The notes beneath the pieces were generated by a model. The model did not search any database and was not told the origin of the DNA. It saw nothing but the letters and a program-made list of their open reading frames with translations. A DNA stretch of 63,202 nt, the filler included, from Octopus bimaculoides (lineage: Eukaryota), in NCBI RefSeq assembly GCF_001194135.2. It is 6 parts of 6 records of this genome, joined end to end, with 100 filler letters (N's around TTAATTAATTAA, not from the genome) between each part and the next. Parts side by side here need not be neighbours in the genome. Positions count along the whole stretch, not along the records: positions 1 to 31,048 come from NC_069010.1; 5 more parts are not named here. One strand, given 5' to 3'. Numbering within the stretch: position 1 is the stretch's first letter; each line of letters opens with the position of its first letter. Below are positions 1-63,202 of the stretch, piece by piece. A program made the position numbers and the translations under genes.

Positions 1-6
1 TATATA

Positions 7-42
<36 letters not shown>

Positions 43-94
43 TTATGATGTTGATTTTGTTTGCATTTAGACTTATGGTAGAATTTGAAGGTGT

Positions 95-608
95 GATAGA
101 ACCTATGACAACATGTAAAAAGGCTTCGTGTTGTATATTTAGTAATTGAAAGTGAATTATGCATTATTATTTGGAAGGCTTCTTTTAGGCATAGTCAACA
201 AGTGAATCATTAGCCTTGGTATGGGGTCCCGGAATCTATTATGGCTCAGGATATCCTATATGGTACATTTGTATTCATTAGGTGATATATGGTTGCTAGG
301 GAGGTATATTTGCCATACTCCTCATAGTTAAATGATTTTATATGCACCAAATATCTCTGTTTAAAATTAATATAAGACTCGATATAGTAATACGTAGAAT
401 TATGCAATATGTTGTAGACCGTGCATTTGTATACTACGTTAAACTTTCTGCAGTGGGCTTGCAACGGGCATTCGGTTGCGGATCGGAGGTTGCGGCTTTC
501 TGGCCTACAAGTGTTATTTGTGGAAAGGGAAGATGCAATACTACTTATGGAGAAATTAAATTAAGGATGTTATTAGGGAATTGGGTCGTATCATTATTAC
601 TGTTCTCA

Positions 609-688
<80 letters not shown>

Positions 689-1030
689 ATTAGTCGTAGT
701 AATGGTGTTATCATTATTAATAATATTAGTAGTAGTAGTATTGGTAGTGGTTATATTCGAGTTATTAATATTAATATTAGTGGCGATGCTATTATTATCG
801 ACATTCACCTCAGCTACATTTCGGTCTTCATAAGAAGCGGGGATGTTTGTAGCATGGTTAATTCTGGTTGTAGTGCTAGGGTTGAAGGTGTGGTGTATGC
901 CATCAATATCGTCATTAGTGTTTTCGTGGCTTTGACTTATTGTTATATATATTTAGGAAGTGGGAATTAAGTTTACATTTATTGGAAGAGGTAACAATAG
1001 ATTTTATATTGGGCGGAGAGGATCCGTCCG
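95..1030 (-). mobile_element. Penelope-like element relic: linker + GIY-YIG-type endonuclease
   Basis: SPPNIKSIVTSSNK, an Asn/Thr-rich microsatellite linker, then CPLQAHCRKFNVVYKCTV..YYYIESYINFKQRYLVHIKSF..TSL.. and ..PY..C.LCLKE..CCHR with stops. Confidence 0.75.
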
Positions 1031-1039
1031 TGTTTGAGT

Positions 1040-1255
1040 AAACATCTCAGGGATTGTTCGTGCCTTATATTAATTAATGTTTGTTCTGATGTAAACGTTT
1101 AGGAAAAGATCCTCTACGCATAGATTGCATCTATTTTTCCCTATTTGGTAAGGCTTAGCAGCACTGATTCGTTCCCAATTGATAGAATAGCTATTGTTTT
1201 TGTCTTTAATAGACCAAATAATGTGAGAAGGAAATGAATCTTAAGATGATGAATA
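1040..1255 (-). mobile_element. Penelope-like element endonuclease C-terminal fragment (upstream partial copy)
   Basis: IWSIKDKNNSYSINWERISAAKPYQIGKNRCNLCVED..LINIRHEQSLRC. Confidence 0.7.
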
Positions 1256-2039
1256 AGATTATAGAAGAGGAAATTGCGAAGAAGCAAAAAGAGTGAAAGA
1301 AAAGAAATAGAGAAGAAAATATTGGAGAAATATAACAACGAAAATCAGAATGAGGAATGGAAGGAGAAGAAAATGAATAAAAATATAATTAGTATAATCA
1401 CACAAACAAAGAGAAACAAACATATATATGTAAATATACACATCCACTTGTACACACAATATCAAACATTGATATAGATAAGCGCACACTCACATTCACG
1501 TACATACATGCACACACTTTCACACACATTCACATACAAAATGCATGAGACAATATGAATAAAGATGAAGAGGGAAGAAAATAAAGATGGGAAGACATTA
1601 AATATTTAGAAATAATCTTGGATAATGTTCCTGATCTTTTTACCATGGAGACATTTGTGACATGCACGAGCGTTGATAAATGCATTTCATGATGACTATT
1701 ATTTATGATAATGATGGTGATGATGATGATGATGATGATGATGATCAACATCATCATCATTATCATCATTGTCATCATTATCGTCGTCGTCGTCGTCATC
1801 ATCATCATCATCATCATCAATAATAGTTATCATAAAATGTAGAAAAAGAAGAACAACAAAACGACAACAAAAACAACAGCAACAACAATAACAGCAACGA
1901 AGGAGTCGATGATGAAGAAAAGATAAAATAAGCAAGAAAACCGCCAAGAAGGACATGCGAAACAATAACAAGACAACTGAGAATGAGGATAGATAGGATA
2001 ATAAAAACATATATATAATTATCACAGATACAAACGTAC

Positions 2040-2165
2040 GTGAGACACACCAAACGTTGTCTTGTGGACAACTGGCTACACTAACACCCTTCTTGAAGAA
2101 ATTGAAACGGAATATGCATCCATCACACTGGACAGTTTCACCAAATTGCCCCTAACTGTATTTCA
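2040..2165 (-). pseudogene. LRRCT-like exon copy 1 (+1 frameshift)
   Basis: tacag acceptor, GTACGT donor, 126 nt. The phase-2 frame gives EIQLGAIW*; the shifted frame gives GQFGETVQCDGCIFRFNFFKKGVSVASCPQDNVWCVS (4 Cys, LRRCT-like). Confidence 0.45.
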
Positions 2166-2503
2166 CTGTATAAATAGAAAATGACTTCCAATTTCAGAAT
2201 GAATATATTTCTATTGGTTTTTTTTAAGTGAGTATAAATTTTTCAAACGAACTCTGCATAAATATATATTTCATAATATACTCACATATTGACACAAAGA
2301 TACATAATTATGCATTCACACACAAAATGTCAGACATTGATGCAGACACGTACAAACATCGTAGAAATCTTCATACATATTCTTGAATATTTTATAGGAG
2401 AATATAGGTTAGAGATACATGCAGACAAATAAAGATGAGAGGTTACTAAATTTCTAGAAAAATTTCGTGAATGAAAATAGTATCAAAAACTTAACTAACT
2501 TAC

Positions 2504-2575
2504 AATATCTCTAAATGTGGAAGATTTTGAAAGGTTCCTTGTGAGATGGTCTTGATCTGATTACCATGAAGATCT
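2504..2575 (-). CDS. 72-nt LRR exon (cassette 1)
   Basis: ttcag|exon|gtaag, phase 2-2; encodes DLHGNQIKTISQGTFQNLPHLEI(L/F). Confidence 0.88.
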
Positions 2576-2867
2576 CTGAAACATAAAACACAGTTCAAAA
2601 GAAAGACTGTAAAAATGGCAGGGACGACGATGAAGAGGAGGCTGGCGATGTTGATGGTAAATGTTGTAATAATGACGGTGAAGAAGAAGAGGATGAGAAT
2701 GATGATGATTATTATCGGAAACAACAAGAAAAGCTACCGATGAATTGATGATGACAACGTTGATTATTATGATGTTCATAACGAAGGTGATGATGATTCT
2801 GCATGCTAGAAATAGCAGAGTAAAGATGTTATTAGGGGACTGGGTCGTATCATTATTGCTGTTGTCC

Positions 2868-2909
<42 letters not shown>

Positions 2910-3010
2910 NNNNNNNNNNNNNNNNNNNNNNNNNNNNNNNNNNNNNNNNNNNNNNNNNNNNNNNNNNNNNNNNNNNNNNNNNNNNNNNNNNNNNNNNNNN
3001 NNNNNNNNNC

Positions 3011-4691
3011 TGAGTGACAAATTTCATCCAGGAATCAAGAAATCAGATACACTTGGCAGTCTATGTTGTCCATTCCAACTACTCAGAGTGCTACTATCTA
3101 AGGTTTCTATTACACAATGTCAAGGGACCCACATCATTTACGGCCTTACGAACGGTTGGTAACACTATGTCAAACATATCGCCAGGCTTGCCATCTCAGA
3201 GGTCTTCTGGAAGATGATGCACACTGGGATGCCACTCTGACAGAGGCACAAATGTGCAAGTCTCCTACGCAGCTGAGAAACCTCTTCTCCATCATGCTGG
3301 TGAACTGTGGATTGTCAAATCCAAATCAACTTTGGGACAAATACAAGGAGGGGCTTTCTGAAGACATTCTTCAAAGAATTCAATATCAGTGTGACGGTGA
3401 TGTCACTTTCAATGATGACATCTTCAATGAGACATTAAGATTAATAGACGACAAGGTTCAATTACTAGGTGGAAACAAATTTGAAATCTATGGTCTTCCA
3501 GCTCCTCCTGTCACAGATGTTCAACACAGGTTAGCACAAAAGCTAATCAGGGAAACATCGTACAACATGGAAAGTTTGCAAGCAGTTGTCAATGAAAAGG
3601 AACCAAGTCTGGTACAGGATCAAAAGGAGGTATACTGGCAAGTTCTTACATCTCTGGACAATAACACTGGTGGGGTTTTCTTCTTAGATGCTCCTGGAAA
3701 CACAGGAAAGACATTATTGATCGACCTGCTCCTTGCCAAGGTGAGACAGAAGAAGATTGCTCTGGCTGTTGCATCCTCTGGAACCAGAGGAACCAGGGCG
3801 GATGAGCTGAGAGCTTGCATCAAGTCCTCATATATCTGGCAACATGTCAAGCAGCTTACTCTGACAACCAACATGAGGGTTCACATTCATGGTGACCTGT
3901 TAGCCGCACAGTTCTCCAACAAGTTACTTGACATTGGAAATGGAAAACTTCCACAAGATCCAGAAGATAATCTGCATCATCTCCCATGTAGCAATATGAC
4001 TGCCTCCCTTGAAGAACTAAAGAGCAAGCTGTTTCCAAACATTGCCACAAACTACAAAAGTCACAAGTGGCTATGTGAAAGAACAATTCTGGCACCAAGG
4101 AATGATTCTGTAGACAAGCTGAATTTAAATTTGTTAACTCAGCTACCAGGACTTGAATGTTCATACAGATCAATTAACTCTATCCCTGATCAAGAACAGG
4201 CAACGCATTACCCAGTGGAGTTCCTCAATTCACTTCAGCCACCAGGATTTCCACCACACATTCTGATCGTGAAAATAGGTGCTCCCATAATGCTATTAAG
4301 AAACCTTGATGCACCTAGACTCTGCAATGGAACAAGGTTGGTTGTTAAACACCCATGCCCCATGTGTTGGAAGCAACAATAATTACAGGCAACATGATGG
4401 GTGAGAATGTCTTCATTCCAAGGATACCTCTCATTTCAAATGATCTCCCCTTTCAGTTCAAGAGACTGCAGTTTCCGGTCAAACTTACCTTTGCAATGTC
4501 TATCAACAAAGCACAAGGTTGAAGGAGGTTAAGTCCCACCACCTTTAGAGATCTAAAGGTGGTGGGACTTAACCTCCTTCAACCTTGCTTCTCACATGGT
4601 CAGCTGTATGTTGGATGTTCTAGAGTTGGAGATGAAAAGAACCTCTACATTCTCAGTGATAAACATGGCAAGACAGAAAACATAGTATATG
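3011..4691 (+). mobile_element. Helitron Pif1-like helicase region, internally deleted and frameshifted
   Basis: YYLRFLLHNVKGPTSF, FFLDAPGNTGKT (Walker A), VASSG, LAPRN, LLRNL..LCNGTRL, FSHGQLYVGCSRV, NIVY. Confidence 0.95.
4514..4587. repeat. Perfect 36-bp inverted repeat with 2-nt spacer
   Basis: 4514-4549 is the exact reverse complement of 4552-4587. Confidence 0.98.
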
Positions 4692-5619
4692 NNNNNNNNN
4701 NNNNNNNNNNNNNNNNNNNNNNNNNNNNNNNNNNNNNNNNNNNNNNNNNNNNNNNNNNNNNNNNNNNNNNNNNNNNNNNNNNNNNNNNNNNNNNNNNNNN
4801 NNNNNNNNNNNNNNNNNNNNNNNNNNNNNNNNNNNNNNNNNNNNNNNNNNNNNNNNNNNNNNNNNNNNNNNNNNNNNNNNNNNNNNNNNNNNNNNNNNNN
4901 NNNNNNNNNNNNNNNNNNNNNNNNNNNNNNNNNNNNNNNNNNNNNNNNNNNNNNNNNNNNNNNNNNNNNNNNNNNNNNNNNNNNNNNNNNNNNNNNNNNN
5001 NNNNNNNNNNNNNNNNNNNNNNNNNNNNNNNNNNNNNNNNNNNNNNNNNNNNNNNNNNNNNNNNNNNNNNNNNNNNNNNNNNNNNNNNNNNNNNNNNNNN
5101 NNNNNNNNNNNNNNNNNNNNNNNNNNNNNNNNNNNNNNNNNNNNNNNNNNNNNNNNNNNNNNNNNNNNNNNNNNNNNNNNNNNNNNNNNNNNNNNNNNNN
5201 NNNNNNNNNNNNNNNNNNNNNNNNNNNNNNNNNNNNNNNNNNNNNNNNNNNNNNNNNNNNNNNNNNNNNNNNNNNNNNNNNNNNNNNNNNNNNNNNNNNN
5301 NNNNNNNNNNNNNNNNNNNNNNNNNNNNNNNNNNNNNNNNNNNNNNNNNNNNNNNNNNNNNNNNNNNNNNNNNNNNNNNNNNNNNNNNNNNNNNNNNNNN
5401 NNNTAATAAATTTACAGCATTGAACCTAATATTCCTCTAATTATTAGACTTTATGGTGTGGCTGCCCCTCCTCTTCTACACATCATGCTCATGACCAAAT
5501 CAGTGAATGGTTGCTGAAATCTATGCTGAAAGCAGATTGGGATCAGGCAATACTTCTGCTTATTCCTGTCTGAAGTATCGTCCGATGAATTTACTTTGTT
5601 GACATGTCGACAAAATTTT

Positions 5620-5751
5620 TATACCTTTCAACCTTTCAATCATGTCCGCCTTTCTTCCAGTAACATACTGTCCATATAATCTTAAATATTTCTTTAACTC
5701 AGGCACAATAAGTATTTCGATAGCTGAATCATCGAATCGCTTTATATCCAT
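5620..5751 (-). other. SAP-domain-like coding fragment, probably TE-derived
   Basis: LIVPELKKYLRLYGQYVTGRKADMIERLKG fits the SAP pattern L.V.ELK..L...G...G.K..LI.RL. Confidence 0.55.
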
Positions 5752-5971
5752 GATAAGACGTAAAACAATAACAATAGCGTAGATAGTCTGCGGAAGTTTA
5801 ATTGTCTACATGGAGCGCCGCCTAGCCAAGGGAGATAACCTACTTATAGGAAAGCCCTATATATCTTCATACACTCTTATATGTAGACTATTTTGTCTTA
5901 TAACATTTTCTACGCATGCGAACAACTGGTAAAAACTTATTTTAATAATGTTTTACCTCCATACTTAAGTA

Positions 5972-6034
<63 letters not shown>

Positions 6035-6051
6035 TGCGTGCGTGCGTGTGT

Positions 6052-6870
6052 GCGGTGAATAAACTGTCGTCTAAATTACGCAAAGATAGAAATAACACTG
6101 ACATCTCATTTTAACAGATATATTTACCAAAATTACAGAAAAATATCTTGAAATACTTAAGAGTAACTTTATTCACTAAAATCGCCATTGGCTTCAACCA
6201 CAACTCCACACGACTTCGGAGTCTCCTTCAACTATTCTGGATGGTCTCCTTGTTTACGTTGGCGAATGCTGCCATAACCTTTGCCTTCAGTCCATCGTTG
6301 GTGTTACAAGGAGTTTTGTTGGTCTCTAGCTCAACTGCGCCCCACATATAATAATCAAGAGGGTCGCAGACTGTGGAGCGAGGTGGCCAGATGTTAGGAA
6401 TTATGTGGTCGCAGAAATTGTCTGACAGCCATGACTTGGTCCTCTGCTCGTGTGGCATGGTGCAGAGTCCTGTTGCCAGACATAGGGTCTTGCAGCAGAC
6501 ACCCTCTGGACTCAAGGCAGCACTACCTCCTCCAGGAAGTTGATGTAGGCCTCCGTGTTGAATCTGAGGCTGTGTGGAAGATGAATGAAAACATAACGTC
6601 GCTATCACTAATGATGACTCCAAACACCATGGTTCTGATTCGATATTTGATTTTTATCACGCTCGGTACATGTCCTCAGATTGCTCTTTTCTCAGATCGA
6701 TACCCAAACACTCTGAAAAGTTTTTATTATACATCCGGCGCGAATGCCTGCAGCAGAGCGTGTCATTTCCGAATTTCTGGAAAGTGAATTGTGATATGGT
6801 GCTGTTTTTCTCACAAACGGTTCCCAACTGACCCTACTATGCTGTGTAGTCTACAAAATCAAAAATAAAC
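6052..6870 (-). mobile_element. Tc1/mariner-superfamily (maT-like) transposon 3' part
   Basis: IWPPRSTVCDPLDYYMWGAVELETNKTPCNT..LKAKV; paralog at 59865-60645. Confidence 0.85.
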
Positions 6871-6918
6871 AATGTGCATGATATAACGACAATTTACCCA
6901 TCACACCTGTATATATAT

Positions 6919-7831
6919 ATTGGGCATTCCATAAATAATTCTGTTTTTCAATTGCATAGACTAAAATCGGTGGGGGACGGGTTAAACTACCTGCATCAAC
7001 TTGCTATAAATGCAGGTAGTAAATTTACGCTATCTTTATTCTTAGTGAAAGTTTTCAAGAATGTAGTCGATATTAACAGTTATATTTTCGAAGCAATAAT
7101 GGAAGTGACAAAGAAGCATATATGCCATATTTTGCTTTATGAGTTCAATAAAGGCAACATCACAATGAAAAGTGCGATGAATATTAATGCAGTATATGGG
7201 GATCGGACAACAAGCGTAAGCCATTGTCAACGGTTATTCCAGAAATTCTGAGCCGGAAACTACAGCCTAGAAGACGAGCCTCGTCCTGGAAGATCTGTAG
7301 AGCTCGTGAGGACGTCCTGTAAACCCTGGTGTAACAAAATCCCACCGTAACCGTTGAGGAACAGCAGAGAAGCTTGGATTTGGTCATTCAACCATTCATT
7401 GACATCTGTGCTAGAGGTAAAACGACCATCTTTGTTTTCAAGACGAAAGATGTTCTTCCATCAGGATAATGCTCGGCTACATGCAGCGAGAGAGACATTC
7501 CAAAGGCTGGAGCAGTTTGAATAGGAAATGATGTCCCATCCACTATATTCACCAGACATTGCCCCATCTGATTATCATTTATTCTGCAGTCTTCAAAATC
7601 ATTAGGACGGAAAAAATATGAATTTTTTAGACGATGTCGGAACAATACTGGACGTGTGTTTTTCGTACGGAAAAGTTAATTTTCGAAAAGGGTCTTTGAA
7701 AGTCTACCAGATAGATGGAAGAACATTGTAGAACATGAAGGAGAGAATACTTCAGAGAAAAAAAGAAATTTTTATCATTTTGAAAAATAAAAGAAGTATA
7801 AAAAACACATTGTTTATGGGATGACCCAATA
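6919..7831 (+). mobile_element. Internally deleted mariner element with both TIRs
   Basis: Imperfect TIRs TATTGGG..CCATAAA at about 6919 and 7801-7831; transposase MEVTKKHICHILLYEFNKG..EDEPRPGRS, HQDNAR, HPLYSPDIAPSDYHLF. Confidence 0.92.
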
Positions 7832-9241
7832 TATATATACATACATATATGCATAACGCACACACATATATGCTTGTCTTTCTGCATGCATGAATGTATG
7901 TATAAATGCAAACGTATGTGGTTATCTATGCTTGTTTAACCCTGAAAGGCTCTGAAACTGTGCTCCTCGAACAAATGGAATTTCATTTTCGAAATCTGAA
8001 TCCCAAATTATAGGTTGTCCATAAATAATCCTTTCTATTATAGGCACAAGGCATAACATTTTGGGGAACGGGACTAGTTAATTTTATCGGTCGCTGTATT
8101 TCACTAGTACTTAATTTATCAACAATTTCTGTGATTCTTTTTCCGTCGTGTGCAGGAATTTTTGCTTGTAACAGCGTTTTTTGGAATCCGGTGTATTTAT
8201 GTTTTTTCTTTCTTTGAACGGATCTGATATTTGATTCGTTAAAGTACTGTGATGTGTTATTTTTCTGGTGGTCAAGATTGTCGTTCTGCCTGATTAGCTT
8301 TCCTATGGGGAACGGTCATCAGTCATTCCAGTTGGTTGATTCTCTTCAAGGGTTATTTTGTTGTATTTGCTGAAGTTCGATTTTGATCGGAGATAAAATT
8401 TCATTGGTCTGGAGTTAGGTGACGTCAGCAACTGGTGTTTGTATGGTTTTATTGTATGGCGATTCGGAGTTGCTATTTCGCAACCCGCGTGGAAGACTGT
8501 TACTAAAATTTATTGAATTGTGATTGTTATATCTCGTTTCTCCTTTTTTGTGGAGAAATTGATTCTTTTTCCCTTCTTATCTTTAATGTTTAAACATAGA
8601 TGAATAAGAGGGAATGAATTAAACGACATTTTTTAATTCCGTAACACTAAGATTGGCACTGCATGCTGTCGCGACCATTGAACATTGTTCAGATGATGTA
8701 ATTAATATATTGCGCAACATTTACCATCTATCGTAGGTGTAAAATACGCTTTTCACGTGAGTATTTCAATAAGTCCTACGTTAGATTATACTATCATTTA
8801 ACAGACACATATTCCACCTTTAATGAATTGTAGTGTTGACATACGATGTTAACTATGTCATCTCATCGATGAATTACAGGTAGGAGGTGTAGATACAATA
8901 GCAGTGATATGGAATAGAGAATGTCATTGAAACCATTCTCTTATTCCTCATCAGCTATGTATGTATGTATGTATGTATGTATGTATGTGTGTATGTATGT
9001 ATGTACCTATCTTTTCTCTTTTTCTTGTTTCAGTCAGTACACACAGTGTTGCAGCGGATTAATCATCTTGTAGTATTTACCTCTACGAATCGACTCCACT
9101 AGCTGTTTTTTGGAAGCCTGGTACTTATCCTGTCGGCCTTATGCCAAACTGCTAATTGTCAGGAATTAAAAGCAACAACATAGGTTGTGAAGAATTAGTG
9201 AGTGCAAACACAGAGACTAAGATACACACACACGCACACAT

Positions 9242-9460
9242 GTGCATATCATAAAAGATAATGGTATTAATTTTAGCCTTAAATGGGAAATTATAAGAAA
9301 AGCTCAACCTTATAGAAATAATAGATATGGATGTAAATTGTGTTCTATGGAAATATATGAAATTTTAAAACTTAGGAACAATCCTAATCTAATCAATAAT
9401 AGATTAGACCTTAGGGTATCATGTGTGCACTGCTCTACTCGCACTTTTAAATTTTTTTAA
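9242..9460 (+). mobile_element. Penelope-like element endonuclease C-terminus
   Basis: FSLKWEIIRKAQPY..CKLCSMEIYEIL..LINNR..SCVH, the same tail type as 1040-1255. Confidence 0.75.
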
Positions 9461-10748
9461 AATAGGGCTTTTATTAAGTAACTAAAGTTATCAAATTATA
9501 GTACTTTACTTCTATTATGGTCATCTAGGACTATCAATTAGCANNNNNNNNNNNNNNNNNNNNNNNNNNNNNNNNNNNNNNNNNNNNNNNNNNNNNNNNN
9601 NNNNNNNNNNNNNNNNNNNNNNNNNNNNNNNNNNNNNNNNNNNNNNNNNNNNNNNNNNNNNNNNNNNNNNNNNNNNNNNNNNNNNNNNNNNNNNNNNNNN
9701 NNNNNNNNNNNNNNNNNNNNNNNNNNNNNNNNNNNNNNNNNNNNNNNNNNNNNNNNNNNNNNNNNNNNNNNNNNNNNNNNNNNNNNNNNNNNNNNNNNNN
9801 NNNNNNNNNNNNNNNNNNNNNNNNNNNNNNNNNNNNNNNNNNNNNNNNNNNNNNNNNNNNNNNNNNNNNNNNNNNNNNNNNNNNNNNNNNNNNNNNNNNN
9901 NNNNNNNNNNNNNNNNNNNNNNNNNNNNNNNNNNNNNNNNNNNNNNNNNNNNNNNNNNNNNNNNNNNNNNNNNNNNNNNNNNNNNNNNNNNNNNNNNNNN
10001 NNNNNNNNNNNNNNNNNNNNNNNNNNNNNNNNNNNNNNNNNNNNNNNNNNNNNNNNNNNNNNNNNNNNNNNNNNNNNNNNNNNNNNNNNNNNNNNNNNNN
10101 NNNNNNNNNNNNNNNNNNNNNNNNNNNNNNNNNNNNNNNNNNNNNNNNNNNNNNNNNNNNNNNNNNNNNNNNNNNNNNNNNNNNNNNNNNNNNNNNNNNN
10201 NNNNNNNNNNNNNNNNNNNNNNNNNNNNNNNNNNNNNNNNNNNNNNNNNNNNNNNNNNNNNNNNNNNNNNNNNNNNNNNNNTACACCTTCCCTCTCTTTA
10301 GAAGTAATTGTCCCTTTGCTATCACCACTAGATAAGAAACAATAAAATCTGAGACAGTTAAAACTTTTTGTCTAGAATCAATTACTAGCCTGATAGACTC
10401 GGCTATGTCAAGATGGACTTATGTATTCTTCCTCACATTTGGATTTTTATGTATTCTCTCTCCCACTTGGATTTGAAATGTTGCCACATTTATAATATGT
10501 CTTTTCTACAGTAATTTTCTGCATTTTCGTGCAGCTGAAGATTGCTCTTCATATTGCATTTAAGGTAATGCTCGCATTACTTAAATAAATTGAAGTAGCA
10601 TGAAACGTGCGTACTGCAATCACCTTTGAAATCCGTGTTGCTTATTTACATAAATATATAAATACACAAATACAAGTAGATATATGTATATGAGATAGAC
10701 GTATGCAAGTATACATATCTATGAGTGTATATATATGTATATATATAC

Positions 10749-11300
10749 AGCGGTGATAGCTGGTAGTGACCTTCATGAGGCAGCCTGCTGAGTGACATCG
10801 CTATGTATACTTCGCAAGACGGGAAGGGACAAAGTGAAAATTTCCGTTAAAATTGGGAAGTCTGCTACAAGGAGATTGAGCATATTTTGGCAAGCTTATG
10901 GTGACGAGACAGTGGAGCGTACGTAATGTTTCGAGTGCACGGGCACACGAAAAAATCACAGCTTAATCAAGAGCATGTTCATCATTTTTTTCCGACATCC
11001 TCGGTATTGTGCATTGAGAGCTTTTTAGGGAGGACGTTCGGGGAAAATGACCAGATCTATTATTCGCGAAGTATTGAATGTTTCACAACAATACCCCTAT
11101 TACCTGACTCATGAGTTTCTTGCCAAAAACAACCTGCTATCGATTCCGCATCTGCCCTATTCGTCAGATTTACCACCTGCTGACATGCCTCTATTCCCCA
11201 AGATGAAAAAGCAACTCAGAGATCGAGATCAAGAGCGAATTTAACACCGTTTTCGAGATCAACAGGTCCTCGACTCGCTTATGGAAAACTACGCCTAGGC
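10749..11300 (+). mobile_element. Mariner transposase fragments
   Basis: EFLAKNNLLSIPHLPYSSDLPPADMPLFPKMKKQLR (HPPYSPDLAP-like). Confidence 0.8.
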
Positions 11301-12215
11301 TGGATTCNNNNNNNNNNNNNNNNNNNNNNNNNNNNNNNNNNNNNNNNNNNNNNNNNNNNNNNNNNNNNNNNNNNNNNNNNNNNNNNNNNNNNNNNNNNNN
11401 NNNNNNNNNNNNNNNNNNNNNNNNNNNNNNNNNNNNNNNNNNNNNNNNNNNNNNNNNNNNNNNNNNNNNNNNNNNNNNNNNNNNNNNNNNNNNNNNNNNN
11501 NNNNNNNNNNNNNNNNNNNNNNNNNNNNNNNNNNNNNNNNNNNNNNNNNNNNNNNNNNNNNNNNNNNNNNNNNNNNNNNNNNNNNNNNNNNNNNNNNNNN
11601 NNNNNNNNNNNNNNNNNNNNNNNNNNNNNNNNNNNNNNNNNNNNNNNNNNNNNNNNNNNNNNNNNNNNNNNNNNNNNNNNNNNNNNNNNNNNNNNNNNNN
11701 NNNNNNNNNNNNNNNNNNNNNNNNNNNNNNNNNNNNNNNNNNNNNNNNNNNNNNNNNNNNNNNNNNNNNNNNNNNNNNNNNNNNNNNNNNNNNNNNNNNN
11801 NNNNNNNNNNNNNNNNNNNNNNNNNNNNNNNNNNNNNNNNNNNNNNNNNNNNNNNNNNNNNNNNNNNNNNNNNNNNNNNNNNNNNNNNNNNNNNNNNNNN
11901 NNNNNNNNNNNNNNNNNNNNNNNNNNNNNNNNNNNNNNNNNNNNNNNNNNNNNNNNNNNNNNNNNNNNNNNNNNNNNNNNNNNNNNNNNNNNNNNNNNNA
12001 AGAAGAAGAAGAAGAAGAAGAAGAAGAAGAAGAAGAAGAAGAAGAAGAAGAAGAAGAAGAAGAAGAAGAAGAAGAAGAAGAAGAAGAAGAAGAAAACAGA
12101 CACAAGATGGACAAGCAAAACAATAACAAGCCAATTGGGAATGAGGATAGAAATGATAAGAAAAATATATCAACGTAAATAATATCATCACACATACGCA
12201 CAGACACAAACGTAC

Positions 12216-12345
12216 GAGGGAGACATCAAACGTTGTCTTATGTTGTGGACGACTGACTACACTAACATCCTTCCTAAAGAAATTGAAACGGCATATGCAG
12301 CCATCACACTGGACAGTTTCACCAAATTGACCTAGCTGTAGCTCA
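12216..12345 (-). pseudogene. LRRCT-like exon copy 2 (5-nt insertion relative to copy 1)
   Basis: tacag acceptor, GTACGT donor, 130 nt; ELQLGQFGETVQCDGCICRFNFFRKDVSVVSRPQHKTTFDVSL. An AACAT insertion shifts the frame before the NVWCVS motif seen in copy 1. Confidence 0.45.
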
Positions 12346-12784
12346 CTGTACAAATATAAAATGACGACTTCCAATTTCAACACCTCATGTAATTGTAGAG
12401 TTTAAAATAACTCATATTAATGAAGCAGTATCTAAAAAAAAGTGAGAATGAATATACTTCTATACGTTTTTTTTTTAATTTTCTTGAAATGAGCATGAAT
12501 TTTTCAAACAAAATCTGCATAAATATATATTCCGTAATATAACCACCAACAGACACAAATACAAACATACATATTCACATACAATTATACATTTATACAC
12601 AAAATGTTAGACATTAATGCAGATACATACAGACACAAACAATCGTGGACACCTTCATACACTCAGACACGAAAATGGTAGCAGAATATAAGTTAGAGAT
12701 ACAGAGAGAGAAAGAAAGATGAGAAGACATTAAGTCCCAAGAAAATTTTCGTGAATGAAATATCAAAAAATTTAACCAACTTAC

Positions 12785-12856
12785 AATGACTTTAAATTTG
12801 GAAGATTTTCAAAGGCTCCGTGTGACATGGTAGTGATCTGATTGTTTCTAAGATCT
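12785..12856 (-). CDS. 72-nt LRR exon (cassette 2)
   Basis: ttcag|exon|gtaag, phase 2-2; hand translation DLRNNQITTMSHGAFENLPNLKS(L/F). Not in the ORF track. Confidence 0.88.
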
Positions 12857-13739
12857 CTGAAACATAAAACACAGTTCAAAAGAAAGATTGTTAAAAAGAT
12901 TTCTGATAAAATATTAAATCTTGTATCTTCAGAATCATATGAGGAAAAAGAGGACGATGAAGGAGAAAATGGCAGGGATGATGATGATGATGAGGGGGGG
13001 GGCGATGTTGACGGTAAATGTTGTAATAATGACGGTGAGGAGGAAAAGGGTGAGAATGATGACGATTATCATTGAAAACGACGAGAAAAGCTACTGATGA
13101 AATGGTGATGACGACATTAATTATTATGATGTTCATAACGACGGTGATGATGATCCTGAATGCTAGAAATGGCTGAGAAATTGGTGGCTGCGAAGATGGT
13201 ACAATTATTAAACAAATTGGAGGAATGATATTCCAGGTAAAATGTTAAAAATCGTCGAACATAAAAACATATCAACCAACTTAAAAACAAATTCAGGGAA
13301 AAATAGTCACAAGAAGTGAAATTCTCATGGAAGTATTGTACGACACATTTGAGGTACCAACACAGAAACAATTTGTAACTACACGTTCTAGCACCAGAAA
13401 ACGAAAAAGAACGGAAACACTGGAATTGAACCCTAAGCGTAAGAGATATTAAAATTCCGAGCGGAGTTTAATACTCAAGTGGAGAATTTAGGGGAGACTA
13501 ATTCTAAAAAGGAGAGATGTAGTGGAAAGATTCTGACAGCCTTATAACTGACTAAAAGTAGACACACACATTTCCATTAAATAGAGAACTGTCTAGTCGT
13601 AAGCAACTGATTGTGAACAATTTATTGGTAAGCATTTCCCTGTGATCCGTTGGCAGAGAGCTTCGAGTCTCGTGTGATAGTAATCGTATTGTGTCGTGCA
13701 TATAGTTTCTTTCTCCCTCTTCGTTAAATTATATACCCA

Positions 13740-14630
13740 ACATCAAGATATAAAATGTATTCAGCGCTAACATTATCACAACACGACGAACCTACATATT
13801 GTCAAAGGTCGCCCGCAGTACAATCAGTTGTACATTATTGATGCATCACAAAATGGAAGCTCTGCCTCACAGAGTGGAAGCATCAGAACTTACAATGCTT
13901 CCCTCAAACAATGGTTGTCATGTTGTGCAACAAGTAAATCCTTATGTTGAGTTATATAGGAACAGGCAATTAATTGAACAAGAGATTGAAAGTGTCAGGA
14001 GTGAAAATGTACAATTACGAAAGTGGGAACTACACTTCAGAATAAGGGTTGATATAAGGCGTTACAATTTTTCCACAAGCAATAAAATAGCTGCACCCTG
14101 ATAAACAGAGACATTCTTGTCTAATCGCATACACATCGTTCAATCTGGATCCAATGTGTTATCCACTTCTGTTCCCTCATCGCACTTTGAGATTCTATAT
14201 GTGCAGAAACACAGAACACCACTCGCATTCGGTTCACGATGCAACTGTTCCGTTACACAGACCAATTCAAAATGGTCTGTGTAACGGAACAGGACTGGCC
14301 CTCCATCAACACTCGATTGAAGCCTCAATAATAATTGGCACACTGATCAAGAGACGTATTCTCATTCCCAGGGTAAGGCTGGCACCGAGAGACCTAATAC
14401 CGTTCGCTTGACATTTTCAATGATTATCAATAAATTACAAAGGCAGACATTTGATAAAGTGGGGCTGTTCTCTCCTAAACCTGTGTTCAGCCATGGTCAG
14501 CTATATGTTGTTTCTCAAGGGCTCGCAAATTATCTGATCTGAAAGTTAAAGTTATCAACACTGACAAGCAAGAGAAAAGAAGAGAGAGAACTTACACGAA
14601 TAACAATCTGCAAAGAAGTATTGGATTAAA
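13740..14630 (+). mobile_element. Helitron deletion derivative (N-terminal region fused to helicase C-terminus)
   Basis: DIRRYNFSTSNKIAA and CYPLLFPH followed directly by NGLCNGT..ILIPRVRL and VFSHGQLYV. Confidence 0.85.
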
Positions 14631-14911
14631 AGGTATACACAAATAGAAATGTGTATTGGCTCTGACCCATCGCCTTGGCTTATGAGTTATCAACGATATG
14701 GTTTTCAGACGATGCCATGATTAAATTTTCACACCTGGGAAATAATGATCTCTATATTTACGTATAAAATAATTTTTTTGCTAGAATATTTTTGTTTTCT
14801 AGATATGAAATTGTGACCATGTAAATTTTACAATGTAATTTTTATCTCTTTATGGGGGAAATGGAAAAAAAAGAGTGAATATTCATTCTATTATTGCTGT
14901 GTATTACGAAA

Positions 14912-14981
<70 letters not shown>

Positions 14982-14982
14982 C

Positions 14983-15015
<33 letters not shown>

Positions 15016-15254
15016 AATGATGATGATGACGACGATCATGAATACGATGTTGAAGATTGTTATTATGATGAGGATGAGAAAGCGGATAAGAATGTTGATA
15101 TTGATATATTATCACTGACTACTCTAAGAATTCAGATGAAAAAGAAGAGGAAGAGAAGGAGGAGTAGAGCGAAATGAAAAATTCCTATAGATTACTCAAC
15201 AATAGATTAGTTCAACAAAGGTATTTTCTTTTCCGTTGATCTTTAGCCACTGAA

Positions 15255-15330
15255 GAACGAAGAGCAATTGCAACAGCTCAGAGAAGCGACTTTCGATTAT
15301 GATCCAGAAATTCATTATGCAGATGACAGG
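15255..15330 (+). mobile_element. Probable Helitron N-terminal fragment
   Basis: LREATFDYDPEIHYADD resembles the AAF.YDP..DY segment of animal Helitron proteins. Confidence 0.45.
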
Positions 15331-15530
15331 AAACCGCACAAATCATCTCCATTAGGCAGCCACTTCACCTGTTGGGTTCGGCCCACCATGCCCACCTTCA
15401 CACTTTCATCCTCCTTTCCTATCTCCGAACAAAAAATTGCGGCCATCTTCCACTCCGGATCCATCGACGGTGGGACTCTTCCCACCCCAACTCTGACAAT
15501 TCCTCTGTCTAAACTGTTTATTTTTATTTT
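15330..15530 (+). mobile_element. Possible Penelope-type endonuclease 3' end
   Basis: KPHKSSPLGSHF..IFHSGSI..G resembles a GIY-YIG C-terminus; weak. Confidence 0.35.
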
Positions 15531-15532
15531 CA

Positions 15533-15677
15533 AAATCAGTGAATACATTTCTAAATCAGTGAATACATTTCTAAATCAGTGAATACATTTCTAAATCAGT
15601 GAATACATTTCTAAATCAGTGAATACATTTCTAAATCAGTGAATACATTTCTAAATCAGTGAATACATTTCTAAATC
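15533..15677. repeat. Perfect 20-bp minisatellite (GAATACATTTCTAAATCAGT) x about 7
   Basis: Six identical full units at 15541-15660 plus partial units on both sides. Confidence 0.98.
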
Positions 15678-15842
15678 TCAATACTTTATCGTGTTACTAC
15701 CGTATAAATCTCTTGCCTTCGAAACGCAGAGGAGATGGAACAGGGACAACTGACGAAGGGTTATACTCTTTATGTTGCATGTCTCGTCTCTGCTTTTTTC
15801 GTTGTTCGAAAAAAGTTCGTTTTCTGTTTTCGTTTTTATGTT

Positions 15843-16380
15843 TTCCAATTTCAGCACCTCTTGCAATTATCAAGTTAAAAATAATTCATATTAATGAAGA
15901 AGTATCTAAAAAAAGTGAGAATTAATATATTTCTATACGTTCTTTTCTTTTTTTGAAGTGTGTATAAATTTTTCAAACGAGCTCTGCATAAATATATATT
16001 TCATAATACACCCACATTATAGACACAAATACAAACATACATATTTACATACAATCGTACACTTATAGACAAAATGTTAAACATTGATGCAGAGACATAC
16101 AGACACAAACAATCGTAGACACTTTCATACATATAACAACATGAAAATAGTAGCAGAATATAAGTTAGAGATATAGTGAGAAAAAGAAAGATGAGAAAGT
16201 ATTAAGTTCCTAGAAAAAATTCGTAAATAAAATAGTATCAAAACACTAAACCAACTTACATTTTCTGTAAACTTGGATGATTTTGAAAGACTCCTTGTGG
16301 GAGGGTCTTGATTTGATTTTGACGAAGATTTCTGAAACATAAAACACAGTTCAAAAGAAAAATTGTAAAAAAGTCTTCTG
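15843..16380 (-). repeat. Duplicated LRR cassette, copy 3 (partial, no LRRCT-like exon)
   Basis: Colinear with about 12370-12905. Confidence 0.85.
16260..16331 (-). CDS. 72-nt LRR exon (cassette 3)
   Basis: ttcag|exon|gtaag, phase 2-2; encodes NLRQNQIKTLPQGVFQNHPSLQK(I), one 24-aa extracellular LRR. Confidence 0.88.
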
Positions 16381-17400
16381 AATGAAATAGCTGTACCTTA
16401 AAAACAGAGACATTCTTGTTTATCCCTGGAATACATTTGCAGAGTGACTCGCATACACATTGTGCCATCTAGTTCTAATGAGTTATCCACTTCTATTCCC
16501 TCATGGAAAGTTCGGATGGCACTGTGAGATTCTACATGTGGCGAAACACAGAACATCCGCTCGCAATCGACTCACGATGCAATTGAGGGTTGCAAATTGC
16601 AGTACCTTGGGGACCATCAGGCACAGTTGTTCGTAGAGTGGGGCAATGGACTTATGGACTATCTGCAGAGAGGAGCTGATGAGAATGTTGAGCCAGGAGC
16701 AGTCCTCAGAATATGCATTAATATTATCAGGATGCAATGGCGATTGTAGCAAAGTATGGTAAACCTGATTTATTTGTCACGTATACATGCAACCCTAAGT
16801 GCCGTGAGATAGAAAATAATCTGAAGCGAAATGCGTCTTCTGGAACCCGACCAGATTTGGTTGCAAGAGTGTACAAGTTGCATCTCACCAAAGTTCTGAA
16901 GGATATAAAGGACGTAATTGATGTATTAATAGCTCATGCCCATATCATCGTGTTTCAAAAGAGAGGACTTCCAAACTGTCACATTCTGGTAGACAAAGTG
17001 TAGATCAGAGATTATGTAGATAGAATGGCATCAGCAGAAATTTCTCATTCAAATGATGGCCCCCGTCTTGCATAATTTAATTAAGAAATTCATGATACAT
17101 GGCCTTTGTATGGGGAATGGCGCTTGGGCCCAAAATGTTTCCCAAGAACTATAGAAATGAGACACTCCTAAATATTAATGGATATCCAGATTACAGGAGG
17201 CGCAATAATGGGATCACAGCACAAGTTGAATGCCACTCTGTTGACAGCAGGTATGTTGTTCCATACAATTCTTACCTGTTAAAGCAATTCCGAGCTCATA
17301 TTGATATGGAAGTTTGCTCCTCTGTAAAAAGTGCGAAGTACATCTGCAAGTATGTCTACAAAGGTCAAGATAGCGGTTTAGGTGAGGTAAGGAATGATGC
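16381..17400 (+). mobile_element. Helitron Rep (HUH endonuclease) region, degenerate
   Basis: YYQDAMAIVAKYGKPDLFVTYTCNP (motif 1), FQKRGLPNCHILV (motif 2), VVPYN..AHIDMEVCSSVKSAKYICKYVYKG (motif 3). Shares sequence with about 14085-14250. Confidence 0.93.
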
Positions 17401-17611
17401 GACGGCAAAAGGCAAGCAAATTCACAAAACCATGGTGAAATCATCAATTATTGGGTTGGCAACTAAGTTCCTGTTTTTTTTTTTATTTTGGAATTTATTG
17501 CATTTTAAAATTTTGGAATCTATTTTTTTCGAGAATTCTATTTTTGAATCATTTTGTAATCTATTTGTTTTTTTACCATTTAATTTTAGTTAATTTTTGT
17601 TTATTTTTCAG

Positions 17612-17940
17612 ATCATTAAAATGGAATGTCAAGCTAAGAAAAACGAGCATTTTCGACACCTCCTTCATTTTGCTTTTAATCAAGGTTCAAAGGCCGCAAA
17701 TGTTGCTCGCGACATTTGTTCTGTGTATGGAGAGGGTGCCATAGCTTAAAGAACCACTCGTGATTGGTGTACCAAGTTCAAAAAGGGTAATTTTGATCTT
17801 AAAGACGCACCTAGTTCTGGCCGTCCAGTTGAGTTCGATGAAGAGCGACTTAACCAACTTTTGCACGAAAATTCTCGTCAAACGACAAGGGAACTAGCAG
17901 AGAATATGGAATGCTCCCACACTGCTATAGAGAAGTATCT
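17612..17940 (+). mobile_element. Mariner transposase N-terminal fragment
   Basis: HFRHLLHFAFNQGSKAA..DICSVYGE..FKKGNFDLKDAPSSGRPVEFDEERL. Confidence 0.9.
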
Positions 17941-18109
17941 ATCTATCTAAAATCAACGAGCCACAATATCCGCTGACTTTCTTGCCCGTCACCGCTCAAC
18001 TAATGGACACGACTAATGTCGTAGAAATCATTCTCTTATTCCTCATCAACTATGTATGTATGCATGTATGTATGTATGTATGTATGTATGTCTGTATGTA
18101 TGTATGTAT

Positions 18110-18430
18110 GTAAGGTAGCAGCTCTCTCATCTAAGGCTAGGACCATGCACTGCAATAGCTTGGGATTCAAGTGCCCACAGCTATTTAACGCTTTGCTAAA
18201 ACATCTGAGGGATCTCAATGCAGTGAGGGTAGATGTTTTCAAAAACAATTTGACCTCTTACTATCCAAGATCCCAGATGAACCAATATCAAGGTAGGAAA
18301 CTCAAAAGTGGGCAGCAGTATCGAACTCTCTCCTTCACCAAACGCCAATTCTATAGAATGGGCCAATTAAAAGGTGATTACACTGACGGTGCCCCAGCAT
18401 GACCTCAGCATCAGGGCTAAAACATATAAA
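18110..18430 (+). mobile_element. CR1/L2-like LINE 3' end
   Basis: CNSLGFKCPQLFNALLKHLRDL..VDVFKN..LSKIPDEP; tail GGTGCCCCAGCATGACC followed by an A-rich end. Confidence 0.8.
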
Positions 18431-18432
18431 AT

Positions 18433-18484
<52 letters not shown>

Positions 18485-19229
18485 TAAATTATTTTATTCT
18501 TTTACGTATGAGCACCGACTTTAATCGAACAAATCGACCCCAGGACTTATTAATTATAAGCCTAGTACTTATTCTATCAATCTATTTTGTTGAACCGCTA
18601 GTTTACAGTGACGTAAATACATCATCGGTTGTCAAGAGATGGTTGGGGGACAAACAGACACAACAGATATACATATAAATACATATATATCTGTATGAAT
18701 GTATGTATGTGTGCGTGTNNNNNNNNNNNNNNNNNNNNNNNNNNNNNNNNNNNNNNNNNNNNNNNNNNNNNNNNNNNNNNNNNNNNNNNNNNNNNNNNNN
18801 NNNNNNNNNNNNNNNNNNNNNNNNNNNNNNNNNNNNNNNNNNNNNNNNNNNNNNNNNNNNNNNNNNNNNNNNNNNNNNNNNNNNNNNNNNNNNNNNNNNN
18901 NNNNNNNNNNNNNNNNNNNNNNNNNNNNNNNNNNNNNNNNNNNNNNNNNNNNNNNNNNNNNNNNNNNNNNNNNNNNNNNNNNNNNNNNNNNNNNNNNNNN
19001 NNNNNNNNNNNNNNNNNNNNNNNNNNNNNNNNNNNNNNNNNNNNNNNNNNNNNNTATATATATATATATATATATATTTACATACATATATGGAACAAAA
19101 AATCGGATTGTGGTGAAAACTAATATCAGAAGCCCCACACAAAACGAAGAAAATGCAACAACGAATGTGTGTGTGCTATCGCGAAAGTCTGCAAAGGCAT
19201 GTTCCGGACAACCCTCGGCAGTTTTAAGG

Positions 19230-19800
19230 TTATTACAGAAAGAGATGCTAAGGCCCACGTTGTTAGAAAATATCTTATTCTTTTTCTAATCTGTTAGATT
19301 GCGCGGTTGCTGGAATCCTAGATTGCGCCAGAGATAGGGAATTATTCCCGAAGTCTGTAAAGTAGGTAACAGCCTACAAGATCTATAACTTGTTCTGAGT
19401 CGCTTGACCCACTGGGATGTCAAAAAGGTTGGGGATGTCTTTATAGGCCCAAAATTTCCCGTCAAATTTTATATTTCGACTGGCGACCAAGATAATATCA
19501 ATATCGTCATGAGAGAAGGTAGCGTGTTCCATGGCAAAACTGAGGGCTTTATTGAGAAGGATAGGGGGTACATTCGAGTAACTTGGTCTCTATCGACCTG
19601 GATAAATTTGAAAGTATTTTTGAGCTCAAGGAATGAAACCTCTGGATGGCTTCAGTAGTTTTAGTCCACAGGTGTAGTGTAGATGCAGCATGCAGTTGAA
19701 GTATAATCCTGTCTAATGAAATCTTGCTAATCATACATATATCCGAACTGGAGGGGGAAATAAGGAGACGGAAAGGGTTCTCGGCAAACATTTACTTTAT
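19230..19800 (-). mobile_element. Penelope-like reverse transcriptase fragment
   Basis: PFRLLISPSSSDI..ISKISLDRI, LLNKALSFA..DIDIIL..LFDIP.G, QVIDLVGCYLL across frames. Confidence 0.7.
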
Positions 19801-20189
19801 TGTCTTTTACATTAATATGGAGTGAACGAGTTAAGGAAGGTTCGATCCTATCTTCTAATCCGAGTTTAAAAACGAGAGCACGATTCTTGATTTTGATGTC
19901 TTTCAGAGCGGAGACCGGTACAATACGGTAGTCCTCAGTAGTTGTTAGTGTATCAGCTCGCGGTATTTATCTAGACGAGCGATATAAAGGTTAGATAGAT
20001 AGATTGATAGATCGATAGATGATCTGGCTATGCTTGGATGCTGCAGGGAGCTTACCTCCATCGTCTGTAATAACAGAAGTGCTTTCTAGTGGGTATGAGT
20101 TGTTTTGACATTTATTTTTAGCAATAATTGTGCTGACTCATGCTCTTGTCACTTTAGGTTGTAAATGGCTAATAATTGCCACCCGTATT

Positions 20190-20252
<63 letters not shown>

Positions 20253-20600
20253 NNNNNNNNNNNNNNNNNNNNNNNNNNNNNNNNNNNNNNNNNNNNNNNN
20301 NNNNNNNNNNNNNNNNNNNNNNNNNNNNNNNNNNNNNNNNNNNNNNNNNNNNNNNNNNNNNNNNNNNNNNNNNNNNNNNNNNNNNNNNNNNNNNNNNNNN
20401 NNNNNNNNNNNNNNNNNNNNNNNNNNNNNNNNNNNNNNNNNNNNNNNNNNNNNNNNNNNNNNNNNNNNNNNNNNNNNNNNNNNNNNNNNNNNNNNNNNNN
20501 NNNNNNNNNNNNNNNNNNNNNNNNNNNNNNNNNNNNNNNNNNNNNNNNNNNNNNNNNNNNNNNNNNNNNNNNNNNNNNNNNNNNNNNNNNNNNNNNNNTA

Positions 20601-21843
20601 GGATATCGACAGGTGAAGCAGTACGACCGTTTCAAGCGGCTCCATTTAGTTGAACAATGCAATCATTACATCAATTTATTTTATTCCGCTTTCCTTCAGT
20701 TCCCAAATCTTGCTAGATAAGGACGTACAATTGGCTTTATGTTTGAGCCTAAAAGATGAAAAATGGTTATTAATACGTTTTTTCATACTTATCGAACGTC
20801 CTTACTATTCTCTCTATTTTCTTATTATTTTGTTTTCGTATTTTGATATCTTTACCTATTAACCTCTTATCTCTTATAAGTTGTTACTGTTCTTAAATAG
20901 AGATATATACTTTCTAGTTACTTAAGTCTATGAGATTTGATTATATTATATCCATAATAACGTATAAATATGTGTGTATATGTGCATGTGTGTACATAGA
21001 TAAATGCGTGTGTTTATCTGTACACAACATTTATTTTTCTGATTTTTTTGTGTGTTTCTTAGCTTATAATTTATGTATAGATAGCATGTTTTATTGCCTC
21101 AGTATTCCATAAATAAATACCTAGTGCAGTCTTTTTTAAAAACCACCTAATAAATAAGTACATGAATGAATATTAAACTAATTCTATGTAATCTTCCCTT
21201 TCTAATGTTGAAAATCGGTGTCTATACTAATTTTATCTATTTTGGTTATATCATTTTGATAATCTTAAATTTTATCTTTATACAACATAACAATATTGTT
21301 TATAAACAATCACCCATAATACCACATGATAAAATTTCCTCTGTATTAACATCATAGGTTTTATTAGCATTTCGCCCCTTTAACTGGTAATTAACATCTT
21401 GATTTTGGGTCTTCACGTATCCAGCCTCCTTTACAGACAGTTACTACTAAACTCTTGACAATATTTATGACCATACCCAGCTATGTCCTGTCAACTCATT
21501 CCTGCCCTCCATTCTAAACAGACGCAGTCCTCTAGTCTTAGGTTTAGTAGTTGGTAAAAAGACTAATAGATTAAAAATGAAACACAATACTTTACAAGCT
21601 ATGGCCCCAACAAAGTTCATACATTTCTTGAAATTGTAGTATATTCTTAGCTACATTAGTGGCAACAAGGATTTTTTTTCCATCTTCTTGCCCTATTTGA
21701 ATATTTGAGTAACATTATATTAATGTGACCGACTGATTGAAAATTCTATTCATTTATTTATGCAGCGGAAAATAGCTATGATTGCATTGTTAAATAAAAT
21801 GCAGCCGCTTGAAACAGTCGTACTGCATTACCTCTTGATATCC
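20601..21843. mobile_element. Unclassified DNA transposon with about 66-bp TIRs
   Basis: 20601-20666 versus reverse complement of 21778-21843: 57/66 identical by hand. Confidence 0.75.
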
Positions 21844-22121
21844 TGTTACTTATTTTGATTTTCTTCACCTTACTTTTTAATTCCTGATGTGACATAATAT
21901 GTCACATGTATTTGTATATTGTTATTANNNNNNNNNNNNNNNNNNNNNNNNNNNNNNNNNNNNNNNNNNNNNNNNNNNNNNNNNNNNNNNNNNNNNNNNN
22001 NNNNNNNNNNNNNNNNNNNNNNNNNNNNNNNNNNNNNNNNNNNNNNNNNNNNNNNNNNNNNNNNNNNNNNNNNNNNNNNNNNNNNNNNNNNNNNNNNNNN
22101 NNNNNNNNNNNNNNNNNNNNN

Positions 22122-22158
<37 letters not shown>

Positions 22159-22689
22159 TTACATAGATATAATGCTGCAAATAAACACACATGGGATTGA
22201 CATATAAAATATACCTAGATATACACATGTAGACATATATAGAGTTGCATTTATATAAAGATAGAGAGGGAGGGGGAGAGAGAGGAAAACGGAGAGAGAA
22301 TGACCGAGAAAGAAAAATTAAACTATTTAGTAGATCAACACTCGCTTAAAAGCATATAGATATTTATAGACTTGAAGATTAGAATAGCTTGGGGTAAAAA
22401 GAATACAGAAAACTAAGGAAAGGGAGCATGGTAATTCCGATCCTACAACCGTGTCTGGGGAGTCGGAATTACAAAACGTTTGTAATTTCGGCAGATGGAG
22501 TATGCTAGAAGTCAACGATGTGCAAGCATTAGTGAATGTATGTAGACATTACCGTAAACCCGGTCTCTGTTCTCGGAGTTAATTGAACGGCAACTAGTGG
22601 TGGTGGTCAATGAAAAGAGCTATTAGATTTCAGTTGATTAGGTTTAGTATAGAAATAGTATATGAGTATTCTAAAGTAGAGGAACAGCT

Positions 22690-23700
22690 AGTTAGAAGAG
22701 TAATGGCTAGTAGGGGCCGCAGCGAATGACGTACTCTCGAAAAGATTGGTTCTTGACCGATTCTTCATTACTAAGTACGCAAGCTGTGTTGTTGAAGCTA
22801 GGCATGAGAGAAGAAAAGTTACTCGATGGTCTCGGGAGGCGGAAGTACAACGCGGTAACAAGCCACAATTCGATCTTTGACCGATCGTGAGAGGCATGAG
22901 CTTCTCGATGTTTGGAGTGGCATACCTTGCCGACTTTGCGACTTTGCACAGTTCTCGACTGGGAATGCGGAGTTCTGATGAAATTCGTGAAGTGATGATG
23001 GGCTGTGTGAGAGAATCATTGCCGGAGCTAGATTGTTTTCTCTGCGAGATTTATTTCCATGTGCCAGATATGGTAGGTGTCTACTACAACTGGCATTTGA
23101 AAGGTAGAATCTTAGAAAAACTGTCATGGTTGTGTTGCTGAGAAAGGACCGGGACAAGGGAAGGGATTTTACCAACCTCACCCTCTGGTGGGTGAGGCAC
23201 AGACATGTACCATGCCAAATAGTTTCCACTCCCAGCAATACATCATAGAAAGTTTGGATAAAACCTAGCGGCGGAGCTCTGATCTATACTTGGCGGCTGA
23301 TTTTGTGTGTGACTTCAGAGGCAGGATCGCTTCAATATACAGCAACATTTACTCGGTAATGTGAGTAAATAGCCACCTGTTTTAATCATTCAGTATCATG
23401 CCACTGACCAGTCAAGAGAGACATTCCTTCGGCTTTTCTATGTATTGGCTCTAAAGGTACTACTGCAGACGTTGGAATTTCAAGCGGTATTAGGTATAGA
23501 GGGGCTGTTGCACGGACAGACCGGTTAAATTCCTTGGAGTTTCTTTTGATGTAGGCCTCACACAGGGAAAGACCTAGGAAGAGGTGACCTCCTCCCCAGA
23601 AATGGGTGGCGGGGAAACTATCCCTGAAAGACCCAGTGTTCGTCATCTCTTACTACCTGACTCTCACCCCTGACCATGGCCCACACAGTAAGAGAGGGCG
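22690..23700 (+). mobile_element. Degenerate L1/Tx1-like LINE RT fragments
   Basis: DEIREVMMGC..LPELDCFLCEIY.HVPD..YNW..GRI, VVLLRKDRDKG, later LYVLAL and KFLGV-like segments. Confidence 0.65.
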
Positions 23701-24951
23701 GGGTGATGGCCGGAAGGATGGATGCTGTATAAAATGTTATAAATCGATTTGATACTCTGATAACTTCCTCTTTATGTTTTTGTTCCATCATACATAAATC
23801 TATCTATCTTTCTGTATGTGTGTGTATCTGTCTGTCAATCTATCTGTTGGGTCGGTGCATAATTATTGCAGCTTTTTTTCAACAAATTTTATTCAACAAA
23901 AACAATAACAATAATTAACAAAAAACAAGCAATTCTGCTTCTTCCTCCGTCAGTTATTTACTTAGTGGGTCTGTAACACTTTCAGGAGATGAGTTAAAGG
24001 AAAAGGCGAAGAACGAGAGAAAATGAGGGAGAAAGAAACAGTAGAGAGAAAAAACACGTACGGTGAAAAGCGAGAGAAAAACAGGGTGAAAGACAAGGAG
24101 GGATAGAGAAAAAGAGGTCGAGAGAAAAATAAGAAGAAAAATGGGGAAAGAGAAGCGTTAATGACATGCAGTAGGTGGAACGTAGTATTTATTACGTGGT
24201 TATAACGTTAGTTGAAGGTTATGAAATAGGAATTTTAACAGATGTGTGATGTTCTGATGGTGAGATTGTAGTGAAATATATAGATAGCACAGTGTGTTTG
24301 ATGTGGCTGTATGTTCTGTTATCACAAGAGTTCATACAAAGATGGAAGAATAAATACAAGATCTATACATGTACTACATCAAAATATATTTAATTCTTCC
24401 TTTAGTTATAATACATAGAATCAAATTGTAGTAGCTAGTTGAACGAAGTAACCAATCTTATGCAAGAAAGTGCAGAGATGGGAAGTGGAAAACAACAGCG
24501 AAATGATGGCTCTCAGTCATATCGGTTATGAAACGTATAGGAATAAACGAACATAGTAACGATGTGAATGGCTCTAATCTTAGACTAAGAAGTGAAAATA
24601 TCGGTTAGTAAGCTGTTTTTATTAATGGAACGCTATACATTCTTGAAGCTTCCAAAGACATGCCAAGCTTCTTGAATAATTAAGAATTGAAATACGTGGT
24701 ATCGATGTTGCGAGAAACTAAGAAAAGGGAGGTTCCTCTATGAAATTTCCTGCGAGGGAGATCATTCAACTATCTATCTAAACCGCTACAAGAATAAAGA
24801 AAGGCAAAGAGAGATGATGACGATGATAGTGGTGGAGGTGGTGGTGGAGGTTGAGTGGATAATGGAGAGTGTAATGTTTTGAATTGAACTTAAGTTTTTT
24901 ATATCACCTATATATATATATAATTGTTAAAGAGGACAACAAACGTTAAGG

Positions 24952-27168
24952 TAGTGTTTCCCAAACTTATCGTGCCAAATTGTAATATCGCCCACCTATC
25001 AGCGAAAAAATGTTCCATCACCCACCTGTGTAAAAAGAAAATCCGTGACACAACCTCCAACACAAAATTCCCTAGAACCCCCCCTCCCTGCATCATTTGA
25101 CACACACATTATATCGTAGGCCCGTTGCCCTGATTGTGCTGTTTGGACTAAATATGCGGTTGTTTACAAATCCTTTATCGGGGTTTAATTTAACCATTAG
25201 TGTAAATAAAATTCTAGCGTTAACTCTATATTATGCAGACAAATTGACTTCTGGAAACTTTCGCCTTTCTTTTACACTGATTTTCATTTTCTCCAAATGA
25301 ACCATTGATCAGAGCTACCGATGCGAAAATAATGATTGTATTATAAAGGAAAAGAATAAAACTTTTTAATGAGAACCATGTGTCTGGTGCGATGCAGCTA
25401 GTGCAGATACATTCGGTTTCAAACTTGTCGACTTTAGCCGCAAATCTCTTCATTGTATCACATCCAGTCCAATTCTTTTATGGGAAAATAAAATTCCAAC
25501 ATGGTTAAAACCAGATTCAACCAGGTATGATGGAAACAAAAGTAATTTCAGCTGTTTCCACAGATTGGGATAGGAATTCGATATACTCTGATGGTACCAC
25601 AAACCTTCTTTGACATAGCGTCATTGCTATTTTTAAATTCTATCAATTCCTCCTAAAAATCATCCTCGCAATCGACTGCATCGACCTCAAATGGATTGCT
25701 ATACCAATTTGGAATATTCAGCGCAATAACATCTTGAAATCGTTCCACCATGTTATCGTGCAATGATTGTAAATAGTTGTGATATGTTGTTAAATCCTCA
25801 TCGATCAATTCCTCTTTCAAAGAATCAAGTTGTGGAAATTGATGGAATTGAAGTTTTGAAATTTTAGTCTTAAACAACACCAATTTCAATGAAGCGGATA
25901 GTGGAGTATTTTCAGTGAAAAAGATATTATATGAAACAGTTCAACAAAGCGTAAAACACAGCTTCCTTTTGACAGCCTCCGCACCTCGGTATGGTATAAG
26001 AGTTTAGTATGGTCCTCATCATTTCTCAGACAGAGTTGACAGAAAATTCGATCAGACAAGGGACTGGACTTCAATTTGTTCACAGTCTTGATAACTAACT
26101 GTAGCGCATCATTCAATCTACTGTTCATACTTGTTGCCACTAAATGCTGCCGGTGTGCCAAGCAATGAACAGTTAGTATCTGGTGTGAAATTTCACGCGC
26201 TTTAGGAGAGATGAAAAACTCTGTATCTTCCTATCATTGAAGGGGCTTCATCAGACGCACAGACAGGGATATTACGTTCAAAAATGAAAGGCTTGAGAGT
26301 GTGAAAAATCGTTGCACCTTTTGAATCAAGCGGCAATTTCTCTGTGAACAGTAATTCCTCATAAGTATGAAGGTCTTCGCTGAAATACCGAACATATACC
26401 ATCATCAAACATTGATTATCGACAACAATTGACTCATCCACTTGTATAGAAAATTCAGAACGCTAGAGAATATTAATAAGCTGATGTTCGACATCGTTGG
26501 CCATTTCATCGATGCGTCGAGAAATTGTGTTATTACTAAGTGGGATTTTTTTTCATAATGTTATCGCGTTTTTTGTGCATAACAGTTGACAAAACCTCTT
26601 CGATAACTGGGGGCGAAGTAATGTTTCTCCAATTGTGTGAGACTTCCCAGACATAGCAACAAGCAATGCAATGCTGTACGATGCAATCAACCCGTCATTC
26701 TTTTGTTTACTAGTTTTCTGGAGTAGCATGTTGAATGTTTGTATTTGCTTTTTGAAAGAGGAGCTCAGTTACAAAATGTATGATAACGGTTTATCCTTCT
26801 TGTCAGAACGCTTTGCATCAAAGTGATACTTCAAGCATGAGGGTTTCATTGCTTCATTGGTCAATGTTTGATGGCAAAGAAGACACATTGGTGCCTGACA
26901 GTTCTGAGGAGAAGAAATAAATCCAAATGATAAATAATCGCTACTGTACTGTCGACAAATGTTCTTGACTGGTGACGTCAATAAAGTGAAAATGCGAAAA
27001 CGAATTTCTATAGACGGCATCAGAAAAGCAGTATGGCATTCCCAAAGAGAAGAAGAAGTCAATAGTGCAGAGTCAGATGACACAATTTTACTGGAGCAAA
27101 TACGGATCTAGTTCGTTTGGCTACCAGCATTCCAAAAGTTAAAGTTTATCGAAAGTTTTAGAACTTGG
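24952..27168 (-). mobile_element. Degenerate hAT (Buster/Charlie-like) transposon
   Basis: CRQYSSDYLSFGF..PMCLLC..LTNEAMKPS, DES..QCLMMVYVRY..EELLF, AHRQHLV..VIKTVNKLK..LLYHTEVRRLSKG, NPF. TIR-like TAGTGTTTCCCAAACT at 24952; right end degraded, no TSD seen. Confidence 0.92.
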
Positions 27169-28154
27169 CACATTAATATTTCTTTCCAAGTTAAATTGCT
27201 GGAGTTATTCAACTTTTTCCAGAAAAATGTTTTTAAAAAGTTATGGAGATTTAAAGTTTAATCATTTTCACCCAGTCAAGAAATACGATTTCAAAGCTGT
27301 CCTTTTGTGCGTGACTGCACATTTTGTCAACATCCTGAAAATAACACTTGTGTTTTGATATGANNNNNNNNNNNNNNNNNNNNNNNNNNNNNNNNNNNNN
27401 NNNNNNNNNNNNNNNNNNNNNNNNNNNNNNNNNNNNNNNNNNNNNNNNNNNNNNNNNNNNNNNNNNNNNNNNNNNNNNNNNNNNNNNNNNNNNNNNNNNN
27501 NNNNNNNNNNNNNNNNNNNNNNNNNNNNNNNNNNNNNNNNNNNNNNNNNNNNNNNNNNNNNNNNNNNNNNNNNNNNNNNNNNNNNNNNNNNNNNNNNNNN
27601 NNNNNNNNNNNNNNNNNNNNNNNNNNNNNNNNNNNNNNNNNNNNNNNNNNNNNNNNNNNNNNNNNNNNNNNNNNNNNNNNNNNNNNNNNNNNNNNNNNNN
27701 NNNNNNNNNNNNNNNNNNNNNNNNNNNNNNNNNNNNNNNNNNNNNNNNNNNNNNNNNNNNNNNNNNNNNNNNNNNNNNNNNNNNNNNNNNNNNNNNNNNN
27801 NNNNNNNNNNNNNNNNNNNNNNNNNNNNNNNNNNNNNNNNNNNNNNNNNNNNNNNNNNNNNNNNNNNNNNNNNNNNNNNNNNNNNNNNNNNNNNNNNNNN
27901 NNNNNNNNNNNNNNNNNNNNNNNNNNNNNNNNNNNNNNNNNNNNNNNNNNNNNNNNNNNNNNNNNNNNNNNNNNNNNNNNNNNNNNNNNNNNNNNNNNNN
28001 NNNNNNNNNNNNNNNNNNNNNNNNNNNNNNNNNNNNNNNNNNNNNNNNNNNNNNNNNNNNNNNNNNNNNNNNNNNNNNNNNNNNNNNNNNNNNNNNNNNN
28101 NNNNNNNNNNNNNNNNNNNNNNNNNNNNNNNNNNNNNNNNNNNNNNNNNNNNNN

Positions 28155-28188
<34 letters not shown>

Positions 28189-28334
28189 TGTATGTATGTA
28201 TGCATGTATGTATATGTATATATTTTGTGTTTAAAGCTATAACATCAACAATATAAGCGTTTAGCTGAGAACATAATCAATAAGAATTTAAAACATTGGA
28301 TGTGGAAAATACGTAGAAAGCGTCAAATACTTAC

Positions 28335-28534
28335 AAATTTTCAACAGTTGGCGGAATCGGTTGGGGTACTGATGTTAATTGACGAGAACCACAATCTACA
28401 TTTCCATTTGACTTGCAAGAACACTTTGTGCATATATCTGCACCAGCATGAACCTCCAAAACCAATATCGTATACAGTATCAGCACGAAAGTTTGCTTAT
28501 ATGATAGTATGTGGCGGAACATATATTCAGGCAT
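28335..28534 (-). CDS. First coding exon of an extracellular LRR protein: signal peptide + LRRNT
   Basis: Reads MPEYMFRHILSYKQTFVLILYTILVLEVHAG-ADICTKCSCKSNGNVDCGSRQLTSVPQPIPPTVEN(L): hydrophobic leader then an LRRNT-type CxxCxC...VDC...LTSVP..IP motif. Strong acceptor ttttcttctcttacag ends just 5' of 28542; donor GTAAG follows 28335 in phase 2, matching the LRR exons. Confidence 0.9.
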
Positions 28535-29685
28535 AGATTAATCTGTAAGAGAAGAAAATAGAAAATATCAGAGACTTCAATGTTATTGTCCTCACGCTGC
28601 AGATTCTTTTAAAGAATTGAAGTTCACCCCTGTTCATTCTGACGAATATATCTTTATTTTCATTATTTAATATTTAAAGATACAAAACTAAATTTCGATA
28701 AAGTAGTATGGAGCATTTTATTATAGATTATAGCATTAATGGGAGATAATATCAAATAAACCTGAACACCAAAAACCCTCACCTACAAACACAAACACAC
28801 ATACATACAGAGATAAACACAACTTTACACATTCACAAGCAGTAATCATACTTGGCGGATCTACTATAAAATTAATGAATCGTAAGTTTTGTGTACTGTA
28901 AAAATGTGTTGCCCCTAAACCCAGTTGGGCCGCTAAATCCGATGGGTCCCCACAAGCAACTGTATTGTAACGAATGATTTCTTTTTTATACACCCCGGGT
29001 TGGGAAGCGTTCTTACAAATTCTTCATCAAATATGCTTTGATGATTTCATTTTACTAACTTTTTTCTACAAAACGAGAACAAAGAATGAAGATAGATTTC
29101 CATGAAAATAATCTTCCTTCACCTTCCAACAGAGATTTTCATAGGAAAGACCTTACTGCAACTGACCATCTCACACTCAGTGCCATCACCCTCATCTCCC
29201 TCCATTACTACTTCTACTACTACTACTGCTGCTGCTGCTGCTTCTGCTGCTTCTGCTGCTTCTGCTGCTTCTGCTGCTGCTGCTACTGCTGCTTCTGCTG
29301 CTGCTGTTGTTGTTGTTATTGTGACAGTGAACTGGAGGAATCATTATTACACCGAACGAAATGTTTAATCGCATTTCTTCCGACTTTGTACGTTCCGAAT
29401 TCAAATAACACCAAGATCGACTTTGCCTTTCATTCTTTCGAAGTGGGTAAGATAAGGCATCGGTGAAGTACTGTGAGTCGATGTAACTGACTTGCATCTC
29501 CTCTCGAAAAATTGCTGGCCTTGTGCCAAAATTTGAAACCATTGTTTTGTTTTGTTGTTTTCATTCCTGTTTTTGTGTTGCTCGCTTTGATTAAATAATA
29601 TAAGTATACATAAATACGTACACACATATATAACTATATAGACACAAACATAATTAAACGCCTACATACATATAAAGCAGATGTA

Positions 29686-30347
29686 CAGGACACCTCTTTC
29701 GAGAGCTCTAATTTCATTCTACTTTTTTACCTCACTTTTCAGATAATATCAGGCATCAGGTTGACTCTGTAAATGAAAAGACACGCTGTAATCATTACCT
29801 TAAAAGCGCAGCTTAGTGACACAAAGTTAGCTCGCTTCCTGAAAGTTGCTCCATCCTCCGCTGTCAAAGTTTGAAAGTGGATGGAAGCTGCTGAAGAGGA
29901 TCCAACATCAAAAGCTAAGCGCAAAATGTATCAGGCCTGACTTCTAATACCTTCAGAACAAACAACTTTCAACAAAATGTTCAAGAGATAATAGATAAAC
30001 ATCCCGTGAAGTCAATTTAATCCATTGCCAAGGACCTCAAGGTTTCAGAATGTACAATCAGAGGAGTTGTGCACCATCAGAATGCACCATCAGAGGACCG
30101 TACGTCTTACAACAAGACTTTGCACTGTCTCATAAGGCCAGGAAATTCAAGTGAGCATGCGTGCCAATCACATGATCATATTCTCCTAGACACACCACTT
30201 TCTATCTCACCAGACTTCATCTGTTGGACTATTACTTATGTGGTGTAGTTTACATTGAGGTCAATCAACACCGCCATAACACCATACAATTTCTGAAGTC
30301 CGCCATAAGCAAAATTGAGAAAGAATATCTAATTCGGACATGTCAAT
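29686..30347 (+). mobile_element. Internally deleted maT-like transposon
   Basis: MKRHAVIITLKA..LARFLKVA, SIAKDLKVSECTIR, LDYYLCGVVYIEVNQHRHNT. Confidence 0.75.
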
Positions 30348-30953
30348 ANNNNNNNNNNNNNNNNNNNNNNNNNNNNNNNNNNNNNNNNNNNNNNNNNNNN
30401 NNNNNNNNNNNNNNNNNNNNNNNNNNNNNNNNNNNNNNNNNNNNNNNNTTACTTCGTTCTTCTTCTCTCCCATTTAATAGCTTTCTTCTATCCCTCTACC
30501 GCTAACATATTTTTTATAACATAGAAACGTAAAAACACTCACAACCACACATACGTGATCTGTGACAACACCATACACATAAACACATACACACATCAAC
30601 ATTATAGATATAAGATTTAGTTTCTGTGTGTTTCTTATCTAAACATGCGCACGCATTACTATTTTATAACTGTCTTCCGTTCTCCCTTCCTCTCTTCCCC
30701 TCTCTTCATTGCTACCGCTCTCTATTCCTTTCTCCCCCTCTCTCTTTTCATTTCTCCCTCTTCTCTCTCGCTCTCTCAAACGCATACACGCGCACGTACA
30801 CACAAGCATTCACTACAAGATAACTCATGTTCGTCAATGTTTTGTAAATATACAAACTACGGAGGTTATGGACAACACATTGCAAATCAGTGAACTTCAT
30901 TACGAATGTGGGTAATTTTTCAGATTAACACCCGCACGATTTTCAATAGGATG

Positions 30954-31048
30954 TTAGGGTTACGGTTTTTGGGTTAGGGTTAGGGTTTTAGGGTTAGGGT
31001 TACGATTAGGGTTAGTGTTACGGTTACGGTTTTAGGGTCAGGGTTAGG
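30954..31048 (+). repeat. Degenerate (TTAGGG)n telomere-like tract running into a gap
   Basis: TTAGGG units mixed with TTACGG, TTTTAGGG and TCAGGG variants. Confidence 0.85.
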
Positions 31049-31092
31049 NNNNNNNNNNNNNNNNNNNNNNNNNNNNNNNNNNNNNNNNNNNN

Positions 31093-31104
31093 TTAATTAA
31101 TTAA
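31093..31104. other. Assembly linker TTAATTAATTAA (artefact)
   Basis: Identical 12-mer inside N runs at 31093, 34761, 42329, 48847 and 54692 (44 N on each side at 31093); it has stops in all six frames. Confidence 0.95.
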
Positions 31105-32629
31105 NNNNNNNNNNNNNNNNNNNNNNNNNNNNNNNNNNNNNNNNNNNNATATATATATATATATATATATAGTAGTGAGGGGTAGAGTCGAAGAACAACA
31201 GAAGGAAGAACGAGAGGGAGAGAAAGATACAAAGATAGATAGAGTCGCGTCAGAAATATAACGTTAAAACTTACTTGCAAAGATGACGCGTGCGTTCGAT
31301 CATGTAATAATACAAATATGTGAGTATATGCATATATACGTACATGTATGTACATACCTACATCTACATGTATATATAGATGCATATCCGGGTACAGGAC
31401 GTTGCAAAAAACGTGAACAAAATAAGAAACAGAACATAAACTGAGCACAGAAAACACACAGGCCACGTGCGTATATATATATATATATGTATATATGTAT
31501 ACACATATGTGTGTGTGCATATTCATAGCTATATCTATACCTACATACCTACCTACCTACCTACCTACCTATCTTTGTCTGTCTGTCGGTCGGTCTGTCT
31601 ATCTGTGGATTTATATATNNNNNNNNNNNNNNNNNNNNNNNNNNNNNNNNNNNNNNNNNNNNNNNNNNNNNNNNNNNNNNNNNNNNNNNNNNNNNNNNNN
31701 NNNNNNNNNNNNNNNNNNNNNNNNNNNNNNNNNNNNNTATATATATATATATATATGTATATATTAAAGATATTAAAGATATTTTATCTCTATAAATTTA
31801 TAGTTCGCTAAAAATCCATAGTTATATTCCACAGTACACAGTATGATTGTAAATGAACGACAGTTCCCCCTCCCAGAAACCAACGAACGAACGAACAGGG
31901 GCAGCTGACGTAAAAAGACGTTCAAACATACATAAAAAATAAACGAACGCTGTTTCTTTCGCGGTAAATGATTCTACTAAATAATAGCCATAGGGCTGGA
32001 TTTCTTTTCGTCTGAAGAACGGTGCGGGATGTTTGATGTCTGCTTTGTTTCTAATTTTTTCTTAATCAATGAACCGACATTTTGAATCGGGGGCATGATT
32101 TTATAAATCTAATCATAATATAGTGATACATGTAAATAGAATTTATTATGTATCTTCTCTTTTGCCCTTTGTTTTTCTCTTTTATATTGTTTCACTTTTA
32201 TGAATGTGTGTGTGCGAACATAATATGTAAGCATGTGTGTATGTATGTATTTATGTATGTGTTTATGTATGTATGTATGTATCTATGTATGCATGTATGC
32301 CTGTATGTATGTGTATATGTATTTATGCATGTATGTATGCATGTATGTATGAATGTATGTATGGTTATAATATATATACATATGTACGTGTGTATGTATG
32401 TTTGTATATGCAAGCATACATACATATATCTTCATACACACGAGTGTACGTTTATGTGTATTGATACTGTGTGTTTTATGTGTGTGAGTGCGTGTTTATG
32501 TGTGTGTGTGTGTGTGTGTGCGTGTGTGTGTGGCTGTGTGTACATGCGTGTGTAAACCAAAGCTCTTTAACCGCACGTCCCTTTCAAATAGCCAACAGAT
32601 TTATTGGCTAGAAAAGTGTTGCAAGCTTC

Positions 32630-33370
32630 AACAATGAGCTCCCATTTTGCAGACGACACCGTATTCATCAGGGAAACCTCAGATCAACCAAAACCCAGAC
32701 TGATAGAGCTGGACTTTCAGAGTGCAGTTGTAGGTCTGAAAATAAATCGCATAAAAACAAAATAAATGGTGCCCGAATAATGTTGTAAAGTGAGGAAATT
32801 GAGGAAGTGAAGGAGTAACTGGATTTTAAGACGAGCAATAAATATTTACCGAAGTATGAGCGCTAAATTCTCACGCAGGGCAAGAGTAGGACGAAAAGTA
32901 TTTGTTTCGAATAAAGATGTACAAAAGGCACAACTGGACAAATCCTTGCGTGCCAGTCTCTTCAACAATCATCCTATTCGTTCTACAATACGCGAGACGA
33001 GGGCCACTAAAGAGAAAAAAGATCGGTGATTGTTGACGATACCATACAGGATAGTTCAGAAGGATGTTAGATAGGAATATCATTGCAGAAGCATGTCCAA
33101 AATGAGTTAATTAGCGAGTGGGATAAGTGGATACCGAATGCAGAAAATTCTGCCCAGTCGGACATATCACAATGTTTATAGGCGTGCCGACAGTTCCATG
33201 CGGTTGTTGGATTGTGACCAAGAGAAAGAAAGAGGCCGCTCAAAACATCCACAGAATGAGGGGAAGACGACATAGTAAAACAATTCTACATAAAATTGTT
33301 TATTTCCAAATGGTAAAGACAGCCATAACCAAGGGCAGAATGAAGGTGCATTGTGACGAACGATAGAGAA
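32630..33370 (+). mobile_element. Degenerate RTE-clade LINE RT and C-terminus
   Basis: HFADDTV..VGLKINRIKTK; KAQLDKSLRASLFN; remnants of the W(A)GHI and KR..GRP motifs. Confidence 0.7.
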
Positions 33371-33904
33371 GGACATCAAAAAGTATAGTCGAATATGTAT
33401 ATTGTAAACGTCAACTCGTGGGCGAGTAAGACCAATTCCTAAACTCAGTAATTTCAGGCAGGCGTTCTGAGAGTCCAATAAGTTCTTGAGCGTGAATTTG
33501 TTTTGAGTAGATAAAGTGTTGCGCAGCAGCGAACCAATTTTTCAGTGCAATCAGCTCTTGCGCCTCACTTTTTATATACGAGTTTATCTTCATATATCCA
33601 CAGTTACCTACACGTATACATAAATATTAAACAATATATATATATATATATATAAACGTCAAAGACTTTCCGTATTCCCGAGCNNNNNNNNNNNNNNNNN
33701 NNNNNNNNNNNNNNNNNNNNNNNNNNNNNNNNNNNNNNNNNNNNNNNNNNNNNNNNNNNNNNNNNNNNNNNNNNNNNNNNNNNCACACGCTCACTCAGAC
33801 ATATCTTGAGGAGAATTTTTCCGGTAATATTATATATTTTTCACCCTTGAGGCCAACAAATTATCGATGTTCTCAGTATTGTTATATTTATTTATATGCT
33901 AAGG

Positions 33905-34029
33905 TATAATCATCATCGTCATAATCATCATCATCATCATCATCGTCGTCGTCGTCGTCGTCATCACTTATTGTCAGTATTATCAGCACCACTGGCACTA
34001 ACTCCACCATCGCTCCCCTCCTCCCCCAA

Positions 34030-34069
<40 letters not shown>

Positions 34070-34199
34070 TGCAACACCTCACCCAACCACCACCGTCCCC
34101 CCCACCAGCACCACCACCACAACCAGCAAGACCAACAACAGCAACACCAATAGCCCCAACAACAACAACACCTTCATCGTAATCGTCATCGTCGTCGTT

Positions 34200-34230
<31 letters not shown>

Positions 34231-34286
34231 CCACCACCACCACTACCACCATCATTATATTCATTATCGTCGTAGCCGCCGTCAAC

Positions 34287-34326
<40 letters not shown>

Positions 34327-34330
34327 GTTG
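33905..34330. repeat. Mosaic trinucleotide microsatellite (CAT/CGT/CAG/CAC/CAA)
   Basis: Direct reading. Similar tracts: (GAA)n 12000-12093, (GAT)n 14913-15040, (CTG/CTA)n 29205-29320, many (TATG)n/(CA)n/(TA)n. Confidence 0.95.
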
Positions 34331-34816
34331 AGTGGAAAACAATGCGAATCAATATGGTGGCCGAATTCTCAAAAACACTGCGAAGAAGGAAAAACAGCTG
34401 CGAATGGTACAAAAATTCCCACACATTCCTGAAACAAATTTTGGTAGGCACTTTGTGTCCAATGGTTCGAACATCGCAAACGCATAACGGACGCACGGTT
34501 CCAGCAAATTGCCACACGTTTCTATATGTATGCTCTATATTTACATGCGTAGCTGTAAGGATATTGTTAACTCTGTGGGCACGTGTGCACGAAAGCTAAT
34601 GTATACATACATACCTACCTACCTACCTACCTACATATATATAAATATATATAAATGCACACACATATATATAAATGTAAGTATGTATACATCATATATA
34701 TACATGCATACATGTANNNNNNNNNNNNNNNNNNNNNNNNNNNNNNNNNNNNNNNNNNNNTTAATTAATTAANNNNNNNNNNNNNNNNNNNNNNNNNNNN
34801 NNNNNNNNNNNNNNNN

Positions 34817-34863
<47 letters not shown>

Positions 34864-35969
34864 TATATACATATATATACATATATATACATATATATAT
34901 ATATACATATATACATATACATATATATATGTATATATATATAATATATACATATATATGTATGTATGCATACACACACACACATATGTATATATATTCA
35001 TACATTTTATAAAGTATGTATGCATGTTATATATTACATGTGTGTGTATATATGCATTTATTTATGTATATATATATATGTATGTATATATATGAATATA
35101 TAAACATATAGATATATATGTACAAATATATATCCACAAATCTATCTATCTGTCTATCTAACTATCTATATAGCCAAAAATAATCGGGTTCAGTAGTGGG
35201 TTCGATTCTCCATTCCAGTAGCCATTTTAAGACTACACTGGGCATCAATCTTGAGGCGGGCGAATGTGCGGAATACGAGCTAAATTATAGAAATAGTAAT
35301 AATAAGTAGTAAACGGGCGTGGTATTCAGCGCTTTGTAGAACATACCCCGTTCCAAATGCCACAATGTTTACATAATAGAATTATTTCGGCATTTGAAAC
35401 GCGTATGTCCTGTAAAGTATCGAATACCACACCTGGATTCTGCTTATTATCGATTGATTTACACACACACACACTTCAGTATGTATGTATGTATGTATGT
35501 ATGTATGTATGTATCTATGTGTGCGTGTGTGTATGTTATCAAAAAGAATGAGAAAGAGAGAGAGAAATTGTGAGGGTGTGCACACCTGCGTTTGTACGTT
35601 ATATATTCAATATGAAATATATCTTTTTATATAAAGTACGCTGTTTGTGTTGATGTGCATGGATGATATTTCTGTTGTTATTGACATGAATAACAATAAT
35701 TTCTTTCTACTATACGCACAAGGCCTGATATTTGGGGCTTGTCGATTATATCAACCTCACTGCTCAACTGGTACGCATTTCATCAGCCCCCGAAAGGATG
35801 AGATGCAAAATCGACCACAGCGGAATTCGAACTAAGAACCCAAGGACAGAAAGACGGACGAAATACCGCTGAACAGTTTATCCGGGGTGCTAACGGTTCT
35901 GCCAGCCCGCTTCATTGCAAAAGATAGAATTAATAAAAAACGTTTTCTTAGAATACAAATGGGCATGCA

Positions 35970-36018
<49 letters not shown>

Positions 36019-36913
36019 NNNNNNNNNNNNNNNNNNNNNNNNNNNNNNNNNNNNNNNNNNNNNNNNNNNNNNNNNNNNNNNNNNNNNNNNNNNNNNNNNN
36101 NNNNNNNNNNNNNNNNNNNNNNNNNNNNNNNNNNNNNNNNNNNNNNNNNNNNNNNNNNNNNNNNNNNNNNNNNNNNNNNNNNNNNNNNNNNNNNNNNNNN
36201 NNNNNNNNNNNNNNNNNNNNNNNNNNNNNNNNNNNNNNNNNNNNNNNNNNNNNNNNNNNNNNNNNNNNNNNNNNNNNNNNNNNNNNNNNNNNNNNNNNNN
36301 NNNNNNNNNNNNNNNNNNNNNNNNNNNNNNNNNNNTATATACATATGCGTGTGTGTGTGTGTGTAAATAAACCCACGTAAAAAGCCAGTATGACTTGATA
36401 GCATATGCGATACTTTCGCTAATTGTTTTAGGTGCCTGTGTAGTCGCGAGCATATAATGACAACCTTCTAAACTCTTTGATGCTGGGCCCAGAGGAATAT
36501 CAAAGATGTGACAACTTGACGATGAGAAGGTTGCACCTGCACAGAGCTGGTTCTCGTTTACCGTTGAATTGATTGGAGTGATACTAAATAAAAGTCATTT
36601 GCTTAAGGACACAAACTGATGCCTGGCCCTGAAATCGAACCCACATCCTTATCAACGCAATCCAAACTCTCTAACGGGTACTTGAACGCGTGCACGCATT
36701 CACGCTCTCACACACACACATACATATAAACGCGCATACTCACGCATAGGCAAGCACATACACACATGCATACATACATTAATGCATCCATACATACGTA
36801 CACACACACACACACACACAATATTATTACTTTAAAATACTTCACAGTGGTTTATGTAAGAAATTTACCTTTGTAACATTAAAAAAAGTGTAGCGAGAAA
36901 GAGAGAAAGCGCG

Positions 36914-36952
<39 letters not shown>

Positions 36953-36992
36953 TACATTATAACTTAAAACTATATCGAAAATAATATACGGT

Positions 36993-37110
36993 ACTTACGT
37001 CGACAATTATATTCTGTAATGTAGTGCGTGCTAACAGTAGCGCATTTATACAAGTGTTGTCTGCATCAATGACTGATGACGTCAGCACGATCAACCAATC
37101 GTAACAGCTA
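36993..37110 (-). promoter_or_regulatory. Candidate proximal promoter (CCAAT, CRE, TATA) and first non-coding exon donor
   Basis: CCAAT 37095-37099, TGACGTCA 37077-37084, minus-strand TATAAA 37050-37045, donor GTAAGT at 36998. Confidence 0.4.
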
Positions 37111-37303
37111 GAAGCTATTGCAAAATGAACTTACTCGCTGGGTTTGCGCAGTTTGTTAGTGAGATTATCTTTGAAAAACAATTTATTTTTCCCGTAAACA
37201 CAAAGCATAGAATTGATAGTTTGCATGATAACTTCAACTCTTCGTGTGTAAATGTGTGTGCACGTATATGTGTTTTTGTATTACGTTTCTTTCTTTTTTA
37301 TTT

Positions 37304-37384
<81 letters not shown>

Positions 37385-38540
37385 TGCTAATTTCATATTC
37401 ACAGTTTCCCTTCACCTAACTGATTTACTGTACCAACGGATTTGAATTACCAATTCATCTCGTTCTTTCTTTTTCTTCTTTACTTCCTTTCCCCAATTCC
37501 TTTGTTAGTTTCCTCGTTTCTTTTCTCTCTCCTTTTTTTTTTCACTTTCATTTCCCTTACCCATTCTATCTTATTCGTTAATATCCTATTATGAAAAAGA
37601 CTGGAAAGGTTGATTGATACTTTGTAAATGTACAAATAGATGATGCTCTGGTCGATTATTTGATTGATGAGATAATGGATAGAAGGATAAATACATAAAT
37701 AGAATATAGTTTAGAAATACAGACACTACATCATCAGAAAATGGTTGCACGCTTTAGAATATTTGCGTTAGGTGTAAGCTTGATTAACAGTAGGTATATC
37801 CTGGCACACTGAAATCCTTGCATCCAGGAAATGGAATAGTTATGTTAGACACAACTCTGTTCATACATACTGTATTAGTTGAAGTCTGTCTCAAACCAAA
37901 AGACTCATTAAACTGGTGCTTACGCCGATTTTAGTCGTATACACAATTGAAAGTGTAAGACTTCTGTTCTCCTGAACGGGGTGTTAGTCCGTCGCAGAGT
38001 TAACCCTCTAGCTGCCACTGATAGTAATTTCAGCTGAATGAGATAAAGTAACATGAGATGAAGCGCTTTGCTTTCGAACACAATACACAATCTAGTCCGG
38101 GAATCGAACCTACGATTTCAAGATTGCTCAAGATCTTAGCCACTAGGCCGCATGTCATTATTTATATTAGACAAATATATTGGATGAATGTTACCATAAA
38201 CTGCACTGACTCATAAAGCTTCTGCAGTTTTTTAAAGACATAAATTAAAGATTCCCGTAATGGATTAATTCCCTGAGATAAGCAGATGAGGCAGATCTTC
38301 TCCTTGAGAGAACAATGGGGCATTAAAAAAAAAAAAGGATTGGTACCTAATTCTAAAAGATTATTATAATGAGTAAGATGGCCTCCCAATCACACAACTA
38401 AGCGTCTGCAGCGGATATCTTATCCATGGACCAGTTTGTACCCCACGTAACAAAAATACACACGCGTGTTCCCAAATACGTATATCTATATCTATAAAAT
38501 ATGTATATAAATGTATGTGTGTGTGTGTGTGTGTGTGTGT

Positions 38541-38622
38541 GCACTAATAGCAGTGCTTTTATACAAGTGTTGTCTGCATCATTGACTCATGACGCGAGCA
38601 CAACCAGCCAATCGTAACAGCC
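38541..38622 (-). promoter_or_regulatory. Paralogous copy of the promoter-like module (AP-1 site)
   Basis: Minus-strand TATAAAA 38563-38557, TGACTCA 38583-38589, CCAAT 38608-38612; direct repeat of about 37029-37108. Confidence 0.35.
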
Positions 38623-39171
38623 ATATTCCTTCTGCAGTTTTCCATCTTGTAGAAAGGTTGCCCTTTTTTTCTGCTTTAAAATAGAAATACAGAATCCACT
38701 CACAATTTAATATTTTGTATTGTATTTAAGAAAATTTTTTTTTTCTTCCATCATATGCATTAATCTTTATTATAAATCATAAAATGAAGGTTTAAGTCTT
38801 GAAAAGTTAGTATTTTATATGGTCGCTTCTTTTTTCCATCATTTCTAGGCGCACGTTTTGATATCTTTACAGCTCATCGATACATCCTTTTAGTAATTGG
38901 TCTTATGTGCTTATATGACAATTTAAAAATCTCCATCATACCTGTAACCCAATCCTTTTACACTTCTTGCTCAAAAGGTGCCTTCTTCTGTATAGTTAAA
39001 CCATGTTTGTGATTGCTTATTTGTTTTATCTTTGATAAAATATCGACTGTTACTGAAACAGTTTCTGGTTTTATTATCCACATTATTTTTTATTGTTGTT
39101 CTTTCTTTAGTTTAAGGTCAGCCACGATTGAGTACACTAACGAAAAAGATTATCAATATTATTCAGGTCTA

Positions 39172-39620
39172 AAGCAGTGAGCTGGCAGAATCGTTAACAT
39201 GCCTGACAAAATGCTTAGCGACATTTCGTCTATCTTTACGTTCTGAGTTCAAATTCCGCCGAGGTCCACTGTACTTTTCATTCTTTTGGGGTCGATAAAA
39301 TAAGTACCAGCTGTGTACTGGGGTCGATGTAATCTGATTACTCATTCAATCAAAATTGCCGGCCTTGTGCCAAAATTTGAAATCATTATTACCTTGGTCT
39401 TGAAGGCGGCGAGCTAGCAGAATCGTTAGCACGCCCGGCAAAATGCTTAGGGGCATTTCGTCTATTTTTACTTTCCGAGTTCAAATTCCATCGAGGTTGA
39501 CTTAGTCTTTTAACCTTCCGAGGTCGATAAAATAAGTACCAGTTGAGCACTGGAATCGATGTACTCGACTTACCCCTCCCCGAAATTGCTGGCCTTGTGC
39601 CAAAATGAGAAATCATTATT
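39172..39620 (+). mobile_element. Tandem pair of tRNA-derived SINEs (family A)
   Basis: A-box-like GGCAGAATCGTTAG and B-box GAGTTCAAATTCC. Further copies at about 29335-29545(+), 35715-35912(-), 41730-42110(+, two), 43050-43245(-), 46104-46310(+), 47478-47640(-), 49945-50445(-, several). Confidence 0.9.
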
Positions 39621-41022
39621 ACTCTGGTCTTAAAATTTCGCTTTCTTATAAAGGGAACTTTCTCCATACTTCACTGATATCTTCGAATTATTACTTTTTT
39701 CGGCTGTATTTGAAAATTACTTGATCAATGGAATACTTAAAGATGGGCGTTTTTGAAACACATTTTCAAGATCTAAAGCATCAAGAGCTTGTAATTAATG
39801 AACATACTGGATGACACAGACTGTTTGTACATTTTGCTTAGTTTCGCATAAAAATCCAATGTTTTAAGTTGAAATACTTCGAGTTCTTCGGTTCGGATTC
39901 TTGAAGAATACTTTAGAAAGATACTCTCAGTTCATTGCTACACTATATATTTCACTTACGGAAAGTAAATTGAAGCACCAGTGATATTAACTTTAGGTTT
40001 GCCTGCATCTTTTAGTACTTGACAATTAATAAATTAACAAGAATACCATTCATACTACCGTTAACAGAAGCACTTAGACCATGAATTCTTAAGCTCTCAG
40101 CTTGAAGCTTTAAATTTATTTTATTTACATATAGTAGAATAAAAGTTAGAAATGCAAAGTACATTTTCACAAATGGATTCTGAAAAGCTTTTAGTGTTGC
40201 AGATGATGAAGTTATTCTATGTAATACTTCAGTATTACAGTATCACAGTATCGACCAAGCCATCAGATGTTATACATCGCAGGTTACAATGTACTTACAA
40301 ATCTATCTTGATAGCCCAATTCTTTTCTATGTTGGCCAAATTGCTTAACTAGATAGTCTTCCCATCGTTGTGGAGGCCTCCCTACCGGCCTCTGTTGGGT
40401 TTTTTTAATGCCACTCGGCAACTGCACGGGTCCACCTGTTGTCTATGAACCTTGCGATATATCCGCCCCAGCGGAACTTCTGTTTTCGATGCTTTGCGAT
40501 CACATCATTCACTTCGCTTCGTTCTCAAACGATCTCATCTTAAAAGCTAAAACAATGAAGTAAAAAAAATACGAGAAATGTTGATTATTGATTCAGTAGT
40601 CTGTTTAGCACTAACTGAAGTAATAACCTTCATGTATAACAATGACGTAATCTTTTTTTTTCTTATTAGGCTCGGAACCTGGAAGTGGAAGTTCTAAACA
40701 TGTACAGGATGCATTGGTATGTATGTATGTATGTATGTATGTATGTATGTGTGAGTGTGTGTGTATACATGTATGTATAAACACACACACATATACATAT
40801 ACATATGCACACACATATACATATACATAAGCATGCGTGCACACGCCCCGTTCTATATCTGAATGTATTGACTGGCATACACAGGTTTCTACAAAGCGAT
40901 ATGGTATTTTTTGCTGTAGAAGACTTTAAACAACAAGTTTTTATCTCATAATACATCTGCAGTATTATTTGCATACTCTATGACGCTTTTAAATGGTACA
41001 CCATGTTTAGCAAAAATAAATA

Positions 41023-41073
<51 letters not shown>

Positions 41074-41082
41074 TCTCTATTG

Positions 41083-41235
41083 TTGTTGTGCGGTAAGAAG
41101 TTTGCTTCTCAACCACATGGTTACGGGTTCGGTCCCACTGCATGGCACCTTGGACAAGTGTCTTCTTCTCTAACCTTGGGCTGACCGAAACCTTGTGGGT
41201 AGATTTGGTAGACGAGAACTGAAAGATGCCCGTCG

Positions 41236-41269
<34 letters not shown>

Positions 41270-41535
41270 TGTATGTATGTGCATGTGTGATGTATGTATG
41301 TATGTAATGTATATGTGTGTGTGTCTTTGTGTTTGTCCCACACCACCACTGCTTGACAACCGGTGTTGGTGTGTTTACGTCTCCGTAACATAGATCGCAA
41401 AAGAGGCTGATACCATAAGTACCAGGTTTTTAAAAGAATAAGTACTGAAGTTGATTTATTCGACTAAAAATCCCTCAATGCGGTGCCCCAGCATGGCCGC
41501 AATATAATAACTGAAACAAGTAAAAGATAAAAAAG
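41083..41535 (+). mobile_element. tRNA-derived SINE family B with internal (TATG)n and LINE-like tail
   Basis: Head GTGCGGTAAGAAG..GGGTTCGGTCCC, a CCTTGG.CAAGT motif, an internal microsatellite, and tail CGGTGCCCCAGCATGGCC..GAAACAAGTAAAAGATAA. Other copies at about 55470-55812(-), 18505-18700(-), 9020-9240(-). Confidence 0.85.
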
Positions 41536-42104
41536 ATAACTGTAAAAATACCTCGAGCAGCATAGCAACCAATTTCCAACGTAGTTAAAACATGCCAATT
41601 GTTCTTTTTTTAATACGGCTTTCATAAAATCTAGCTATCGAGACAAGTTATTATTGTTATCGCGTGAGAGAGCAGCGTATACCATCAGAGTGTCACTGGG
41701 GCACGAATATACGAAGCCTAATATAACCCGCGAGCTGGCAGGATCGTTAGCATGCCGGACAAAATGGTTACCAGTATTTCGTCCACCTTTACATTCTGAG
41801 TTCAAATTCCTCCGAAGTCGACTTTACTTTTCATTCTTTTGGGATCGATAGATTAAGTACCAGTGAAACTCTGGGGTCGATATGATCGACTAGTCCCCCC
41901 GCTCCAAATTTCAGATCTTGTGCTTTTAGTAAATAGGATTAGCGGCATTTCGTCCGTCTTTACGTTCTGAGTTCAAAGCCCGCCGAGGTCGACTTTGCCT
42001 TTCATCTTTTCGGAGTCGATAAATTAAGTACCAGTGAAACACTGGAGTCGATGTAATTGACTAGTCCCCTCCCTCAAAATTTCAGGCCTTGTGCTTTTAT
42101 TAGA

Positions 42105-42159
<55 letters not shown>

Positions 42160-42384
42160 TTGATGCATCTATACTTTCATAAATAATTAATGAGAATATA
42201 ATTTTTATTTAATTACGCTATAAGAGTTTCCAAGTATTCCTTACTAAATACATTACAAAAGCCAGCTATTCTTTTTATTCTTACNNNNNNNNNNNNNNNN
42301 NNNNNNNNNNNNNNNNNNNNNNNNNNNNTTAATTAATTAANNNNNNNNNNNNNNNNNNNNNNNNNNNNNNNNNNNNNNNNNNNN

Positions 42385-42417
<33 letters not shown>

Positions 42418-43843
42418 ATGCACGTATGTACCAATATATAGATACATAATATATTATATACATACATAATACATACATACCGGCATACGTAGTACACACT
42501 CACTCGCATACACACAAACGCACATATATAGAAACACACACATACGCACACACACACACACACAGACACACACACACACAAAAAAATATTTATATATTCA
42601 TAAATACATTCATACGTGCATTTACAATTTCGTTGAGCAGTATAGCTTTTAATACCGAAATTTGATGGCAGCCCTTCTAGGATCGCCTGAATAGAAATTG
42701 CTTCAAATATTTCCTGTCTTCGCTCCAGTGCTCCATTGTATCAGCCCTTTCAACTATTTTCAGTAAATCACCTGTTGCATTGAAACGATGTTGTTTTTTT
42801 GTGTTGTAGCATAGGATTGCTTTCACTTCTGGCGTTAGATTAACCCAATGTGAATACCATACTAGGGATCAATAGTCTAGACGGCTGAGACCACTTCACA
42901 GAACCTACACGGTTGCTTGCTCTCCCTTTTGCAGAATAATCTTATCATTCAGCCTAGCAGTCTTCTATACATCGTTGTAATGTTAGTAATATGTGCTGGT
43001 TCTGGCGCATCATTACTTACATTGAGACAGTATATATTTCTTTATTGCTTACAGAGGGCTAAACATAGAGGGGACAAACAAGGACAGACAAGGACCCCAG
43101 TGCGTAACTGGTACTTATTTAATCGACCCCGAAAAGATGAAAGACAAAGTCCATCTCGGCGGAATTGAACTCAGAACCTAACAGCAGACGAAATAACGCT
43201 AAGCATTTTGTCCGGCGTGCTAAAGATTCTGCCAGCTCGCTGCTCTTACATTGAGACAGTATCTATCTAGAGTGATAGCGAAGAGCTTGAAATTCAGCAG
43301 CGTTAAATTGAAATGCTGTATTCTTCTGTAAAATTGCTGGTTACATTAATGTCTTGTCGGTTCACCCCAAATCCATAGTTCATAATTGCTTCGGATATCG
43401 TATCGTCAAAACGGCGAGCAGGTAGAATCGTTAGCACTTCAGACAAAATGCTTAGCGGCCTTTCTTCAGTCACGCTATATATCGTATAGAAAGAGAGAGA
43501 GAGAGTAAAAGAGAGATAGATAGATAGAGATAGACAGAGATAGACAGAGATAAATAAATAGATAGATAAAGAGAGAGAGAGAGAGGGGGAGAGCTAAGAT
43601 AAGACGTGCAGGAGGATTGCATGCTAGGCTTGATGGAAAACAACGAATAAATGAATGGTACACACACGCGAACACACACTTCACTCAAACACAAACATAC
43701 ACACACACAGTGAGAGTGAACAAATTAGAGATAGTCAAGGAAAATATACTCCATATACATATACATAAATACATACATATATAAATTCTTAAAACATGAC
43801 ACACGCATGCATATATGCGTGTGTGTGTGTGTCTCTGTATGTT

Positions 43844-43885
<42 letters not shown>

Positions 43886-45598
43886 TTTATATAAATACAT
43901 ACATTTGTGAACATACATGACATATATATGTAAATACATTGAATAATGTATCCGTGCGTGCATGCATACGCTCACACATATACACACACCTCACATAAAC
44001 ACACTGATATACACGCATGCACAGATAAATACCACATACACACATAGATACATCCATTCATTCATACATAAATACCTACATACATACGTACATATATAAA
44101 TACACATACAAGCATGCGTACGTAGACACACACATGCATATATAAAAATTCAATAGCATTGATATATTATTCCAGTTTAATGAAGAGAGTGAAACCTGTT
44201 ATTGGTGAATAAACTTTTTGTCTGGCCTCTCCTTTGAAATAATTTTTTTCTCTTCTGAATCATGCCAACTTATTCCATCCGTAACTTCCGCTTTTAACAA
44301 TATACTTCAACTGCAGGCAACAAAATGTCTCCGGCATAATGTGGAATATATGTGGCTTGGCAACAGTCGATTGTTATAGTACCGTAAAATTTAGTGTAAC
44401 GTATTTTATTCGTCTCTTTTTCAGATGGAAAGTGCATTCTGTGCTTTAGGAGACCCATTAATAATTACGGGAAAATACTTACGTGTTTGACTCTCCATTC
44501 CGTTCCATTGAGAAATGGTTCTATGTTCATATAGGTATGAAGATATACATGATTGGCACGTGAGCCACGGCACGTCTGTATGTAATTATACGACTATATG
44601 TATGTATGTATTTATGTATGTATGTATGTATGTATGTATGTGTATATGTATGTACATATCTNNNNNNNNNNNNNTATCTATCTATCTATCTATCTATCTA
44701 TCTGTCTCTCTATAAGTATGATTCTTTTCGTGGAACAGTGTGTCTCGAAGCGCATAAAGCTATAGATAATAAATAGTATATAAATATTGGGTTAAAAAAA
44801 AACCTCTTTGGATAAAAAAAATGTGATTGGAAATGTGGTTTCGCGTTCCACGAGTTGCCTTCAACTTCTTTTATATNNNNNNNNNNNNNNNNNNNNNNNN
44901 NNNNNNNNNNNNNNNNNNNNNNNNNNNNNNNNNNNNNNNNNNNNNNNNNNNNNNNNNNNNNNNNNNNNNNNNNNNNNNNNNNNNNNNNNNNNNNNNNNNN
45001 NNNNNNNNNNNNNNNNNNNNNNNNNNNNNNNNNNNNNNNNNNNNNNNNNNNNNNNNNNNNNNNNNNNNNNNNNNNNNNNNNNNNNNNNNNNNNNNNNNNN
45101 NNNNNNNNNNNNNNNNNNNNNNNNNNNNNNNNNNNNNNNNNNNNNNNNNNNNNNNNNNNNNNNNNNNNNNNNNNNNNNNNNNNNNNNNNNNNNNNNNNNN
45201 NNNNNNNNNNNNNNNNNNNNNNNNNNNNNNNNNNNNNNNNNNNNNNNNNNNNNNNNNNNNNNNNNNNNNNNNNNNNNNNNNNNNNNNNNNNNNNNNNNNN
45301 NNNNNNNNNNNNNNNNNNNNNNNNNNNNNNNNNNNNNNNNNNNNNNNNNNNNNNNNNNNNNNNNNNNNNNNNNNNNNNNNNNNNNNNNNNNNNNNNNNNN
45401 NNNNNNNNNNNNNNNNNNNNNNNNNNNNNNNNNNNNNNNNNNNNNNNNNNNNNNNNNNNNNNNNNNNNNNNNNNNNNNNNNNNNNNNNNNNNNNNNNNNN
45501 NNNNNNNNNNNNNNNNNNNNNNNNNNNNNNNNNNNNNNNNNNNNNNNNNNNNNNNNNNNNNNNNNNNNNNNNNNNNNNNNNNNNNNNNNNNNNNNNNN

Positions 45599-45633
<35 letters not shown>

Positions 45634-46824
45634 AGATGCAGAGACACAGGTGTGTGTAGCTAGATATATGTTTTTATGTAATATATTTATTATACGTGTG
45701 TGCGTACACATACGCATGAATGTAATATAACTATATATATGCATACAGAATAAATGTGTGTGTGTGTGTGTAGTTATGAGATAGATAGGCGGACAGGCAG
45801 GCAGAGAGGTAGATAGATACCTTGCTAGCTAAAAAGATCGATAGATAAACGCTGTGTAAGGACGTTTGAATAAGATATATTGTTTGCTAATTAACAGCTG
45901 AGGGAATATTTATGTTCTACCAGTGAAAGAATTCTGCTTAATATTAAGACAAATGGAGAACAAAATTACGGGTACATCCTAAATGTAAGAATATTAGTAA
46001 CGGATTTAGGATTAAAAAGAAAAACAACAACCACTAATTCATTGAGTCTAGAAAAAGATTTAAGAACAGAAGCATTTAATCGTTCTTTATATTTTTTTCT
46101 TTGAGGCATTGAGTTGGTAGAAACGTTAGCATTCCGGGCGAAATGCTTAGTGGTATTTCATCTGTCTGAGTTCAAACTCCGCTAAGGTCGACTTTGTCTT
46201 TTATCCTTTCGGAATCGATAAATTAAGTACCAGTTGCGTACTACGGTCGATCTAATCGACTGGCCCCCTTCTCCGAAAATTTCGGGCCTTGTGCCTAGAG
46301 TAAAAAAGTATATTTACTTATGTGCATTCCTTTTTATTCGATTGTGTCAGGGCTATTATATGCGACGTTCCTCAGTGTTTCATGACTTAATAGCTTTACA
46401 TTTAAAGGGATTAAATAATAAAATAAAAAATAGACTGGATGCAGCAGTTCTTTTTCTTTTTCTTTGTTTCATCGGGACGGCGGCCATTTTGAGGCACCAC
46501 CTTGAAGGGNNNNNNNNNNNNNNNNNNNNNNNNNNNNNNNNNNNNNNNNNNNNNNNNNNNNNNNNNNNNNNNNNNNNNNNNNNNNNNNNNNNNNNNNNNN
46601 NNNNNNNNNNNNNNNNNNNNNNNNNNNNNNNNNNNNNNNNNNNNNNNNNNNNNNNNNNNNNNNNNNNNNNNNNNNNNNNNNNNNNNNNNNNNNNNNNNNN
46701 NNNNNNNNNNNNNNNNNNNNNNNNNNNNNNNNNNNNNNNNNNNNNNNNNNNNNNNNNNNNNNNNNNNNNNNNNNNNNNNNNNNNNNNNNNNNNNNNNNNN
46801 NNNNNNNNGTGATATTAAACACAA

Positions 46825-46860
<36 letters not shown>

Positions 46861-47637
46861 GCACACACACACACACACACATACACGACGAGCTTCAACA
46901 CATTCTACAAAATTCCGTCTACAAAATTAACTCATATGAAATATTGATCGGTCCGTAGTTATTGTAGAAGTTACTCGCCCAAGCTGTCGCGCAATGGGTC
47001 CGAACTCGAGAACACGTGTCCGCAAAGCGAGGTATTTTAACTCCACAGCCTGTCGTAGATAAAAATTTTATAATACATCAAAGCAAGACCACAAATGCTT
47101 AGCAAAAAAGTAAAATTGATTGAAGACGAGACTAATAAAAATCAAACTACAATAAGTAAATACCGGAATAAACTGAAATAAAAAATAAAAATACGAAATT
47201 GGAAATCGTCTGATTCAGACGGAGTCAAAAGCGTCTGGTTTGAAAGTTTCATACGTTTGTATAACAGAAGAAAAACATAAATCAATACAAAAATATAAGA
47301 TAAAAAAGAAAGTAACAAACTATCAATTTATCATGTGTTTACTACTGATGTGGAAATTTCTGAGGTGGTTGGCATTTGATTTGGAATACGTCTTTCTTCA
47401 TGAATATTTGGAGGATGAGAAAGGCTACTGATAGAGGCTTTCGGGAACTATGTAACTTACTCTATATTCTTTTCTACTCTAGGCACAAGGCCCGAAATTT
47501 TGGGAGAGGGGTTAGTCGAATAGATCGACCCCAATATGCAACTGGTACCTAATTTATCGACCCCCCCCCACAAAGGATGAAAGGCAAAGTAGACCTCGGT
47601 GGAATTTGAACTCAGAACATAAAAACAGACGAAATAC

Positions 47638-47675
<38 letters not shown>

Positions 47676-47707
47676 TATTATTATTATTTGTTATTTATTC
47701 ATCAGGA

Positions 47708-47750
47708 CACTTGATGAAGGCTGGAGAAAAAAATCAGCCGAAACGTTGTG
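47708..47750 (+). ncRNA. Putative minimal type-I hammerhead ribozyme motif
   Basis: CAC-TTGATGA-A-GGCTG(11-nt loop)CAGCC-GAAA-CGT-T-GTG; C3U variant; activity unknown. Confidence 0.4.
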
Positions 47751-48036
47751 GTAACAACAAACAAAATGAAGACACATATCCGTCCAATGTAAATAATGTA
47801 AATAAAATCAAATGGAGTTTCACTTTATTTTACTAATTCCAGCATCATTTGAAACATTTCCTTCGTCCACAGCCACTTACAAAATCTACCAGTGATGAAG
47901 GAAACACGTGTAGATTCATTCGCTATAAATACAGGAACCTGAAACATACATATGTATGCCAGGAGCGATAGTTTAATGTAAGTTTATATATATTATTTCG
48001 ATATATAGTTAAAGTATTATTTTTACGCGTTAAATA

Positions 48037-48158
48037 CAGGGTGTCCACAAGGTCTGGGTACATGGAGTAAATAAAATAACATAAACAATGAAATATAAGA
48101 AATAATAATTTCTTAAAATGTGTTAATTCCCATGTACCCAGACTTTGTGGACACCCTG
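48037..48158. mobile_element. Tc1/mariner-type MITE, 122 bp
   Basis: 29-bp TIRs CAGGGTGTCCACAA(G/A)GTCTGGGTACATGG (1 mismatch), flanked by TA on both sides. Confidence 0.92.
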
Positions 48159-48308
48159 TAGATCCACGTACGAAATATATTCAAATATCAATAATATACA
48201 GACGCAGATAACGTTTGGTCTTTTTTTTTTGTCAGGTCATTTTCAGTTCTGTAAAAATCCTTTTACGCATAAAATGATTTCTTGTTTCCCTAATGATATT
48301 CTCTATTA

Positions 48309-48368
<60 letters not shown>

Positions 48369-48573
48369 GAATTACATACAGAGACATACACATGCACACG
48401 AACACATGCAAACACAGACTCTATCTCCTCCCCTCTCCTCTCCTTCTCCTTCTCCTCCTCTCTCATTCTCTCCCCTTTCTCTATATATATCTGTTTATGT
48501 GTGTATTTGTGTGTGTACAAATATACATATATATATGCATATATGTATATGTATATATGTATGTATGTATACG

Positions 48574-48625
<52 letters not shown>

Positions 48626-48902
48626 TATATATATATATATGTTGTACATCATCATCATCGTCATCATCACCATCACCATCATTATCTTTTTCTTCTCATG
48701 ACATTCTTGTTTCATTCTTTGACAAGTTACCACAACTGGAATTCCGCCAGTTGCTATTTATCATTCGCAACAACTTCAAATCTCACATCAAATTCTGAAT
48801 AANNNNNNNNNNNNNNNNNNNNNNNNNNNNNNNNNNNNNNNNNNNNTTAATTAATTAANNNNNNNNNNNNNNNNNNNNNNNNNNNNNNNNNNNNNNNNNN
48901 NN

Positions 48903-48943
<41 letters not shown>

Positions 48944-51900
48944 GCATGTATGTATGTATGTATGTATGTATTTATATGGGTGTATGTGTGCAGGACATAT
49001 ATGTTGAGTATGTGTGTGTGTATATATAAATATATATGTATATATATTTGTACATATAGTTGTAAAATATTTACGCACATCTCCAAATTCAAATTATAAC
49101 GTGTAAATTTCCTTTAGTAGTAGTTGTGCTGGTAAGAGTGAAACACGGAAGTGCAACGAGACGGCTGGGAGGGGGAAAGAGGGAGAACGGGGTGGTTGGG
49201 AGGAAAATATATAGAAGTAAACAAGATGAACGGAAAAGAAAATAAACAAAGAAACAGACGAAGAAAAAGAAGACGAAGAAAAGGGAAAAAGGAAAAGGAG
49301 AAGAACAGGGTGCAAAGCAATGAGTTGCACATTAGGAATGAGATTAGTGGAGGAAGGAGCAAAAGCCAAACGTAATCATTATCAGATTATATCTTGAGTA
49401 GGTTATTCTGCTGACTGACTTACTTCCAGCTGGCTGTTCATCAAGACCTCTTTACTGATCAATAAATGGGGTCAGGGTTGATTGTATGCCAGTGGTTGAG
49501 AGGGTTGGGAAGATAGAGTGGGGGTGCGAGGTGATGGTGTATGTGCGTTACATGACTTATTGACCTGATCTAGCAATATCGATAAGTTGAGACATTCGAC
49601 ACCTTTCATTTGCAGTGTGTTTAATGTAATAACATTGCATTAATAAAGATATGGGGAGAAACTCGGGGGTAGTTACTAGGGATACTAGAAATAAGAACCA
49701 GATTCCCTCAACTCGTACTATACCGACTTTAAAATGATAAATGTACATTAGAAAACGTAGTCTGGGACACTATTTCGGAAAGTATGGAATGATCAGGAAT
49801 GTTACATATTTGATCATATGCCTGCTGACCTGGGGTTAAAAAGCAACAGTAACACTAACAAATACAACTGTGAGGTCCGACGTAATTTCAAACGTATTAT
49901 TTTCAATAAGATGATACTGGGGAAACTTATGATAATAATAATGGTTTCAGAATTTGGCACTAAGCCAGCAATTTCACGGATCAGACGATTACATCAACCC
50001 CAGTGTTTGACCTTGAGAGGATGAAAGGTAAATTTAGCCTATGGCCAGATTTGAACTCAGAACAATAGAGCCGGAAGAAATGCCGCTAATCCTTTTGTGC
50101 AAAGCGCTAACGGTTCTGCCAGCTCGCTGCCTTATAAGCACAAAGGCAACAATTATGAAGGGAGTGAAGAGGTCGATACGATCGACACCCGTTACTTGCA
50201 GCCAATACTTTATTTTATCCTCTCCGAATAGATGAAAGGCAAATTTCACTTTGGCTGGATTCGAATTCAGAACGTAAAGTGCAGGAAGAAATACTTCAAG
50301 GTATTTTGTCCGAAGCTCTAATATTTGACTGAAACTTAATTTTAACACCAGTACTTGAGTGAAACTTTATTTCATCAACCCCAGAAAGATGAAAAACCAA
50401 ATTAACCTCAAGCAGGATTTCAACTCAGAACGTAAGGGGCTCGTCTTGGTAAAACGTTAGGTTCTCCGAACCCATACAGCAACTGAACGTATCTCATTCC
50501 AACACCAACTTCGTTTTTGGTTTACTATTGTTTGTCCACCTTCACCAGTTTCCCCAGTTTACAGGTTTTATTTTATTACTATTGTTAGAGTGTCTCTTTC
50601 TTAAGCTTTATCACAAAGTATGCCGTTTGCTTCCACTATCTTTTAAGTGAAGTTCAGTTGTTCAGTACATTATATGCATAACAGAAATTCCTTAGAATCT
50701 ATAATATAAGATTATGTAAGAATTTTGACAGATCTTTTTCTAAAATAGAGACCAAGAGTAGAAATATTCAAGCTGCTGACAAAATTCTATTATTATGCAT
50801 GGGTATGTAACAATGTAAATGTTGGAAAATGAAAGTAGCGTTGACAGGTTAAGTAGCATCTCTTGAAACTGTAATTATTGCATTATTTCAATGTTAAGCT
50901 GTCACAATCCAGGTTACAAGAGATTACGATAACGAAATAAAATATAGAGAGAATCCTCGTAACCACTAAATGTATTAGGAATTAGGGACTAAACACGAAA
51001 GTATTAAATATATAATGCAGTTGTATTCAAAACATCAAAGTTATACATAAATATCATGCTGCATCGACTATAGTGAATAACGCCTATAGATAAGGCTTCA
51101 CGTTGAAATGTAAAACAGAGATGTTGGCACAACGTCTGTGTATATGGGGCTTGTAGGAGTATGGGTAATTGACTTCACCCCAGTATATGACAGAAGGTAA
51201 AGTTGACTTCGGCCTGGTTTGAAGTCAGAAGGAAAAGATCGAGAAGAAATACCATAAGACGTTTTGTTCAACGCTTCAACGGTTTTCTCAATCTACTAAT
51301 CTATAAATGTTGTTGTTTTTAGACCAAGAGCGATTTTGACTTCCTTATGATCAAAGAACCATTCCAACTGTGAGCATCACATATATTTGTGTATGAACAT
51401 CATAGGACAATGTGTCTTCTTTTTAAGAGAGTAGTACGTGATTTGATGAAGATTTAGCTATTATTTCTAAACATTCAAACGATGACGTAGAGGCTCTGTG
51501 GTGAGTAAATATATCATTTACCCTGTTAGAAATTAAAAATCAGAATTTGTCGCTGGTTTTGTTATTTTCAGAAATATATATTTTTTCTGTTCATAAATTT
51601 TCACTCTTATTCGTAAACATTTCTGCATGTATTGGTATTTGTTGTTATGTTGTTATTTATTTCTAGGTCAGTCTTGATTAAGCAGACTAATGATCAAAGG
51701 CGCAATGCCACGACATAGAGGTTTCTCTAGTTGGCTCGTATAACGATATTTAGTGGTAGTGGAAGAGGTCATGTGATACTATAATATTTACTATGTTGCC
51801 TTTAGCTTATATTAAAGATGTCTTACACTTTACATCGTGTCTGTGTAAAACTTTTAGATTTTACTTGTATTATGATGAAGTCTATTTCCTCACGGTTGGT

Positions 51901-53703
51901 TCGTGTCTTTGATTATTATGAACAAAGCAGAGTTATGAGGTCTAAAGAATCCCTGCCGATAATGGCCTCACAGTATTTTCGAATTTTCTTTTGTTAAAAT
52001 CAATATATATTCAGAAATGATTTGGTGAATATATTCAGATAGAACAGTAAAGAAAAGAATGAAACACAGATAGACTAATATACAAGATAGCGTAACAAAG
52101 AAGATATAAAGAAAATGAGCAAATGATGAATGCTATATGCATTGACCAGGCTAATTCGCCGTTTATTATCATATTATTTTGGTATTGTTGACTTTAGTTT
52201 ACTTTCTTATGCTTGTAGAGAGAAATAGTGTCTTGTGCTGTCTTTAATTATAATTCCATTCATATCTAGGAGGTTGTATAGCAATATAAATCGACTCCAA
52301 TACTTGAGTGGGGCATTATTTTATCGGCCTCTGATGGATGAAAGGCAATGTTAACTTGGCGTGAATCGAACTCAAGACAAAAAAGCCGTAACTAAATATT
52401 GCAAAGCATTTTATCCGATACTCAAACAATTCTGCCATGAACCTCAATATATCGCTGGTATGTATTTATTTTCTCGATCTAGAATGTATTAGCGAATAAC
52501 ATTGATGTTAATTTGTGCAGAGTATAAAAGCGAAATATGGAAGGGTAACACGAAATAACATTAATCATTTAGTCTGGTGCCATAGGTTTCTCTGAGTACT
52601 TATAAAGATAGACTTCAAAATCTGTATTTCCCACAAAACCACGTTCAGTCCTTACACTCCTTTGAACTATTTTCGTTTTCTCACTCGCATACAGTGAGAT
52701 ACTCCTTTTCTGAAAAACTGTGCAACTGATTATTCATTCCAGTGTATTTTAGTGTACCAGTAACTGCCATGTGTAATTTACTTAATAAAAACGATTCTTT
52801 AATAATCATTGTATTACACTTCTAATACTATTTACATTATTTGTTTGTATTTCGTTGATATTTTTATATAAAAATTACGTATGCATGTTTACATATGTTA
52901 AAATAGATTATTAAAGCAAACTTTAAAGTGAAATAACAGAGAATTAGTTTGTAGGATCGAACACGTACCTACTTCACTGCTAATAATCAATGTAGCGGTT
53001 GTTTTTGTTGCTGTTATTGTTTAGCTCCGCATCCCCCACTAATGAAACAGGCTTGTTATGAAGATACTCCTCTCATGAGTGTCCATCTTTTATTCAGGCT
53101 TGATGTATCCACCATGTCCTTTCTTTTGCAATATCCTAGGGTGTTATTTGAGGGACATTTAGCTGCTGTTTATAGTATACCGAGAGGCTACTTAGAGATA
53201 TTTTAATTGACTCGTGAAATAAGGGCAATTACACAGCAGCATTCCAATTTAGCTCTCATGTCACATTTATTTTAACAATACTATTAAACAAAGGAGCTTC
53301 AACGTTACGCGACCTCCCCGAAACAACAGTGAAATCCACTCCTGCAAATCACATCACACTACCTTAAGAATGGGAATGACCTGGATAATTTAGTTCCATG
53401 CTTGAAAAACCCTAACAAAACCGATACGAAGAACAACATTAAGAAGACTATTAATCATATTGTCACAATTTTCTCATCACAAAAAAAACAAATCTCATAC
53501 ATATATTTATTCACTATGATAGATTGCTAACCACTACACGTTCTTCTTTTTTTCTCTCCTTGTTTCTCTCTGTGTTCCTGTCTGTGGAAGAACGTAGGCT
53601 CGAAACGTTAAAGACTTTTTCACTTCCCGAGCGTTATACTAATACATCTGTTTGTTTTCTACACCACCTGTCTTCGTCTTTTTTTTTGTTTTTGTGATTT
53701 CTC

Positions 53704-53742
<39 letters not shown>

Positions 53743-54747
53743 AACACATGCACATATGTATACCTGTGAGTGCATTCATGTATAAGTGACACATATGTGT
53801 GTGTGTATGTGTGGGTTTGCACGCGTGCATTTTATAAAAAGTCATCTAACAAATTGCTACATTAGTTTATAATGAATGTTCTGCATCCATTTTTCTCATA
53901 TCTACATCATGCAATGTTTACTTAATATACAATACATTATGTATGTCAGTCTTAATAGAAATTTCGTGATTGCTTTTGTACTTCTTAATGGTCTTATATA
54001 TATATATAGGCTTACAGATAGCACGTGCGCGCGCACACACACGCAGACACACGCACGCGCATGTACATTTGTATGTATACACATACGTCTATATATGTAC
54101 GCATGTATTTATGTTACTTTGATTCTACTTTTGCATTTCCTAACCTTTGTCTTAGCCAGATGGCCTAAAAGCGTACAAGTAGTTACGTAAACCACACGAT
54201 TCTAGTATCGTACAGCCTGTACGGCACTAATTACAAATGCCTCGTACCATTCATGGATGTGAAAGTAGTGGAGAGAAATTGTGTGGGAACTCGAAGTAAT
54301 GGCTAATGAAATTTTCAGTAAACAATAAATATGTTAAAACTTTGCATTACTTATTAAATACTCTGTTCTTTTTTTTTATCGTTCTTGCTCGTGCAAATCT
54401 TTGGTTCACGAGCGCATGCGCACAAACACGCATGTGATTTTAAGCGTATTAAATATATACGTATTTATGGGTATAATATTGTTAATTCTTTTTATTATAG
54501 CTTCCACGCAACTGTTTTGTATTTTCTGCATAGTCAAACATTTTGAACTGTATGGAGAATTATTCTACACTTAACAGTCACATGTATATATATATATGCA
54601 AATATAAGTGTGAGTATGTATGTGTATGTATATATATATATATATATNNNNNNNNNNNNNNNNNNNNNNNNNNNNNNNNNNNNNNNNNNNNTTAATTAAT
54701 TAANNNNNNNNNNNNNNNNNNNNNNNNNNNNNNNNNNNNNNNNNNNN

Positions 54748-54793
<46 letters not shown>

Positions 54794-54874
54794 CTGGTTC
54801 CACAAGAAAATCATCAAGAGTACAATATATAAAGTAATTAGGAATAGGAAGGGTATCCAGCCTCAGAAACTCAC

Positions 54875-54963
54875 CTGAATGCCACATGAGAGCTTCTGTC
54901 TGTGAGGGGAGCTGTGGCTCTTAAAAAGAACAGATTTGGATTGTAGAGACATGTCCAATCCAG
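54875..54963 (-). CDS. Candidate internal exon of an unidentified second gene
   Basis: ttttccaag acceptor, strong CAG|GTGAGT donor, 89 nt, open in two frames (e.g. GLDMSLQSKSVLFKSHSSPHRQKLSCGIQ); no recognisable homology. Confidence 0.2.
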
Positions 54964-55000
54964 CTTGGAAAACAGTAGTTATTAAATGAAAGTAAGTGAG

Positions 55001-55031
<31 letters not shown>

Positions 55032-55044
55032 TTCATATTTGCTG

Positions 55045-55221
55045 ATATCAAAACAGGAGATTCGAAAATTCTTCATTTGATTCTCCGTCTCTAGAATTTC
55101 TAATAAGAGATATCGTACATGTTTTCTACAACATGTGCAATTTTGTAACACCTGTTAGCAAATGAAACACATGTAATGGTAAAATGATACCAAAAAATTT
55201 CCCAATCTCCTGTTTTGATAT
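55045..55221. mobile_element. MITE-like element with 18-bp perfect inverted repeat
   Basis: ATATCAAAACAGGAGATT (55045-55062) and AATCTCCTGTTTTGATAT (55204-55221). Confidence 0.55.
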
Positions 55222-57019
55222 TATTACTCTGCACAAAATATTTTCCAGTATTTTCAACTCTTATGAAAACAAATATAACATCTTTATAAGGATTTGGAAT
55301 ACTGAAACAAGCAGACGTGCTTCAAGATGACACAGTTCAGATTTTAACCCTGGCTACATAATATATGTTCATATATACATATATATCAATAGACATAAAT
55401 AAATATATCTACACTCACATATATATATATATCCTTTTTCTCTTTTTAATTATTCTTTTATTCTTTTATTTGTTTTAGTCATTTGACTGTGACCATGCTG
55501 GAGCACTGCCTTTAGTAGAACAAATTGACCCCAGGACTTATTCTGTGTAAAAGCCTAGTACTTATTCTATCAGTCTCTTTTGCTGAACTGCTAAGTTATG
55601 GGGATATAAACACACCGACATCGGTTGTCAAGCGATGGTGGGGGGGAAATACAGACACACAAGTACACACACACATATATACAATGAGCATCTTTCAGTT
55701 TCCATCTACTAAGGATTTGGTCAGGCCGAGGCTAAAGTAGAAGACACTTGTGCAAGGTGCCACACAGCAAGACTGAACCTAGAACCATGTGGTTGGTAAG
55801 CAAGCTTTTTACCACATAACCACGCCTGCTAAGTCGCTGAAGACCAAACTAAATGGTAGATGCAAAATCCTATGTATTAGAAGCAAACTTTTATATATTT
55901 CTATGGCTTTCATCCCTTCCCATAAGAAGTTATGAACTTACTGCTATAAACAACAAATATGATTAGTGTCCACAGCTAAAGCCATTCTTCCACCATGTAT
56001 AAAAGCATGGTTAAAACAACAGAATGGAGTCAACAACAGCTGAAAGAAAATCATGGCATCCATAGATTAGGTATGGACCTCTTGATCTGTGGTAACAGCC
56101 AGGTGGGCCTATATCCCCATGACAACATCGTTTATAATTCATTTTAAACTTACAGGTAGACCATGATTTATCTAAAGTACCTTTAGCACAATAAACACTA
56201 AAACCATCCTAAAAATTCAAAGACATGCTGATTTCACATCCAGTAACATAAATTCTTGCCCCAAAATGAAGATTGAAAAATCAGAACAAACTCAGCACTG
56301 CACAATCTCTAGACTAGTAGACTAGCAGACAGCCAATATCCTGTCTGTTAGATAATTAAAGCAATAAAAAATATAACCTTACTGACCCAAGAGTAATAAA
56401 ATTTATTAAGCAGGACAAGCAACATTCCGAAAGCATTTTATCACTGAGAGACACTACAGGAAGAAATGAAATCAATGATATATTATTAATGCACATAGGG
56501 AATATCTAAAGGTAGTTCACTTGTCATTGATTGCAGTCAGTTATTTTATGTATCCAGAGCTGGTTCCAACTTTCCAAAAATAGCAGGAGAGAATATAAAT
56601 CATAAGATACTATTTATTAAGTCATTTTAAAATATATGAATGAGAGAGAAATGTTTACTGAAACCAAAAGAAGAAGAAGAAGAAAAAAAAATCTCGTCTT
56701 TTTCTTTTGCTTGGCACACACACACACACACACACACATGCACGCACACACACACACATCTTTATATATTAATGTGTGTGTGCTTGTGTGTGAGCATGTA
56801 TACATGTACACGTTTGTATATACAAACGTATACATAAATATATACCCATATGTGTGTGCGTTATTTACACTTTATTTTACATCTGAAATACAGCATCAAA
56901 TTGAATTGAGTATAAGTACATATATACCCGTTTATATTTGCACACATATCTAAACACTCACACACACACACATAAACACATAACTATATATATATACACT
57001 CAAGCTCACACATGCACGT

Positions 57020-57068
<49 letters not shown>

Positions 57069-57399
57069 TTTTGTTGTTGTTCAATTAGGAGTTTCTGCTA
57101 ACTGACAAAACATAAATGTCGTGTACTACTTATAGATCAAGGGCTTAGTATTCAGCCTTAGACCCCAGATTTTCAAGCTTAGAGAGATGAACAGCTCCCT
57201 ATATACATACACATACAAGACTAAAGTGTCTTATAGTTGCTATCGTTGCTTAGCCCCTGGTTAAACCTGGTTAAGCAAACCTTTGATCCAGGAGTAAGAA
57301 TCTTGTGTTGCTTTCAGATATGGTCATATTTTGTTTTATCCATCATAGCAAAAACCTTGTGTGTGTGTGTGTGTAAGTACACATATATATGAATGTGTG

Positions 57400-57473
<74 letters not shown>

Positions 57474-57718
57474 CATGCATATACACACATATATATGCAT
57501 ATAAATATACACATACATAAATATATACATACATATATATATATATACATAGCATTTATATATATATTCATATATATACATATATATACACATACATATA
57601 TATATAAATATAATTATGCATGCATATACACCTATATATATATATATATATACGACGATATACATATAAATATACACATACATATATATGTGTGTGTGTG
57701 TATGTGTGTATATATATG

Positions 57719-57749
<31 letters not shown>

Positions 57750-58139
57750 TTTTCTGGAATATAAAAGTATTACAAAAGAGACTCTTCTTGACAATGAACT
57801 GATCTTCCCCCTACCACCACCGCCATCACCACCACTGCTGATAACAAAGTTTCTCAAGATATGTGTTTGGTTTAAGTGTCTTTGAAAAAAGCCAACAGGA
57901 TGTGCTAAACTTTGGTAATATTTGGAATAGTAAACATTGTTCTGTTTACATCATAAATTTTCTATGAAGTTGTCTTTAGATTTAGTTATTGCACCACACC
58001 TGTAGAAAAGCAAAGCAGAGAGAATGAGAGAGAGAGGAGAAGAGAGAGAAAGAAAGAGAGAAGGATGGTTGAGTAGAGGAAAAGAGAACGTGTGTGTCTA
58101 TATAAATATATATATATTTATTTATTTATTTATTTATTT

Positions 58140-58925
58140 ATTTATGGGTTTCAGCCAAGTGGCTGTGGTCATGCTGGAGCACCACCGTGATTTTCTGTCT
58201 TTATGCTTTGTTCTCTTCACGTTCCTTGCATGGCTCTTCTCCTGCACCTGATAGAGTCCAATCAAGAGTTTTGATGGCACATCTGGTGTATAAGAGAATT
58301 TGACATTGCTGCCCTAAACTGTGTCTNNNNNNNNNNNNNNNNNNNNNNNNNNNNNNNNNNNNNNNNNNNNNNNNNNNNNNNNNNNNNNNNNNNNNNNNNN
58401 NNNNNNNNNNNNNNNNNNNNNNNNNNNNNNNNNNNNNNNNNNNNNNNNNNNNNNNNNNNNNNNNNNNNNNNNNNNNNNNNNNNNNNNNNNNNNNNNNNNN
58501 NNNNNNNNNNNNNNNNNNNNNNNNNNNNNNNNNNNNNNNNNNNNNNNNNNNNNNNNNNNNNNNNNNNNNNNNNNNNNNNNNNNNNNNNNNNNNNNNNNNN
58601 NNNNNNNNNNNNNNNNNNNNNNNNNNNNNNNNNNNNNNNNNNNNNNNNNGTATCTTGTTCTTATGTGAGATGCAGTGGACGGCACCTTTGGCACCATGCA
58701 GTGGCGACCCATGTGGGCATTCCTGTAGTACTTGATGCCAAAGTTTGGCACCAGTCCTTCCAGTATTTTCCATATGTAAATTATTACATATCTCTTCCGC
58801 CTGCATTCCAGGGAGTAGAGACCTAGTGCCTGCAGTCGCTCCCTGTAGTTTATCTGCTGGACTGTGGCGATCTTTTTTGTATAGTGCCTCTGAATTGCCT
58901 CGAGTTCTGCTGTCTGTTTGACACT
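58140..58925 (-). mobile_element. CR1/L2-like LINE C-terminus and tail (gap inside)
   Basis: ELEAIQRHYTKKI..NYRERLQALGLYSLECRRKRYVIIYIWKILEGLVPN. Confidence 0.88.
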
Positions 58926-59864
58926 GTGTGTCAATATATATATACATATACTAACATGCACACACACACACACACATGGAAAATGAGAATGAGAGAGAAA
59001 GAGTAAGAAATGGAAAAGTAAGAGAAAGACAGAAACAAAAAGACAAGTGGAAGAAAATCTTCATCCTCCTCCTCCCCCTCATCTTCATCATCATCATCAT
59101 TTAAAGTTCATATTCTGTGCAGCCAATGGATGATGAGCCAGGATCTGATGGGACCAATTTCTGCATCAGACTCCCGTACTCCCCTTTGCCTGGCTGGATG
59201 CCTTTCCTAATGCTAACCCCTTTACAGACTCCACTGGGAGCTGTTATTATGACATTAGCTCATGTGAGATAGCCACTGACCCTGTAAGACTAAGATATCC
59301 TTTCAGGGAGTTGGGAAGGAAATGGCTTTATGCAAAAGGATGAAGGATTTTAAGTATGAGAGAAGAGACCTGCACAGAATGGGTTTCTCACAGTTCGGAA
59401 GCTTAATGGTCGCTCATATTATAGAAGAAAGGGTGGGAGTGTCCAGGGTGGAGCTGAAAAAAAAAAGACAAAAACCATGGTGATGAGGTGTCTGGGTGGA
59501 CATTCAAGGTACAGGATGAGTGGAAGAGAGTGGAGAGAGGAGAATTGAGAGTGTAAGTGGGTGGAGGGTACAAGGATAAGGAAGAGTAAAAGGTGGGAAA
59601 TGGATGAGGGGGAATATAAAGAAGAACAAATGTTGAAAGATAAGTGTGGATGGTAGGGAAGAGTAGGTGACAACTGTAGAAACTAACTGAAGATGAAGGG
59701 TGAATATAGTGAATGGTAGATCAGGTGGTGGCCCCAATGATATGGATGAATTGGGGGTGGATAGACAGCAGAGAGTAGATGTTGACAGATAGTGCAGCAA
59801 AAGGGTGTGGGTGAAAGGCAAAAGAACTCTAGTAGACAAGGGAAAGAATGCATATATTTACATA

Positions 59865-60645
59865 CAGGGTACAGTGAATAAACTGTTGTCTAAATTACGC
59901 AAAAATGAAAATAACACTGACATCTCATTTTAACGGATATATTTACCAAAATTACATTAAAATATCTTGAAATACTAAGCAGTACATTTATTCAATAAAA
60001 TTGCCATAGGCTTCAACCATGGCCTCCAGACAACTTTGGAATCTCCTCAACTCTTTTGGATGGTCTCCTTGTTTCAGTTGGTGAATGCTGCCATAATCCT
60101 TGCCTTCAGTTCATCTTTCGTGTTACAACTGTACCACACGCATACTAATCAAGGGGGTTGCAGTCTGGGGAGTTAGGTGGCCAGATATTAGGGGTGATGT
60201 GGTTGCAGAAATTATCTGACAGCCACGACTGGGTTCTCCTGCTTGTGTAGCATGGTGCAGAGTCCTGTTACCAGACATAAGGTCTTCCAGAAGCTACCCT
60301 CTTGACCCAGGGCAGCACTACCTTCTCTGAGCACTTGATGTAGTCTTCTGTGTTCAGTCTGATGCTGTGTAGGAAGATGAATGGAGGCATAACATCACCA
60401 TTACTAGGGATCACTCCAAATACTGGATGTTTCATTTTTATCTCTCTCAGTACTTGTCCTCAAATTGACAGCCAAACACTTTGAAATGTTCGTAATGGAG
60501 CTTCTGGTGTAAATGCCAAGCAGTAAAGCATGTCGTTTCCAAATCAAATTTCTGGCAGAGTGAATTGTGTCATGGTGCAGTTTTTCTCACAGATACTGCC
60601 CAACTGGCCCTTCTATACTGTGCAGCCAACAAAATCAAAAACAAT
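59865..60645 (-). mobile_element. Second copy of the same maT-like transposon
   Basis: Colinear with 6052-6870; TA+CAGGGT terminus. Confidence 0.85.
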
Positions 60646-63202
60646 ATATATATACAGATTGATAATTAATAATATCAAGGGTAATAAGAAATATTAGAAA
60701 TTTCTACTATCAGTGGCTTAGCATGTAAAAATGTATAAGCATGGGGCATATACTGGATTGCCTTGTGTATATATGTTTAATCTGGGTGTATCTGCTGAAG
60801 AAGACTTCGCCTGGCAAATTATTTTATTTGCTAAAATAAGTCAGAAACCATAGTCTAGGAGCTAGATGGTAAATGTTTTATTTTTCATTCCCTTTGAAGT
60901 TTTATCCCTAATAGTGGTTTGGAACTTAGCTGTTCTTTCTAGTATGCAAGGAATCCTATGATGGATACCTCTTATGTGTTTAAAGACACACTGTATTTAT
61001 ACAGATTGATAGATAGATAGATAGATAGATATATAGATAGATATATATATATATATATAGATAGATAGATAAATAGATAGATTAATAGTTAGATAGCAAA
61101 AGAAAAAGTAAGGAATAGGGAAAGATAGAGAGGAAGTGATAGAGCAAAAGAGAAGTTGGTTGTGTTTATGTATAAATAAGAGAAACACAAAAGTGCTTTG
61201 CTCTCCGACCCCCACCCTCACTCCACACTTGTCCACCTCCACCTCAGGAAAAGAATTCAGTTAGAAAAGTAAGCAGTGACTGTGTGATGGAGAGTCTAGT
61301 CTGGTTGATTTAATTTGGTCTTTTGTGGAGTAAATTATTGAAAAAATATTGATAAATATGATCAGAGCTGAAGACACGAATCGGAGAGATTTACTTTGTT
61401 GACGTTTTGTGGGTGACAAACAGCAGGAGTTTTAATATCACTTGTACACATACAGACACACACACATACAGACACACACACACATACAGACACACACACA
61501 TACAGACACACACACACATACAGACACACACATATATAACATAGATATATACATATATACACACAAAACATATCCATGCATAGATAACATTTACATACAT
61601 GTGTACACACAACACATATACATACAAAATATATGCAAACATATACATGCATACAAAGTATTTACATACATATAACATATACACATGCATACATACAATA
61701 CATACAAGACATATACATACAAACACACATTCATACCCACATGGCTGTGAGATAAAGAAGTTCATTTCCTAACCATGTGGTTTTGGGTTCAATCCCAATG
61801 TCTGGAGTCTTGAGCATTTTCACCATTTCTTCCCTTTCACTCTCCTCTCTCTCTCTCCACCCAAGGAAGTCCTGTCGCTCTTCTAATGTAAGACATCTAT
61901 TTCTATCCCTCAAGTCAATACTCTAACTTCTCATCACCTGGCACAAAACCAGACTCCCTCAATACTACTCTCCCCTCACGTGAGGGTTTTGTTTTGTATG
62001 TTTTTTTATGACCCAGCTGGCACTGGTGCCATGTAAGAAGCACCCATGCTGGTGCCATGTAAAAAGCACCCAGTACACTCTGTAAAATGGTTGGCATTAG
62101 AATGGGGCATCCAGTCAGAGAAACCATGCCAAAACTGTCTTTTGATTGGCTAGTTCCTGTCAACCTCTCCAACCCATGCCAGCATGGAAAATGAACGTTA
62201 AATGATGAAGATTATAATGATAATTATGATGTATATATTAATACTTATTAATGCCTTGGTGGATTTGGTAGATGGAAACTGACTGAAGCCTATTTTGAAT
62301 AGATGTATACACAAACTTGTGTGTGTGAATATAACTAATTTGTGTCTCCTTATCTGGACATCTTGTGACAGCTGTAAGCGAGTGTCACTGTCATTCATTT
62401 CTCTGATATTCTTCCAAAAATATAGCTAGGCATGGATGGCATAAAAACCTTCCTTGGAAACAGATGAGGGTTGGCAACAGCAAGGACATCTGGCTCTAGA
62501 AACTCTACTTTAATATACTCTGTCTGACCAATGCAAGCATGAAAGATGGGGGACATTAAAATGTTGATGCTGATGATGATAATGTATACAAACGCAAACA
62601 AGAACATATATTCACCTGTCAACACCCCCACCCCTTGATATTATATATGAAATCTATTGGAAGGTCAATCAAATGGAAACTTGACAGTCTTATATGTCAA
62701 AAGTTTGTGCTCAAAACGAATTATGATTATTGCAAGTCCACAAAATTTAATTATAAATTTATAGATGTTATCAGTTCAGATATATTGGCTGGTTACATAT
62801 TTTCCACCATACTTATCTTCAGTTTTCTACTTGCGCACACCAAATACCTCTCATTTCTTTCTAGCATAAATATATATACATCACTCCTTTATTCTAAGTG
62901 TGTGTGTGTATATGTCTATAAACATACATATGCATACATACACACATATGCACACATACGTATATATGATATATATATAAATAATATTTATATGAATTAT
63001 ACATACGTATAATATATATATATATATATATGCATAGTATATAAATATACATAATATCTACATATATCAGTCTACAGTGATGTGTAAACATTCATATACT
63101 TTATATCTCTTGTGACCTCCAATTTTGGAAATAATATTTTTACTTGAAAACACAAAAGAAATTTCATTTGGGTGAAATTTATCTGAGAGACAGAAATATA
63201 TA

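What the first reader, a model, noticed from the sequence alone, without database searches (positions are those of the whole stretch)
1940..28542. Secreted/surface LRR gene built from duplicated single-LRR exon cassettes
Seen: one SP+LRRNT exon upstream of three paralogous exon+intron cassettes, each with a 72-nt phase-2 LRR exon; two also carry a downstream LRRCT-like exon. All junctions are phase-compatible: splicing gives ..VENL-NLRQNQI..LQKI-DLRNNQI.., perfect LxxLxLxxNxI registers. The 29-nt acceptor region TTTCTTTTGAACTGTGTTTTATGTTTCAG is identical in all three copies. Inference: a modular array in which one constant 5' exon can be spliced to alternative LRR/LRRCT cassettes. That logic resembles Dscam or protocadherin arrays, and the domain layout (SP-LRRNT-LRR-LRRCT) resembles jawless-fish VLRs. 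More cassettes may lie in the gaps or left of the window.
Basis: partly seen in the sequence, partly recalled or inferred. Interest (0 to 1): 0.75.

Follow-up and report, generated by a model that had tools for sequence, protein, structure and literature searches.

The report
Octopus LRR receptor gene, duplicated exons

Summary
On the minus strand there is one signal-peptide/LRRNT exon (28542-28335) and three 72-nt phase-2 LRR exons (C 16331-16260, B 12856-12785, A 2575-2504). All three have an identical 29-nt acceptor and a GTAAGTT donor, and they sit in paralogous exon+intron cassettes that are 75-86% identical. The two "LRRCT-like exons" are not exons: indels of 1 and 5 nt break their frame, and they have no Pfam or profile match and no relation to the family's real LRRCT. 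The window is Octopus bimaculoides CM046630.1. NCBI splits the locus into a truncated 115-aa model (exon 1+C+B, ending by read-through of a donor) and LOC106880013 (cassette A, a fourth LRR, the true LRRCT and a Cys-rich module, all left of the window). Full-length octopus relatives span both halves, so this is most likely one gene. It belongs to an octopus family of LRR-LRRCT-Cys-rich proteins, several members of which continue into GAIN-GPS-7TM (adhesion-GPCR type). Across the family the variable region is always a whole number of 24-aa units (1-10). RefSeq isoforms of O. sinensis paralogues differ by whole units, so in-series cassette skipping is plausible. Dscam-like, protocadherin-like or VLR-like mechanisms are not supported. 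Verdict: a new member of a known kind, of moderate interest.

The parts
28335..28542 (-). Exon carrying the start codon, signal peptide and LRRNT (C-x2-C-x-C-x8-C). It ends ..VEN + TT (phase 2) with donor GTAAGT. It is preceded by an acceptor (..TTACAG|ATTAATCT) that is conserved in paralogues, so a non-coding exon must lie upstream. The conserved start is probably the second ATG (28522, MFRH..).
   Evidence: 48-55% identity to N-termini of P0009/P0011/P0014/P0032; Pfam LRRNT sub-threshold
16260..16331 (-). LRR exon C, 72 nt, phase 2/2: (L)NLRQNQIKTLPQGVFQNHPSLQK(I). It has His where the family has a core Leu.
12785..12856 (-). LRR exon B, 72 nt, phase 2/2: DLRNNQITTMSHGAFENLPNLKS(L). The NCBI model P0001 ends here by reading through the donor (TTG TAA).
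2504..2575 (-). LRR exon A, 72 nt, phase 2/2: DLHGNQIKTISQGTFQNLPHLEI(L). It is used in the NCBI model LOC106880013 (P0002).
16332..16360 (-). Identical 29-nt branch/polypyrimidine/acceptor region, copy C
12857..12885 (-). Identical 29-nt acceptor region, copy B
2576..2604 (-). Identical 29-nt acceptor region, copy A
15842..16389 (-). Cassette C (exon + flanking intron), 83% identical to B. The B-to-C spacing of 3475 nt equals the length of the segment 12369-15843, as expected for a simple tandem duplication.
12001..13180 (-). Cassette B (exon + flanking intron). It runs into a (CTT)n microsatellite and then a gap.
1841..2823 (-). Cassette A (exon + flanking intron), 75-85% identical to B
2023..2167 (-).
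12199..12347 (-).
3051..3073 (-). 23-nt first exon of NCBI model P0002 (MDNIDCQ-). It has no signal peptide and a weak GTATCT donor, and is most likely an annotation device to supply an ATG.
3117..4691 (+). PIF1-type helicase ORF (Helitron-like transposon remnant) inside the B-to-A intron; not part of the gene product
6228..7251 (.). Mariner/Mos1-type transposon remnants (HTH_48 on the + strand) inside the B-to-A intron

Best explanation
The window is the 5' half of a single Octopus bimaculoides gene on the minus strand. The gene belongs to an octopus family with the layout signal peptide - LRRNT - variable number of LRRs - constant terminal LRR (..YEDGAFLFLPSI..) - LRRCT - Cys-rich module, and in several members this continues into HRM/GAIN/GPS/7TM (adhesion-GPCR type). 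Exon 1 makes the signal peptide and N-cap. Each internal LRR is one 72-nt exon with phase 2 at both ends. The three internal exons here (C, B, A) arose by tandem duplication of an exon together with 0.5-1 kb of its introns. The terminal LRR, the true LRRCT and the Cys-rich exons lie 6-30 kb beyond the left edge of the window. Every cassette is symmetric and carries the same strong acceptor and donor, so any number of copies, or any subset, splices in frame and simply lengthens or shortens the LRR solenoid. That is how LRR number varies between paralogues (1-10 units) and, probably, between isoforms. After duplication the exons diverged faster than their introns, mostly by amino-acid changes at non-scaffold positions, which fits diversification of a ligand-binding surface. 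Shown: the exons, phases, cassette paralogy, the identity of the locus, the family architecture and the 24-aa modularity. Inferred: that the two NCBI models are one gene, that the cassettes are all included or alternatively skipped in vivo, the receptor function, and the 7TM continuation for this particular copy.
For: Locus identity: the window is 100% identical to CM046630.1. P0001 = exon 1+C+B and ends at TTG-TAA, the donor read as a stop. P0002 = cassette A + LRR4 (L001:19081) + LRRCT (L001:25080) + Cys-rich exons. Both models lie on the same strand, 9.7 kb apart. One gene: full-length relatives P0009, P0011 and P0014 cover 99-100% of the merged protein, and window exon 1 is 48-55% identical to their N-termini. 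Family architecture: Pfam and context show LRR models followed on the same strand by GAIN_ADGRA3/GPS/7tm_2 models at L003 and L004, and P0032 carries both LRR and 7tm_2. Modularity: the variable region is exactly 1, 2, 3, 4, 5, 7, 9 or 10 x 24 aa in nine relatives. Paralogues have 72-nt phase-2 LRR exons (AG|72 nt|GT in L005; matching 24-aa units and similar acceptors in L003). Splicing: O. sinensis isoform lengths are 409/385/361/337 and 525/501/477, and the exon-usage matrix is. Divergence: exon 72-78% vs intron 82-86% vs acceptor 95% identity; pN/pS 1.4-2.3. Fold: the AF2 model of paralogue P0023 gives a confident capped LRR solenoid. Literature: an octopus-specific adhesion-GPCR expansion with LRRs in some members, tandem clusters, positive selection, and expression in axial nerve cord, suckers and skin (PMC6408891).
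Against: There are no transcript data for this gene, so the join of B to A across a 10-kb, TE-rich intron with four gaps is inferred. NCBI annotates two genes. No clear 1:1 orthologue with this exon 1 exists among O. sinensis or O. vulgaris models. Exon C has His at a core Leu position, so it could be a poorer or skipped unit. SEA-like, HRM, GAIN and 7TM exons were not found downstream on the gene's strand. That region is about 40% N, one HRM-like fragment sits on the opposite strand, and the last homologue search found no adjacent model. pN/pS rests on 23 codons per pair. Some RefSeq isoforms of the paralogue contain mid-exon chimeric units that look like artefacts.
Confidence: 0.75

Rival explanations
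1. One reading: a diversifying array in which the constant 5' exon is spliced to alternative LRR (+LRRCT) cassettes, one per transcript, in the manner of Dscam or protocadherin clusters, giving a repertoire of short SP-LRRNT-LRR-LRRCT proteins.
For: The cassettes are symmetric and phase-compatible and share an identical acceptor. In the O. sinensis paralogue, exon 1 is joined to exon 0, 1, 2, 3 or 5 in different RefSeq isoforms.
Against: The LRRCT-like stretches are not coding. The real LRRCT is a single constant exon. P0001 and all relatives use the units in series. No docking/selector complementarity exceeds shuffled controls (limited by a 791-nt gap). All cassette splice sites are strong consensus sites, as in constitutive exons.
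Confidence: 0.05
2. Two separate genes, as annotated: a short upstream gene (exon 1+C+B), and a downstream gene that starts with its own signal/LRRNT exon hidden in one of the ~700-nt gaps between B and A.
For: NCBI calls two models. Three gaps of 692-738 N between B and A could each hide a 200-nt exon. The family is tandemly duplicated elsewhere.
Against: The upstream 'gene' would lack the terminal LRR, LRRCT and everything else that every family member has, and its stop is a read-through of a consensus donor. P0002's own first exon is 23 nt with no signal peptide. Both models share strand and order, and together they reconstitute exactly the family layout.
Confidence: 0.12
3. A decaying, non-functional family member: the cassettes are relics and nothing is expressed.
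For: The locus is full of transposon remnants. Exon C carries Leu->His at a core position. No clear orthologue was found, the downstream exons are not recovered, and there is a stray paralogous Cys-rich exon.
Against: All four window exons and the five downstream exons with family homology (L001:19081 to 32743) have open frames and intact AG/GT sites. All family-invariant Cys/His/Pro positions of the LRRCT and Cys-rich module are kept in P0002. The acceptor regions are more conserved than neutral intron.
Confidence: 0.1
4. An assembly artefact: the three cassettes are uncollapsed haplotypes or mis-scaffolded copies of one exon.
For: The assembly is heavily gapped, and the gaps are flanked by microsatellites.
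Against: The copies differ by 14-28% and encode different peptides. B and C are 3.5 kb apart on one uninterrupted contig. A gap-free O. sinensis paralogue shows 11 such exons in tandem.
Confidence: 0.02

Closest known systems
Octopus-specific adhesion-GPCR expansion ('group 3' of Ritschard et al. 2019, PMC6408891); NCBI names its members 'ADGRG6-like', 'slit-like', 'LRRC15-like' or 'decorin-like'
   Same: Octopus-only family in tandem clusters. N-terminal LRRs are followed, in several members, by GAIN_ADGRA3/GPS/7tm_2. The window gene shares the family's exon 1, terminal LRR, LRRCT and Cys-rich module.
   Different: The paper analysed the 7TM parts and saw LRRs in only 5 of 22 sequences. It does not describe the LRR exon arrays, the 24-aa modularity or the LRR isoforms. 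For the window gene itself a 7TM part was not found. I did not test whether the family here is exactly their group 3.
Exon-modular LRR arrays: brown-alga LRR-ROCO genes (PMC3341825, PMC11378527) and gonadotropin/LGR receptors (as cited in PMC11378527); human NLR LRR exon modularity (PMC6642158)
   Same: One LRR per exon, and in the ROCO and gonadotropin-receptor cases phase 2 (72 nt in ROCO). The array grows by tandem exon duplication or shuffling, the exons show signs of diversifying change, and whole-repeat alternative splicing is possible or observed.
   Different: A different protein context (extracellular capped LRR with LRRNT/LRRCT on an adhesion-GPCR-type gene, in an animal). Here whole exon+intron cassettes are still recognisably paralogous.
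Vertebrate ADGRA2/ADGRA3 (GPR124/GPR125)
   Same: Adhesion GPCRs with N-terminal LRRs + LRRCT, an HRM and a GAIN domain. Pfam's GAIN_ADGRA3 model hits family members.
   Different: ADGRA proteins have an Ig domain after the LRRCT (my knowledge). The octopus family has instead a 12-Cys module ending CC..LCN (Ly6/uPAR-like by pattern only; PDB sequence hit to LYPD1 at E=0.83, AF2 pLDDT 30-40). LRR number is fixed in ADGRA and variable here.
Lamprey/hagfish variable lymphocyte receptors
   Same: The same capped-LRR fold class: the top Foldseek hits of paralogue P0023 include VLRs at target-normalised TM 0.55-0.78. LRR number is variable.
   Different: VLR diversity comes from somatic DNA assembly of cassettes that lack splice sites into an incomplete germline gene. 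Here the cassettes are ordinary exons with AG/GT sites in a complete gene. Slit2, LRRTM2 and Nogo receptor match the fold equally well.
Dscam1 / clustered protocadherins
   Same: Tandem arrays of paralogous exons that could diversify a surface receptor.
   Different: Usage is not mutually exclusive, no docking/selector pairing was found, the cassettes are not promoter-bearing first exons, and the units add in series.

Membership tests
Capped extracellular LRR domain (LRRNT-LRR-LRRCT) | Tandem LRRs with the LxxLxLxxNxI consensus | tested here: met
   Pfam LRR_8 at 4e-33 for the spliced product
Capped extracellular LRR domain (LRRNT-LRR-LRRCT) | N-terminal signal peptide and four-Cys LRRNT cap | tested here: inconclusive
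   The hydrophobic core + HAG|AD and C-x2-C-x-C-x8-C can be read from the sequence. Pfam LRRNT gives only 14.7 bits against a cut-off of 25.8, and relatives score 16-21 bits. No signal-peptide predictor was available.
Capped extracellular LRR domain (LRRNT-LRR-LRRCT) | C-terminal four-Cys LRRCT cap | tested here: inconclusive
The cap is not in the window. The family LRRCT exon (KCGCHLPAFV..C..C) is at L001:25080. Pfam LRRCT does not hit it. The AF2 model of paralogue P0023 aligns over about 200 columns with capped VLR and Slit domains.
Octopus LRR-LRRCT-Cys-rich (adhesion-GPCR-type) family | Family-type exon 1, constant terminal LRR ..YEDGAFLFLPSI.., LRRCT KCGCHLPAFV, and a Cys-rich module ending CC..LCNKNDF | tested here: met
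Octopus LRR-LRRCT-Cys-rich (adhesion-GPCR-type) family | Variable region = a whole number of 24-aa units, each a 72-nt phase-2 exon | tested here: met
   3 units here; 1-10 units in nine relatives; exon structure at L003 and L005
Adhesion GPCR | GAIN/GPS domain and 7tm_2 domain in the same gene | tested here: inconclusive
   Present in relatives (P0032; the models adjacent at L003 and L004). Not found downstream of this gene, where the sequence is about 40% N.
Dscam-type mutually exclusive exon cluster | Exactly one exon of the cluster per mRNA | tested here: not met
   The NCBI model P0001 contains C and B in series, and relatives contain 1-10 units in series. This rests on gene models, not on reads.
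Dscam-type mutually exclusive exon cluster | A docking site after the constant exon that is complementary to a selector upstream of each variant | tested here: not met
   The longest helices are 8-16 nt, within the shuffle range. A 791-nt gap hides most of the region right after exon 1.
Clustered protocadherin-type array | Each variable exon is a first exon with its own promoter, spliced to shared constant exons | tested here: not met
   The cassettes are internal 72-nt exons with acceptors, and the constant exon is 5'.
Jawless-fish VLR | An incomplete germline gene, with flanking cassettes that lack splice sites and are copied in somatically | tested here: not met
   Every cassette has consensus AG/GTAAGT sites and splices in frame. 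Somatic rearrangement itself cannot be tested with these tools.
Exon-modular LRR arrays (ROCO / LGR type) | One LRR per 72-nt exon, phase 2, expanded by tandem exon duplication | tested here: met
   definition from PMC3341825 and PMC11378527
Exon-modular LRR arrays (ROCO / LGR type) | Alternative splicing of whole LRR exons | not testable with these tools
   There are no transcript data for this gene. RefSeq isoforms of O. sinensis paralogues step by 24 aa, but some look artefactual.

The most novel reading that the evidence does not exclude
The octopus LRR/adhesion-GPCR-type family uses its arrays of symmetric 72-nt LRR exons combinatorially. Exon 1 is joined to different proximal LRR exons and units are skipped, so each gene yields many receptor ectodomains of different length and surface. 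On this reading the fast, mostly non-synonymous divergence of freshly duplicated exons is selected. That would be a splicing-based recognition repertoire in octopus nervous or sensory tissue, parallel to the protocadherin expansion, and the window gene would be a small (3-unit) member of it.
Probability: 0.2. Interest if true: 0.7.

Novelty: new member of a known kind. Interest (0 to 1): 0.4.

Why it matters
For this locus, the result corrects the annotation: two NCBI models, one ending in a read-through donor and one lacking a signal peptide, are most likely one receptor gene. It also removes a false lead, the in-window LRRCT exons and the VLR/Dscam-like logic. For the family, LRR number is a freely adjustable parameter set by duplication of a one-repeat exon, and RefSeq already predicts up to 13 whole-repeat isoforms per gene in O. 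sinensis. If long reads confirm those isoforms, this octopus-specific receptor expansion, already linked to arm nerve cord, suckers and skin, would gain a second layer of ectodomain diversity. I found no paper describing that.

Tried and rejected
(1) Extra exons: a six-frame regex scan and a permissive tblastn for further LRR, LRRNT or LRRCT exons in the window found none.
(2) LRRCT-like stretches as coding sequence or as relics of the true LRRCT: rejected by Pfam, hhalign and Smith-Waterman against shuffles.
(3) Docking/selector RNA pairing: nothing above shuffled controls.
(4) Uncollapsed haplotypes: rejected by the 14-28% divergence and by B and C lying on one contig.
(5) Helitron capture of the cassettes: a PIF1-type helicase ORF lies next to cassette A. 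But the cassettes are co-oriented, in phase, and follow the family's tandem design seen at TE-independent paralogous loci, so I treated the TEs as ordinary intron insertions. Helitron termini were not searched.
(6) Fold of the Cys-rich module: AF2 confidence was too low (pLDDT 30-40), there is no Pfam hit, and the only PDB sequence hit is LYPD1 at E=0.83. 'Ly6/uPAR-like' therefore remains a reading of the cysteine pattern.
(7) The 7TM continuation of this gene: tblastn of HRM/GAIN/7TM parts on L001 and the third homologue search found nothing adjacent on the gene's strand.
(8) Loci of P0007 and P0012 could not be fetched because only the longest isoforms are indexed. P0032's gene (119 kb) was too long to fetch.
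(9) An orthologue carrying this exon 1 in O. sinensis or O. vulgaris: none among the hits.


Full report
**1. What is in the sequence**

Reading that strand gives:
- An exon from an acceptor at 28542, with the ATG at 28534, to 28335. It encodes a hydrophobic signal-like N-terminus, then C-x2-C-x-C-x8-C, then ..PPTVEN plus two bases, with donor GTAAGT.
- Three 72-nt exons: C 16331-16260, B 12856-12785, A 2575-2504. Each follows the identical 29-mer and is followed by GTAAGTT. Each starts with the third base of a codon and ends with two bases (phase 2 at both ends).

Joined in series they read ..VENL NLRQNQIKTLPQGVFQNHPSLQKI DLRNNQITTMSHGAFENLPNLKSL DLHGNQIKTISQGTFQNLPHLEIL. This scores 4e-33 against Pfam LRR_8. 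Pfam LRRNT is only sub-threshold on exon 1 (14.7 bits).

**2. Gaps**

- The piece has nine N runs.
- No exon touches one; the nearest gap edge is 181 nt from exon 1.
- B and C sit on one uninterrupted contig (12000-18718), so that duplication is certain.
- Exon 1 and cassette A are attached only by scaffolding, with 1667 N between exon 1 and C and 2242 N between B and A. Hidden 72-nt exons cannot be excluded.

**3. The cassettes are paralogous exon+intron units**

- Self-BLAST and a three-way alignment show A~B over 1841-2823 / 12001-13180 (75-85%) and B~C over 12369-12913 / 15843-16389 (83%).
- The B-to-C spacing (3475 nt) equals the length of the segment 12369-15843, as a simple tandem duplication predicts.
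- Divergence of 14-28% and different peptides rule out uncollapsed haplotypes.
- The acceptor's 30-column invariant run is the longest in the alignment (next longest 18). Three-way invariance is 92% for the 40 nt before the exon, 74% for the downstream intron and 67% for the exon.
- Pairwise, the exons are 72-78% identical against 82-86% for the first 100 nt of intron. Most exon changes are non-synonymous (pN/pS 1.4-2.3 on 23 codons). The scaffold residues L2, N5, I7, G13, F15 and L21 are kept.

**4. The 'LRRCT-like exons' are not exons**

- The stretches (about 2167-2023 and 12347-12199) are well conserved as DNA (128/144 = 89%, against 77% for the neighbouring intron; Fisher p = 0.007).
- A and B differ by a 1-nt and a 5-nt indel. 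As a result the frame after the first two cysteines differs, B has lost the last two cysteines, and in A a phase-2 splice hits a stop.
- They have no Pfam hit. hhalign probability against the family profile is 1%, and that alignment is not even to the LRRCT. DNA similarity to the real LRRCT exons is within the shuffle range.
- Cassette C lacks the stretch altogether.
- I treat it as a conserved intronic element of unknown role.

**5. Where the window comes from and what is annotated**

The conceptual protein hits two Octopus bimaculoides models.
- P0001 (115 aa, 'LINGO-like') is exon 1+C+B and stops at TTG-TAA, i.e. it reads through B's consensus donor.
- P0002 (LOC106880013, 238 aa) starts with a 23-nt exon (window 3073-3051, no signal peptide). 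It continues with cassette A, then a fourth 72-nt LRR exon (ELQNNQIQEYEDGAFLFLPSIKKL), then a four-Cys LRRCT-type exon (..KCGCHLPAFV..C..C), two exons of a 12-Cys module ending CCNGALCN, and a tail.

Both models lie on the same strand of CM046630.1 (GCA_001194135.2), 9.7 kb apart. The window is 100% identical to that record, and window position w equals L001 position 13074-w. All exons after A lie 6-30 kb beyond the window's left edge.

**6. One gene, and which family**

- A search with the merged protein finds O. vulgaris, O. sinensis and O. bimaculoides proteins of 450-560 aa, three of which (P0009, P0011, P0014) cover 99-100% of it.
- Window exon 1 is 48-55% identical to their N-termini, and the L001 exons match their C-terminal parts.
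- The family layout is SP-LRRNT-(LRR)n-terminal LRR 'YEDGAFLFLPSI'-LRRCT-Cys-rich module, then a further region.
- In several members an HRM (weak), GAIN_ADGRA3, GPS and 7tm_2 follow. These occur either in one model (P0032) or as the next model on the same strand (L003: 180 bp later; L004: LRR model, Cys-rich model and GAIN/GPS/7TM model in a row).
- This fits the octopus-specific adhesion-GPCR expansion of Ritschard et al. 2019. That expansion forms tandem clusters, shows positive selection, is expressed in axial nerve cord, suckers and skin, and had LRRs detected in 5 of 22 sequences (PMC6408891). I did not test identity with their 'group 3'.
- For the window gene itself no HRM/GAIN/7TM exon was found downstream on its strand. 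That region is broken into 100-1100-nt pieces, and an HRM-like exon start lies reversed at L001:49884-49928. Whether this copy is a full adhesion GPCR or a shorter secreted or anchored protein is open.

**7. Modularity across the family**

- In nine relatives the segment between ..VE[YN]L and the terminal LRR is exactly 1, 2, 2, 3, 4, 5, 7, 9 or 10 x 24 aa. The window gene has 3.
- Paralogue L003 has 72-nt LRR exons with a similar acceptor (TTTCTTATGAACTCACTTT..TGTTGCAG|A).
- The gap-free O. sinensis locus L005 has 11 tandem AG|72 nt|GT phase-2 LRR exons. They fall into two alternating types, each with its own near-identical acceptor, and ten of the eleven donors are GTAAGTT.

**8. Alternative splicing**

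- RefSeq lists 13 isoforms for the L005 gene with lengths 409, 385 (x4), 361 (x5) and 337 (x3). For another O. sinensis gene, isoforms X3-X9 are 525, 525, 501, 501, 501, 477 and 477 aa. Every step is 24 aa.
- Mapping units to exons: X1 = 1 2 4 5 6 7 8 9; X3 = 2 4 5-9; X5 = 2 3 5-9; X6 = 2 5-9; X9 = 1 5-9; X10 = 3 5-9; X11 = 5-9; X12 = 1 5 7 8 9.
- Caveat: five isoforms contain 'units' that join the first half of an upstream exon (at L005:9069) to the second half of another exon. That is the signature of template switching or alignment ambiguity between near-identical repeats, so the isoform set is suggestive, not proof.
- For the window gene no isoform is on record. Its three exons are more diverged, and all have strong consensus sites.
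- A direct test for Dscam-type docking/selector pairing found nothing above shuffles.

**9. Structure**

- AF2 on paralogue P0023 with a 24-sequence family alignment gives a confident LRRNT-LRR-LRRCT solenoid (pLDDT about 85-98) and an unmodelled Cys-rich module (pLDDT 30-40).
- Foldseek against the PDB returns VLRs, Slit2 D2/D3, LRRTM2, Nogo receptor and Slitrk with similar scores.
- The VLR likeness is therefore that of the whole capped-LRR class.
- The Cys-rich module resembles Ly6/uPAR domains only by its cysteine pattern (LYPD1 at E=0.83; no Pfam hit).

**10. Comparison with known systems, and verdict**

- One LRR per 72-nt phase-2 exon, expansion by exon duplication or shuffling, diversifying change and whole-repeat alternative splicing are all described for brown-alga LRR-ROCO genes (PMC3341825, PMC11378527).
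- The latter paper also cites the all-phase-2 LRR exons of gonadotropin receptors. Exonic modularity of LRRs as a precondition for splicing is shown for human NLRs (PMC6642158).
- The octopus adhesion-GPCR expansion is published.
- My searches did not find a description of LRR exon arrays and whole-unit isoforms on this octopus family.
- The window finding is thus a real but fairly ordinary structure: a new member of a known kind. It carries a corrected gene model and one family-level lead worth testing with long reads.

Noticed in passing
window 2023-2167 and 12199-12347 (minus strand): An intronic element downstream of LRR exons A and B is conserved at 89%, against 77% for the neighbouring intron (Fisher p=0.007). 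It is absent from cassette C and from paralogous loci L003 and L004. It is not coding, and its role (splicing regulator, gene-conversion tract, or chance) is unknown.
   Followed up: partly
window 3117-4382 and 4559-4691 (+): A 421-aa ORF with PIF1 helicase and Pif1_2B domains (1.5e-20, 1.2e-16), continuing up to a gap. It is a Helitron-type transposon remnant in the B-to-A intron. An ORF at 17099-17593 (+) looks like Helitron Rep by eye but has no Pfam hit.
   Followed up: partly
window 6228-7251: Mariner/Mos1 remnants: HTH_48 at 6874-7251 (+) (3e-13), and a transposase-C-terminal-like ORF at 6228-6623 (-) with no Pfam hit.
   Followed up: partly
window 28535-28580 (minus strand); L003:2956-3000; L005:4941-5000: A polypyrimidine tract + TTACAG acceptor just upstream of the ATG is conserved in three paralogues, so a non-coding 5' exon must exist further upstream. 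In L005 the first ATG is ACG, so the conserved start is the second ATG (window 28522, MFRH..).
   Followed up: partly
window 16278-16280 (codon CAT in exon C): Exon C has His where the family and exons A and B have the core Leu of F-x-x-L (FQNHPSL against FxNLPxL). It is a single-base change that might weaken this repeat.
   Followed up: no
L001:36243-36398 (outside the window, about 23 kb left of it): A second, paralogous copy of the Cys-rich exon (QPVCRFTLSTNGVTLKTEKSC.., 74% aa identity to the one used in P0002), followed at once by a gap. It may be a partial duplication or a neighbouring gene fragment.
   Followed up: no
L001:49884-49928 (minus strand of the locus): The start of an HRM-type exon (..VVCDESTTSANNRTF), reversed relative to the gene and running into a 4.4-kb gap. 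Either a mis-oriented contig of the same gene or a tail-to-tail neighbour.
   Followed up: partly
L005 (O. sinensis) 9069-9137, 26605-26676, 29604-29675: Two intact 72-nt LRR exons (at 26605 and 29604) are used by none of the 13 RefSeq isoforms. The exon at 9069 appears only as the first half of chimeric units. The family's 'YEDGAFLFLPSI' terminal LRR is missing from this gene's models.
   Followed up: partly
window 12000-12110, 2870-2909, 14875-15100, 15528-15687: Long microsatellites, (CTT)n and (TAA)n, abut the assembly gaps. There is also a long trinucleotide tract (GAT-type, inferred from the poly-Asp reading of the + strand ORF 14875-15177) and a 20-nt tandem repeat (gatttagaaatgtattcact). 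These simple repeats probably caused the assembly breaks.
   Followed up: no
L003 and L004 (O. bimaculoides CM046627.1 and CM046630.1 at 3.0 Mb): At two other family loci the NCBI annotation also splits what looks like one LRR-adhesion-GPCR gene into two or three consecutive same-strand models (LRR / Cys-rich / GAIN-GPS-7TM). This would explain why LRRs were detected in only a few members in earlier surveys.
   Followed up: partly
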